Shown one piece after another: positions 1 to 64,000 of a stretch of DNA of 64,000 nt (the first letter of the stretch is position 1; each line of letters starts with the position of its first letter). The stretch comes from Ruditapes philippinarum (Eukaryota): assembly GCF_026571515.1 (NCBI RefSeq), contig NW_026861885.1, forward strand, positions 1 to 64,000, read 5' to 3'. The notes beneath the pieces were generated by a model. The model did not search any database. It saw nothing but the letters and a program-made list of their open reading frames with translations, and was not told the origin of the DNA. A program made the position numbers and the translations under genes.

Positions 1-620
1 GGGTTTCCTGAAGAGGAGAACAAGTACCCAAGTCAGCCCCAGCATCGACCGGAATCCTGAATGAATCCAGGTCATGGGAAATGAAGGCTGACCTAAAGGA
101 ACAACTACAGTTCCCCAGGAAATCGCCCAGACTACCCTCCGGCCAGACATTGTTTTATATGGTCCAGGAATCCTAAAACGAGTGGTGCTGGTTGAGCTGA
201 CAGTCCCATGGGAGGAACGCATTGAAAGATCCCACGAGCTCAAGAGGTCCAAGTAACGAAGACTTGGCCCAATCCTGCAAGTCCAACGGCTGGAAACACT
301 CAGGTCTTCCCGATTGAGGTCGGATGTCGTGGCTTTCCCATCACAATCAGTGGTGGAGGATGCTCGGAGCAATTGGGCATCAAAGGAGCGGCACGAAAGC
401 GCACAGTCCAATGCTCTGGGGAGAACAGCCGAAAGAGCGTCCAGTTGGCTATGGATGCTCCGTAGCAAACATGAATGGCAGCCAAGGTAGACGGGGTAGG
501 GCCTGATCAACCCTACTTGTTCCACCATCCCGAGGGTGTCCCGAGTGTAAATGGAGCGAAACACCTGCAGACGGATGGTAACTCGGCTGATGACGTCTAC
601 CTCCAGCAGGACATCTGTTA
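1..620 (+). mobile_element. 3' end of an RLE-type non-LTR retrotransposon (HERO/R2-superfamily-like), frameshifted, cut by the window start
   Basis: Joining frames gives WEMKADLKEQLQFPQEIAQTTLRPDIVL..KRVVLVELTVPWEERIERSHELKRSK(Y)EDLAQSCKSNGW..VFPIEVGCRGF..AERASSWLWMLRSKHEWQPR*, stop TAG at 488-490. This is a PD..E..K restriction-like endonuclease domain with the RPD, ELTVPWE and EVGCRG motifs. Several single-base insertions break the frame. A structured 3' UTR follows. Confidence 0.85.
524..605 (+). ncRNA. Candidate hammerhead-like ribozyme with non-canonical (pseudoknotted) strand order in the retrotransposon 3' UTR
   Basis: GUC at 538-540, GAAA at 558-561 and CUGAUGA at 587-593. Stem I is CCGAGU 541-546 / ACUCGG 581-586. 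Stem III is GGGUGU 534-539 / ACACCU 561-566. Stem II is imperfect (UGGAG 552-556 / CUCCA 601-605). An extra helix pairs ACCAUCC 524-530 with GGAUGGU 573-579. Confidence 0.5.
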
Positions 621-681
621 TTCAACTCTAAAATGATGAATATTTATATTAGACAGACATCAATCCATCCATTCCTATTCC

Positions 682-759
682 TTTAATTAATTAATTAATT
701 AATTAATTAATTATTTCATTCATTCATTCATTCATTCATTCATTTCATTCATTCATTCA
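682..759. repeat. Compound (TTAA)n-(TTCA)n microsatellite
   Basis: Read directly from the sequence. Confidence 0.95.
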
Positions 760-1489
760 AGGACTTCCGTTGCACAACATCGCAACGGCGTAAATCTTAT
801 ATAAAACTGTATGTACTAAGTTAACAATAAAATTTATTCAACAAATAAACAAGCAATAGCGGATTTCCTACATTCTTCTGTCTGAATGTATTGGGCATGG
901 TTTCCCGTGCTCATCATGTGAACCCCAACTATGTTAACCAGTCACCAAGCAAAATTGTCGACCTTGAAATCCGTTAATCCGTTAACTGTCCAAAAAGCTA
1001 TACAACAACAATACGCCCAATTGGTCTTAAACGTTCCTGAAATTGAGGCTGAAAATACGAACGAAATGGGACTGAAAGTGAATTTCATTATAGCCTAATT
1101 GACTGTTCGGAAATATTTAAATGAGTAACTTTAGCACTGAATATAGCGCCCAAAGGGTTTTAAAACAAATCAATACAACTAAATGCACTGTTTAAACTTT
1201 CGGCCATAAACATAAGTGCCTGGATCTAGGAATTAGCGACCATGCCATACGTCTATGGCAAAACATCAAAGACCTAAGTATAATAAGTCATGTTCGGAGT
1301 TCTACCAAATGGCAACGTCGCACCCAGTTATACCTTTGTGACACGACGCCTGCCACCGCAAAAAGAGAGACAATGTAACTCTTTTGGAAGCAGCGACCAT
1401 CCGAACATTAAACACAAATTAAAAAGAAAAACGGATTGCCTGATGAGAACGGGAACCAGCATTATCACACTTGTACTACTCAAAGCAAT

Positions 1490-3510
1490 TACAACTACCG
1501 TACACAAATGCTTATAATGCAGACGATATCTGTGTCAGAAACAAACAATTGCCAAAGGAAGGATAAATGCACCCAATCAGCTGCAAATAGAGCGTAAGTA
1601 ACTTAACTAATGTCAGGGTGTTTCAGGTAAAAACCACCGTTTTCAATTACTCTCTTAGTCGCATAACTATTTACCCTTTTTTTGTGCTAATTTCATTGCA
1701 GCATAATAACCTGAATGGCGTCATGCATTATGACGTGGAAATATCTAGGACCAAATGATTTTACATTTAAAAGTAACAAAAATGATCTTGATTACGCTAT
1801 CAATTTGTGCACGAAATTCTTATAGATTATTTTGACCTAAATCATTACCCCCACAGTGTAATAAAATTATGTCGGGTATATCTCCAACCCTCTTTAATGT
1901 CTTAAATTAACTGAAAACATCCGGTATAGACATTTTGCTGTAGCCTTGCCACCAAATAATAATACACTTCAAATCTAGGCTTGCTCCACCAGGCCTTTGC
2001 CTTGCTACCGTAAATGCTTGCTTTAGTGTAGACGATCCAATACCTTTTCTGTGCTTTGAATACATTGGCTTGAATTAATTCAAAGCTAAGGCACCTGCGT
2101 GTTAGCATAAAAAATGGTTCACCTTATATATGTAGAATTTGATACTACTTCGATATAACCTTCACTTTCATCTACCAGTAAATCAGATATTAAAATTACA
2201 TTTGCAGCTGATATTTTGCTCGGTCACATCACTCATTCTAAGGAAAGCAAAATATGCAAGACAATAACCTGCTGCGAATCCATGACTTTAATACAAATTT
2301 GAACAAACCGCAGGCAAAACTGACAAAATATGCTGCAATACATGTTGAGGTATTGTTAGTCTTGACTCTCTTACTCTGGCAGACCTCTTCAAACCCTCTA
2401 AAAGCTTGTCAATAATGTAATGCATTGAAACGTAACAAACATTGCTAATCTTTAATCGAAACCCAATTGTATTACATATAAATGGGCAGTTGAAAATGCA
2501 ATTTCTTTTAATGATAACCAGGAAATAAACATGACTTTTTGCTCTATGGTAGGTGGCCAAACTGACTGCATGCTTTAAATGTTCCTAAAACGTTCAAAAC
2601 AATTAAGCCTTGTGTTGTAAACTCTGTGTTATCTGCAAACGAAGCGTTTAACTATCTTTCAGCTTCAGATTGAACCTCAATGAAAAAGAAACGATCTGGT
2701 ATATTCGCTGTTTTCTGGTTTGCCTCTGCAGTAAACTTTCAGAAACAGTCCAACTGCATTCGAGAAGTTGAGTAAGCGATTGAGATTGCACTGCTTTAAA
2801 CAAAATACCTAACTCCTTTGCTAATAATACAAACTGACGAACTGATTGCATAAAATGCTTTGATTTTGATGCTTGCTTGATTATGACTACAGCTAAATTC
2901 TCATTATCTAATAAAACTTTCTTATGTTGAAACTGTCTCCCCCATAAACATAAGGCGAGCATAACAGGGACTATTTTTAAAAAGGTGATGTCCTTCATAA
3001 TCATGTCACACAATGTTTTAGGCCACACAAGAAACGACTATTCTACTCCGTAAAAACAACCATAACCCATTTTTGAGTACCCTGCACTGTCAGTAAATAA
3101 CTTCAAATTACTACTATCTAACCATACGTCATCTGGGATATAACTGACACCGCGGAATGAATACAAAAATGTGAGCCACACCGTTAAATAAAGTCTTACC
3201 GCTTCTGAAATTCTGAAATGGGAAGCATATGATAAGGCTTTTTAACATAGGACATGACATCATAGCATCTTCGCAAGAATTTCCTTCTCGAACGTAATGC
3301 TTGACTGCAAAAAGACATTTTACATACTAATGACGACACACTGACGAAACTGAACTGAGGAGTGCACTGCCTATAGTTAAAATAAAAACACTCTTTTGTA
3401 CTTTTTTGCATACTGACCCCAAACATACTAGCAGATGCACCAATGTATAATAACCAAAGCTCATAATCTATCTTGGCAAAAGATATGCCAGTTGGATCTG
3501 CGGCCAGGCG
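1490..3510 (-). mobile_element. Degenerate, internally deleted Ngaro/DIRS-order tyrosine-recombinase retrotransposon
   Basis: Minus-strand order: ORF1 end (RLAADPTGISFAKIDYELWLLY..CFYFNYRQC); RT C-terminus (FCSQALRSRRKFLRRCYD..KKPYH); RNase H (LFTDSAG..WP..DITFLKIVPVMLALCLWG..DN); YR (IDKLLEGLKR..R..LPAVCSNLY..FAFLRMSD); SGNH hydrolase (WIV..ARQRPGG..IWWQGY, PDIILLHCGGNDLG near 1835-1880, ADWVHLS near 1560-1585). Many stops and frameshifts. Confidence 0.8.
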
Positions 3511-4321
3511 CAATCTTAACTGTTGATCGTCATCTCAGTCCCCGTACTCATATAGGGAGGGCTCATTTTGAGGAAGTTGGTTGGTTACCAGTACATCAGA
3601 GGGTAAATTTCCTTATTCTTGGTCATGTACATAAGATACATAACAATAGTGCACGTAGTTATTTAAATGAGCATTTTCAAATTGCAAATGAGGTACAATT
3701 CTTACTCCACTCGATTTAGAGATAGTAACAGTTATTCTATTCCAAGAGTTAAGGGTTTCGTAAGAAAACATTTGTATTTAATGGTTGTCAGGGAATGGAA
3801 CAGGTTACCAACACATCTTAGGTTCATAGCAAGTCGTGATAATTTTAAAAAAATCTCTTAAGGAACATTTTATGCAATCAATATCTGTTTAGTCATTTTA
3901 ATCTAGTCATCTTACCTAGTTTTTATTTATATATTTTTTATGTTTAGTGCATATTTTAGTAGTACCTATTCATTGTCAAACATATCTGTCATAATAATTA
4001 TGATTATAATACATGTGTGATAAATTTTTGTGATGGAAATACTTATGTGCAATAATTGATATAAGAAATTGTGATTGAATAATTTATGTGCAATACTTAA
4101 AAATTAGTAAATATTTTGCCTTTCTGGTGTCATATGATCAATTCTAAGGACCACAATGGAAATAAGTCGGCTTATGCCTTCTTTTTGTGTCATCCTTGGT
4201 ATTGAATATATGGCATCAACACATGCACTTTCATGTTTACATGTATCTCTTGATGTTGACATTGAATTTGTAGTTGTTTTATGACATGTATTTTTTACCA
4301 GAATAAAACTATCTATCTATT
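3511..4321 (+). mobile_element. 5'-truncated CR1/L2-group LINE (ORF2 C-terminus plus 3' UTR)
   Basis: SPRTHIGRAHFEEVGWLPVHQRVNFLILGHVHKIHNN..SYL..HSYSTR..YSIPRVKGF..WNRLPTHLR..FKK is typical of the region after RT. The 3' UTR has GGACCACAATGGAAATAAG, then AATAAA and a (CTAT)n tail near 4300-4320. Confidence 0.8.
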
Positions 4322-4398
4322 CCAACCTTAACCCATGTGCCTATTTGATGCTGTTTTATAGTGTTTATATATTTTTAAGGATATGACTCCAGAAAAAA

Positions 4399-4567
4399 AT
4401 CCGCGCAGTCTGATTAGGATCCATGTTGTTCGCTATCAGTTTCTCTACTTGTAATAGAGTTGGTAAGCGATCAGCATGGATCCTGATCAGACTGCGCGGA
4501 TGTGCAAGCTGGTCTGGATCCATGCTGGTCTCAAACCCATTATGTTGGTTTTGTCGTGACGCGGCTC
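4399..4567. mobile_element. Partial palindromic MITE (Sola-like), copy 1
   Basis: Matches the copies at 5448 and 14836; ends ..GTGACGCGGCTC followed by ATAT. Confidence 0.85.
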
Positions 4568-4858
4568 ATATTGCCCTGAAATAATTATATGTTTTATTGT
4601 GTTACTGACATGAAACACACGCTGATTATAGACACTTGCAACAGCTACCGGGCCCAAGTCAAACTGAAAATCATTACCAAATATAGTACAATTTTCTATA
4701 CTTGCCGGTGGGGAAATTGGAGGCTCTACATGAGGCAAAGTTGTCGATGCACTTACCTATTACAAATAAAGTGACATGACTATGTACCCTTGGTGGATCT
4801 ACTGCAGATGCTAATTGACTCTGTGGTACAGTTGAATTTTGACTAACTTCTATTTGCG

Positions 4859-4973
4859 TGATATAAACCATAAAAATTGAATTACAGGATCTTTAAACGC
4901 ATAAAAACCTTTTATTTTGAAATGATACTAAAGTTAAAGATCCTGTTACTCAATTTCTTATGGTTTTATATCA
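4859..4973. repeat. Inverted repeat / foldback remnant
   Basis: TGATATAAACCATAAAAATTGAATTACAGGATCTTTAA pairs imperfectly with TTAAAGATCCTGTTACTCAATTTCTTATGGTTTTATATCA. Confidence 0.7.
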
Positions 4974-5447
4974 TTAGTATAATGCTCAAATGAAGATTTA
5001 TCAATATTGTAAGTTCAAAAAAAAAACAAAAAAGAAAAAAAAAAAGAAAAAAAAAACATTTTCAAAGATATAACCGAATTTACATTTTCATGCATTAAAT
5101 GAAAGGAGGTAATTAGAAATTTATTTTCTGATGTCTGAGTCAAATTTTTCAATAAGAAAAAAGAAATGAATGCATATATTTTGATGATTACATATAATGT
5201 GGCCAAATATTTGCAGTACATATTTTACATATTCTTCGATGTTTGAAAATTGTTTAAGAAGGATAATTATAAACATATATAAAATTTCACTTAAGTGTGG
5301 TTACAACCTTAATTACAACATACATCATCTTTAAACCGAAAGAGGTATTATTTTGATCTTGGTCAAGCATGATAATTCATTCAAATTAAAAATGATACAT
5401 ATTTGGTAAAAGTTGCGCATGCGCTTGATCATATAGATATTTTATAT

Positions 5448-5667
5448 GAGCCGTGTCAAGACAAAACATCATAATGGGTTTGCGACCAGCATGGATCCAG
5501 ACCAGCCTACGCATCCGCGCGGTCTGATCAGGATCCATGCTGTTCGCTATCAGTTTCACTACTTGTAATAGAGTTAGTAATCCTGATCAGACTGCGCGGA
5601 TGCGCAGGCTGGTCTGTATCCATGCTGGTCGCAAAACCATTATGTTTGTTTTGTCGTGACGCGGCTC
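5448..5667. mobile_element. Palindromic MITE (Sola-like), copy 2
   Basis: GAGCC..GGCTC termini, long inverted arms, flanks ATAT / AATT. Confidence 0.85.
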
Positions 5668-6449
5668 AATTATGTTTTCTTTCTGAATTATTACTGAAGC
5701 GAATCGTATTAGATGAAGTTTAAAAGTTATAAGTAATTTCGCTACTGAATCTGTTCCTATCTTTACAAGAGAAAAATGATAACATACTGCATACATACAT
5801 TCCTTATCCGAAGTTGTAACTAAGCTTGCAATACCTTGTTAAATTCAAATCTTAACCCTGTCAAAAATCTGGATCAACTTTAATTATAATCAAATCTGCC
5901 ATTGGAAATTACTAGTATTTTAAATCGGTAACATATTTTGATAGTTGGTGGTTTAAATTAATAGAAAAAACATTTTATGCTAAATATATTCTTATGCATT
6001 ATTTTAATGGTACTTAATCAGGACCTTATCCGGGTTTTTGTCCATGGACCTAGTGCAATGACTTTTGTGTTTAAACTTACCTTAATGATAAATGGATTAT
6101 TATATTAAAAAATTCTTGCATATCAAAAAATTCTTGCGTCCTCAGAATAGAGTATGGAAGAGCACTAGTGTCAATGATATAAATTTAGTAATTCGTAAAT
6201 TACAAATTCTGATCGTTAAATCAAGTAAGCATAAATGATAAATTTTCTTTTATCATTGAGTTGAGTCAAAATCATGTTGACTCAACCGGTACACAGAAAT
6301 TGCGCGTCAGCTATTATTATTACATCTTGTGTTACTACAACAACCTGAGTAAACACCTAAAAATCGACGAAACCCTGATGTTATCTACGGGTCGTGAGTA
6401 TTTTACATTTTACCTTCAATTTATTATATTTTTATTGTATATTTGATTC

Positions 6450-9400
6450 TACTTATTGTGTGTTTGTATATGTTCGCAATAGCTATCGCTGAGGTTTAAA
6501 CATTCCAAATAGTTCAAGCATATACAATTATGTACAACTACATGCCATGATACAGTATTGAAAAGATGTAATTTTCTCTCCTGTGAATAGGAAATGGTAT
6601 AGCATAATGAACAGTAACATGAAATAATTACATTTATAAAGAGTGAAATGAGTTATAATAGTAATAAAAGTGAATGCAACAACTGTTGTGCATCATATTG
6701 AATTGTTATTTCGAAGTGGGAGTAGGTACGGAAGAAAATATTTTGATGTGCAGTTTTAAATTCAGAAACTAATATATTTATACTCGTTTATGTTTGATTT
6801 TCTTATTGCTCATGGTAAGGAAGTAATCTAGAAAGTAGGATAGTTATAGAGGCAGAACTTAGAGAGCAAGATGTGGCCATTGTCATGAAAGATATGATAG
6901 ATCAGTCGTGAAGAAGGAGGTGTCTGTAATAGTTCTTTATAGAAAAGGAAAAATCACTGATGTTTCAAATATGTTTATTCTTTAGAGATTGTCGGGATTA
7001 TTTTTTATCTTGGATGTAATACCTAGGATATCTTATAAATATCGTAACACAAATTCATAATGACAAACGATGAAAATAATGAGAAAAAAAAACTAAAATA
7101 GCACTTGTTAGCGTTCGTAAATGCATGGATGTACAGAAAACACATAAAGAGTGGTATAAGACGGAACGGCTTTGTGCTAGAGATAAATTCGTGTACAAGT
7201 TTGTTTCATCACTGAGCTCTCTTCCGCCGTAAATAGTGAGATTGTTGTTGAAGCTGTCCTGTGAGAATGGTCCTCTGGTGGGAAAAATGATGAAATATAA
7301 TGACATTTATCTCACCAATAATGTATTTAGAAAAGAGATCTCCTCTGAGGATGTTTAAATTGGTTCTAAGATATTTGTGTAAGATTTGGAGCTTACGGCT
7401 ACCATGGTACTAATATGAAGGCACTTTTTAAATTTGAAGAATAATCAATTGAGTTTGTTCTGGAATATGTCTATGCTAGGTGCATTTCTGACTTCCACAG
7501 GTATTTGGTTCTAGTCACTTTTTGTATAAAGCAGGCAAGATTTTGAAAAGAATTGAGTGTTACAATGTATTTTCTGGTACTGGGATCATTTCTTAGATTA
7601 TAAGGAATAATATCATCCAAAGATTCAGGGACTTATAGCAATAGATATGGTGGCACCAGGATGTTCGTCATTTTAAAACAGTATTAATTTATGTTGAAGA
7701 CTTTTAGATTTCAGAGTTTCAAGACCATTGTCTTTGTAAATGTTTGATAGTGAGACTAATTTGATTGCTCCAGACGAGCTGTTTCCAGCTGGATCTGTTC
7801 TAATTCATGATCCTTTTAAATTTTGTGTCAAATTGTCCTATACGACGTCTGCATACGTTAAGACTGACCTAATAGAAGTTGTTTCTAGTATTTTAATTAC
7901 CGCACGTTGTGTTTGGTATTCGAAATCTGTTTACACCAGGAACCATTTTTAAATAGCGTAACTCCAAGGTATTTATGGGATTCTTCTTCAGAAATTTGAA
8001 TATCATTCATGAAAAAAGGTGGATGATTATGTGGTTGATGCTTCTTAGATATAAGAATTGATTCGGTTTCGCTCGGATTGAACTTGACGAGCCCAGGTAT
8101 CTGCCCATCTGCTGATCTTGTTACGGTCTGAGTGCAGGATTTCTGCAACGATTTTCAAGAAGAAGATAAAGAGAAGTGTCATCAGCAAACAGCCTATGAA
8201 TGATTTATGTCCTAAACAATGTCATTGATATAGGCAATGAACGTAAGAGGTCCCAATATTAAGCCTTGGGGAACACCAGCGTAAATATTAAATAAGTTTG
8301 AAATAGATCCGGATAGAACAACTCGTTTTTGTCGATCAGATAAATAGTCTTTGGAACATTCGAGGAGATTACCAGAAATCCCTGTCAAAGACAATTTATG
8401 TAATAGACCTTGTGTCAGACTTGATCTGATCCTTTGGAAATATCACAAAAAAGCTGCTCTTACTTTTTTGTCTTCATCAAGAGCTTGGCAAAAATATGAT
8501 AAAATGAGGTAAGTTGAGGTACAGCGACAAATCCAGACTGGAAGGAAATGATTGTTATCAATAAAGAAATCTGAAACATGCATGTGAGCATTTTTTTTCC
8601 ATCACTTTAAGGATACTTAGAAGCTTTGTCTTTCATTTGAAATATTTTGAAGATCTCCCTTTTTTATACACAATAGATACATAGGCTAATTACCACTGTG
8701 AAGAAACTTTTCTAGACCCTTTATAAAGACAGAAAAGGCAGCGGAGTGGATCAGCAAGTTCTATAGTTAGAGTTTTTTTAGGGTTTCATTATTATGATGT
8801 TCGAACCTACCGCCATCCCTACCTTTAATGATTTAAGTAGTGAGGCGAATTCTTATGGTGTTGTATGTATGTAATGTGTTTAACGTTGTTTCTTCAAATT
8901 CCTTGATGTTGTCAGCAAATTCAGTTTGTTATTGAAAATATATTAAGGCATTGGCTTTGTCATTGTTTGTTGTGTATGTTTTGTCATTGTTAGTGTCACA
9001 GTTAGTGGTGTAGTTGGTATGTTGCTGTTTTGTGTACATTTATATTTGGTTTGATAAATAGTTTCAATATTTTCCATTGATCGAATGATGTCAGGTTGCT
9101 ATACATTAACCTTTCAGCAATTTTTCTTGCGTGATTGGTGCGTGCATTTCTTATTAGTTGTGTAGTCTTATTTCTTAACTGCTTATAAATAGCCCGGTGA
9201 TGTGCATTGTTTTGCATATGAATTTTATCGTATGCTCTTTTGCGCTTTCTGATCTTTTTTTTTTATAATTTGATTGTACATCCATTGTGAACCTGTTTTT
9301 CTGACTATATGTGTTTTGTTATGAATTGTTTCTTGAGTAAATTTATGAAATTGTGATGTAATATTAAGTGCTTTTTCGTTGATATCGTTATGTTGTAGAG

Positions 9401-9480
9401 TGTACCAGTCGAAAGTTGAAACACTTTGCCTTAGATTAACAAAACCACCCCTATCGGTATAACTCACAGCAGTGTTTGAG
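6450..9480 (-). mobile_element. Degenerate CR1/L2-group LINE ORF2 (RT) and 3' UTR
   Basis: Minus strand: YKQLRNKTTQLIRNAR linker; GISGNLL..DYLSDRQKRVVL..GVPQGLILGPLTFIAYINDIV..LFADDTSL (RT motifs, about 8170-8390); VKFNPSETES..HKYLGVT; C-terminal YHGSRKLQILH. Heavily frameshifted; boundaries approximate. Confidence 0.85.
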
Positions 9481-9616
9481 TAATACCTCTAAAGTAATGT
9501 TCTTTTAAATCTAATTTGAAAATACCAGTTCGAATTACTCTTCATACTCGTTACCTCAACTGCATGTCTTTTTTATATTACAGGTAAACCGTAAGGAGTG
9601 CAACAGTCAGTAGCAA

Positions 9617-12600
9617 ATGGCGAATTTCTTTGACAATTTAAGGTCAACAATGAGGGGCATGTCACCATCAGAGGTTGCAGAATGCTACACTAAATGGACG
9701 GAAAATGGGCAGTATGACAAGGTAGATCTGGTATAAATGAATTAAGACAATAAATAGATTTTTAAAGTTAATATTTGTAACCATTTATATAATTTTGATA
9801 CATCTTAAAATATTATTTTCGTTTATGATTCATCATCACTTAATCTTCATATTACAAGACAAGTGTTTATATGTTATTTACGTACAAAAAATGTGGACAT
9901 ACACGTAAAGAAAGATTGACAATTTTCTTTTGTTAACGATTTTATTTTTGTTGGGATTTTACGTGGCATCAACATTGTTAAGGTCATTTTTTGATGAAGG
10001 AAGGCACCATGTGTCCCTTTGTGCATAATTTCAGGCACGACAGTAGAAGCACTGATCTTAAGCTGGCTGGAAAACGTCTTCACATACAGTAATCTAAACT
10101 CTTGTTGGAATTCGAACTAAATGTGTTAGATTGATGCCTTTATTGAACCAGTATTGATAGAGCCCTAACTCTGAGCTTTCATTCAATACCCGTTTATCAT
10201 AAAACGCAAACATTTGCATGTGCTCTTATCATAAGAGTTGTGGGGAAATTATGATTGGGTATGCTCAAAAGTCGACAAAATTCTGTAAAAAATTGTTTAA
10301 GTCAAGATGTTTTCAAACTTTTTTTATATAATTTCGATAATTATTCTGAAAACTTCCGAAAAAAGTTAAAACCATATAACTTTACTGCCAATACTATGTC
10401 CAGTACTTATAACAATTCACAACATAAAACAACTAGCCTTATATTTATAACTTGTTTAGTTTGTAGAACTTCTTTCTCTCATATTTTAATATTCTTCTTA
10501 AATGATAATTTTATAATATTGTACTCATTTTTCTATCGGTATTTGATAATCCAGGACATGGAAGCACGCAATTTTTCTGCACCATCAATTTTAGCTGACG
10601 AAGTGGCCAAATGTTTCCCGGTGACTAGAGATAAAATTAAGATAATGGACATTGCCTGTGGAACCGGTCTTGTTGGAGAAAAGGTAAATTCCTCCTTCAA
10701 TTTCATTCAAAAGAACACATTTACATTTTAGCTATTTTATTTCCTAGGTCAAACTAAATGCTTAATCAAGCTACATACATCTCTGGCCGCGTCATGTACT
10801 AAAACATATAGGAATGGTAATAACTTTTCAACACTCGGCTATAAGTATCAAATGATTAGATCTTTAGCTTTTTAGGCTGTAGTATATATATGTGACTGTA
10901 AAGGATATTATGCAAATATTATAACATATGAATAACGTTGATCATCGCGCTGTACAAAGCTTGTAACTGAATCATATCCTAAAATGAAACGGTCGACTGC
11001 TCGCTCACACATTCTGTAATATAAATATTTAGTTAATCATTCTAAGATATGTTATCGTAGTTGATAAAGGTATTATGAACCTAAATTGCAAATACAGTTA
11101 TATAATTATATGTATAATAATTCAGAACATTTTATTTTACTTCTATGATTCCCATCCTTCATTGTTATTCCCCCTATAGTATTAATACAATGAAACCTTG
11201 ATCGCAAAATAACAACATTACATTGGTTATTGAAATTACTTTTGCAATATCTAAGACATATTGACATAAAGGTTTACACGTTAAATTTGCTTCCATAAAA
11301 GGAAGAAACGGTTTCAATTTTTGATGTTTTAGAGTAAATCAAGACTTGTATTTGGAAACAAACAAATGTCCACCCACCAAGCTTGATCCAGAAAAGAATA
11401 CGACCTTTGACTTCCAATGAATGCATGGTTATAACAAGTAGAGTATAAGACATTTGAAGAAGCATTTATAAACATTTTCAGTGTAAGAAGCATCCCTGAA
11501 ATAATTAACAAAGATATTTCCGGATAAAATCAACATTGAAATATTTTTGACATCTAAGTATAACACAGTAAATTTCTTGTATATAAGACGGGATAAAGAA
11601 ACAGAGGAGCTACACCCCCGTGTAAGGCTTCAGAACCACACGCCTTTTATGCCATATTTAAGCTTAGGGCAACGCTATATCACAATAATATTATTGCTTT
11701 GGATGACAACCAAGACCTGGACCTTTAAAGCAGAAAATCTGATTATTTCTCGCAACGTGTAAACATTTCTGGCCATTTTTTTTCACGAAAAATTCATATT
11801 ATTACAGTGGGCGTACAAATGGACCTTGACCATTAAACTTGAAACCTGACTTCTGCCTGCAACCCGTCGTCACGATGTACAACATATTTATTCCATTCAG
11901 GAATCATTCAGTGCGTTCTTATGGAAAAGAAATTACTTTAGATCTACAGTTATGAGATACAAATCTGAATGACAGAATTGTTGACCAGACATAACGTTAA
12001 GTCACTTTTATGCAATTTGTTTTTAAAATCAAAGTGTTTCCTTTGATCTTTGAGCTACAGACCTGACTTTCACTCATCACATTTTCTGGACGTGCTACAC
12101 TTTTACCCTAAAGCTATGACATAAACGGAAGAAGTTATGGACTTGACGGACAACAGTCGGACGGACTTTGTAAAATGTATATGTTGCCCCCATTTTTTTT
12201 TGCTGGACGGAGATATAAAAACTGAACCATCACAAAAAAAATACAAATTCTTTTTCATCAATGATACACTGGACATAAAAAATATGTATTATTTTCATGT
12301 AAATTGGTCGTCGTTCTTTGATTACAAAGTGGCGTCTTTCTACCCTCCATTTATCTAACAAACGTCATTTTCTTCCTTGTAGCTAGCAGCGTATGGCTTT
12401 ACAGATATTGATGGTCTTGACCCATCTGAAGGAATGTTAAATCAATGTAAGGAAAGGCGTCACTACAAGAAGCTATATCAAGAATTCTGTGGTGACAATC
12501 AACTTCATATTGATAATGGTAAGGCTAAATGTGTGATAAAAAGCGAACAAACATGTGTTATTCTAATTTTAATATTTCTTTCTTAACTCATGCATTATTA

Positions 12601-13692
12601 AAGAATTGAAAAATATAACGAAAGTGTAAGTTCCTTCTAAACTTTAATATCTGCTTGTTTTATTTGGTTCTATGACACTGACACTCGCATCTATAATACA
12701 TAACTTCTGATGAGCAAACGCAAATAATTCTAGACTCTTACACCAATAATGTTTTTGAAAGGTAATTTACATTCGCGATTTGTGCCTTCATAATTGATGT
12801 GTTTTACACACTTACTTTTAAGAGGAACTACTGTTTCCGCGAAGGTTTCTATGAATACAATACACTACAGCACATAACAGCGGAAGTTCTTTATCTTTTC
12901 AATTTCGAAGTTAAATTTGACTACAAATTGTTTTACAATTTTAAAGATAGAAATATTCATTAACTTACTTATTCATTCCTAGGTAAATATGACTGTTTGT
13001 TAGTGAGTGCTGGAATTGGTGAGAACCATATACCTTGTTCAGGCCTAATTGAGATGATTCGTATAGTAAAAACAGGTATTTCACTTCAGTGTTATATTTT
13101 TCTGGTCCTTTGGGATCACTGATTCCACACTTAAGTGTTTAAGCTGGTACTAAGGGTCCGTCGTGCGGGATGTTGCACTTTTTAATTGATCATCCCTCAT
13201 GTACAGACTCAATTAAACCGAGTCTGCATTTTTCATGTTATTTTGTTATAATAAATGATTTATTTTTGCCTCATTTTCTCTTAAACTTCAAGACATCATG
13301 AATGCGACGCTTTTCCTCCCACTTTATAGTCATAACAAACCCGTAAGCCATTATGGCCCTTTGATTTTTAAATTCGATGGGAATATGAACTGTTAAATTA
13401 CGATAACAGACTTAAATGACAAAATATAGACTTATCCTAATAACGTTGATTAATACTCGTCGTGTGGTGTCCTTGTACATCAAATAAGATATCAGTCTCT
13501 ATTTCAGGTGGTCTTATTTTAATTGCGACAAGAAAAGAGTTTAAAGAATATGTCGGAAATGATATTGATGAACTAGATACCTTCATATCGGAAATGGAGA
13601 GTGCAAACAAAGTAGAACTGATTGAAAGACGGGATTTTGCGGCTTACTCGGCGGAGAGAGACGGAATTCTTTACATACTGAAAATAAAGTGA
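9617..13692 (+). CDS. METTL27: Methyltransferase-like protein 27 (WBSCR27)-like class I SAM-dependent methyltransferase, 215 aa, 5 coding exons
   Basis: Exons 9617-9721, 10555-10683, 12383-12518, 12983-13075, 13508-13692; all GT-AG and phase-consistent (648 nt). Motifs: EVAECYTKWTENGQYDKDM, motif I IMDIACGTGLVGEKL, GFTDIDGLDPSEGML, YDCLLVSAG..HIP..EMIRIVKTGGLILI. One-to-one orthology is not tested. Confidence 0.85.
13100..13250 (+). repeat. Dispersed repeat family R1 (GGGATGTTGCAC..CCCTCATGTACAGACTCAAT.AAACCGAGTCTGCA)
   Basis: Further copies at about 21625-21745 (-), 25480-25562 (+), 61712-61860 (+) and 61983-62140 (+). Confidence 0.75.
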
Positions 13693-14835
13693 CGACATTG
13701 TAATATTTGCCCATGCTGTACAAGTATTCGGTACCTTTATATGAAAAGATATTATTTTGTAATCCCAAGTATGTACAAATTTATTGCATTGCTGCAAAGT
13801 AATAATAGAAAATAGCTATGTAAATTAGAAGTTTATTACAAAAATACTATGACTGTAAGAACTTCAGTATTAAATAATGTTCAATGATAGATCAAAATCT
13901 TGATTTTGCTTCTGAATTATGTTCATCTTAACTTAACTTAGGCTTAATAACAATCAACGTAAGTTTCATAACAATTATTGATTTCTCTATATTATTTGTA
14001 TTATTGATTTCTTTGTATTTATTGCACTGAAATGTACATTTTACTTGAAAATTATAATGTATATGATGATGAACTATGTACAAATAAAAAAATAAAAGTT
14101 CTGTTCTGTTCATTAATATTTGGAATGAACACGAGCGTCTTTGCAAGAAATTTGATTATTAAAGTAAGAGAACTTCATCGCCTTGTAAACATTTTGAAGG
14201 AGCAACGGAACGGCTCGTTAATAAAAATGGTTCGACTGCAAAATCATAGATTGCGAGTCCGATCTCCCGAATTAGTTTGTTTTACCGATAAGAACATGTA
14301 ACCTTATACAGAAGCACCTTGTTACAAAACTTTATGCATTGTAGGTTAATTAACTAGTTAATTAATCTTGGATCAGATCAATATTCGAAGATAACCTTCG
14401 TGATACTCTTCTGGAGTACGTCGCCAGTATAGGTGTCATGTGACGACAACAGTATTTTTTTCAAGTATGAATGTTTCTAGGATATCATCTCGCTCAATAA
14501 TATGATGTGTTGTCAGGATGATAGCTCTACGTTTATGTCGCCCACATAAGTTACGCTCGCTTTCACTTTGTTTATTTGTCTTCACTGGTACAAGATTACA
14601 GTACGATGTTTGAAAGACATTTTTTATGAAATACGTTCTTTTTTATCGTTATGATAATGAACTGTTCTTTTATGACAGTTATTCGTTGGGTTAAGAAATG
14701 CAAATGCAGGTTGTTTTCAAGAGATGATGCAGAATATTACTGTCTGTCGACATCTACGTTTCCAAGATTGTTACCAGAGTTATAAATGGCATATAATTTC
14801 ACTTCGTAAGGTCACTCATATTGAAATATGTAAAT

Positions 14836-15070
14836 GAGCCGCGTCATGACAAAACCAACATAATGGGTCTGCGACCAGCATGGATCCAGACCAGCCTGCG
14901 CATCCGCGCAGTCTGATCAGGATCCATGCTGTTCGCTTACAAACTCTATAACAAGTAGAGAAACCAACAGCGAACAGCATGGATCCTGATCAGACTGCGC
15001 GGATGCGCAGGCTGGTCTGGATCCATGCTGGTCGCAAACGCATTATGTTGGTTTTGTCGTGACGCGACTC
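14836..15070. mobile_element. Full-length palindromic MITE, Sola-like, with 4-bp AAAT target-site duplication
   Basis: Near-perfect inverted arms of about 100 bp, GAG..CTC termini, AAAT on both sides (14832-14835 and 15071-15074). AWWT duplications with GRG termini fit Sola2-type non-autonomous elements. Confidence 0.85.
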
Positions 15071-15423
15071 AAATATCTACAGATAATGCGCATTTTAAAA
15101 TCAACCAGGGTATAGGGTGAATGTTTTACAAATCTAAACGTGGTTTCAGTAATTTACAATTGTTTTTGACAATTGACTCATGGAAGCATGAAAATAAAGC
15201 CCTCTTTGGAACGGATCATATTCCCTTTGATATATCTTTGCCACTTTTTACAGATATTTGATTACTATTTTATCTGAAGTAAAGAAGTTTTTATTAGAGT
15301 TTTGATAAAAGAATTCAAAAGCACTTTCATTTTAGTGGAAAGGAATACAAAAAGATAATTTTTATCTAGTTATTTAATTAACCAGAACAATTGGATAATA
15401 TATATAAGTATGACCTAAATAAG

Positions 15424-18400
15424 ATGTCGACGCAAGGATTTAGGGTAAGTTGTCTCTTTGTATGTAAAAAACGTAACTCATATGTATGATGGTCTAAGGT
15501 TTGAGGCGTATAATATATTTTTAATCAGTAATTTGTAAGATTTATTCAATTAGCAAAAATAGAATCAAATCTGTATATCTGTATAACATATCAGTTACCT
15601 GTATATAAATTATAAAACAATGATATTATTTAATTTCGTATACATGCATTAGTTACAGATATTACTGATAAAAGTAATTATAGGCAATAAAATTCCAACT
15701 TAATCATATAATAATCAGTTACATGTATTTCTTAACAAATAAGTATATCAATTGTTTCGAACTTTAATCTTATTTTACTTAAAATTATCGTAGTTACTTT
15801 GTGTTTTTTTTTAAATGTCATGATTTACAAAATGTAAAAAATATTTTCTTTATTTAAGCTTTTTATCAAACATGTGTCATCTTAACGAAAGCACAATCCC
15901 TATACCATGCATAATTTATTTTTACTATTACTACACTTCTTCCTTTTTCAAGACATATTTATTTAGTGTGTTGATGTGTTTCATAGGCTTCATCGGGTGC
16001 TGACTCTCCGAATTCGTGGTTAAAACAGAGCTATGATTCTGGAAGTCGCTCACAAAATTTCGTTGATGATGAAGATGATCTTATCTCGAGGAAATCAAGG
16101 TATTTGTTTGTATTTATTATTGCTATGTGAAACGAAATCGACAGTTTTGAGAAAAGAGTTTTTTACATGTAGCTTACTAAGAGGACAAAGAAAAAGACAT
16201 TTATATCAAATGTCCAAGAATCTGTAGATACACTGTCACGTTTGTTATACATATATCTTGTATTACAAGGTATCATACTTGCAAATTATTTTGATGAATG
16301 AATTACGCTCACCATCGAGAGACTGTAAAGAATAAAAAGTATTTGACTTACAACAGCTGTGCTTAATTATATTAAGTTGCTCTTTCACTAGATTCAGTTT
16401 TGTTTAAATAATTACTAGTTAAGAAAATAGATATGGTAGCAATTGACATTGTAATCCTTTTTTTACTATATTTAAGACGTTTGAGTATATTCTTTGTATA
16501 ATCTTAGAGAACGTGCTTGGGCGTATGCATATGTTTGTATCATAGGAGAGAATTTCCCCCTGAAACCCATTGTTTTACTTTTTTCAGACTTCTTTCCAAA
16601 GTAAACAGTTTTCATTTTTCATATAGCCATGTTGTATTTTTAAAACCTTGAGTAAAGTATAGTATTCTGACTGTATATCTGTCTGTCTGTCTGCAAATAT
16701 CACATTTAGTTAAGAACTATAAATTGAAAATTGAAAATAAAATGCCGCGGGTGCAACAAACATCTTCTGTCAGTAGAACATTGGTTGAAACAACTTATTT
16801 ATAGCATAACAGTAATGCAAATATCCATACATAGGTCAGCGGTTATAGTAAAAATACAATTTCTTACGTGATTGATTTCTGCAGTAGGGCAATGAGTATA
16901 GCTCCTTCAGTGAGGAATGCAAGTCCGATCAAACCAAAGAACCCGAGCGGGTCACGTGGTAAACTAGGAGACGTATTAGAAAAGATGCACGAGGGCGTTG
17001 TACTGTCACAGCATGACGTATCAGCTGCTATGAGAGACTATAATCACCTTCTAACGAAATTGGAAGAATTGGAAGCAAAAACGAAAAAGATGAAAGTAAG
17101 TCTTTTTAATGATATTAACGAAGAATTTAAACATAATAGAACATACTGTAAAATGTTCATAGAACACATACCCCAAAATGACTCAGCTAACAAGGTACCC
17201 AGTAATACACGGAACCAAGCAGAGGAAGGCTTATGACTGGAGAAAGGAGTGGTAGGCACGCATCATCTAAAGGCACAATTAGCAATTTAATCAGAAAAAA
17301 ATTATAGGATATACAAATGAACACAATCAAAACGGCTGTAACACTTTTTGGACATAATATTTCAAAAGTTTAACATGCAAATGAAAACACTGCTTGAACA
17401 TTTAACAATGACATAACATGGAAAGTTTAACGTTTCTAAAATGGTACAATGGTTTATAGTTTTTTTCTATAAAAAAAATTTGATAGATCAAGTATCTTGA
17501 TAAAATAATACCATATTATCAATGTTGAAATGATTATATGCATTGGCGAATTCACCATTTAATCTTCTGTAAAAGATGTTATATTTCGTTATAGAACATT
17601 TCATTCTTCTTTCTCACATAACTCATGTGCGTCAAATAAATAGAGGATATTGAATAAGAGAAGGTTCAATACTGAATTTATTGAACGAGTTGAATAATGT
17701 TATTTCATTGATCGAGTTTTATAAATTTAGTTAGAAGTTACACGAATATAATATTCCATTTAACACATATCTAAAATAGAATTATTTACAGTAAATATAA
17801 ACCACTTTTTATTGACGCACTTATAGTGCGACACATTTACGCTATGTCTGTTAAATGCAAATGACGCACACGACAGTACAATACCATATTTAGGGAGTCG
17901 CGAAAGCGGCACTGGTATGTCATAAAATTCTGTTTTTGCGAAAATCTCTACCGATATCACAAAAAGAATATGAAAACAACGTGAGGGTAAAGTCTGCGAA
18001 CCTTATACATGATTTGAGTTTCTACCTTTTGAAATTTGTATGAGAATAGCATAGGTAAAGGATCTTATATATCTATACAGTTACAAGTATCCGGAGAAGA
18101 GTCTGATGGCATTGCCCCACCAGGTGAATCTAAAATCACACGAGACGAGAAAGACAAGTTACTGGAGCAGATCAAAAGGAAAGACAAATTAATAGCTGAT
18201 TATCAAAGCAGGTAATGGTGTCGACTAATAACATTAAATTAATATTTTGATTAATTAAATAAAGTTGATTACTGAATAGATCTAAATACAGCAGTGGAAT
18301 GCGATCAAAGCGGCTTTTTAATGCCTAGGTGATATTTACAGTATGTGCATATTTCAGTTAAGTTTTATTTTCCATCTACATACATGCATATGAGGTACAT

Positions 18401-21400
18401 TTCATAATATTAAAACAAGTGTACACAGTAAGAAAAACTAGAATACAGCTTATTTACATATGACATTCTGAAGAAGATGAAAAGTTATTATTGTATATCA
18501 CAATATAAAAACAACAACAAAACAAAGCAAGACAAAAGTGCATAGTATCACAAAAATTAAATACTTAAATACTAAAACCTTTATATTCATTAACCTATTA
18601 AGTGTTATTTATAAAACATTTTGTACAGACACTCATGATTAACTTGAATAATATAAAAATTTAAGAATTATCCAAAAGAAAGCGTTTTCATATTTGAAGG
18701 ACTATTGAGGTACTTCGTTTTTATTCTTTACGGAATATTATACTGTAGTAAGAAAATGTAACCCATACCTGCACGTATCCTTTTTGGGATAAGGTTGATT
18801 ACCACTGCATAGGGTTGAATGCCATTTATAAATTATTTATTTGAATAGTCTTTATATAAACGTGTACATAAATGTAGTAATCAATAAGGAATTGAATTCT
18901 AAATATCCGCCAATTTAGAAATTGTATACTCAGGAAACTTAGTTTGAATTACACTTAATAAAATGATAAATAAACCCGGTAGACATTTGTGATTTCGGAA
19001 AAAAATTCAGTACATCTGTTAAACTTTTATCTTATAAAGATTTCAGAGGGTATCACACAAAGCTAAGACAAAGGCAATGAAAAACGTATATGTTGAAGAT
19101 GTCATACCACCTGAAAAGATTATCAACAGCTTTGTGGACTTGTATGAGAAGGAATGGTACCACGCTTATGAAACGCTGAAGTCATCGTGGCACGACGAGG
19201 AGCGAGTCGTGTTTAGTCTGTTCCGAGTTGTCAGAGTAGGTGATTTAATTTTCTCATGTAAAATGGGCGATGAGGGAGATGGGGGGGGGGGGGGTAAGAA
19301 AAGCGGAATTACTGAATACGTGTAAAACGGCTTTTTCCTGTTTTGTGTTGCTCATGAACAAACTCTATAGAAGCGATTCTGCCACTTTCCTAAACTATTT
19401 CTTATATCTGAATTAACAGAATTATGATTAACATTTTGTAAAATTGCTAGTCAATTATTCTCTTTTATAAAAAAATTATATTTTTGAATAAAAAACTATA
19501 TTTCGTGATAAAAATGTTATTGTTGCACCTTCCTTTTCTTTAGGATGACTGCAATTTTATTTACAATTCTTCTTCAGCATGCGTACATATTTTGTTTTGA
19601 CATTGCTGAAACTCAGCGGACAGCTGTTGAAGATTATTCTGCACGATTACAAGAAGTGATGTTGCAGCCAACTTTTACACACCCAATGTCTAAATTGGTA
19701 TTGACATACTTTTCGTGTTCAGTTTGATTATCTAAATTTGTCAAAAGTAGTCCTTAAATGTTATTGAAAATAACTATAGAATACGCTTTACTCCCTTTCA
19801 CCAGTGGAAACATATCGTTTACACTTTTTTAGTAAACTATTAACAAATGAACATGTAATTGGTAATTCGAATTTTATCGATTTTTTTTCAAGAATGTATT
19901 TATGTTTGATTTTTTTAACCTGTCAATTACATACTGATTACACGGTCGATGCACACAGTATATTAATCTTCGGTAGATGTTCGGTTAGTTCCGTGAGATG
20001 TACGCTGTAATTTATTTTTTATCTCTAAACTAAGTGTACTCCGCGCTATAGCGCAATACGGTAAATCACGAGTTTATAATCTAAGTGCCACACGTGTTTT
20101 AAGTTCGAGGCCGCGTTGGTCCATGTTTTTTATTATTAATACTTTCAACATTATTGAATCTATATATGATTATTTTATGTTGTTCGTTTTTTATTGTTTA
20201 CTTAATTTTGTTATGTATATACTCTTTTTAAATAACATGTTTTTTAAGAATTCATGTTTAAAATCAAAACGGATTAAAATCAATAAATGTCTTTTCAATG
20301 CCGCAAAACACACTACAAATCTGTTCCATTAAAATATACTGCAAAAATAAAGAAAGAGTACTAAAACAATGGTAACAGTAAGGATCGAACCACAGACTTC
20401 TCAATTATCAGGCATTCTCTTTACCGACTGTCCTATTGTGAATTAACGAAAACCTTCACATTAAGCTGGCGTGACTTTCAACCCATGACTAATATACTCC
20501 AAATTAATTCACGGACCAAACCGAAGTGGGATCGAATATTTAAATGAGTCCTATAATGTATTCATAATTGACAGGTCAATAAATTCGAGAAATTTTATCT
20601 TTTTGGGAAATTCTATTTTTAGAAATATAAACCCTCAGCAGAAGTTAACACAGAGAACCAACAGTATATACAAATAGGTCAACGACTGCTCAAAGATTAT
20701 AAGAATGTGCTTGTAAGTCAGTCTGTTCCAGCCGTACAGGAGGTAAGAGAAAAAATGAAGAGAAAATAAGAATCCCTAAAGAAAGTCCAAATGGCAAAAT
20801 TGAAAATGTTGCAGGCTCCTGTTCATGGACAGTACTGTCAAGTGCACACCACCGTCCACTCCCCCTAGTACCGGCTTAGGCAAACTTTAACATTTAAATA
20901 TGAAAATGGTGAAATTTTAAATTTAGAAACATATGCAGATGTGTATATACGACGTTTATCATAGAACATTCAATGTGACACTTTCGTGCCATTCCATGAA
21001 AATACTACTTGGTCTCTTTGATGAATTCCAGAACAGACTTCATTGAGGTTTTTGAACATGATGGGTCTGAAAACATTTTTTTTTTCGAAGCTCTAGAACC
21101 ATTTGATGTAGGTCGGGACCATTAACTCGTGTACAAATTTTCAAATCATTCTCTCTCCCCCTTTTTTTGTGTGCACAATGACAAAAAAAATGAAAAGCGT
21201 TCCAATGCTTTTCACTCAAATTATCAGGCTAAGAATCGCACAAAAATCGATATTCATTAATATTCTGGGTACGTTTCCTTTGCAGAGTTTTTCTTTATCA
21301 TATGCTTCACTTTGTAAGAATTTCAAATTCAAATAATCATGCTTAAGATAGTATTGTTATCATTATGACCGTATTGTTTATTAGATGATTAAGTAACATG

Positions 21401-22237
21401 TTCCATAAAATGAAAATATATAGTTTTATTATAACTTACATAAACCCTTTACTGTATAGCCTTATGTGACATCGCATGGTTTTATTTTTATCTATCATCC
21501 TGGATGGTCAATATTTTTTTGCAATATTCCCAAGGGGCGAGTTATCTATATAGATGTTCTTGTTATCTCCCCTGATAAGAAGTATTTAATGCATATCGGG
21601 TGTAATTTGAATTACAACAAAGTAAAATGAAAATTGCAGACTCGGTTTAATCGATTATGTCAGTGAGTGCAACATCCCTCACGCTCCTCAGCAACGGTTT
21701 GAGCGGCACTTAAAAGTGCTGGAATACCCTTAGTCCTTAGGTAAATTAATCATATATTGAATACGTATCTTATTAAATAAGAACTGAATTTAAATATGCA
21801 GATAGGTTTGTCCATTTTAATCATTATCTATGATTCTTGCCCACATGCAAACTATCCGGCTGCTGGGTTTATAAACCAAACATGTACTTCAATAAACATT
21901 ACTAATATCTGTAAGGTTTTATTATTTTCGTTTTCAGCTGTTTCGTAAAGTAAAACTTCCAGAATTATTTGACAGCGGGTTTGTGAACAAAATAGTAAGA
22001 GACTTTGTGAATCGAACAGTTGAGTTGATTTGGTTGATGGTCGTGCAAGAGCCTCCGATGATGGTTTATTGGCTCGAACCCAAACAGACCGTTGTGAAGG
22101 AATATTTCAAGTTTTACAAAGAGAAAAGAGCGTTAGTGAGACAGACTGTATGGCCGGCTGTATTTCATAAAGAAGGCGGGGCGTTGCTAAGCAAAGGTGT
22201 TGTCATGGCGGGAAGTGCAGAAGATTTTGCTGACTGA
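15424..22237 (+). CDS. Gene A: Mieap (mitochondria-eating protein) C-terminal-domain-like protein, about 403 aa, 8 coding exons
   Basis: Exons 15424-15444, 15987-16099, 16885-17095, 18081-18211, 19040-19235, 19578-19697, 20623-20742, 21938-22237; phase-consistent (1212 nt). Motifs FVDLYEKEWYHAYE and ELIWLMVVQEPPM..VRQTVWPAV..GALLSKGVV. The first two exons are less certain. Confidence 0.8.
20770..20850 (+). repeat. Dispersed repeat family R2
   Basis: AATCCCTAAAGAAAGTCCAAA..GGCAAAA..GAAAATGTT..CCTGTTCATG..GTACTGTCAAGTGC recurs at about 57007-57097. Confidence 0.7.
21625..21745 (-). repeat. Dispersed repeat family R1, inverted copy in the last intron of gene A
   Basis: TGCAGACTCGGTTTAAT..GTGCAACATCCCTCAC is the reverse complement of the 13100 and 62060 copies. 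Confidence 0.7.
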
Positions 22238-22759
22238 TATACAGATGAATTGAAAAGGGAAATGACAAACAATTTAAAAAAATGAAGAATAGAATTGAAA
22301 GCTTGTTAATTTTAATCATAGTAAAATAAATGTTGTTGTTATTGTTATTTTTGGTGATGTGTTTGAGAAGATTCACAATGTATATCTCGCAAACCATGTT
22401 TATACAAAGCATCTGCTACTTCCATACCTCTTGGACACATCTCGCATATATCAAATATCAGACTATAGCAATTTAAGAAGATTAACAGATCACTTCCCTT
22501 GCGACTTTTATAATTGTTTACACAAGATATGTTAAATTCAGTTCGTAAAATATGATAAAACAAAAATACGCAAGATGGTTTGATTCTTTTTATTTCAAAA
22601 ATAAAATAATCTACTTCACTGATGAAAAACGGAATGTCCAGAAAAAAATCATGAACGTGAATTTGTAAGAAAAATATAATCATGCTTTTAAAAGCATTCG
22701 AGTTTAAGCCAATATGTTCCATGAAGGTCTCGAGAAAACTGTCAAAATGTTATTTTGCT

Positions 22760-25700
22760 TTAATGTAAGTGAGCCACGCCTTTCTCCATTAGCGGTCCAT
22801 TTTTGTGCAAAAACAACGCTGGCCAAACGCAATTCTGCACGGCATTTCCGCTCCTGGTAAATGGCTTGAAGAGACTTGTTGGTCTGTCCCCTTTATTACA
22901 GAATTCAAGATGCATGGGATTGGCCTGGGTACACATCATCCATATTACTTCTATACAACGATCTATGAACGCTACTTGTGAATTCGTTGGCCGTTGAGCT
23001 GGATGAATTGTTTTCAGAATGTCTTCATAGAATAGCTGTAATCAGTTACCAAATTTGTTATATGTAAGCGCTTAAAGAATTCCATAAAAGCTATTTAATT
23101 GTATTCATATACCCAATAATAATATTTATAACTACTCATGACTACTTAGTTAATCATATACTATTTCATTTAATTATTATCTTACATTTACCCACTATGC
23201 TTATCAACAAATATTCTATTTTGCGCATGTATTGTTTACACACCAAAAATAAAACAAACGACAAGAACGTATATATGCGTACAAAAACTATCATTTACAT
23301 ATACATAACATATAAACGACTATATAACTTAATCAAGCATATTCGTAAAACAATTGAATCTCTCGGCTTACCCATTTGACAACGGGTAATGATGCAACAG
23401 ATGCATACTTTCTGAAGTCTCTCAGCATTGCATCATTTTCTCGGACAATAGCAATGAGTTGACGATCAGGTCTTACTTGCGCCTCTAAAGCTGCCTGAAA
23501 TCAGCAAAATTGCAAATTTGTACATCCTTGAGTTTTGCATATAAAGCATGTAGAACAAGTGGGATATTGTTTATTTTTTATTGCTCATCTGATTAAAAAA
23601 AAAATAAACATTTTAAAAATAAACACCTCATGCGTACATTTAATCGTACTAAACGAGCAGTCAGTGATAAAAACACCACAGTTTAACATGATGATAGGTT
23701 ATAAAATAAGGGCGTCCGTGGTCGAGTGGAAAAGTTCATTGACTTTAAACCACGCATTTGTCCCTTACCGCTTAAGGTTCGAAACCCGCCAGAATCCCGC
23801 CAGGGATTTTAGATTATTTCATGCGATGAAGCTGTCAAGCTTCTATACGAAACGTCGGTGGTTCTACTCAGGTGCCCGCTCGTGCCTGCACAGAGAGACA
23901 CCTGAGGTGTTCCTTCACTCCATCAGTAAAGCTGGAAAGTATGACCTCTACTGTGTTGGTGCGACGTAAAGCCATTTCAGCAAACACAATTTCACAACCT
24001 AGACAACCTTTAACTTTACATAATCAAATTGATAAAAAATATAAATACAAATAAGCAAACTTCAGTATAATATACAAAATACATACACGCGAAATTTGTT
24101 AATAATCCATATTTACCCTAGACTGTTGTGAAATGTTGGGATAAAGCATTTCGTTTTCTGTATGCATCATTATGTTCACTATCTGTCTCTCTGCCGTGTT
24201 TCCACAATAATCATACGCACTCTAAATTCAACAATAATATCAATTGAAAATAAATATATTATTATTATTGATGGAATTATTTATATACTACTTTTATAAT
24301 TCTTAAGTTGTACGAAACCAAACCAACATTAAAAGACTTAATATTAGCTTAAATATTACGCCTTTTAGAATATATGACAGTCACAAAGATAGCAAATAAT
24401 TATATAAACATTATATCAGTAATTTCGGGGATGCTTCAAAATTCAGTTTTTTTTTTACTCTCGTTCTTTTTAGTCAAATGGTCACATATCTTGAAGACAA
24501 TACAAAAACACGGTCATTTCGAATACGGGTAGAGTCACTAAATCATCTCTTCAGTTTTCATTTCATAGCCTTGGTCAAGCAAGATTCAAGAAATATAAAG
24601 TCAATATTTTTGGTCGACCTTTTGCGTTATCGCCCGAAATATATTTATGCCTAAAGATAAAACAAATAATTTTCCACTTTTTAAGTTAATATGAAAATAG
24701 TCCTCTATTTACATTTGTGAAAGTTTTGAATATTTTGGCTCTTTTCGAACTTTTCTACATAATACATTCGTCAATAGATTGAAAGGTATGATATACGGAG
24801 TCTGACAAAGTTAGACTGAACTATACGAGTGTTTGATTCACTGAAAACATAGAAGTTGCTGAAGCGATTTTTATAGTACCTTTATTATCTTAGTGAGATG
24901 TTGTATGGTTTCGTTTGGATCCCTGTACATTTGCTGAAGTTCCTCGTATGCTGCAGTCCACTCTCTGTTATATAGCTCATTGAACATATCAGCCACGTGC
25001 TTCGGGCTAGTTACCTCCTCTAAATCTGTCGCTTTTCCATTGCGCAATCTCTCGGACGCCAGTTGACTCAGACTGATATAATTAATCGATTGTTAAATCA
25101 ATGTACATAACAACACTCTTCGTTTTATATTACCATTTAAAAATTATATCGTATTAACCCTAAGACACAATTAATCAAACGTCAATTGTCTTAAAGACAG
25201 TATTTTCGTAAAGAAAATAAGATTGAAATTTAAATAGAACCCTTTGATATTACTTTCTATTATTTGGTAACCTAAAGTGTTCCATGAATGGGAAGTGAAA
25301 CCGTAAGTTGCTTTCTTTTCCATTAAAGGTGGCCTTTCAAACTGATTTAAAGATATAGCTGACTATTTATCAGACTCGCTTTCTCTCAAACATGGTCTGT
25401 TATTTATTATCATTATAATTTATATGTTAAAAATGTATATGACTAAGCAGCCGGTGCAGGGTATAGGACTAAGCAGCCTGTGCAAGGGGGCGTGAGGGAT
25501 TTTGAACTTTTTCTTTAACCCTCATGTACAGTCTCAATCTAACCGATTCTGCAATTTTCATCAGCCTTCTTTAGGATTTTTTAACAGGCCATGGTGATGA
25601 TGCTTTAGATAAAGCAGCTGCAGCATACCAGTTCTTATCATTATGCTGATGATATGTCATTAAGACATTTTTGGATATTAAATAAGTGTTTTAAACACCT

Positions 25701-27038
25701 TGATCATGTTTACTTGCTTGAAATTTTCTCTACTACTTACTGATCGCTGACTTGCTTTGGGTCATCACGTCGCCTCAACTCATATCTATCATAATCCGAC
25801 GGTGTGGCCGAGTAACTGGGCTCGACGGTTCGTCGGTCACGGTGTTCGAACTGACTCTCCATTCGCCGTCGGTTATAGGCTCTCTCACTCTCTTCTGTAT
25901 GCTGTGGAGGATAACCCCTGTCAGTAGGTGTATTTCTTTTGGAGGGTTTATCAATACTTGGGGTCACTGACGCCTACATTAAAAACATCACATTATTAAT
26001 CATAACGATAAAACACTTTATCTAAGTAGGCGAAAAACAAAATAACTAAAATTTGCAATATTTTAATATTACCATTATTAAAGCTATTTATCATAATGCT
26101 CACAACAGCGACAAGTACGAATATCAAAGAGAATATTTGTAATAATTATCTATTTTAGTGGAAAAAAAACTCGCATTTTCTTTTATTAAATAAATACTCA
26201 ACTTTAAAAGATACTTTAATATTAAAAAAACACATCATAATACAAATGATGAATATGTTACTACGATACTATCTGCATAATTATTTGAATACAAAATAAT
26301 TTTATAATAAAATGCGTCAGTTGTCTCGAAAGTCAAACATGTTTATCTGTGGTTCACACAAAAGCACAAGTATTTCAACACATCATACCGGTTTTTTCGT
26401 GAAGTAACCGATCAATTCCTCAAGCTCCTGTCGTGCTGTCGGCATTAAACCATTAGTTCTGGCGTTCCGTAGCTCAGTCCAGTTTCCGCGCTCAGCCATT
26501 GACAACAGCTTTGAGAACGAGTCGGTCTTCGCACCAACTCCTGGACAATAGATGAAAATAAAGACTTAGTTATTACTCACTCAGACACTCATAATTATTG
26601 AAATAAATGGTCTGGGCATTATGCTACATAAAGCATTATTGTCGATGATCATTTGAAAAGCATTTCAGTAAGCCAGCCTGATAGCTCCTGACATAAAAGA
26701 ACCCGAAATCTTTGACTAGATCTAAATACACAGGAAAATGTGATTTGAAGTCGGTAACCTAACCAATACGGTCTTAGAGGCCCCGGCCTGAAAAGAACTT
26801 TCTTTCATCCATCATTCTTATGAAAACCCAAATTCCATCATTCTAATGAAAATGCCAAAAGATTTGATTATACAAAATATTGATAACTTTCTCTACCATT
26901 GTTATATTTGATCATCTCTGTGTGCATGCTCTCCACAGCACGTGTAGCAGCTTTAACGTTTCCACGTGTTAGTTCACTGTGATCTAACTCTTCCATTGCG
27001 TTGAGCACACGCATTACTGAACCTACGCGTTCCTCCAT
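22760..27038 (-). CDS. Gene B: Mieap C-terminal-domain-like protein, about 407 aa, 7 coding exons, opposite strand
   Basis: Minus-strand exons 27038-26897, 26540-26389, 25973-25741, 25072-24880, 24221-24117, 23494-23372, 23035-22760; all GT-AG and phase-consistent (1224 nt). LSQLASERLRNG..DL..FNELYNREWTAAYEEL; MLRDFRK; FIDRCIEVIWMMCTQANPM..FTRSGNAVQNCVWPALFLHKNGPLMEKGVA. Confidence 0.85.
23709..23975 (+). mobile_element. tRNA-derived SINE in an intron of gene B
   Basis: A-box-like GTGGTCGAGTGG and B-box GGTTCGAAACC, body GGTGGTTCTACTCAGGTGCCCGCTCGTGCCTG..CACCTGAGGT..AAAGCTGGAAA..TATGACCT..TGTGTTGGTGCGACG; second copy at 32778-33010. Confidence 0.8.
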
Positions 27039-28384
27039 GATTTATGTGTGCACTGGAAATGAAGACGAAATCTAAAAACTAAAATCATGAATAATTAAAA
27101 ACTTAAATGCACAATTATGATTTAATAAAAGAACTTTTTCTAATCGTTTGCTGACATCACTTCTAACACTTTTACTTCTTTCTGAATCAATGTCTATGTC
27201 TCAGTCTAGTATCAGGTGCCGTCATGGTTTTTGTAAAGTTATTTCATTTTATTTGTTTCCGTTATTGTTAAATTGACTTTCAAACTTTAGCACGGAAACC
27301 TTAAAACTCAATTATCTTTTCATTTACAATATTAACATTTAAGACAATGTTGATTTAGAATACACACATATCTGATTTACTGGGAGTTTCCTGATTGCGT
27401 TTTTTAAATTTTAAATGTTCAATGTACATATTTATATTGTTGTCTACGTCCGTCCAACAAAAAGTGTTTCTGAGGTGAACTCTTTATATTTGTCACTTTT
27501 CAGATGTTGTTGTTTTCCTTTAAAATACAACATATTTACGTAATAAATGTGTACACTCTTTATGCTTTTCGCGATGTTTTTACATTAAAAAACCAGTAAA
27601 TGATTTAGTGTCGGTAATGAAACAGCCACTCTAAAAACAGAAGAAAAAACACACACAAAAACCTACTCGTCTCTCGTTAACAAAAGAGCACACAGTAAAA
27701 GTGTTTCTGTCAACTTCATCATGTATAAAACATTTGAATTTTTATTAACTTACCTGACTGTTTTATGAATAAAATCTAATAATCTTATTTCTAATATCAA
27801 TAACAAAATTTCCCTTTTATATGTTAAATTTTTATTCCCGATTCATAAATTCACATAAAACACTAAAAGAACGATACACTAAAACTATAAAGTCTTAACG
27901 GGTTGACAATAGTACGAACACTTTAAACAGTAATAATTTGATTGCAATATTTGATATAATTGATATATCATTAACATCTACCAATGTTGAATTAACCGCT
28001 GAAATAACAGGTTATTATTATGCGAGGGAAGCATTGTCTGTCGTGGTATAAAATTATCAACACATAGTTACTTCACGTAAATAAATACACTCAAACCATC
28101 CGTCTGTACTGATGGTAACAAAGAGATAGACTAACCTCTTCATGGCTAAAAAAATGATAAAGATTTACATGGAGCGACAAAATACATTTTGAATGATTTG
28201 TAAAACTTAGTAGTAGGTGCATATAAATGTAGTGTATTTGACAATTTTTTTTTCCGGGCCCCAAAAAAAGAGGGTGCCCCATTTGTACTCCCTGTCAAAT
28301 GATCAGTATGAGCCGGGGAACAATCCCATACTAGCCTTACAAAATCACTTATGTATATACATTTACAGCAGTTGTATCATAGTT

Positions 28385-28725
28385 TGGGGACCTTTCTGTT
28401 GAAAAAGTGTTAGAGTTAAATCGTATACATATACATGCACAGTGCGGTAACTGGAGTGCAGGTATCAGTTACCCGCACTCCAGATCATTACCGTTGATTG
28501 GCTCAATTTTGCTGGGGTTTACATATTGTGACGGCAGAGAAAGGGAAAGCGGCAGAAATATCATAATCAGATGCTCGATCATTGGTTACTTTTTCCCGGG
28601 GTTTAAAATTGTGACAACAGGAAACGTGTTTTTATGTTTGACTCTGATACAAAAGAGAAAGAACACCAAAACACTCGGCAATCTGATTTATACTCGGGGG
28701 CTACGCCCCCTCGTACAAATCAGAT
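28385..28725 (+). repeat. Non-autonomous interspersed element R3 with internal and subterminal hairpins
   Basis: About 28385-28590 recurs inverted at about 55936-56140. Internal inverted repeat CTGGAGTGC..GCACTCCAG and GC-rich hairpin GGGGCTACGCCCC near 28697-28710. Confidence 0.65.
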
Positions 28726-29776
28726 AGCCTCGTGTTTCGGTGCTCTTTCTATTACTTATTATTTTACAATAAATCATGATTTCAATAGCATGCATTATAG
28801 TCATACCCTTATTGCTAGCCCTTTTTATTGGGTTAACAACGTTAAAATTGGGATTGGGAGAGTTTGCACCAGTGTTACGACTCATAAAAAAAGGTTGCCA
28901 GGTTTATTGAATGTTTCTATATTATTGTTTTTAACGCAACATTTTGTTTAAGTTCAATACGTGATTTTATTCTGGTTCTAAATTGTTCATTTTTTATCCT
29001 TGATTTGAATTTACCTTAGTATAAATGGTATTTTGCGAGTAAAAGAAAATAGTTCACTAATTTATTATCATTGAAAAGTGTCTAAATATTGAATCATAAC
29101 TCACACATAACTCTTAATAACTTGAATTAAATACTTAATTACTCTAAATTATTCTAAATTAAAGGTTTATTTTTGCCATGTATGCAGTAATTAGACATGT
29201 TATCTTTGGAAATTTGAAAAGGTTAAATTTGTCGTAAATTATTATTGTTATGGGGACATTGTTATGGGGACATTATAGGTGCGTTTAAAACAAGATTTTC
29301 GGTTTTTATCGTCCTTCTAAAATATTTCTCATAAGAAACAAGTTTTGATGATTAAACAATTCCATGGGGGGGGGGGGGGGGCGTGTTAATATTAGCCAAG
29401 GATAAAAAATAAAAATCAGTATAAAACTAACATCATGAGTGTATAAGTGTAGAATATGAATGGAATGGCATAAATTGTCGTGTAGTAATCAACCAAAAAT
29501 TCAAGGGAGACAATTGATTTTGTTCAAATGATAACCTCTCATTCAATACGGATCGAAACATCTGTAAAAGATATGTTATTTCTTCTGTTGTTTAACAAAA
29601 CTATCAGTGACTGTCAAAGCCATCTTCAACAAAATCAATTTAATTTTAAAATTCTATGTTAAACCTAGTCAATACACAGAATAATATTTTTTCACATAAA
29701 AATAGTTTTAATCTGAAATGTAAATAGCTGTTAACTGATGCGTTGCAAGCTTGGTTTCGATAAAAAGACAGAATAT

Positions 29777-29788
29777 GAAAAAGGAAGT
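29777..29788 (+). promoter_or_regulatory. IRF-ETS composite-like motif GAAAAAGGAAGT upstream of gene C
   Basis: Fits GAAANNGGAA; followed by TATATAAAAG and a donor AAG|GTAAGC at 29824/5 (putative non-coding first exon). Confidence 0.4.
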
Positions 29789-29917
29789 ATAATATATAAA
29801 AGTGGCTTTAATATACTCTAAAAGGTAAGCCATTATGTTAGATAATAGTTCCTAACATATGACATGATATAAATGCTGACAAACAGATTTCTTACAAATG
29901 TTTTTTTTTTTTGCAAT

Positions 29918-29944
29918 TCAGTTTCAGTTTTTAAAAGCGAAACT
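29918..29944. promoter_or_regulatory. Back-to-back IRF-element-like sites in the putative first intron of gene C
   Basis: TTCAGTTTCAGTTTT (minus strand AAAACTGAAACTGAA) next to AAAAGCGAAACT, which fits the IRF consensus AAAAGYGAAACY. Confidence 0.35.
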
Positions 29945-30512
29945 AGTTAAACGCCCAGTTTATTTATGATAAATAGGCTTATATATATTTACAAAGCTAA
30001 ATTTTTAAGCGACCTTTGTAGTAATTTAAGTATAATACACTATTTATAACAATTCATAAAGGATTTGGTCTATTGATTTCAAAACTTGCCACTCGGGTAT
30101 AAGTTATATTAAGTAACAGCAGTATTTACGACACGAGTTATTTCAAGCGGATTTTCTTTTTTCAAATGTGCCTTAAGAAGTACTATAAAGTGAAATTTAA
30201 CATGAAAGGCATAAATAAACGACAGATTCAGGACAAAAATGGGGACTGAATGAAAATTCGGATTGAAGACCTCAAGGTCATTATATATATAAGCCGGCCG
30301 ATTATCACTTACCTGCCCGCCGTGTATTTACTACTTAAGAAATAGTACACAACACTGGGGACCTCATATTATTATAGATCGATAGAGACCGATCAGTCAG
30401 CTAGAAAATTTGATAATATATAAACGTCACTGTTCGGTTTCGGCCCGCCCACTGTTTTTGGGCTTACTAGGAGGTCGCTCTGATGCAACGAGGTCTAAGG
30501 TGCTTTGCACTA

Positions 30513-30621
30513 TTTTACCTCATTAATTAATTAGAAAACATATTTCACCCTAATACTATATGTGTTTTTTACCTCATTAATTAATTAGAAAACATATTTC
30601 ACCCTAATACTATATGTGTTT
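30513..30621. repeat. 54-bp direct tandem duplication abutting a splice acceptor
   Basis: TTTTACCTCATTAATTAATTAGAAAACATATTTCACCCTAATACTATATGTGTT twice, then TCAG|G at 30624. Confidence 0.9.
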
Positions 30622-30706
30622 CAGGGTAAAATAAACGCATCATCTCTGGATGCAAATAAACTGATTCTTTTGTGATAAACTTAAACTCATCGACGACCGC
30701 CCAGTC

Positions 30707-33700
30707 ATGTCTGAGAAAGGAAAAGGAAAGTATGGCATTGTTGAAGATGTTCTGAAGAAAGGAAGTAAAAAAGTAACACCAAAGGAGACAGAAGCGGCTC
30801 TGAAAGCGTTTAATGATATGACCCAAGAGCTAGAAAGTTTAAGAACTCTCTCTTCAAACCAGGTTTGTTTATTGATATCATATTTTGAAAATGCGTAATT
30901 CGTCAGAAGCGCATATAGCGCAAGGAACGGGATTCTATTCACTTAAAAAAGTAACATGTAAAAGATAAAGACCAAATTGGTTTCAATTTGTTTGTTATAA
31001 GTGAAATATCAGTAATTGAAACATGATTACAAGGAGTTTACAAGTTGATCCATTTTGAACTCAGCCAAAGTTCTGACTTTTCAAAAGGTTATCGCGATGA
31101 AATCAAGCTATAAATATATTATACTTTACTTTTTTGAACTCCCGATAACACTTTAAAGTTCTTTTAAGCACAGTTTGATTAAGGTAACCCATTTTATAAC
31201 AATGCGTAGAAATTTCGCCGAAATCGACACAATTCTTTCGATATTTTCTTTTTATAACAACAACAAAAACGCTACGCTAAATATGAGAGTATATGGAGCG
31301 AATAGGGAGCAATGTTGAAGGAACGCATCTGTGTCATCACCTAGTCAACTCAAATATTAAGATAAACAGACACTGAAACGAGGCACTTCACAGGAATGAG
31401 CGACAAAAGTGCGTAATGAAAAAATAAAAAGTAGAAATAATGGTCGAAAATAAAATAAAAATGTAATATATTGTTTACATTTCAGGGCGAGGGCAAAAAG
31501 CAAATTGATAAACTAAAGGAAGAGAACCGAAAATTGATGGAAGAATCAGCAAACTTGAGGATGCAAAGAGATGAGTTTCGAAATAGGTTAGTAAAAATTA
31601 ATTGCCTAGAAACAAATCAGAAAATAACATATCTATATAGACTACTAATGTACCCTGTACTGTATAGGCGGTATCATCTTTCAGTCTATTTATACTAAAA
31701 GAATGTTGTATTATACTTTTGAACTTTGAAAAATATACACAATACAGGTAGTGCAATCATTTTATGTTAGTATGTGTCTGGAAGAGAAATCAATAACGTC
31801 TTTGATCATTTGTAAAATCAGATTTGTAAATTAATTGTATTAATTATACAGTTTTTAAACAACACTACCCCCAAACTGAATACTAATATTGCAAGTTCTA
31901 TGTTTTCTGTGTCGATCGCCAATAAGAAAGTAAGGACAAAATGATCGAATGATTTCTTACAGACAGAAAAATCTAATAAGAAGTTAAGATGATATTTGAA
32001 ATTCATTTCCATTTAAGGTTAAGCTCGATTGCCGGTCAGAAAATGACAGAAGGTAATTCTGACATCGCCGATTTAAGCGATCCTTTTCGACCTACCAATT
32101 TGGCTGAACGGTTCGGTCAAATGTACGATGATACATGGACACAAGCGTACGAGACATTACATAACAACGCTGCAACTGACGAATGGAAAATAATCGACTT
32201 TCTGGCCGATATCATCAAGGTCTCAACTTTAAATACACTCTATTTCAATTAAATGTTATATGTAAAATGATGTTTGTTTGACTGTAACTACTACAGTAAC
32301 TTAATTAACCTTTATTGTTTTACATTGTAGGACAAGAAGTTATTTCTAGTCCCAAAGTTATAATATGACTTTTATATGGCTTAACTTAGACTTTTTAATA
32401 CAACCGGAAGTTGTAATTGGTTCAATATATCAGAGCAAAGGAAGAATCTTTATTTGGTTGTCGTGATAATCATTGGTTCAGAGCTCCAAGGACAATATTT
32501 TTTTTTTCATCAAGTTTATATTAGCAAATATGTCAACAGTAAATCAATAGTGTTTTGCTTTTAAGGTCAATAGAATCGTATCACGTCGTTTTCATATATC
32601 TGTGATTGCCGCTTGTAAAATTGATTGCGTCCAATGTTTCTGTCTGTTTGTAACGGTTGTATATAATAACTGTCTACTGACTATATCTTGCATGTCACTA
32701 TGTCTTTGAATAACGATTTTATTAAGATAATGATGTCGCATTTATTTATCTTTTGAGTATGACTTGAAAGTTATAAAGGGGCCTCTTTGGCAGAGTGGTT
32801 AAAGTCGTGACTACTCGCCGCTCTTGGTTTGTATCCCAGGGATCACTTTATTCCAGATTTTTATATTCTTTTATTTAGCTACCTTGCTGAATGTCGGTTC
32901 CCGTTCTTGATTAAAATAATATACGGAGGGGCACCTGAGGTCTTCCTTCACCAGTAAAGCTGGAAATTCGCCGTATGACCTCTGCTGTGTTGGTGCAACG
33001 GAAAACCCAACAAAATAAAAGAAAAAGAAAACCCAGGCGTTTCTTCTGATGACTACTTTATCTTGCAAAGATTATAATGTCAAGTTAATTTGTTTGTTTA
33101 CAGAATGTCGATGATATGTGCTTAAGGACAAGTGCGGATCAGATTAGCAAACTTGGACATTATATAACAGATGATCTTGTTTCTCCGAAATTGCAAACAG
33201 AAAAGGGCACTTTTGTAAGTGTTTCTTTAATATTTCTTTTAGAAACTACTAGTATGAGAGATTTATCTTATCTTTTTTTAAAATAAGAATACAATTGTAC
33301 ACCCCCCTAAAAATTGTTTAAATGAAAATAAAAAAATGCGCTAAATGCTAACCACAGGGGTGTCAATGTGTAAATATTTGCTCAGTCGTCAGTGAAGCTA
33401 TTTATGTTTGGTCATTTATAGTCATTTATTGGAACGGATGCGATATGAAAACAGGATTTTGTGATTTTCTATATTTCTTATTGCATAATTAATTAAATTG
33501 GGTCTGCTTTTTCGTGTATTTTGTTGCATTTATTGCTCCCGAGAAAAATCTTTTCAGACAGTTTCAGAATCAAATTACATAAATAAACTTGATGATTCCA
33601 GGTAGCATCAACCACTTCTATTATGCAAATGGATGAAAAGCAAAAGGAACGAGTGTATAAACTTTTGAAAGAGTTTCGAAAATCGTTTGCAACATATGCG

Positions 33701-34171
33701 CCTCGGCCACTTGTGGAGGTAATCATTACTATTGTTTTATGATGGAAAAAAGTTTTCACCTAAATGATCATGTTTCTTTTAATTACTCTTTAAAATCCAA
33801 TATATATGTTCAATAGATGCCTAGATAGAAAACAAGAAAAAGAAAATAAACCATTAAAAAAAAGTTTTAAATTTTTTCAGATATTTGAAAAGTGCTACAT
33901 GGAGAAGATACAACAAGCCTGGAAAATTTCATCTTATAATGCAGACATTAGAACGTTCGTCTCCAAATGTGTTGAAATTATATGGCTTATGAAAATACAA
34001 AGTCCTCCCATGGAGTTACTATGGCAACAAAGTGGTGATCCTTGTGACAAAGATAGATTCGCGTTTTACACTAAAAAAGGTGAAAAGGTGGAACGATGTG
34101 TTTGGCCAGCAGTCATATTGCATGCTGGTAATGGACCATTAGTATCTAAAGGTGTTATACAAGGCATTTAA
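30707..34171 (+). CDS. Gene C: Mieap C-terminal-domain-like protein, about 325 aa, 6 coding exons
   Basis: Exons 30707-30862, 31486-31586, 32018-32219, 33104-33214, 33602-33718, 33881-34171 (978 nt). RLSSIAGQKMTEGNSDIADLSDPFRPT..MYDDTWTQAYE; LLKEFRKS; CVEIIWLMKIQSPPM..YTKKG..VWPAV..GPLVSKGVIQG. Confidence 0.9.
32778..33010 (+). mobile_element. tRNA-derived SINE, degenerate copy in an intron of gene C
   Basis: GGGGCCTCTTTGGCAGAGTGGTTAAAG head; GGAGGGGCACCTGAGGTCTTCCTTCACCAGTAAAGCTGGAAA..TATGACCTC..GTTGGTGCAACG matches the 23709 copy. Confidence 0.75.
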
Positions 34172-34374
34172 CAACTTCATTGTTACTCTTACTGTATACT
34201 CCCGTAGACAGAAATATACCCCAGTGAAAATGCACATTATATGTACAGTCCTTTATTTCATTGCTTTGATATGTATGTACTTACAATTATCATCTGTCAT
34301 GTATCTTTGACATTATAAATTTATATAAATTACTTGATTTGTCTGTAATTTTTTATTATCTCCGGCCCGACCTT

Positions 34375-34489
34375 AGATAAATAAATAAATAAATAAATAA
34401 ATAAAATGAAAATTGCAATCTAAGTTAACACCATAGTCACTTCTTTCATCATCATCATCATCATCACCACCACCAACACCACCACAACC

Positions 34490-34521
<32 letters not shown>

Positions 34522-34558
34522 CATTATCACCACCACCACCACAAAAACAACAACAACA
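34375..34558. repeat. Compound microsatellite (TAAA)n / (TCA)n / (CCA)n / (CAA)n
   Basis: Read directly from the sequence. Confidence 0.9.
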
Positions 34559-34754
34559 TACAAGCATAACTACGTTGATATTTAGATAACATTAATACAA
34601 TATTGATAACCTATATCCCACTGATTATTACACAATTAATATTATTCATATAAACATTTGTGACATTCAATATTATCCAAGATTTTAGTAAATCTTATAT
34701 CAGTTATATCTAATAAGATTGAAGAATTACATAGAAAGGCTATAGACTTTAGGT

Positions 34755-34861
34755 ATAGGTTAGTGTTTAATAATACATATTTACAAAAATAATTGGTTAA
34801 GCCTGCCGCAGTCAGGCGACCAATTATTTTTGTTAATGTGTATTATTGAACATTAATCTAT
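34755..34861. repeat. Long hairpin with GC-rich apex, probably the end of a non-autonomous DNA element
   Basis: Arms ATAGGTTAGTGTTTAATAATACATATTTACAAAAATAATTGGT / ACCAATTATTTTTGTTAATGTGTATTATTGAACATTAATCTAT around GCCTGCCGCAGTCAGGC. Confidence 0.75.
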
Positions 34862-36950
34862 TTAATGATCATCATTATTTTTTTTCAACCAAAAACAGGG
34901 TTTTACTCTAAATCACCGATAGCTCCGCCCTTTCGCTCTAAAAGATGTCTAAACCTTGTCAAGTTTCTAACATGTCACATTTAGAAAAACTAAATAAATT
35001 GCCTTTTCAACAAATAATCAGGCACATTTTTTACTGAAATGTCACATAATTTATACCTTTATCTACAGTAACACTATCATGTTTCTATAAAATATCTGGA
35101 AAAAAACAGCGAGGAAAAAAATGCAATTAGGTAAAAACAATGGAGTTAATAAAATTTGTAAATCCTCTTAAAATAAATGGAAAATGTGAGACAAATTCGT
35201 TGGTAGCTTCAAATTATTCACTAACATTTAAAATGCCTTTTGATTTGCTCATTTGAAAAACAGTTGACCTTCTTTTCTGTATGTCAATTTAGGTTTACAG
35301 GTGGAGGGGGTCCATTAACAATGAGTTTTCCAGCCAAAAATGTTATCATTGTATTCTTATTAATGCAGTTACTATCGACTTAAAGAAAATAATGTTTTGG
35401 TTACTTTTCTAGAAAATATAAAGTTTAAATCAGTCTGCAATTTATAACAGACATTTTTCTTACGAAAAACTTTTTATGTACATAGCCATTCGGGCCATGG
35501 CAGTTGAAATTGCTAGTAGCCCGAACTAATTTACCATATCCCGAAAATTAATATAAAATCATTAACAGATGAGAATGATCTTTCTTGTGGCAAAAAGGCT
35601 TCAATAGTTAAAAAAAGATGATGCAAAAAATGGAAAAGACAGTATTACAAGTACTTGCTTAAGATCATGATGGAAAAGTGGCAAGGGGAAGTCAAACCCC
35701 TCGATTTTGTAATAAAAAAAGAAATCATTCATTTTAGATGACAAAAAGATGGCAAAAGTTCTAAGAGAAGAGCTATGAACTGTAATCAAATAATTGTGGG
35801 TGTACTTTGAAAAAGAGAGGAATATTAAATAATGTATATCTTTATTTATTGATTTGCTGTGACTTGAAAACCTACTTAATTATAAATTGAGGGGTGCTGT
35901 ACAATTTGGTGATATTGGAAAAAAAACAAGAGTTTTAAATATAGTCATATGAAAAAAAGGTCATGAAAAGATGAAATTAACATGCAAAATATAGTTTTCA
36001 CTATCAATTATGATTATCTGGTGAAATATTGCTGAAAATAGTTGAAAGAACGGTGTTGCGAAAACATGTGACAAACGAACAAAATTTATAGTTTCCTAAC
36101 AGATAATCTCACAACAAACAAAAGGAAATACACCAGTTATAGTTATATTTTTACTAAGGCATATAAACATTTTAACACAATTATTTCTGTTCGTTTTATA
36201 CCATTTTTAATTTCTAAACATTGTACAACAGTCAGACTATGTACTCTGTATTTCACAATAGCCCGAACGTAAATTTACTAGACTCAGGCTAGGGCTTTGC
36301 CTTTTTTCGAAGACTGTTCTTAGTGTTAAAAGGATATAAAAAGTTACTATGTAATCATTTGTCTCTGCGTGCCCCACATGTACTATCTATGGAATAAATT
36401 AATTGATTGTATTCTCACATTTAGAACACCTGGCCTCGCTTAATTTTTTTTACGTTGGCATTGTTTTGCCATCCTTAGATATTTTACAATTCAGAGTGGA
36501 AACCATTACCTCTATCTCCTCCCTAATACAATGCATTATTGAAATTTGTTAGACTGGTTAGACGACAGATTAAGTAAATTTTATTTAGTTAGTACACATT
36601 AACCAAAGTTAGACTTAGCAGAAATTTGAAAAATACTACAATGTGATTGGACAAAAAATAATGTTGATCATTTATGTTTTTTAATTACCCCGATTCAATA
36701 ATATGCACATGTGGACAGTGTGAAATAAATTCTTTAAATGTGTCCTTATTTGTTATGTACATAGAAAACATATTTGTATTTAATTGAATGATACATATTT
36801 TGTGATTATGACTAATTGTATTGTATGTTTACATATTGTTTGCTGAATTGAATTTGAAAATGTGCCAAATACGAACTAAGCTGAAATAGATGAAGTCCGC
36901 GATATAAGAAACGTATCGGAATAGTTTATAGGTAGAGATTTCAATAGATC

Positions 36951-36968
36951 AAAACAGAAAGAGGAAGT
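36951..36968 (+). promoter_or_regulatory. IRF-ETS composite-like motif AAAACAGAAAGAGGAAGT upstream of gene D
   Basis: About 140 nt before the ATG; same pattern and similar spacing as in gene E. Confidence 0.45.
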
Positions 36969-37108
36969 AATTTGGAAAAAAGGAATGCGATCTAGTTTTA
37001 CTTTCTATTTTGGTTCATAATTTTATTTCACTTTTATTTAAATGATAATCGACCAAAATATTAAATGGTATTTATTAATCATAAACTTTATACACAATTC
37101 TAAACAAT

Positions 37109-40100
37109 ATGACGACTGGTAGTTCAGACATTGATCTAGTTACAGAATACTTGATTAGTGTTAATAGGGAAAACAAGGGTGACTTAAAGTTAAAAAATGC
37201 TATTGAAGCACACAATGAATTTAAGGATAAGTTTACAAAGTATAAAAAGTTTTATGATGATCACCAGCGACATGAAGGTCTACAGGCTACACCAACTTCA
37301 CAGGTGAGTTTTTAAACCGTTTTTTTACTTATGAAATTACTAAATTGACTGTGTTTCTCAGGTTGAGCATTTATTTATTTTGGCACTTCTAGTTTTGCTA
37401 ATAAAAATAACGTACATTGGTACTGTATAAATCTATGTTGTACTTTCCAATAGGATTTTAAAAGAGATATTGATATTCATAAGAGAAGCATTACGAATGA
37501 TTTAAATTGAATGATTTAACTGTTTTTTGTAAGTACAAAAGAAAAAAGCAAAGTATGGAAGACTTTCATTACGTTACGATATTGTTATGTTGATAAGCGT
37601 ATAATAAAAATGTGTTAATTTGATGTTAAACATTTTTTCACTATGAGAACCTATAATTATTTTAGGAAAACAAGGTAATTTTAATTACAATGCTTATACC
37701 ATTCGTCAAATCTTACTGCAGCGGTAATCAGGTAAAAAAAATAGTACCTTGATTTTTTTAAGCTGACTTATCACTTATCACAGACATTTACAATATGAAA
37801 ATATTTTCATTCTTAAACTTCATATCTGCTATTTGTAAAGTTTATAATTCTCTGAAAAATTCTTGATTTTTGTTTTGTTTATTTTTTATTCACTATATTA
37901 TGCTTTCATCAATAGGATGCTCCCAAATCACACGAAAAACTACGGACTGAAATTGAGAAACTGAACTTCGAAAAAGAAAATATGCGAAAACAAATTGAAG
38001 AACTACGGACAAGGTATGTTGAAAGATTTTGTTATAAGATATTAATCATCTTACAAAAAAAAAATAAAAAAAAAAAAAAAACAAAAACACTAAACATTAA
38101 ATAAATATAAATGTATAAATGAAGAAGCAATATTTTAGCTATTTCTAATATAATCTTTATTAAACAAAAAGGCATTATTTATGGCTCCATATGTTAAAAA
38201 TAGCCAAATTATTCCGATGTCTTTGTAAACTTGGCGGTGAACTTAAACACGATAACATGAAACTGAACTAAAAAAAAACTTTAACATAAAATGTAATCAC
38301 AAAAATGCTTGCCATCCCAAAAGCAGGAATATTCACAAGTGCGTGGTAAATTTGATACATTTATAGTTTTCAAACATAACATTTTCTTTTATCTTTTCAC
38401 AAAAACAAAAAGTTTTTAATTTCAGGCTAAGTACTTTGGCAGGCCATAAAATGATGGACGGAAATCCTGATATTGCAGATTTAAGCGATCCGTTTAGACC
38501 GACAAAGCTCGCCGAAGAATTTCGAGAAATTTACGACGATGACTGGACGCATGCTTTTGAAGAACTGGACACAAATTCTAAACCTGAAAGTGACAATATA
38601 GACACTCTTACTTACCTCATAAAGGTGAGGGTGATGAATTTGACCATTTGCCCGTTTCAAGACTAAAGTAAAATATTAAGTTGTTAAATTTTGAAAAGAA
38701 CCCTTGAAATATTTAAGATAGTATAAAATATGGAATGATTAACTCGGTGATATGGGCATGGCGGATAAATTGCTTTAACCAAAATACTCAAATAAACCGA
38801 TCCTACAACATTTTCCATTTTTTTTATTAGCCGAATTATCTTTTAGTTGTCAACCTTAAGCAAAAAAGAAATGACAATCTAAGAACACAGAAAAAATAAT
38901 ATAGTGAAATGTGGATACTTAATCATCTTCTCTGCTCGCCACAAAGCTGATTTTTAACGGTATAAGTCTGTTTCTTCTAATATCAACGACTGTATAATGT
39001 ATCATTATTATATTTGATTTTAGGAAATTCAAACATTTTGCACATACTCCAGTTCACAACAAATTATTGCAATGGAAAAAGTATGTAAAGACGAGTTGGT
39101 AAATCCAAAGGTTCATATCCTAAAACACAGCGAAAAAATGGTAATTTCTAACTTGATTATGCTATTTGTAAACAAGAAAAGGTTTTAGGTATTAAATGTC
39201 TTTCTATCCGATAAATGATGTTGATACCTTTTTATAGTTCTCAATGTTGATTCCAATTTCATTTAATAGTAATTATGGTTACAATTTAAGCTTATTTCAT
39301 TTTATAGTAATTATGATTATAATTTAAGCTTGAAGATTACAACTTTAAAAGGCAAATTCTCAGAAATATAATTGGGATATGACAATATGAAATCTTATTC
39401 CATCAATATTGGCGGATATCGTGAAGCTGACAAAAGGCAAAACACTAAAAAAAATTTATATTGTTTAAAAGTGTTGAACATCGTATTTTAAAATACTCTT
39501 AACTTTTAGAATGTATGATTCAGTATAATTATAGTAATCCTGATGTTTCTTTTAAACATGAAGTGCGGAAAGACACCATCAGAGATGAATAATACACAGT
39601 TAGAAATCACACACAGAATGATATGTGACCTGAGGAAGTCTATGGGAACTTTGTCTGTTAGACCATTGGTCCAGGTAATCTAATCAAATAATTTTTTCTC
39701 CCTTTTACAACAACTGACAAGTTTATAAAAAAACTTAATAAACAGGCTCAATAACTCCTTGCCTGTGGCATTTTGAATTTTGTGTTGGAGGTTTTTGAGA
39801 AATTATTTATTTTATTATTATTATTATGTTTAACACTTCTATTGTCAGTTTTGACTTTGTTGTTTTCCCACCTTATTCAGTATGTGAATAAATGATTCGG
39901 TATGATATAGAACCGACTTAAAAACACACTTCAAAAACCATTTATTTATAAATTTTCAGATATTTCATGAAAAATGGGTGATAAGAATGAAACAGGAAGA
40001 GAAGTTACCATCCACTTCCAAACATATTGAAAATTTTGTAGCAAAGGCATTTGAAGTTATATGGCTGATGACGATTCAGAACCCGCCAATGGTATTAAAG

Positions 40101-40247
40101 TGGCAGAAGTGTGGTGAACCGGTTGACAAAGAAAGATTCACTTTCTATACAAAAAGAGGGAATACAATTAAACAAACAGTATGGCCTGCAGTGTTACTTC
40201 ATGAATCCGGACCTCTGATGTCGAAAGGTGTCGTTCAAGCACAATAA
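37109..40247 (+). CDS. Gene D: Mieap C-terminal-domain-like protein, about 335 aa, 6 coding exons
   Basis: Exons 37109-37303, 37916-38013, 38426-38624, 39024-39140, 39564-39674, 39960-40247 (1008 nt). RLSTLAGHKMMDGNPDIADLSDPFRPTKLAEEF..YDDDW; DLRKS; [42 protein letters not shown]. Confidence 0.9.
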
Positions 40248-41602
40248 AAGGACATTAAATATCCGAGCAGACGACAGAAAAAAAGGATGTTGTATATATT
40301 TGATACTGTATAACTATAATGTATTATTTTTTTAGATTATATTTGAAAATAATGTGATATTTTTAAAAGAAATTTGATGTGCATGCTTGATATAATACTG
40401 TATTCCGTTGAGTTTTGTTTGTTATAATGAAGTCGAACGGATCTGAATGTAGACTTTCCGGCTCTTCCTCCTTGTGCATTATTTCAGAATTATTCATTAG
40501 TCCAAAAAACGGCAAGGGACTTTAGCTAGAAGTCCAAAGTCGACGATCATAACCTCTTTCTAACGCAGGGTCCTACGTGCTGACCTCTTAAACATATATT
40601 AAACAATGTTATAAAATATTATGGTTGTATGTGGTCAATAAGACTAAAATCAGTTTCTAAATATTGTTATGTAAGATCCTAACTTGTTTGAATGTGTATG
40701 CAGTTTTGTTTTTGATTTCTTAATACGGTTATTTTTGAATCAGTAAATAATTTGTTCCCAGATGAAATGTGACAATTATATTGTTCCTATATATAAGATA
40801 CACTTACCTTTGTAAATTGATACAAATGACTAAACAAAATTGATGTCTGCAAAACTAAACTAAGCTTCTGACGGAGCACAAATTAAATGGCTAAGATATG
40901 GCCGAGGGAAGAGTTATCCATTCATATGGTTAGATATAATGGAGACATTATTAATTTATTTTCCCTTTAATCAGTTAATTTATCGTCTTTCGGAAACACT
41001 TTAATGTTCTTCGGTAAGTTGAAATTTAACAATTTGAGAGACCTTGTTCCGAATCCGATCCAGAGGATTTAACATTGAATTCGGCTATGATAATACTAAA
41101 GGGTGCGAAATGTTAATCCTTTACCTGCTGGGGAATATCACTGACTGCAAATATAGAGACAGGCCTATTGACCAGCTCAATTTTGAAAACATTTGAACAT
41201 TATTTAACTTCCGAAATTCAAAGAACGGCAATTCTATTATGAAAATAACAAATAATTAAATAACCCAAACGTGGCAGGTATGTTAATATGTCTTGTATGA
41301 TTACATTGATGCATTTCCAAAACTACGAACACTGTGTCAAGACAAAATAAGGTTTCGTTGTTTAATGTTGATATTTTTTAATCCTAATGTTATGGATATT
41401 AGCTGCTTTGATTCCGAACTTTCCTTTTAAAGTTCTGGGGATTTGAAATACAATAGTTAAGCTACCAACAGCTTTTAGGCTAATTAAAAATATTCTAACT
41501 TAATCATACAATTCTTATGTTCAAATGATTGCATACACGAGTGACTGTTTTGTTTTATAAAGTAGTGAACAGCTCAAAGCTCAGTTCATGTGATATATCG
41601 AC

Positions 41603-41727
41603 AATATTGTTAATGTTATTGAAACGGAATAAAAGTAAACAAATAATGTCCTTTACATCGGTATTAATATTGTTAATATTATTGAAACGGAATAAAAGTA
41701 AACAAATAATGTCCTTTACATCGGTAT
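41603..41727. repeat. 63-bp tandem duplication upstream of gene E
   Basis: AATATTGTTAAT.TTATTGAAACGGAATAAAAGTAAACAAATAATGTCCTTTACATCGGTAT twice. Confidence 0.9.
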
Positions 41728-41901
41728 AGCAGTTTCTATACTTCATGTAAAACCGTTGAACCTATTTTCAAACATATTAACTGATAACATTATGTGAAGT
41801 GTTTAAAATCGATATGATCAAAACTGAACGTGATTTAAGAACTAGCCTAGTAGTATTGATCTGTTAATCAATCAAGCGTTTATATATTGATTGATCTATG
41901 T

Positions 41902-41919
41902 AAAACCGAAAACGGAAGT
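41902..41919 (+). promoter_or_regulatory. IRF-ETS composite-like motif AAAACCGAAAACGGAAGT upstream of gene E
   Basis: About 150 nt before the ATG; matches the gene D motif. Confidence 0.45.
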
Positions 41920-42069
41920 TAATTAAATTTTTTCAATAAATAACACATTCAAACGTTTTTTAAAATTTAATACGTTAACTTGACTGCAAAATTAAAGTTA
42001 CATTTTGCTTTATTTCAAAATTAACTTTGTCGATTTCGGTATTTAAAATTAGATATTTGCCACATAATT

Positions 42070-45000
42070 ATGTCATCAAAACCTATAGAAAATGTGGATA
42101 CAGACAAAGTCGGGGATTATTTATTATATTTGAAAACAAACAATGCCAGGACAGACAAGGCACTTGACGAGGCTATAAATGAACAAAAAGAGTTCATGGA
42201 ATCATTTAGGAGGTATAAAAAATTCTACGTAGACCACCAGAGCTCATATTATAAAATCAAGCAGGAAAAAGAGGAAAAACAGTTATCAAAGGTTAGTTAT
42301 ATTAAAATTGATTTTTACAAATAACTTGTTGTCACGGCTATCAACGAAGCTACACTTCTCAGTAACTATTACCATTTGTATAGATTGTAGTGCTTGACAA
42401 AAGAAAACTTTTTAAATAGGTAGGTAAGTAGGCGGGTGGGTAGGTAGGTAGGTAGGTGGGGTAGGTGGGTGGGTAGGTGGGNNNNNNNNNNNNNNNNNNN
42501 NNNNNNNNNNNNNNNNNNNNNNNNNNNNNNNNNNNNNNNNNNNNNNNNNNNNNNNNNNNNNNNNNNNNNNNNNNNNNNNNNNNNNNNNNNNNNNNNNNNN
42601 NNNNNNNNNNNNNNNNNNNNNNNNNNNNNNNNNNNNNNNNNNNNNNNNNNNNNNNNNNNNNNNNNNNNNNNNNNNNNNNNNNNNNNNNNNNNNNNNNNNN
42701 NNNNNNNNNNNNNNNNNNNNNNNNNNNNNNNNNNNNNNNNNNNNNNNNNNACAAAACAAACAAAAATAGTGTAATATTTTGTTAAGGAAAGTCTTTTAGC
42801 TTTTTTTTTCTAGGAATTCTTATACAATCTCCAGATAAGAATATAAGGTGTACAGTTGTTATATTTGTGTAGCAAATTTTGCTTTACGATCTTAAATTAT
42901 CGATAAAGAATAGAGAATGGGAATAAACTTATTATATTGTGGTTTAAATATTAACATTTTTCTACGCACAGGATTCTCCAAATCTTGTTGGCAGGTTACG
43001 GAAAGAAAAAGAAGATCTTGCATTTAAAAATGAATCATTGCTGAAGCAGAATGAAGAACTTAAAACGAGGTACGAACTAAACACATATAATGGATGAAAT
43101 ATTCGTGTTTACAAATCACTCATAACAAACTCGGATATAATGAAGACTCTTACTAGATCCCTTCTTTGTTTTTTATCTTAAAATCTTTGTTAAGCATACT
43201 CGCTTATAGCGTCAACTCGGGTACAAGAAGCCCCATCAAAAGGACCGAAACTACCAATTACGACTGCAATTATATAGGATGTCTTTAGCCAGTTGCGATA
43301 GTTATATCGTTTAGAATGATTATAGTATATTATGTATAATTATGAAAGACATGTGCTAATTTACAAAAAGGATAAACATTGATAAATCTTTATAATTTCA
43401 TTATGAACGATAATCATTTAAGAAACAGCTTCAAATAATATGAAATATACTAAATACTGATAAATAATCATATGATTCTAACAAGGAAACGAACTTATGA
43501 TAAAATAGATGTATATGTTAAATTTGATACATTTTCAGATTAAGTACATTGGCTGGACATAAAATGCAAGATGGTAACCCAAATATTACTGATTTAAGCG
43601 ATCCATTTCGACCAACAAAATTGGCGGAAAAGTTTAGAGAAGTATATGATGAAGAATGGACTCGCTCGTTTGAAGAGTTGGACGTGTTTTTAAAGGATGA
43701 GATGAAAGTTATTGCTACTTTAAGATACCTCATGTCGGTAATGACAACCAGTGGGTTTTGAAGCATTAAAACCAGCCCTCACTGTACTCTTTTACAATTT
43801 TAAAAATTGTATAATAATAAGATAGAAATTTAAGAAAGAAATAGTTATATCATGCACTAAAACTCAGTCAATAAGGATGTTCAGTTTGAATAATAAAGTT
43901 ACAATCTTTCGGTTTTCTTTAAACATTTATTGTCAAAGAGTGTATTTTAGAAATATCCTCAGTCTGATAAATTTAAAGATATAGATACAATATAAAGGAT
44001 GTTTATTTTGTTGTTTTTTAAACTGTGATTATTATTATTATAGTTCTTGTATTACAGCAAGTTGAGATATTTTGCACTAGATTCAGCGAAAAACAGATCA
44101 AGGACATAGCACGTACTTGTACAGATGAAATAGTGAATCCAAAAGTTGTGACTGATGAAAATCAAACGCTTGTATGTCAACGTCATCAATTAGTTTAAGA
44201 TAGCAAAGCATTGAATTCCATATTCGGATTCCTAGCGATCTAGATAATATAAGTTTTGAAAATCTAATACTATTTTATGATTACAAAAAATGAACCAAGA
44301 TACCTCTCGGGTCATGAGCATATTTCAAAATATGAAATCAGTACTGCTTAATTAAAGATAGTGGATTGGAGAGTAAACATTATTTCAATCTTTAACAATC
44401 TTTAATCAAAATTTAGGTTTATTAAACATGTTTAACTAACAACATACATGTTCTCTATTTTACTTTTATACAGCGATGCAAAACCCCTTCAGAAATGTCT
44501 AATGGACAGAAGGAAACAGCCAAGAAAATAATTCATGACCTAAGAAAGTCAGTGGGAGTACTTTCGGTCAGGCCATTGGTTCAGGTGATCAATTAAAAGT
44601 TTTTGTATTTTACCATGGAAGTGTGTTTTGTGAGCACGCGTGTGCATAATACTAACCTTGTGTGTGCGTCTGTTTGTGATCATACATCAACCATTCCTTA
44701 TCTCGAAATTTTGATAAATTAATACATTTTTTTTATATAAGAAAGAAACATTATGGAAATATGAAATATTGTTGTTAGAAAAGGCTTTTTACACTTTAAT
44801 TGTAGTGATTAATCATTACCCAGTAGATATAATACACCAACTCAGTTTCCATAACATAATATGTAATAAAATGCAGATATTTTTTCCTATTTCTCAAGAC
44901 TCCAAATTATTATGTACATAAAAGTATAAACGCTTCCTTTTCAGATATTTGATGGCTGGTTTATGTGTAATCTTAGAAAGATAAATAAACTACCACCATC

Positions 45001-45232
45001 TTCAAGGGAAACTGACGCTTTTGTAGCTAAAACATTTGAAATAGTATGGCTGATGAAAATTCAAAATCCGCAAATGGAAACACAATGGCAGTCACAAGAT
45101 GAAAAGTGCGACAAAGATAAATTTACTTTCTACACAAAAAGGGGAGATATTGTCAGCCAAACAGTATGGCCGGCTGTGTTACTGCACAAGAATGGCCCTT
45201 TGATGTCAAAAGGGATATTACAAGCAAAATAA
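42070..45232 (+). CDS. Gene E: Mieap C-terminal-domain-like protein, about 343 aa, 6 coding exons (closest to D)
   Basis: Exons 42070-42291, 42972-43069, 43539-43737, 44058-44171, 44474-44584, 44945-45232 (1032 nt). Exon sizes 98/199/111/288 are identical to gene D. An assembly gap lies in intron 1. Confidence 0.88.
42417..42750. other. (GGTA/GGTG)n microsatellite running into an assembly gap (N at 42482-42750)
   Basis: Read directly from the sequence. Confidence 0.95.
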
Positions 45233-48200
45233 TAGCCGTTGATAACAAAAGAAATCTTGCCAGTTAAATGATGAACATCGATGTCAATAACAAACCCAAA
45301 AACAAAACAAACAAACAAAAAATCGCATCTTTTTAGGAGAAAATTTTACTGTATCTTTTGACAGTATCTCTTTATCAATCTTTTCTCGATAAGTAGTGTT
45401 TGGTGTTTTATTATTGGTATTATGCATGTGCGTATATCATCAATAAAAATATAGAATAGAAAAGGGCAATGGAGTGAAGAGTAAATGCAACAATTATGCG
45501 AGCAATTGTACTTCCACATTACACTAAAATTAATCCATAAAGAAGTGAAATGAAACATATCGTTCTTGCGGTACATGAGACATTGTGAATGTTATATAAG
45601 ATTGACCTTTTTGGTCAATATGCATGCGCATGCCTTTAATTTAAAGATATCAAACACCATCATATAGTATTTTTATCAGCTTTCTTACATAATATTTTTA
45701 TCAGCTTTATAAACAAAAATAGTTGCAAATCTTGAATACGGTAATGCACTTGTTTTTGTGATATTTTTAAAACAATAGGAACCAAAATATGATGAAGATT
45801 AATACTGTCATACATCCAGTAATAGGAGAGTAATAAAAAAAATGATAGTCGCAGAATCGGGCTGATTGTTTTAATAAGCAATAATGCAAAGTGCTGCTTT
45901 TCTCATGACTCTTATACCGGTCTCAGTAAAGTGTTAACTTTGTCCAGATTTTTTAAAATCTTAAACAAGTATTAAACTCAATAATTTAATTAAAAGGTCA
46001 ATCGTTTTGACAGACATCGTTCATACATCCTGTTTCATCAATATCATTTTAATGGATGCAGGTTTTTAACCGAAATCCGAAACAAGCCGTAACGATCAAT
46101 GCACAATTATCCAGGTTTCTCGCCTAACAACTGATACAGTCAAAAACTTAAACATAAACCTTTAATCACAAACGTGAAATAAATGTATGTCATAATCACC
46201 ATAAACAAACTCGTAAGTAATTATCTCCCACCAAACAATCAATAATGCATGTCCAACTTTTCGTTTTCTAATAAATATCACTTTGTTTTTGCTTTAGTCA
46301 CTAAAAAAAAGTGAATTTTAACTATTTGCAAACTCAAATTTTTTTATCAATGTCAGTAGCTAGAATCACGTGCTGCAGTGATTCTTCCGTGTTTTTTATT
46401 TACGTACAATTTATTCATAGTAATCATAGTAAAAATGGCGTCTTTTATTTCAGATAAATGCTATATTTTCTTGAAGTGACCACAGACTGATAGAAAATGA
46501 TTATTTTGCATTTTTCTGTCTAGATGAAAAAGTCGAGATATTATGATCGTCTTTGTCGTCGTGCAAACCCTTTAAGGTAGCCCATTATTCAAACATTTTA
46601 AAAGTTATTAAGGTATGAGCCCCCTAATGGGCACTATAAGGAACTATAAAATTGACAACATAGGTCAATTATATACCTTAAAAGACATAAGAAAGCAAAA
46701 TTTAAACAAAGTTTACCGTATGGTTTACGAGTTATGGAGATTTTTCTTAAGTAAAACTGGGCTATTAGAAGGGCTCTTTTTCAGAAATGAGAAACTCTAA
46801 ATGTTCTATTTTATAATAATTATGAAAAAATGTTTTCCTATAGAACATTTTTGAGAAACAAATAATAGCATTCAGCTAACAAATGACCCAGCAAAATAAT
46901 TGTTTTTACTCAAAATGTTTGAAATATGTCTATAAATGTTACCCTACCCACCCATTTTAAGTACTTGTTTGATCATTTTTCTACTTGGTGCGCCTTATTC
47001 AAAATATCCCTAAAATTTACTCAAATAAGGGACTGTTTTCAAAGTTTGCATAAATTTTTTAATAAGTATATTGGTTGCGCTTGTCAAATATAAAATACTT
47101 TTACCGTCTAGTTTTTATTTTATTAGACTTTGAAAATAACAGGTACCATATTTGATAAAAAATTTGACACAAGTTAGCCAATAAATACCAATAGTAATTT
47201 CATAATTAAAATGAAAAGCTTTTTTCTTCTCAAGAGTGATATGAGAGACACAAATAATGCTCAAAGAAAAAAGAAAAAGAAAAAAAAGTTGCCGCTTGAA
47301 CCCACGCCCCTCAGTTATAATGCAGTTGACAGTAGTTCTAGCCTATTTGAATACTCTTCAAAGTGGAGGTCATGCATTAGGTGGATCATACCTTTACATG
47401 AACCTTGGTATCGTTTACTTTCTCATTATGAAAAATTGCAGTTGTCAGACAAGGTGCAAATTCTGGAAGCAATATTTTTGGAGTTATGCCCCTTTAAAAG
47501 CGTGCGGTGTTATTAATAGTATTTTAGCATGTTTTTTTACATAGGCGTTATGTCACAACTCAAAGCAGGAAGTAAATAAAGATGTTTACATGAAAGATTT
47601 TTCCATTTATTAGTGTAGTTCATATGGTACGCTCGATTGACATTGAAACAGGTGAAACGTTATTTAAATTTAGTTTATTATAAATTATTTACGTTAAAAT
47701 GTTTATCTAAACTTTAGTTTAAATGATGAAAATTTTCTGTTTCATATTCTTAAACAACCAGTGACAAGGATAAGCTATTTTCAAATTTACCATTTCTCTT
47801 CATAAGTAAACTACATAAAGGACTTCTTAATTGTCTTTCGATGGAGTAATTGTTCCAAAACTGGGTTTGTATTATTGATATGGAAATTGATTAATATGTG
47901 TAAGATGATAACAATATAAAATGTGCCATATGGAGTGCTTTCAACTACACTCAAAATGTAAAGCAAATACGTACCATGAAGTAAAAGGCACTATTGTGAT
48001 AATAAGTCTTAAGTATTTCTGGATATACTCGTATTTTTCATTTTTCAAAATGTAATTCTAACATTCTAACACCTAGGCTGCTCATTCGTGTATTAATTCC
48101 GGCATGAGCTATCACTTGAGCTGGACCTACCGTAATTAAAATTCATTAATTCTGTAGAATGAGCACACGTCCCATCTACAGCGATAAGAGGCTAACGACT

Positions 48201-48373
48201 CGAAATCAGCGGCGATAGATCCTTGACCACCCAAACGATAAATTGTTATTCCATATGCATATACTTGCTTTGATATTTCAACAATGATAAACGTACTTTT
48301 ATTGTTACTTGTAATCTTTATTTTGTCTTTTATTGCAAAAATAATGATATGATTTTGTTTCATTGAAGATAAA

Positions 48374-51300
48374 ATGGACGATAAAGTCGCTCGTCTTCTT
48401 TGTCAACTTAAAGAGGGTAAAGAATTTACGAAGGGTCAAGTACAGGAAGCATTGCAATTTTATCAGTCAATCATCGATGAAAAAAAAGCGTTACATGATT
48501 TTTGTGAACTTGATGGAAAAAATATTGTAAGTACAAGAATACTAGGGGTGTTTCAGAATTTATTAATTTTTTGAAAATAACAAAAGTTGAACACATGTTT
48601 TCATATTAGAAGTTTGAAAAAGTATGACGGACATGTTCTTGTGCAATGGCCATGCTTTGTCGCACAGGACAACTTGTGCAATGACCATGCTTTGTCGCAC
48701 AGGACAATACTTATTTGGTTAGTGGACAAAGAAATATAAGAATAAGATAAACATGTTCTTCTCAAATATTGGCTCCGTGTGACTTATTCTTTTCTTTATA
48801 AAGAAATTCTTGAATTTTTTGTGTATAATTTTTTTTTCATAAAACAGTCGGCTTGGAAATTTTCCGACGTCTTAAGAATAAACCATTTAAAGATCATCAA
48901 AAATATTTTTTACAATCATAGATTTTAAAATTTTCAATCTTTCTGTACAGGCAAAGCGAGAATACATTGTTTTGAATAAAGTAAATGTTTTATTGCAAAT
49001 TGTCAAGATTAGTATGAAATGTCGAATTGCATTAATTGTGAAACACCATTTTGTATTATAATGTTGAAATATAAAAGGACATGGAAAACGTGGACATCAA
49101 AATAGTTCTTTGAGACGCATACATGACAGCACCAAATTAGTCATTGATCTAGCGTACCGAATGAAAAACAAAATTGCAATAAAATTGTCCTTTCATACAA
49201 CGTTGTATTAAGTAATGTTAACAACTATATTATGAGTCATGTCAGATCGTGTGCGATCGTAAGGTAACATTCTCAAATACTGATGATAAAAGCACTGTAA
49301 TAGTCATTCTGAAAAATTTTTTATTTAATTTCGCCCTTGAAATTGGTGCTATATAAGTAAAATACACTTCATATTTGTTAAAGATAAATATGAATAATAA
49401 ATATGAAAGTCGGCTGACTCAAAATTCATATTTTTTTAGGGAATACGAGTACTTCCACATTTTTTTTATCTTAGACAGTCAATAGTTTCAGTTATTTATT
49501 TCATCTACACAAATAATAATACTGTTGATTTTCAACACGGCATTAAATTGTGAACTGTTCACTCGCTGACGTATAATCAATTGTTGTTTTTCTTCATGGT
49601 ATAATTAACTTAAAGTATTTTTTCGTCTTCGTGTCTTCTATGATATATTTTAAGTCAACATGATAAAAGTCCGCCGTTCTGGCTCATGAAAATGTATGGA
49701 GTTGTGTCATATTCCTAGAAAATGTATTCCATATTTCACTCAAACGAAAAAAAAATCCTCTTAATATCTAAAAATGCCATTTATTTTACTGTTCACCATT
49801 CAAGCATGTTTATTCAATTTTTATCTATTTTTTTTTTTTGGAAAGAACAAGGACAATGCCACTGGTCATCTTAATAAGGAATTACAACAAGTCCAGGTGG
49901 ATAATCGTGTTTTAAGTAAAGAGGTAGATTACTACGTGCGCAAAGCTTCTGAATCCGCGACCATAGGGAATACAAGACAGTTTGAGAAAGAGGTATATAA
50001 GCCTATCTTTATATGTTGTTTATTCCCCCACCAAAGTCAAAGGGGATAATAAGAATGCTCTCCGTCGGTCCATTTTTGTCTGGATTAAATATAAAAAACT
50101 GGAGCGATTTTCTTCAAATTTCATACACTGACAGAGGACTTTGGGAAAAGTGAATTCTTTTAGAATCATTTTCCTTTATCAGAATTACCTTAAACTTTTT
50201 GACCGAAGCGTTACTCCAAATGTACTTGAAGCGCTTCATTTTAATACACTGACGTAACACATTGTCTGAAAGGGATTAACCATGTATCACGTGTCAGTTG
50301 TTATACTAGAAATTCAATGTTATTGATCTGTTCTATCTATGATCTATGATTCATGTATTTACACTTTCAAAGCTCCAGAGTTTAAATAGAAAACAAATTG
50401 CTTCAAAAATGTCAATTTACATCATTTCATATTGATTAAAGCTGTAAACTTTATGATACTAGGCATAGCATATTTGCTTCAAAGTAAATAAAAATCTCAT
50501 AAGAACCAGTTTTCACACATTTACTGAATCAGAAGTTAAATCAAACTTAATACATAACAGGAACAACTAATAATATAATCTATTTTACAACTGCATAGTA
50601 TGAACACAGTGATGAAATCAAAACGCTAGCAGCCGAGCTGAAACAAGCGCATTTGGATCTCCAGTTTACTAAACAAAAGCTGAAAGAGTCAGAGGATATA
50701 ATAGAAAACTTCAAGATCCAGTATGAAAAGCAAAGAGATGAAAATACTCCGGTAAAAATGCAACTTGAACAATATAAGAGTGAAAAGGAAAGCATAAAGA
50801 GTCAGCTTGACAAGATAACGAAAGATTACGAGGCAGCAATAAGAAGTCTCAATCATTACAAAGCCAGTTCAGCAGATCTAGCACAACAACTTGAAAAGTT
50901 AAGGTTAGATTACAAAAATGAAATTGACCGCTACACAAATAAGGAGAAGCTTAGTAGGAAAATATATGAGGGAGCCGAACATAAAAACGAAGAGCACCAT
51001 CAGGTATTAAATATTATCATTTTATTTTCCTTAAATCTGTTACATTTAAAAATTATTAGACACTTATTTTCCCCCGAGACTTTTAACGTTTGCACGTCTT
51101 TATATTATGCTAGCACATGTGTGTGTTTTCTAGTTTTAACCTACTGATTACTGTTCTTCATTTGATTCTTTTTTTATTTGTTCTTAGTATATTTAATCTT
51201 CTTTTCAGCATAAAGAACAAACTCAACCAAAAGCCTTTGAAAAGCTACGACAGGAAAATACACAACTGAAAGAAGACAAGTTGAAGTTATCAGAGCAGAT

Positions 51301-54300
51301 AAACGAATTGAGGAATAGGTAATGGTACTTAAAACATCCTTGTATTTGTTCAAACAGCTACCCGTTAAATTTATGAAAATTGCATATTTTTACATGAAAG
51401 GTAAGTTTATTTAAAAATGTAGCAGTGTAATGTTAATAAACTTTAAAATTTTGGGTATTTCAGGGTCATTATGGCAAGATCTAGGTTATTATGCAATTTT
51501 GGCCGCCTTGCTACTCGGCATTATTTTTCCATAATAGGCGAGTGAATGAGCGCTCAAGCAGAATGACGTCATCAACTCTCAGTGACTTTCAAGATGGTTG
51601 CTGACGTTGAATGGACTGTAGTCATTTGCACATAAATGACATAAAATTAATCACAATCAGCAATCACAATGCCTCTTAAAATTAATGATTTATAAACTCA
51701 AGACAATACATGACCATCAGAAATTCCAAAAATGATTTCAGATTGACAGTAGGAAAAAGATCGGATCGGTGGCATTTAGACTCGGACATCAGTCTCAGAA
51801 ACCGTTCTTGAAGGCACAAAACTTCATAAAAAACTGGCAATAAATCTTAATGTAATTCTTACAAAAATGTAAAGAATAGGATACTGTATTTATCAATAAA
51901 AAAACAACATTTTCTAATATTTATTTTGTGTTGTCATGTTTTCAAGTTAATCGGAGAGTTAAGCTGGATGAGACAAATATTTGTTTATATTGACAACTGT
52001 CCGTTTCTTAGAAAGGGCGACAACCAAGATTAGCAGCGTTGTCTAAGACATAGGTATTAAAGACGTTAATACTTGTTTGCTGCTCGCCATTATGCGATAA
52101 TGGCCCTCGAGTTCATAATGCCCTTCGGGCCTGCGGCCCTCAGGCCATTATGTACATCTTCGGGTCATTATCGCATAATGGCGAGCAGCAACCAAGTATT
52201 AACCTCTAAATTATATCACGTATGAATTAAAGTATTTGAATCAAAAGTTGATTTTGCATTGAAGGGACAAAACAACGTTAGGAGAAAATTTTGAGAAATT
52301 AATCTTTCCAGTTTTCTACTGGCTTCAATATCAAATATAGACAACATAATGCATCGCAAAACTTCTCTGCGTCTGTCGTATTAAGAGCCTGCTAAATAAA
52401 ACAGAGGAGAATCATCCAATAATGCAGTATGCTGTTTCTAGGCTGAGTGTTTTGGCTGGACACAAATTAACGGATGGAAACCCTGCAATAGCAGATCTTA
52501 GTGATCCATTTAGACCAACAAATATTGCGGAGCAATTTAGACAACTTTACGATGACGAGTGGACATGTGCTTTCGAAGAACTTGGAGTATCATTTGAAAG
52601 AGATGAAGAAATAATTGACTTCTTAGCTTGTATAATCAAGGTTTGTGTGCGCCGCAATATGTTGATTAATATTGTGTCTTGTATTTATTCTCTTTGTATA
52701 AAGATATGAATGTAGAGTTCTTCATTTTTAGTATGTTTTTAATATAAAAAATACTAAGAATCAACAATAAACACTATTGGGTCAGATCCGGCGCTATAAT
52801 CATTTGCATAGATAGTTTAACATAATCTTCCTTGGGAAAAGCTTAATTTTTATATTTACATGCATGTACACTGATTCCTACGATTTATCTTTTTAGGGAT
52901 GCAAAATTATTTACATTATATAAATATCAATCTCTATATATGTTGATTGTAGGATATTGATCGGTTTTGTATCAGAGCAGGCTCTCAGCAATTGGAACAC
53001 CTGAAGTATTTTGCGAAACTTGTTATACAAGATCCGGAATATCAGCCAGACGCAAAAGAGGAAAAGGGGAATAAGGTGCTGGTATGTACATGTATAATTT
53101 TCAAATTTATTTAATTTATTTAATTCATGTGTGTTGATTTTTATTATTGTTAAATATATCCGTAAAGAAATTAATACAGTGGTAAACAATTTTTCTTATC
53201 TTCCTATTTTTCTGGTTCAGTATATGATAATTTAATGATGTTATAATTGAGATGAACTTCATTTCTGTGTTAAATCATGTTGTCATTGCCAGATATTTAA
53301 GAAGATCGAGTATGAGAATGAACAAAAACAAAAGCGGTAAAATAACAACATCCATTAAAATATGTCTAGTTAAATGACATTATCACAAAATTTTAATAAT
53401 TTGACAAAAACAAACTTCTTTAAAAATAATAAATAAATTCATTCATACAATTTTCATTTACTAATATCTTAAGAAATATTCATGAATAAAATATATATCA
53501 CAAATTGACATATTGTGGAGTTTGTGTTATCATTGAAGAAACCATTTGAGGCTTTAAGTAGTGCATAGAGAATACAAAGGGATGAATAATATTCTCACTG
53601 TCATTTTTTTTTTCATTGGCTTGATCCAGAAATGTGACCAGATAATTCCTATGACCAGGGCACAAGAAGAGCTTGCAGACAAAATGCTTAAAGACTTTAG
53701 AAAGTCTCTTGGGATGATATCAAAGACTCCGCTTTTGGTGGTAATGCGTCTTATTTTTACAAAAAGAGATTGTATACTATCTGCAAAATTGTACAAATAC
53801 TCATTCTTAAATTGATAAATTAATACTTGAGTATAAATCAATCAATATGGCTGTATGTATTAAGAAATTAATGAATAGCAATACATATTATTTTTGTAGA
53901 TAAGATTTTACTTTTATTTAGTTCAACGTTTTTATGTTGTACGACATTATTGTTCGGAAACTTTTATCTTGCACTGCAATAACATACTGCAAATTTTATT
54001 ACTTTACGTGCAATGCTAACTTTGTAGAAGAGAACGAAGAAAGTTACTTAATTTATTTTATTACAAGTAATGATATTTTTATTTGATATGTATATATGTG
54101 AAATTTTGTCTTTATGTTCTTACATTTTTTAACCACAAAAAAAAACCCATTTCACCCAGAATCATTTTGCATTTACCACTGTTTTAAATATGTTTTGTTT
54201 GATTAGAAGAAATGTTTTTGAGCATTGCTCTACATGTGCATCTAAGACTGGTGTTAAGTATATTATGTATTATTTTTTTCACATACAGATTTTTCGCCAA

Positions 54301-54570
54301 GCTTCTAAATCGATCAAAGACAAAATAGGGCCTAAACCTCCGAAAGGATTGGAAGATTTCTTAGAGAAAGCTTTTGAACTTATCTGGGTCATGAAGATGC
54401 AAGATCCAGCAATGGAGTTTGTTTGGAGTAAACCTGGTGACAACTTTGATAAGAATATGTACACACATTATACTAAACGAGGAAGCAAGGTTGCTCAGTG
54501 CATTTGGCCAGCCATCGTCCTTCATAAAGCCGGACCGTTGATGTCAAAAGGTGTTGTGCAAGGAAATTAA
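48374..54570 (+). CDS. Gene F: Mieap C-terminal-domain-like protein with long coiled coil, about 511 aa, 8 coding exons
   Basis: Exons 48374-48526, 49846-49992, 50599-51003, 51209-51318, 52442-52640, 52953-53081, 53630-53740, 54289-54570 (1536 nt). E/K/Q/L-rich heptad region, then [27 protein letters not shown] and [49 protein letters not shown]. Confidence 0.87.
48638..48707. repeat. 35-bp tandem duplication in intron 1 of gene F
   Basis: CTTGTGCAATG.CCATGCTTTGTCGCACAGGACAA twice. Confidence 0.9.
52061..52207. repeat. Long near-perfect hairpin, end of an intronic non-autonomous element (about 51460-52210)
   Basis: GTTAATACTTG.TTGCTGCTCGCCATTATGCGATAATG.CCC pairs with GGG.CATTATCGCATAATGGCGAGCAGCAA.CAAGTATTAAC around a GGGCCTGCGGCCC apex. 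Related CATTATG / CATAAT..GGCGAG words occur at 51462-51545. Confidence 0.8.
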
Positions 54571-55318
54571 ATCATTCGTTATAGAATGTTGTATATAGAA
54601 CTGCAAAAAGCAGGTACCTGAAATATAACATTCAAGTATGATAAGATGAAGTTTTAAAAGGGTTTTCCTGTGAACAATACGGCTTAAAGAGAGGCAAAAT
54701 GTCTATGTTTATTCAATAAGCCATACATTCATTTATACACAATTTCTGTTTAATTTTTTGATTGCCATTTCCCGATTGTTTGTGATAACGGATAAGTAAA
54801 ATGATCTGTTTTTGTGATTATACTGATATATTTTTAAAGTGAATTTTGACGTGAATTAAATTTTGAGTGCTTAGTATTTTATTCGTAATGCACAATGCAT
54901 AAAAGAACATATGTGAATCTGATAGAATAAAAGATTGAGAATGACAAAGAAAATAAGTAAATATATGAATTATCACGAACGTTCATGAACTGGCTCAATC
55001 AAACCGATCCTGCAGAAGTTTCGTTTGTGCTGATTTGATTTTCACATTGTCTATTTTACTACTTCTTACTGCTTATGAATATCATACTAGTACGTTTGGA
55101 TGCAACGTGAACACATTTCATGGACGTGAGAGCACAATGTTGCAATGCAAATAAACAGTGTACTTACATAGACTTGGAGATAATTATTCAAAAACCAATG
55201 TGTATGATAAATTCTTTACTTTAATGAAATAAGCTTTTTCTCTCGACTTTTTATCATGGAAAGGTCATTTGTCTGTGGGTAGATCTACTTGTACTTATAT
55301 TAATTAGTTCACTTTTAG

Positions 55319-55645
55319 TAAGTCCCATATCATAGTCAATGAATGACAACATACCATTTCTCTTCATGTGACACAATAATCGGTGTTACTGGCAATTACA
55401 TAAGTCCGATATGATAATCATGTAAAATCAACATATCATTTCTCTTTATTTGACACAAAAATCGGTGTAACTAGTAAAAAAAGTAAGTTTGATGTCATAG
55501 TCATGCAAAATCAACATATCTTCTGTCAATGAGACACATTAATCTGTGTTAAGGCTAATAACATAAGTTTGATATAATATATATGGAAAGACAACATCTC
55601 ATTCCACTTCACGTGGCATATTATTCGATGTTACTGGTACATGTA
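55319..55645. repeat. Degenerate minisatellite, about 4 units of about 82 bp, between genes F and G
   Basis: TAAGT..GAT.T.ATA.TCATG.AAA..CAACAT..CATT..TC..CA.G.GACACA..AATCGGTGTTACT recurs near 55320, 55402, 55485 and 55565. Confidence 0.75.
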
Positions 55646-55935
55646 ATTACATTGTCAAATTAGCAATAATAAAGAAAGCAAAGGGATTGCTAGTATTATC
55701 TTATACACTACCAATTATTTTCTCTGCAAGTGTGGATAAGGAAACGATTCCCAACAGCTTCATTTCGCAAACTATTCTTGCCATTAAAACCTGACCGAAT
55801 GAAATTCTCATCTTCTGTTCTCAAGATATATTTCATTTCATTTAATTCATTATAAGCATTCTCGAATAAGTTTGATATTTTCAAACATTTACTTTAACTT
55901 TCAACTGTTCATATATCTTGACCTTTATCATTATC

Positions 55936-56140
55936 AGTAACCAATGAACGAGCATCTAAATATGATATTTCTATCTCTTTCCCTTTCTCTGCCATCACAG
56001 TAAGTAAACCCCATAAAAATGCCAGTCAATGGGTATGCTCTGGAGTGCGGGTAACTAATACATGCACTCCAGTTAACGCACTGTGCATGTATATGTATAC
56101 GATTTAACTCTGACAAATTTTAAACAGAAAGGTCCCCAGA
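55936..56140 (-). repeat. Inverted partial copy of element R3
   Basis: Reverse complement of about 28385-28590. Confidence 0.8.
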
Positions 56141-57561
56141 CAATAATATAAGGAGAAGTTGTTTCGACCTTATCCTATTTTATTCATATACGTTATCTCA
56201 TGTAATATATATTATCAATGCAATAGGCATGCAGTATGTTTCTTAACCTGACCCAATAATGAAACAATGGATGTAGCTTTAAAACTTATTACAACATAGC
56301 TTCCCATCTTTCCAGCTAGCATTAATATCTTCTTGCTTTATCATGTTTATTTGATCAAACTTTGACGCGTTTTTTTTTCATTTTATTTTCTATTTTGTTA
56401 TCAAAGTTACTTTTGGTGGATTAGAGAAAGCTATGATTAATTAAATTGTATTAATTTGACCAGATTCACTGTAAACCAATGAAGTCGCTACCAACACCCT
56501 CCCCACCCTTTACCCCGAGAAAAAGATATTATTAAACTGTTTAAACTATTCATGTAAACATGTTTTATTTTATTCATTGTATTGCATTATTTCTCTGATA
56601 CGTCTATTTTTTCTCGTTGATATATATCTTACATAGTTTAAAGGCTTACTCATAATAAACATTATTTTAATATAGCTTAATATATTCTTCTTTTCGACTT
56701 AATGTATTCAACAAATTGCGACAATTTATAAAATCCTAAACCTACTGATCGTGTATTTTTCAGTTTTAAACTAAAAAGGAAGTAAATTTTCGGTACAATG
56801 CACATAAAAAGTTTATTTATGAATACGGTGATATCGATTGATAAGTATTCATTCGTGTATTTTGAAATGATACCTATACTTTGATTTTATTTCCTTGGAT
56901 ATTATTGTCGGGTAAGTAGCATTTTGTGTAAAACTATCATCTTATCTTTGTTTTATATTTCCTACATTCTGATCCGACGAACAAGACTGTTAAAATATAG
57001 AAAAAGGAATCCCTAAAGAAAGTCCAAAGCGGCAAAACAGAAAATGTTAAGGCTTGGGTTTGATTGAGCCTGTTCATGTACGGTACTGTCAAGTGCTACC
57101 ATTGATATAACCAGTTAAATACAAATCGTTTTGTAATGCCCTAGCTAATTGGCGATCGAGTTTAAAGGGTACGAGAAATGTTGCACTTCACATGATCTCA
57201 GATGAACCCCCTCATTTCATTCAGCCTGTGGTTTTATTTTATTATTAGTTTTATTTCTGCCGTATGTACCGTTTCCAGCATTTGTTTATTCCTTATGTGA
57301 GATGTTCTCTGGTTCTTGCATGTTCTCCACAACTTATTGTAAATTTCTCTTCATAACTCAATCGAAATAACGGAACACTATTCACAATAGATTAATTTAT
57401 CGGAAGATATGAGTTTTTCCATGGACATGAACTCGTGAATCCAAGATCCGGGTCCGTCAACTTTTTGATCTAATGCTAAGTAATATAAAATATTGTCCGC
57501 AACACAATATGAGCTTGTTAAGAAAATATTAGCCTTTATGTTTTTATTAAAAAGCGATACA

Positions 57562-60500
57562 ATGTGTGATGCAATTTCGACGAAACGTGATAGTGTGGCT
57601 GAATTACTCACACAACTAAAAAGAGGGAATACAATTACGGATAATGAATTGAAGGACGCAGTTGCTTATCACCAGTCCTTTGTTATGGAGCTTCAATCAT
57701 ACAAAGATATCGCCGACTTTAACCATGCAACACCAGTAAGTCCTTTCATGTTTGTTAAAAATAACATCCCTATGGCGCAGGATATCAATTCAATGAATTA
57801 CGAATATACTGTTTTCCAACCAGAAGGCTATTTTTTTCTCTCTATATATATCATATTAATCCCTATAAAGTTTGCTTGTCAAGAACCACATAGAAGATGC
57901 TTTGATAAGTAATACATTGGGATAATGTGTCTAAAAGGAACTAATGCTTTGCGGAAATATGTATATCATAACAATGTTTTAGCACGACGAAGCGTATTTG
58001 TAATCTTCGCCTAAGTCATTATCTTTGGTAATTTTGGAACATTGGAATAAATAGAAATTAAAAAAAAAATGGTATTTTTCTTTAGAAAGCGGATTGCAGA
58101 CAGAAAGACATACAACATGAATTAGATGATCTAAAAAAGGAGCATCAGATTTTGGGTCAAGAATTGAAATATTATCGTGACCAAGCAAAGCATGCGGAAC
58201 AGACAAATGCCGAATCTCTAGGAAACCAAAGACATTTGGTATAAAAATTATCTCGTTATATATGTTTCAGATGTCAGTTATTATCGCGGTGTTTTATAAT
58301 ATCTTGTACATTTATCAACTTTTTATTCAATTATATAAAGAAAAAGACATTACTAATTGTTTGATTGTGACAAATCTCAAGTTCTCTGGTTAACGGAGAG
58401 ACGCATTTTGTTAACGGTGATAAAACTAATATTGTCCGTGTTTTTATTTGCTTTGAGACAAAAACAATAATCTCGTAAACTAATATTTCAATGGCAAAAT
58501 TGTGTATTAGTTGTGTAATCATATTATAAATGTGTGCCACAGTAAATTATGTTACAGACCAAAGGTAAAGAAGATCATGAGAATGTTAAAAGAATGTCCG
58601 AACATCTGACAGCTAAATTGAGAGAGTCCGAAACAGAGATTAAAAAATGTAAGTGTGCGTTGAATAAGCTTCAAGCAGAAAATGATGAGGCAAAAAATGA
58701 GATCAAAAGACTTACATTAGAACGCAATAAAGCAGTAAATGAGCCAGAAAAAGGTGAAGTATTGACAGAGCTTGAAGCCAGCAAGAACGCGTGTAGAAAA
58801 CTCCAGGATGAGCTACATCAGCTAAAACTGGATCATAGTAAGGTACTTAAAAACTTTTATGATTACAAGAACACTGGGTTTGAAAGAAAAGCGACAAATG
58901 AAAATAAATATGACGAGAAAAAGAAAAACTTGGTTATACACAAGTCTCTAAAATAAAATTGCATAGTCACATTTACATTCATTCTTTATATAATTTACAG
59001 GCATTTGATTTGAACAGAATATACCATTAAAACTATTGAGTCACTTTCTATTTAGCCGTTCGAAAAGAAATTCCACATTCTAAAGTAAATTTCAATCTAA
59101 AAGACTATCGTTTTTATTGGATTAAAAGATACATGTACAGTTTATATTTCAAATTGCAAAACAGCCAAATTGAATATGCAACATTTATGAAAATGACTTT
59201 TATTAATTACTTATCGTTTCCAACGTCAAAATTAGTTTCATATTTAACATGTTAAGAGTCAAGATAAAGGACAGTCGAAAGCACTGGAAAAACTACGACA
59301 ACAAAACGATCAACTTAACGAAGATAATAAGAAGCTTATGGGACAAATGCATGAATTAAGAAACAGGTTCGTACCTTAATATTCTTTGACTTTAATGCAA
59401 ACAAAAACGATTTTATCTCTTTCGCCTGAACACCCAAACAATTTTCAAGCTTCTGTAATCCGTGCTCTTATTTTTGAGCTCTGTAATTTATTTGATGAAT
59501 GAATTTAAAGAGATTAACCTTCTTACATGTGCTAAAATTACTGCAAATCAACTATATGACCTTTTATGCATGCTAAACATCTGATTTCATTGATATTTTT
59601 CATTGCTGATTTTCGAACAAACTTGTTATTAAACGATAAACTAAGCAATGTATTCATTTTTTAATTCAGATGCTTAATTATGTGCGCTTATAACTCAGTT
59701 GAATTATCAAAACGTATTATAAAGATAGTATCTATACATAAGAGAGCAAGCACAAATCAATTATACAAATATATTGCATACTTTGTTGCCATTTTTATAA
59801 AAAAAAATTGTGAAAATACTGATTACGGAGAAGCTTTTTAATCTACTCAATCCGTAAAATTATTTGAATGTACTTAATTAAGTATATAAATGACAAGATT
59901 ACAAATAAGCTATTGTTAAAAGATATCCTTTGCTCAAAATTGATATTAAAAATTGCTACACAGTCTCTTCGTAAATATAAAATAAACATGTTTGACTTCA
60001 CACAAAGACTATTTAGTAGGTATGTTATGTCTAAAATTATACACACCATGTTTGGTCACAATATGAATATACAGGATCTTTATTTAAGAAAGGACCCACT
60101 TTATTTGTCCCATAATAGGGAACACAGTTTCCCATACCTAGTTTATTCATTCTTTTATTCAAATTAGACTTATGTAGATTTCAATAAATTTCTTTGATTA
60201 AAATATTTACTCAACGATGAGAATAGTATATCTTTAAACAAAACATCTGAATACAATGTCAGTCATGATACTGTTTATTTTAGGCTAAGCGTGATAGCTG
60301 GACACAAACTTACAGACGGGAATCCTGGGATAGCAGATCTAAGTGATGCATTTAGACCAACAAAGATTGCCGAACATTTTAGACAACTTTACGATAACGA
60401 ATGGACACGAGCTTTTGAGGAACATGAAGTAAAGTTCAAACATGAAGAAGAAATAATAGACTTCTTGGCTGGTATACTCAAGGTGTGTGTGTGTGGTGCA

Positions 60501-62909
60501 TTCATGGTTATTTTTATTGATATATCATAATTCTCATGTTAGTTTGAATTGATGAATAACTCAGTTTTGAATTTTTAACACTCCGTTAATAAGTTTGAGT
60601 TTTCAAAAGCAAGATATTAATGTTCAACAGCGAACAGCATATAATCAGATTACTTTATATCACTTTAAACTATTAAACTTATTGTCATTCGTATAAAGTT
60701 TAATATATGCTTCCGTTGTCAGTGTGTAAATTCTGGACAATCGGTCAGCAATGAACATAAGAAAAGACACTTAATGTTTTAAACGCATTTTATATATTTA
60801 TAAACGCATTTTATATATCTATAAATGGAGTTTACATATTTGTAAACGCTTTATGTTTCGACGTTTACAGGATATAGATCGGTTTTGCGCCAGAGCCGGG
60901 TCGCAGCAATTAGAAAACCTTAAGTTTTCTGCGAAAAGTATTATTCGAGATCCTGAGTATCAGCCGGATGCAATAGGAGAAAGAAAGGATAAGATTTTGG
61001 TTTGTATATTTCTATATGGTGTTCTTGCTTTTTTTAAGAATTTGCATTCTGTGGCTTACAAATACCGGCTTTTCTTTTCTTTTTATTTACTGTTAATATG
61101 AAAATTTTATGTTATAATACAAATGTATCTGTGTTAATGAAGTCTTGTTTTATTGGATGATATTTAATAACATCAAGTCTTAGGATGAAATAAAATAAAG
61201 TGTGGAGTAAAATCGAACCAAATAAATGCATAAAGTAGTACAAGTAGTGTAAAGTAAATTCAAAGGGATAAAAAATATCCTTCATTGTTATTATCTTCTT
61301 AACGTAAATGGTAGAGTGTTTTAATACCAATTAAAACTTATATACTGAATATGTTCTGTTTTTTGTTGTTGTTTTTTTTTGGTTTTTTTTTATTTTGTTT
61401 TTTTAATGAATTGTTCCTTTTGGGTTGATAGTTTGTAAAAGTAGGAGTAACTGTGATCTTTTCATGTATGTGACCAGAAATGTACCAATTCAGCTTGCAT
61501 GACCAGTGCCCAAGAAGAACTTGCAGACAAACTACTCAAAGACTTTAGAAAGTCTCTTGGAATGATATCAAAGGCACCGCTTTTGATGGTAATTGTATCA
61601 AATTTAATTCTATTCATTATGTATTGCTACATGCTATATAAAAATCTTTTCATGCGTTTGACGTGATAAATGAAAGATATTCATACAAAACGCAGAGGAA
61701 TTTACTGTAGTTTTGGTCCTTCGGGGTCACTATTAAGTGTTGAGAATTTAGAACCGCTAAAGCCGGTGCTAGGGGGCCTGAGGGATGTAGCACGTTTTCA
61801 ATATCCATCATGTACATACTCATCAAACCGAGTCTTCTATTTTCTTGTAATTTTGTTGTGAATAATGCTTCCGAGCGATAACTTTGTTTCCAATATTTTT
61901 ATACTTCACAACAGCAGGTGTCAAGTGCTGTGTTGCAGCTGTAAAAAGTTGCCTGACCTCACGTCAGTGTTGTTATATTTTTTTGATCCTTCGGGATCAT
62001 TGATGCAAGCACTATTAAGTGTTGAGAATTCAGTACCGTTCAAGCCGGTGCTAGGGGCGTGAGGGATGTTGCACGTATTCATTATCCCTCATGTACAGAC
62101 TCAATCAAACCGAGTCTGCATTTCTCTTGTAATTTTGTTGCGATTAATGCTTGCGAGGGATCACTTTGTTTCCAGTTTTTTAGTATCGTCAGTGACTTTT
62201 TTAAGACTTCTATTTAAGGCAGTGAAAATTATAAACATTTTGAAACTTCTACGATTTTATTGCAGTAAGTGATGAATGAAATGCAATATTTTCGAATTTA
62301 TTTTGTAAGTGAACTTCAGACACAATTAATAAATACAACTTAATTTCGTATGGTCAATTATGAAAATCATTAGTAAATGATAATTGAAAGGAAAAAATTC
62401 GACCTATTCTATGATTGAAAATTGCCAACCAATAAGTACAAGCTTATTTTTGGAAGTTAAAAGGATTAAAAAAAGATAGCATTGTTCATCGAATTAATTG
62501 AAAGCAGTGCAGTGTTGTCCATGCTATTGATTGCGTAGGGGTAGTATTCTTTGAGCGTTGCTTTTATTTGCTTCTAAGTAATAAATAAGTGTACTAGTAT
62601 CATTTATTTCATCTTAATGTCTTACAGATTTTTCGCCAAGTTTCTCCACTGATCAAAGACAAAATAGGGTCTACAGCTTCTGATGGGTTATATGATTTCT
62701 TAGAGAAAGCTTTTGAACTTATCTGGGTCATGAAAATGCAAGATCCACCAATGGAGTTTGTTTGGAGTAAACCTGGTGACAACTTTGATAAGAATATGTA
62801 CACACATTATACTAGACGAGGAAGCAAGGTTTCTCAATGCATTTGGCCAGCAGTTGTCCTCCATAAAGCTGGGCCATTAATGTCAAAAGGTGTTGTGCAA
62901 GGAAATTAA
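57562..62909 (+). CDS. Gene G: Mieap C-terminal-domain-like protein with coiled coil, about 459 aa, 7 coding exons (closest to F)
   Basis: Exons 57562-57735, 58558-58932 (alternative in-phase donor at 58842), 59257-59366, 60284-60482, 60871-60999, 61478-61588, 62628-62909. The last five exon sizes (110/199/129/111/282) equal those of gene F. The last exon is missing from the ORF track and ends [12 protein letters not shown]. Confidence 0.87.
61712..62140 (+). repeat. Two tandem copies of repeat family R1 in the last intron of gene G
   Basis: TCCTTCGGG.TCA..CTATTAAGTGTTGAGAATT.AG.ACCG...AAGCCGGTGCTAGGGG..TGAGGGATGT.GCACGT twice, about 280 bp apart. Confidence 0.8.
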
Positions 62910-63137
62910 GACTATCGAATTGATTCTTGTAGAAACGCATCAAAAAAATCATGGGATTCAATTACTAAAAGGATCCCTATAAAAAATCAATGCTTAGAAG
63001 AAACGAAAAATCAATTTTCATTAGTATGTAATATTTCATATCTTTATCTATATTATTTACAAATATCATAATATCATACAAATACAGCCGCCATGTATAT
63101 ATTTTACATTTTAGTTTACATGTTTACATGTCAGTTT

Positions 63138-63202
63138 TTTGTTGTTACTTTTGTTTTTCTTGTTGTTGTCGTTGTTGTTGCTTCTTGTTGTTGTTGTTGT
63201 TT
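63138..63202. repeat. (GTT)n microsatellite
   Basis: Read directly from the sequence. Confidence 0.85.
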
Positions 63203-64000
63203 ATTTTCCTTTTTGCTAATGAATCAAATGTTGTTTTTTTTTGAAAATCGTATATGTCAATTAACGTGAATAAAAGTTTGGTGTTTTATCTATAATATAT
63301 GATTGGGCTTCTTATTTAAAGCTATATGAATGTGGTAAAAGGTATAATCATGTAAAAGTGTAAAAACATGAAACATATTAATACATGTAAATCTATGATT
63401 TACTACAAGAGGCCATTAACAGACACGGTCAAACAGAGCCTGAAACATTTTCAGGTTAGCCGTGTTAGGCTTTCTTTAAGATTCTCACTTTATCTATTTT
63501 ATTACTTTTTACTGTAAATGACTTTCATTTGAGTGAATTTGCTTTGGTTATGGACATTAGAGCATAAGGGTGAGACATATTAAATGTATCCAGGTGTTCC
63601 CAAATGTACATAACAAACATATGGTACGTAGAATTCATGCAAGCTTCACAAAATTTGGGGATCCTATAGATACGATTATAATGGGTCTATTACCCTTGCT
63701 TCATGTGCTTGTTTATAGACATTTGAATGTTAAGATAATTTTACTAAGCTAATATATAAACATTGCTCTTATATAGAGATGGTTGTTCAAAATCAATTTG
63801 CTTAATTATCCATTCACCTTTGACATGAAACAAATGAAATAAACTGCATCTTATCCATATCTTTTCAATTCTTTGTCAGTTAAAAGAAAAGCTGTTAACT
63901 TTGTTCACTGTTTTCAAACTTATACAACTATCAACGTTTTGTTCTGAAATTAAAGACAGCTCATCGCCCATTTTAGTGGTAGACACATATTTTACACGCA

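Follow-up and report, generated by a model that had tools for sequence, protein, structure and literature searches.

A predicted split-core hammerhead ribozyme in the tails of HERO-like retrotransposons, with genomic copies that suggest an RNA circle

The first lines of this DNA raise the question of why the conserved strands of a hammerhead ribozyme core should stand, in reversed order, directly behind the gene of a retrotransposon, and what they could do there. The window that we analysed is a stretch of 64,000 nucleotides from Ruditapes philippinarum (assembly GCF_026571515.1, contig NW_026861885.1, positions 1 to 64,000 of the forward strand). A sequence-only reading had placed a hairpin just 3' of the stop codon of a restriction-like endonuclease (RLE) reading frame, followed by a GUC cleavage triplet, GAAA and CUGAUGA, and had proposed a hammerhead of possibly unrecognised topology, needing a pseudoknot or pairing between two RNAs, that processes the 3' end of HERO-like RNA.

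We found these parts in the letters where they had been claimed: the hairpin (494-501/511-518) follows the stop codon TAG at 488-490, the GUC triplet lies at 538-540, GAAA at 558-561 and CUGAUGA at 587-593, and stems I (541-546/581-586) and III (534-539/561-566) close on them. An additional helix that the reading had noted (524-530/573-579) is also real and is called P4 here. The features are as follows, with hammerhead numbering, kink-turn position names and four-way-junction stacking according to standard conventions; percentages and counts refer to an alignment of 46 sequences (A2) described below.

1-490, + strand: 3'-terminal part of the only ORF (RT-RLE, here its restriction-like endonuclease domain) in a family-A element of the HERO-like non-LTR kind; the 5' part is lost at the contig start
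485-493, + strand: 5' strand of P1 (partner 594-602), an arm of the four-way junction; 80.6% paired, two-sided changes in 9/9 pairs, found independently by RNAalifold
488-490, + strand: stop codon TAG, inside P1
494-518, + strand: hairpin P2 (494-501/511-518), which forms another arm of that junction, its loop length differing by family; covaries in the majority register
519-523, + strand: 5' strand of stem II (G10.1 = 519; partner 553-557); 94.7% paired, two-sided changes in up to 25/46 per pair
524-530, + strand: 5' strand of P4 (partner 573-579); 84.5% paired
531-533, + strand: non-bulged strand of the kink-turn (3n C531, 2n G532, 1n A533)
534-540, + strand: block S, stem III strand 534-539 (U16.1 = 539) and N17 = C540; stem III 93.0% paired, U16.1-A15.1 in 45/45
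between 540 and 541, + strand: predicted cleavage site; N17 is U, C or A in 44/46
541-546, + strand: stem I strand 3' of the predicted cut (partner 581-586); 97.6% paired, two-sided changes in 5/5 pairs
553-566, + strand: block G, stem II strand 553-557 (C11.1 = 557), G12-A13-A14 at 558-560 and stem III strand 561-566
567-572, + strand: 3-nt bulge of the kink-turn (567-569), then G570, A571 and C572 (1b, 2b, 3b)
573-586, + strand: 3' strand of P4 (573-579) and stem I strand (581-586)
587-593, + strand: core CUGAUGA (C3-A9), N7 being U, C, G or A among relatives; the 3' strand of P1, not stem II, follows directly
594-602, + strand: 3' strand of P1 (partner 485-493)
605-619, + strand: terminal hairpin GCAG...CUGU, in most cases with AU after it, 10-15 nt short of the element end; from folding of about 20 relatives
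620-629, + strand: 3' end of the element, at the position of the head-to-tail junction in tandem copies; host DNA lies beyond

The window copy carries every core letter (C3-U4-G5-A6-N7-G8-A9, G12-A13-A14, A15.1-U16.1 and N17 = H), and its blocks run NUH, GAAA, CUGANGA, that is, in the order S-G-C, as opposed to the CGS, GSC or SCG of types I, II and III. A descriptor for this order matched the + strand of the 64-kb window once, at this motif, and matched first-order Markov controls nowhere (0 in 9.56 Mb in its strict form; 0 in 3.78 Mb with one mismatch allowed). Rfam returned nothing relevant in window positions 1-3000 at E<=10, no hammerhead included, and no relevant match at gathering scores in 10 loci, so that Rfam misses the motif, as the reading had expected of standard descriptors. 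The literature was less kind to the claim of an unrecognised topology, since the S-G-C order has already been described and validated in vitro as type SGC by Eckert, Friedrich, Weinberg and Weinberg in 2023 (PMC10085705). Folding of the single sequence was uninformative (z = -0.81). The minimum-free-energy fold of this copy, at -42.2 kcal/mol, competes with the nested part of our model at -37.9, which counts against the model. We also considered an HDV-like fold by eye and dropped it, since P1 would have no pairing strand between P3 and J4/2.

The motif forms the end of a dispersed repeat, with 40 scored matches in the clam's own genome (G000) at identities of about 94-99% and 76-79%, and a protein search of the same genome gave 154 matches. 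One unit of the element is 3.7-3.95 kb long and has one long ORF, which is intact over 1234 aa in one locus (L121) and which gave an RVT_1 match and a below-threshold zf-RVT match in a family-B locus (L033); by eye we recognised an N-terminal zinc finger, a CCHC knuckle and a conserved RLE block (PD-(D/E)xK), so that the layout (zinc finger, RT, CCHC knuckle, RLE) is that of single-ORF RLE non-LTR elements. The window copy differs from its sister copies by 10 gap openings, which are frameshifts or assembly errors. Tails examined in the clam genome fell into seven families, with roughly 41-63% protein identity to family A, and all seven of these RLE-retrotransposon families carry the motif 3' of the ORF. 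Named relatives, from proteins alone, come from bivalves, lancelets and teleost fish, in agreement with the range reported for the HERO clade (PMC9004415, PMC10294476). The host range of its relatives and its insertions, which are dispersed and without a specific target site, point indirectly to a HERO-like element; its protein matches R2 structures weakly (best E 1.5e-27). A search of viral contigs for relatives found none. About 50 nt 3' of the insertion, at window 680-760, there is a (TTAA)n and (TTCA)n microsatellite that is absent from the flanks of other copies.

The sequence-only reading had suggested aligning related 3' UTRs. A metagenome scan with an RLE alignment gave 345 confirmed stretches, and among the best 80 (39-94% identity) we found the motif in 71: a parser detected it in 55 and a covariance model in 16 of the other 25, seven of these 16 being cut by contig ends. 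Eight of the last nine lacked the ORF end or enough flank, and one locus (L213) had enough flank and no motif. The 63 parsed motifs (55 from metagenomes and 8 from the clam genome), less 17 dropped as more than 88% alike, were aligned with MAFFT without structure to give the 46 sequences of A2, which overstates conservation somewhat because the parse demanded near-core anchors and a pairing score. In A2, U4, G5, A6, G8, A9, A13, A14 and A15.1 are invariant, C3 and G12 are at least 90% conserved, N17 is not G in 44/46 and N7 is free. The covariation score was 0.545, against 0.180 for shuffled alignments (0/500 reached it) and at most 0.173 when the model was slid along the alignment, and stems I and III covary. 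RNAalifold recovered P1, P2, P4 and stem III, with two-sided changes in 27/28 pairs; the low pairing of P2 in A2 (30-52%) arises because the window row lies one column off the majority register. In a G-test with APC over all column pairs, the top 24 were predicted pairs (two of them in the majority register), and nine pairs exceeded the largest value of 20 tree-based null simulations. Six helices thus covary in A2 and RNAalifold together, and we regard the fold as almost certainly real.

The core and its unusual order in an RLE element tail therefore held up, whereas the proposed stem II (557-595 with 552-556/601-605) did not, being 48.2% paired among the 46 sequences against 47.0% in shuffled ones (155 of 500 shuffles reached it). 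Stem II is instead formed by 519-523 with 553-557, its first strand lying upstream of the predicted cleavage site, and its G10.1-C11.1 pair (519-557) is G-C in 39/46 and G-U in 4/46. Against 17 other family-A copies the window copy has two private changes: C520T, by which one pair of this stem II becomes a wobble and the stem is weakened, and T603C, which makes a G-U into a G-C in the helix first proposed. The base after A9 is C, U or A in 43/46 and belongs to P1. The core is thus interrupted at the A9/G10.1 step, with a four-way junction bridging the break: the chain passes from A9 through P1 and P2 into stem II with no unpaired bases at the crossings in 35/46 sequences. The A9-G12 pair would be the fourth arm, with stem II stacked on it and P1 on P2.

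Stem III is joined to P4, the helix bridging stems I and II, by a predicted kink-turn. P4 serves as the NC helix of this kink-turn and corresponds, in type SGC, to the stem I-II interaction helix. The kink-turn pattern (a 3-nt bulge with G-A and A-G pairs) occurs by sequence in 31/46, against a shuffled mean of 1.2 and a maximum of 7 in 2000 trials; the remaining 15 have other bulges between stem III and P4. In 25 of the 31, either 3n is G or 3b is C, in none both (Fisher p 2.5e-4), and one has a Watson-Crick pair there, a pattern that matches the published rule for kink-turn folding in metal ions alone (PMC4382518). The distance from G12 to C3 is 26-29 nt in 44/46. The bend would be what a single molecule needs in order to dock its hairpin loop (540-560) on its own base, the kink-turn folding the P4-stem III hairpin back so that the knot could form within one molecule. 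The kink-turn is absent from L084 (family E), L179, L203 and L218; L084 and L179 have a bulge on the opposite strand and a G12-C3 span of 22 nt, which suggests an alternative bend. P1, the kink-turn and the tandem architecture described below had all escaped the sequence-only reading.

Unselected tails carry the same core, with decayed cores in L194, L195, L197, L200 and L220. G12 is replaced by A in three of the four full-length contigs of one family (L144, L176 and L189, vs L205) and in L211, while L195 and L197 have a changed U16.1; these contigs may be decayed copies. The change of G12 to A, which falls on the C11.1-G12 CpG, recurs across several families, L082, L095 and L111 holding one such copy each, and may reflect either CpG decay of dead copies or spread of inactive variants. 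In one family-A-like copy (L142:2561-2677) the cleavage block has been deleted between two short direct repeats. By every feature that sequence can test the motif is a hammerhead, predicted to work like one of type SGC, a block order known to cleave in vitro (PMC10085705), and we hold it to be very probably catalytic.

If the ribozyme simply processed the RNA's 3' end, as had been proposed, insertions should end at the cut. They do not: the simple form of the claim fails because insertions end about 89 nt past the predicted cut and most long copies cross it, leaving that account of function incomplete. In 72 distinct insertions the 3' ends of each family cluster, a few exceptions apart, in a span of about 7 nt that lies 72-123 nt past G12 and just past the conserved hairpin (605-619), which is a candidate signal for the start of reverse transcription. 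The insertions have no poly(A) tail and no regular target-site duplications (a 9-bp duplication in 1 of 17 copies with both ends).

To look at the other end of the insertions we collected 34 distinct copies holding the start of the 5' leader, from six families (at least 88% identity; contigs deduplicated by hand; five are lower bounds). Thirty-two of them run head-to-tail into a previous unit through a fixed junction, which we located in 31: 29 have the reference length without added bases, and two have one extra homopolymer base. Two copies, L037 and L041 of family A, start exactly at the unit boundary and are one unit long. Seven others have their 5' end between this boundary and the predicted cut, and the remaining 25 begin upstream of the cut, at distances of about 35 to more than 1400 nt from it. 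The overhangs are long and variable in all six families examined, two whole ribozymes are present in 23/34 copies, and one locus holds about 2.1 units. Two of seven family-B 5' ends (L139 and L121) lie within about 4 nt of the predicted cut. Of the metagenome loci with enough flank, 13/45 run on into an ORF start; these assemblies are collapsed, and so this count shows that junctions exist, not their frequency. A 3887-nt contig from a run guessed to be RNA spans the junction and is about one unit long (3889), as collapsed DNA repeats would also look. On L038:4200-7200, two runs labelled RNA-seq (X22 and X23) gave unstranded reads, over half of them chimeric at GATC, resembling proximity-ligation DNA, and a third run (X24) gave 0 reads. 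A canonical hammerhead assembled across tandem units was rejected, as the cyclic order S-G-C stays reversed.

The sequence after the junction has features of its own. The 5' leader (L031:5714-6044, - strand, and 12 relatives; alignment A3) has a mean column identity of 62% over 13 divergent elements, with repeated UGAC-flanked hairpins and a C5/G5 hairpin, two-sided changes in 24/49 predicted pairs and no Rfam match in the loci scanned; it is a candidate signal for cap-independent translation or protein loading. In family-A tandem copies (window 551-629, L031 and L038) an AUG at 551, which lies 10 nt past the predicted cut, begins a frame that meets no stop in the ribozyme or at the junction and continues into the ORF; family B has no such AUG. 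The last codon and stop of the ORF lie inside P1 (window 485-493) in families A and B, so that a terminating ribosome would open the four-way junction, and translation and cleavage may be linked in this way.

The layout of the genomic copies suggests that the elements are copied from an RNA circle. In the cycle that we propose, a read-through transcript of a two-ribozyme copy would be cut at both 540/541 sites, and the double-cut monomer would be ligated, by the ribozyme or a host ligase, into a unit-length circle. The element's protein would bind the tail and prime target-primed reverse transcription inside the circle near 629, and the reverse transcriptase would roll past its own start to make one unit plus a variable piece of the next, rebuilding the two-ribozyme arrangement. 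We think it reasonably likely that the S-G-C hammerhead, opened at A9/G10.1, turns HERO-like RNA into such a circle, and quite probable that a circle is the template of reverse transcription. The chances are about even that the whole of this holds for a HERO-like clade of R2-like LINEs in molluscs, lancelets and fish: a protein-coding circular RNA of 3.7-4 kb, a split-core, kink-turn hammerhead, cap-free translation from the leader, and rolling target-primed reverse transcription from an internal start.

The alternatives differ first in the template. No cDNA can be made across the break in a linear RNA that has been cut, and since 25 of the 34 copies do cross the predicted site, such a template is disfavoured; a circle primed near 629 and copied by a rolling reverse transcriptase would explain together why the 3' end is fixed, why the junction is exact, why 5' ends are spread out and why two copies are one unit long. 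The ribozyme could nevertheless cut while the template is an uncut linear transcript of more than one unit, primed internally, with cleavage serving to release 5' ends from host transcripts, translation or copy-number control. Penelope-like elements give this reading its precedent: they initiate reverse transcription internally and leave partial tandem copies, an uncut linear template has been proposed for them, and in one with a similar tandem layout hammerhead mutations left insertion in vitro unimpaired, and none of the reads had its end at the cut (PMC11167929). The existence of G12A copies points the same way, as do the two family-B 5' ends near the cut, which could come from linear cut RNA, although short 5' ends of other families cluster elsewhere in the motif, so that these two are not specific. 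A linear template should, however, only shorten the upstream partial copy in each generation, yet six families keep long overhangs and one locus has about 2.1 units, and we consider this explanation unlikely. We give still less credence, and indeed very little, to the idea that the tandems arose independently of the ribozyme when reverse transcriptase jumped between linear RNAs starting and ending at the junction. The R2 reverse transcriptase does jump between templates, and L037 and L041 start exactly at the junction, but 32/34 copies pass it, and jumps should leave ragged junctions where these are precise to the letter without untemplated additions.

Other alternatives concern the fold itself. 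LINE proteins bind their RNA where the motif sits. A non-catalytic, hammerhead-shaped recognition fold for the element's protein would also account for a strand after A9 that is held in P1 and for the scarcity of matches to the published SGC pattern, which demands G or UG after CUGAnGA and then stem II (PMC10085705): the pattern fits 6/63 motifs loosely, and 1/63 with CUGAUGA. Such a fold has only a slim chance of being the whole explanation, given that stem II does form with its upstream strand, keeps G10.1-C11.1 and is tied to A9 without unpaired bases in most sequences, that conservation falls on the letters of the catalytic core, N7 being free and N17 not G, and that a separate conserved hairpin adjoins the start of reverse transcription. 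It is marginally less improbable that the core needs to dimerise for activity, with the hairpin loop of each molecule docking on the junction of another, which could coexist with the circle. RNAalifold found only the nested part (P1, P2, P4 and stem III), two copies would lie on one tandem transcript, and dimeric cleavage is known for minimal type I motifs of the Penelope-associated kind (PMC7761336); against this, published SGC ribozymes cut during transcription (PMC10085705), and an ion-folding kink-turn and a nearly fixed P4/stem III span would be needed by a fold-back monomer, not by a coaxial dimer.

The interest of the motif rests mainly on its split core and on the possibility that a clade of LINEs copies a circular RNA. 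The usual view of RLE LINEs is that their RNA is linear and that priming takes place at its 3' end; if an RT-RLE protein primed inside a self-made circle and rolled, this would represent a different LINE cycle, relevant to R2-type gene-insertion tools, and would make the role of hammerheads in tandem retroelements testable in a compact single-ORF system. If the motif cleaves as predicted, a four-way junction can take the place of the A9-G10.1 link, which had been assumed to be unbreakable, a further class of permutations is being missed by current search patterns, and non-circularly permuted hammerheads have their first animal-genome setting in the literature searched.

Among known systems, the proposed cycle is that of retrozymes applied to an autonomous LINE, and we infer its steps beyond the fold and the copy structure. 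Retrozymes are non-autonomous, non-coding circular-RNA retroelements of 150-700 nt with type I or III motifs, and the cycle proposed for them likewise has cleavage at tandem hammerheads, circularisation by ligation and cDNA that exceeds a unit (PMC7761336); the unit here is instead 3.7-3.95 kb and encodes its own RT-RLE. Penelope-like elements with minimal type I hammerheads (PMC4209133) resemble the present ones in that genomic copies are partial tandems, units meet at a hammerhead and the 3' end of insertions is defined inside continuous RNA (PMC11167929), but have a telomerase-like RT with a GIY-YIG nuclease and a minimal, often dimeric type I motif in place of an R2-like RT-RLE and a large split motif of SGC order. 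An unrelated many-copy repeat in the clam genome (G000, e.g. C10:36518-36554 and C958:8984-9020) matches GAAAC...CUGAUGA and may be a tandem minimal type I hammerhead of the Penelope or retrozyme kind. With R2 and other LINEs that have 5' HDV-like ribozymes, the element shares a single ORF with RLE and a self-cleaving RNA (here predicted) for release from read-through transcripts; R2, however, is specific to rDNA, and its linear RNA has the HDV-like fold at the 5' end (PMC7761336, PMC6765202), whereas the hammerhead fold here lies 3' of the ORF, the insertions are found dispersed, and those that are long comprise more than one unit.

The closest relative is type SGC, which comprises HRIMA-1 and a variant, 583 non-circularly permuted sequences from metatranscriptomes only; none of the motifs of that study comes from the genome of a known organism save one GCS candidate (PMC10085705). 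Both share the S-G-C order, a full core, a short linker from stem I to stem II, a double-pseudoknotted core and, judging from the text and primer sequences of that paper, a helix joining the far ends of stems I and II, here P4. In type SGC, stem II directly follows CUGAnGA and the chain ends lie outside, and Eckert et al. assumed that this block, CUGAnGA with its stem II strand, tolerates no interruption (PMC10085705). Here stem II does not follow within 1-2 nt, the chain is opened between A9 and G10.1, and the motif falls outside published type SGC because block C is split; with P4 as interaction helix, it is an SGC motif whose ring is closed through the kink-turn and reopened between A9 and G10.1. 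The kink-turn would be a natural solution to the link between stem III and the interaction helix, which Eckert et al. called unclear (PMC10085705). A term search of the supplement of that paper gave neither "k-turn" nor "kink", and "retrotransposon" in a reference only. In the titles and abstract openings that we searched, a scope that leaves out most subscription journals and Repbase Reports, none dealt with this form or with a ribozyme of HERO elements, and we found no tested precedent for an opened A9/G10.1 backbone. Known already, then, is the S-G-C order; new in the literature searched are a core split by a four-way junction (P1/P2), a kink-turn link to stem III, a setting in the DNA of animal RLE retrotransposons, and insertions of more than unit length.

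What the first reader, a model, noticed from the sequence alone, without database searches (positions are those of the whole stretch)
15424..62909. Tandem array of seven intact, diversified Mieap-C-domain-like genes
Seen: seven genes can be spliced with canonical junctions and no internal stops. All share a four-exon core with the same intron phases (2,0,0,0) and similar sizes (193-202, 105-129, 111-123, 276-300 nt), and the motifs (L/I/M/V)Y..(E/D/T)W..(A/S)(F/Y)E, (D/E)(F/L/Y)(R/K)(K/N) and E.(I/V)W.M..Q..(P/A/Q)M...WPA......G.L..KG. Established: this C-terminus resembles the MIEAP domain (Pfam PF16026) of vertebrate SPATA18, a single-copy p53-inducible mitochondrial quality-control gene. 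Inference: a lineage-specific birth-and-death expansion with a conserved effector domain and variable N-termini, a pattern common in invertebrate immune and stress families. Nested relatedness is (F,G), (D,E), C, then the distant A and B. I know of no functional description of such a cluster.
Basis: partly seen in the sequence, partly recalled or inferred. Interest (0 to 1): 0.85.

Follow-up and report, generated by a model that had tools for sequence, protein, structure and literature searches.

The report
Seven-gene MIEAP-domain cluster in a clam
This stretch of bivalve (clam) DNA holds seven intact, diverged genes ending in the 'mitochondria-eating protein' (MIEAP) domain; they are ordinary members of a family already known to be hugely expanded in bivalves, and its function there is still untested.

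Summary
Seven genes can be spliced with GT..AG junctions only and no internal stop. Six lie on the + strand and one (B) on the - strand. Every last exon passes Pfam PF16026 (MIEAP).

The assembly gap (42482-42750) lies inside intron 1 of gene E. A transcript contig splices across it and keeps the frame. Junctions of D and E have transcript support; those of A, B, C, F and G do not.

The copies are old and under purifying selection, so they are not assembly duplicates within the window. They belong to three deep subfamilies; A and B group with proteins from outside this genome.

This is not a rarity. The same genome has at least 150 such last exons, and Regan et al. 2021 reported about 53 Mieap genes per bivalve. 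This scan also noted similar arrays on other DNA of this genome.

Likely role: intracellular coiled-coil scaffolds with a conserved C-terminal binding domain, acting in mitochondrial or protein quality control. In two models of homologues from other bivalves the domain resembles GrpE most closely, but only moderately. No HSPA12 gene lies on this contig, and a docking test gave no verdict.

The parts
16892..22237 (+). Gene A, 356 aa model. Exons 16892-17095, 18081-18211, 19040-19235 (c1), 19578-19697 (c2), 20623-20742 (c3), 21938-22237 (c4).
   Evidence: ATG to TGA, no internal stop, all junctions GT..AG. c4 hits PF16026 at 44.7 bits. Exons were placed with the help of homologue P0025. No transcript evidence.
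15424..15444 (+).
   Evidence: ATG followed by a strong GTAAGT donor at 15445. Splicing to the best acceptor (exon start 16885) meets TAG immediately. The main ATG at 16892 follows 7 nt later. Unverified by RNA.
22760..27038 (-). Gene B on the minus strand, 410 aa model. Exons 27038-26888, 26540-26389, 25973-25741, 25072-24880 (c1), 24221-24117 (c2), 23494-23372 (c3), 23035-22760 (c4).
   Evidence: All seven exons are collinear with P0021 (403 aa). Core is 62% identical to the P0021 group. c4 scores 32 bits on PF16026. No transcript evidence.
30707..34171 (+). Gene C, 325 aa model. Exons 30707-30862, 31486-31586, 32018-32219 (c1), 33104-33214 (c2), 33602-33718 (c3), 33881-34171 (c4).
   Evidence: c4 hits PF16026 at 45.2 bits and c1 at E 0.005 to profile positions 1-46. 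No transcript evidence.
37109..40247 (+). Gene D, 335 aa model. Exons 37109-37303, 37916-38013, 38426-38624 (c1), 39024-39140 (c2), 39564-39674 (c3), 39960-40247 (c4). The 3' UTR reaches about 40726.
   Evidence: The 39674|39960 junction is seen in contigs of two runs. The 192 unaligned letters of contig record 3 equal what the c1|c2|c3 model predicts. Core is 69% identical to Mercenaria XP_053399565.1. c4 scores 52.2 bits on PF16026.
42070..45232 (+). Gene E, 343 aa model. Exons 42070-42291, 42972-43069, 43539-43737 (c1), 44058-44171 (c2), 44474-44584 (c3), 44945-45232 (c4).
   Evidence: One 361-nt transcript contig of run X2 joins 42291|42972 and 43069|43539. c4 scores 34.5 bits on PF16026.
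42482..42750 (.). Assembly gap (N) inside intron 1 of gene E. Its left flank is a (GGTA)n-like microsatellite.
   Evidence: The intron is spliced out (GT..AG) and the frame is kept: exon 1 has 222 nt (phase 0) and exon 2 has 98 nt. D has the same two exons with a 612-nt intron and no extra exon. The gap was not filled or looked up.
48374..54570 (+). Gene F, 472 aa model. Exons 48374-48526, 49846-49992, 50716-51003, 51209-51318, 52442-52640 (c1), 52953-53081 (c2), 53630-53740 (c3), 54289-54570 (c4).
   Evidence: The core exons are conserved with G at the DNA level (76-85%). The N-terminal exons were chosen by phase, splice score and size match with G, so they are less certain. c4 scores 39.2 bits on PF16026. 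No transcript evidence.
57562..62909 (+). Gene G, 480 aa model. Exons 57562-57735, 58086-58238, 58558-58842, 59257-59366, 60284-60482 (c1), 60871-60999 (c2), 61478-61588 (c3), 62628-62909 (c4).
   Evidence: Core is 79% identical to F, with dN/dS 0.24. c4 scores 38.2 bits on PF16026. No transcript evidence.

Best explanation
This is a 46-kb cluster of seven separate, intact protein-coding genes of the MIEAP-domain family (Pfam PF16026). It is one of many such clusters in a bivalve genome that carries at least 150 copies.

Each gene encodes a soluble intracellular protein of 325-480 residues. There is no signal peptide and no membrane segment. The N-terminal part is variable, strongly charged and probably coiled-coil. 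The C-terminal part, about 235 residues from four exons with fixed phases, is the conserved MIEAP domain.

The cluster grew by tandem duplication over a very long time. It holds three deep subfamilies: A, B and C-G. The youngest pair is F/G. The copies are kept by purifying selection.

Likely mechanism (inferred, not shown). As in vertebrate Mieap/SPATA18, the hydrophilic coiled-coil half would drive self-association and recruit clients. The structured C-terminal domain would bind one conserved partner. Its most conserved residues lie in the last helix and the small beta-sheet domain encoded by the last exon. That partner is either a mitochondrial acidic lipid such as cardiolipin, as reported for human Mieap, or a protein. 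The variable N-termini would give each paralogue its own clients or location. The overall role would be mitochondrial or protein quality control in a stress-exposed animal.

My odds: family membership and intactness about 0.95; a Mieap-like quality-control scaffold role about 0.4-0.5.
For: Identity. All seven last exons pass the PF16026 cut-off. The c1 exons of A, C, D and F (four of the five I scanned) give weak hits to profile positions 1-48. Full-length database homologues that are 46-69% identical to the cores of A, B and D match PF16026 over positions 1-194.

Intactness. Models have no stops and only GT..AG junctions. All motifs are present in all seven.

Transcription. Spliced contigs exist for D and E.

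Selection and age. dN/dS is 0.24 for F-G at dS 0.53. Synonymous sites are saturated for the other pairs.

Family size. At least 143-150 matching exons in this genome. 1370 clusters at 50% identity in the public library. The published expansion is in PMC8382680.

Architecture. N-terminal GRAVY is -0.8 to -1.3 with 35-42% charged residues; the core is -0.3 to -0.5; no hydrophobic 19-residue stretch looks like a membrane segment. AlphaFold models of two homologues show long N-terminal helices followed by a confident helical plus beta domain, with pLDDT above 90. The human Mieap layout (hydrophilic coiled-coil/IDR half; hydrophobic structured C-half needed for mitochondrial condensates and cardiolipin interaction) is described in PMC10845071. 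Bivalve MIEAP-like products are over-expressed in mussel gill (PMC5549309), and proteins annotated as SPATA18 change in abundance with cadmium in Dreissena (PMC11036304).
Against: No experiment on any expanded bivalve paralogue is known to me or was found. The window genes are not the SPATA18 orthologue: another locus in the genome (C6225) scores 90.9 bits on PF16026, against 31-52 bits here. Transferring function from human Mieap is therefore weak. No p53 or heat-shock elements are enriched. Junctions of A, B, C, F and G have no transcript support. The N-terminal exons of A, C, F and G rest on splice scores and paralogue comparison only.
Confidence: 0.75

Rival explanations
1. The MIEAP domain is a GrpE-like module. 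These proteins would act as nucleotide-exchange factors or co-chaperones for the atypical Hsp70s (HSPA12 type) that are expanded in bivalves alongside them.
For: Two AlphaFold models of family members only 27% identical to each other were searched: P0004 (D/E type) and P0025 (A type). Against 48,161 PDB representatives, both gave the same three GrpE chains as ranks 1-3. Scores were 1dkg_B Z 7.0 and 6.8, 4ani_A Z 7.0 and 6.5, and human GrpEL1 9bls_B Z 6.7 and 6.5, covering 133-148 of 151-161 GrpE residues. Foldseek also listed several GrpE chains among its weak top hits.

Both families are greatly expanded in bivalves: Hsp70 OG10 at 68.1 per bivalve and Mieap OG24 at 53.1 (PMC8382680). HSPA12 has no known partner or function (PMC13580251).

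Among the HSPA12-like loci that were scored, three lie 11-31 kb from a MIEAP last exon, on C6085, C9370 and C4942. My rough expectation by chance is about 0.2-0.6. Earlier notes of this scan report HSPA12 genes inside MIEAP arrays elsewhere in this genome. Those notes are leads, not evidence.
Against: Z of 6.5-7 lies in the range the tool itself calls middling, and rmsd is 4-9 A. The MIEAP domain has about 80 more helical residues than GrpE. There is no sequence-level link: no PF01025 hit and no GrpE in a profile search of PDB sequences. No HSPA12 or Hsp70 gene lies anywhere on this 152-kb contig. None of the HSPA12-type contigs found by the Pfam HSP70 search overlaps a MIEAP contig. Published work on human Mieap does not mention Hsp70. 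Both families sit in duplication-prone regions, which could produce proximity without any function.
Confidence: 0.15
2. This is a diversifying immune or stress effector family. The variable N-termini would recognise pathogens or damage signals, and the MIEAP domain would execute a common response.
For: Large copy number in tandem arrays with variable N-termini. Related products respond to cadmium and are gill-enriched in other bivalves.
Against: No signal peptide, membrane segment or known recognition domain. The core is under purifying selection. Positive selection on the N-termini was not tested. No infection data were found.
Confidence: 0.08
3. The copies are pseudogenes or assembly duplicates with no function.
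For: A second copy of the D-E pair sits on contig C8964 at 88-95% identity, introns included. It may be an uncollapsed haplotype.
Against: Within the window the copies differ by 21-76% at the protein level, and synonymous sites are saturated for all pairs but F-G. All seven are open. D and E are spliced in transcript contigs.
Confidence: 0.02

Closest known systems
Bivalve Mieap gene-family expansion (orthogroup OG24 of Regan et al. 2021, Genome Biol Evol, PMC8382680)
   Same: Same Pfam domain, same kind of animal and the same phenomenon: tens of copies per genome with duplications dating back to the bivalve ancestor. The window cluster is a local sample of it. Subfamilies A and B group with proteins from outside this genome.
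   Different: As far as I read it, that paper reports counts and trees only. Exon structure, cluster anatomy, selection and fold are worked out here, for this locus.
Vertebrate Mieap / SPATA18 (p53-inducible mitochondrial quality-control protein that forms cardiolipin-containing condensates; PMC3022033, PMC10845071)
   Same: C-terminal MIEAP domain, PF16026. Bipartite layout with a hydrophilic coiled-coil N-half and a less hydrophilic structured C-half. No signal peptide.
   Different: SPATA18 is single-copy and 538 aa. The window genes are seven of at least 150 paralogues, are shorter (325-480 aa), and score much lower on the Pfam model (31-52 bits) than another locus in this genome that is the likelier orthologue (90.9 bits). 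No p53 element was detected. Localisation and lipid binding are untested.
GrpE / GrpEL1 (nucleotide-exchange factor of DnaK and mitochondrial Hsp70; PDB 1DKG, 4ANI, 9BLS)
   Same: Overall architecture in the predicted models: a long helix, a helical bundle, then a small C-terminal beta-sheet domain. GrpE is the top structural match for two divergent family members.
   Different: No detectable sequence similarity. Extra helices are present. Z is only 6.5-7. Hsp70 binding is not shown. This is a resemblance, not membership.

Membership tests
Pfam PF16026 (MIEAP domain family) | HMM match above the curated gathering score (27 bits) | tested here: met
   The seven last exons alone score 31.3-52.2 bits.
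Pfam PF16026 (MIEAP domain family) | Match over the whole domain (profile positions 1-195), not only its end | tested here: inconclusive
Exon-by-exon searches give positions 115-194 (c4, significant) and 1-48 (c1 of A, C, D and F, E 0.005-0.17; c1 of G gave none). The short c2 and c3 exons of D give nothing on their own. Homologues P0004, P0021 and P0025, which are 46-69% identical to the cores of D, B and A, match positions 1-194.
Pfam PF16026 (MIEAP domain family) | Architecture: N-terminal coiled-coil or disordered half plus C-terminal domain at the very end of the protein | tested here: met
   The domain ends at the stop codon in all seven. The N-terminal parts are 35-42% charged with GRAVY of -0.8 to -1.3. 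Models of the homologues show long helices.
SPATA18 / Mieap orthologue (single-copy, p53-inducible) | One-to-one orthology with vertebrate SPATA18 | tested here: not met
   At least 150 paralogous last exons exist in the genome. Locus C6225 scores 90.9 bits on PF16026, against 52 bits at most for the window copies.
SPATA18 / Mieap orthologue (single-copy, p53-inducible) | p53 response element near the gene | tested here: inconclusive
   The consensus scan gave 2 matches with 2 mismatches each, against 1.8 expected by chance. Neither lies at a gene start. The bivalve p53 site preference is assumed, not known.
SPATA18 / Mieap orthologue (single-copy, p53-inducible) | Mitochondrial condensates and cardiolipin binding through the C-terminal half | not testable with these tools
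   Needs cell imaging and lipid-binding assays (PMC10845071 describes them for the human protein).
GrpE (Pfam PF01025) nucleotide-exchange factors | Sequence or profile match to GrpE | tested here: not met
   No PF01025 hit for exons or homologues. A profile of 25 family members finds no GrpE among PDB sequences at E up to 10.
GrpE (Pfam PF01025) nucleotide-exchange factors | GrpE fold: long helix, helical bundle, C-terminal beta domain | tested here: inconclusive
   GrpE chains rank 1-3 of 48,161 for two models, at Z 6.5-7.0, rmsd 4.1-8.8 A and 133-148 aligned residues. Foldseek E-values are all above 0.1.
GrpE (Pfam PF01025) nucleotide-exchange factors | Binds an Hsp70 nucleotide-binding domain | tested here: inconclusive
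   One complex prediction returned no verdict. This is not evidence either way.

The most novel reading that the evidence does not exclude
The MIEAP domain is a previously unrecognised GrpE-like fold. The expanded bivalve MIEAP proteins, this cluster included, would then be dedicated exchange factors or adaptors for the equally expanded and functionally unknown HSPA12-type Hsp70s, forming a co-amplified chaperone and co-chaperone system. If so, vertebrate Mieap/SPATA18 might also act through an Hsp70.
Probability: 0.15. Interest if true: 0.8.

Novelty: new member of a known kind. Interest (0 to 1): 0.3.

Why it matters
As a gene cluster this is ordinary. It documents, exon by exon, one locus of a bivalve gene-family expansion that is already published, and this scan has met the same thing elsewhere in the same genome.

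Its use is as a clean, well-resolved example. It has seven intact paralogues of three ancient subfamilies, fixed intron phases and partial transcript support. That makes it a good starting point for choosing constructs.

The open question is what more than 150 MIEAP-domain proteins do in a clam. The moderate but repeatable resemblance of the domain to GrpE gives a cheap, testable hypothesis: binding to Hsp70 or HSPA12, set against binding to cardiolipin. It would matter for bivalve stress biology, and also for the poorly understood human tumour-suppressor effector Mieap.

Tried and rejected
- Complex prediction. I tested the HSPA12 nucleotide-binding domain (L011, residues 110-570) against P0004 residues 74-342. 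The result was no verdict, score 0.00. It counts neither for nor against binding. The pair was cross-species and probably not cognate.
- Foldseek against PDB with the P0004 model found nothing at E below 0.1.
- A profile of 25 family members against PDB sequences found only coiled-coil noise.
- Pfam on the c2 and c3 exons of D found nothing, because they are too short.
- A small HMM of the c3 exons did not find c3 in gene A. It was then found by aligning P0025.
- Scans for heat-shock elements and p53 response elements gave counts equal to chance.
- The Pfam HSP70 search of the genome found about 20 HSPA12-type loci. None lies on a MIEAP contig.
- Only the more sensitive protein search gave three co-located pairs.
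- tblastn of HSPA12 against the whole 152-kb contig found nothing.
- Pfam on eight flanking or intergenic ORFs of the window found nothing.
- Literature searches for a functional study of bivalve MIEAP paralogues, or for a Mieap-GrpE link, found none.
- F and G were compared at the DNA level to find N-terminal exons. Only the core exons are conserved.
The gap was not filled. The part of contig C8964 that would correspond to the gap was deliberately not fetched.


Full report
**What is there**

The window is AT-rich (about 32% G+C) eukaryotic DNA. It is the first 64 kb of a 152-kb contig in a 1.41-Gb assembly.

tblastn with the translated last exons and first core exons finds exactly seven copies of each. 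Six are on the + strand. One, gene B, is on the - strand and convergent with gene A.

Acceptor and donor sites at homologous positions give seven gene models. Each starts with ATG, ends at a stop codon, has no internal stop and uses only GT..AG introns. Sizes are A 356 aa, B 410, C 325, D 335, E 343, F 472 and G 480.

The N-terminal parts differ:
- A, C, D and E have two exons.
- B has three.
- F and G have four.

D and E rest on homology to a 342-aa Mercenaria protein, P0004. B rests on P0021, and A partly on P0025. The N-termini of C, F and G rest on phase, splice score and comparison between paralogues, so they are provisional.

The first supported start is 16892.

The joined coding sequences were built only inside local scripts from the window file. 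They were used for frame checks, identity, dN/dS, motifs and a tree. Those tools were given single exons by reference, or database homologues by id.

**The gap**

The N run at 42482-42750 is flanked on the left by a (GGTA)n-like microsatellite. It lies between the first coding exon of E (42070-42291) and the second (42972-43069).

One 361-nt contig of run X2 joins 42291|42972 and 43069|43539 with GT..AG ends and one mismatch. Both flanks therefore belong to one transcript, the gap is spliced out, and the frame is kept (222 nt, then 98 nt, then a phase-2 intron).

D has the same two exons with a 612-nt intron. P0004 aligns across the junction without missing residues, so a hidden exon is unlikely.

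The run's label 'RNA' is a guess by the tool. The spliced form itself is the evidence.

**Transcripts**

- The 39674|39960 junction of D is seen in contigs of two runs, and the 3' UTR reaches about 40726.
- In the 1609-nt D contig, the 192 letters between c3 and the part that cross-matches E's c1 equal the 76 + 117 - 1 letters predicted by my c1|c2|c3 model. This supports those two junctions indirectly (my arithmetic).
- Raw-read depth was very low in the two RNA runs sampled.

**Family**

All seven last exons pass the PF16026 cut-off. The c1 exons of A, C, D and F give weak hits to the start of the model, while that of G gave none.

Full-length homologues match PF16026 over positions 1-194. 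One of them, from Sinanodonta woodiana, is named 'Mitochondria-eating protein C-terminal domain-containing protein' by its source.

A profile of the seven last exons finds 1370 clusters at 50% identity in the public library. It finds at least 150 exons on more than 70 contigs of this genome, mostly open and often in runs on one contig. No further copy lies on the rest of this contig.

The expansion is published. Regan et al. 2021 list a Mieap orthogroup of 807 genes, 53.1 per bivalve against 0.6 in other animals, with duplications in the bivalve ancestor.

Two earlier notes of this scan describe similar arrays on other pieces of this genome. One of them calls the animal a Manila clam, which I did not verify. 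The nearest named homologue I found is from the hard clam Mercenaria.

**History of the cluster**

Core identities are F-G 79%, D-E 58%, C about 44% to D-G, and A and B 24-29% to all.

In a quick maximum-likelihood tree of 65 domains:
- A pairs with the Sinanodonta protein (support 99).
- B pairs with the P0021 group (100).
- D and E pair with Mercenaria P0004 (99).
- F pairs with G (100).
- C-G fall in one clade together with other proteins (84).

The array therefore holds three deep subfamilies, and only part of it is a younger local expansion.

dN/dS is 0.24 for F-G at dS 0.53. Other pairs are saturated at synonymous sites while dN stays at 0.3-1.0. The copies are old and constrained, not assembly duplicates.

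A separate contig, C8964, carries a second D-E pair at 88-95% identity, introns included. It is either the other haplotype or a recent segmental duplicate.

**What the proteins look like**

None has a signal peptide or a membrane-like segment. The N-terminal parts are very hydrophilic and charged, and the core less so. This is the bipartite layout described for human Mieap.

AlphaFold models of P0004 (pLDDT 86) and P0025 (domain pLDDT above 90) show long N-terminal helices. These are followed by a helical domain that ends in a small beta-sheet domain encoded by the last exon. The invariant residues of the family (W, G, W, L, G, G) all lie in that last-exon part.

**Fold comparison**

Foldseek finds nothing significant. 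An exhaustive structural alignment against 48,161 PDB representatives puts the same three GrpE chains at ranks 1-3 for both models. They come from E. coli, Geobacillus and human GrpEL1, score Z 6.5-7.0 and cover about 90% of GrpE.

The tool warns that Z below 8 can reflect a common arrangement, rmsd is high, and there is no sequence link. I therefore treat this as a repeatable but moderate resemblance.

That note is a lead and not independent proof.

**Link to HSPA12**

HSPA12-type Hsp70s are also hugely expanded in this genome, with 993 first-look candidates, and in bivalves generally.

Among the loci that were scored, three lie 11-31 kb from a MIEAP exon. This is more than my rough chance estimate. 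However, none lies on this contig, and a docking prediction gave no verdict.

**Verdict**

The cluster is a typical member of a known bivalve expansion.

The function is unknown experimentally. The best-supported reading is a coiled-coil scaffold with a conserved C-terminal binding domain acting in mitochondrial or protein quality control. The GrpE-like co-chaperone idea is the interesting minority reading.

Noticed in passing
G000:C8964:1337-3746 and 8891-9175 (another contig of the same assembly): A second copy of the D-E gene pair at 88-95% DNA identity to window 38400-40700, introns included, with a roughly 105-nt inverted piece. It is either an uncollapsed haplotype or a recent segmental duplicate. 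The stretch that would correspond to the window's gap was deliberately not fetched.
   Followed up: partly
window 40188-41960 (between genes D and E): Reads of the paired RNA run X21 lie here with the first mate on the + strand, whereas over the exons of E the first mate lies on the - strand. At 41819 there are loose ends rich in A. This may be an antisense or repeat-derived transcript. Depth is very low.
   Followed up: no
window 4362-5838 and 14797-15117; window 28352-28724 and 55912-56148: Repeated segments that match each other on both strands, with 60-96% identity between translated pieces. They are probably copies of transposable elements. The second pair sits in the B-C and F-G intergenic regions.
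   Followed up: no
window 55347-55637; also 41603-41727 and 30513-30621: Tandem repeats in intergenic DNA: an 82-nt unit repeated 3.6 times, a 63-nt unit repeated twice, and a 54-nt unit repeated twice (the last with 100% matches).
   Followed up: no
contig C10372 beyond the window: 114734-116762 and 125840-126892 (loci L007, L008): Open reading frames that match Pfam IgGFc_binding (PF17517, 70-74 bits). This is a different multi-copy gene downstream of the MIEAP cluster. There is also an 853-aa ORF at 107271-109829 with no Pfam match, and a retroelement endonuclease ORF near 145.4-145.9 kb.
   Followed up: partly
G000:C6225:104566-108284 (locus L001): The best PF16026 match in the genome: the last exon scores 90.9 bits, and a first-exon match lies 3.5 kb upstream. 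It is probably the true SPATA18/Mieap orthologue, distinct from the expanded paralogues.
   Followed up: no
G000:C6085:126198-138651; C9370:135796-160698; C4942:41023-73374: HSPA12-like open frames lie 11, 24 and 31 kb from MIEAP last exons. At least the C6085 pair is head-to-head. The HSPA12-like family gives 993 first-look candidates in this genome.
   Followed up: partly
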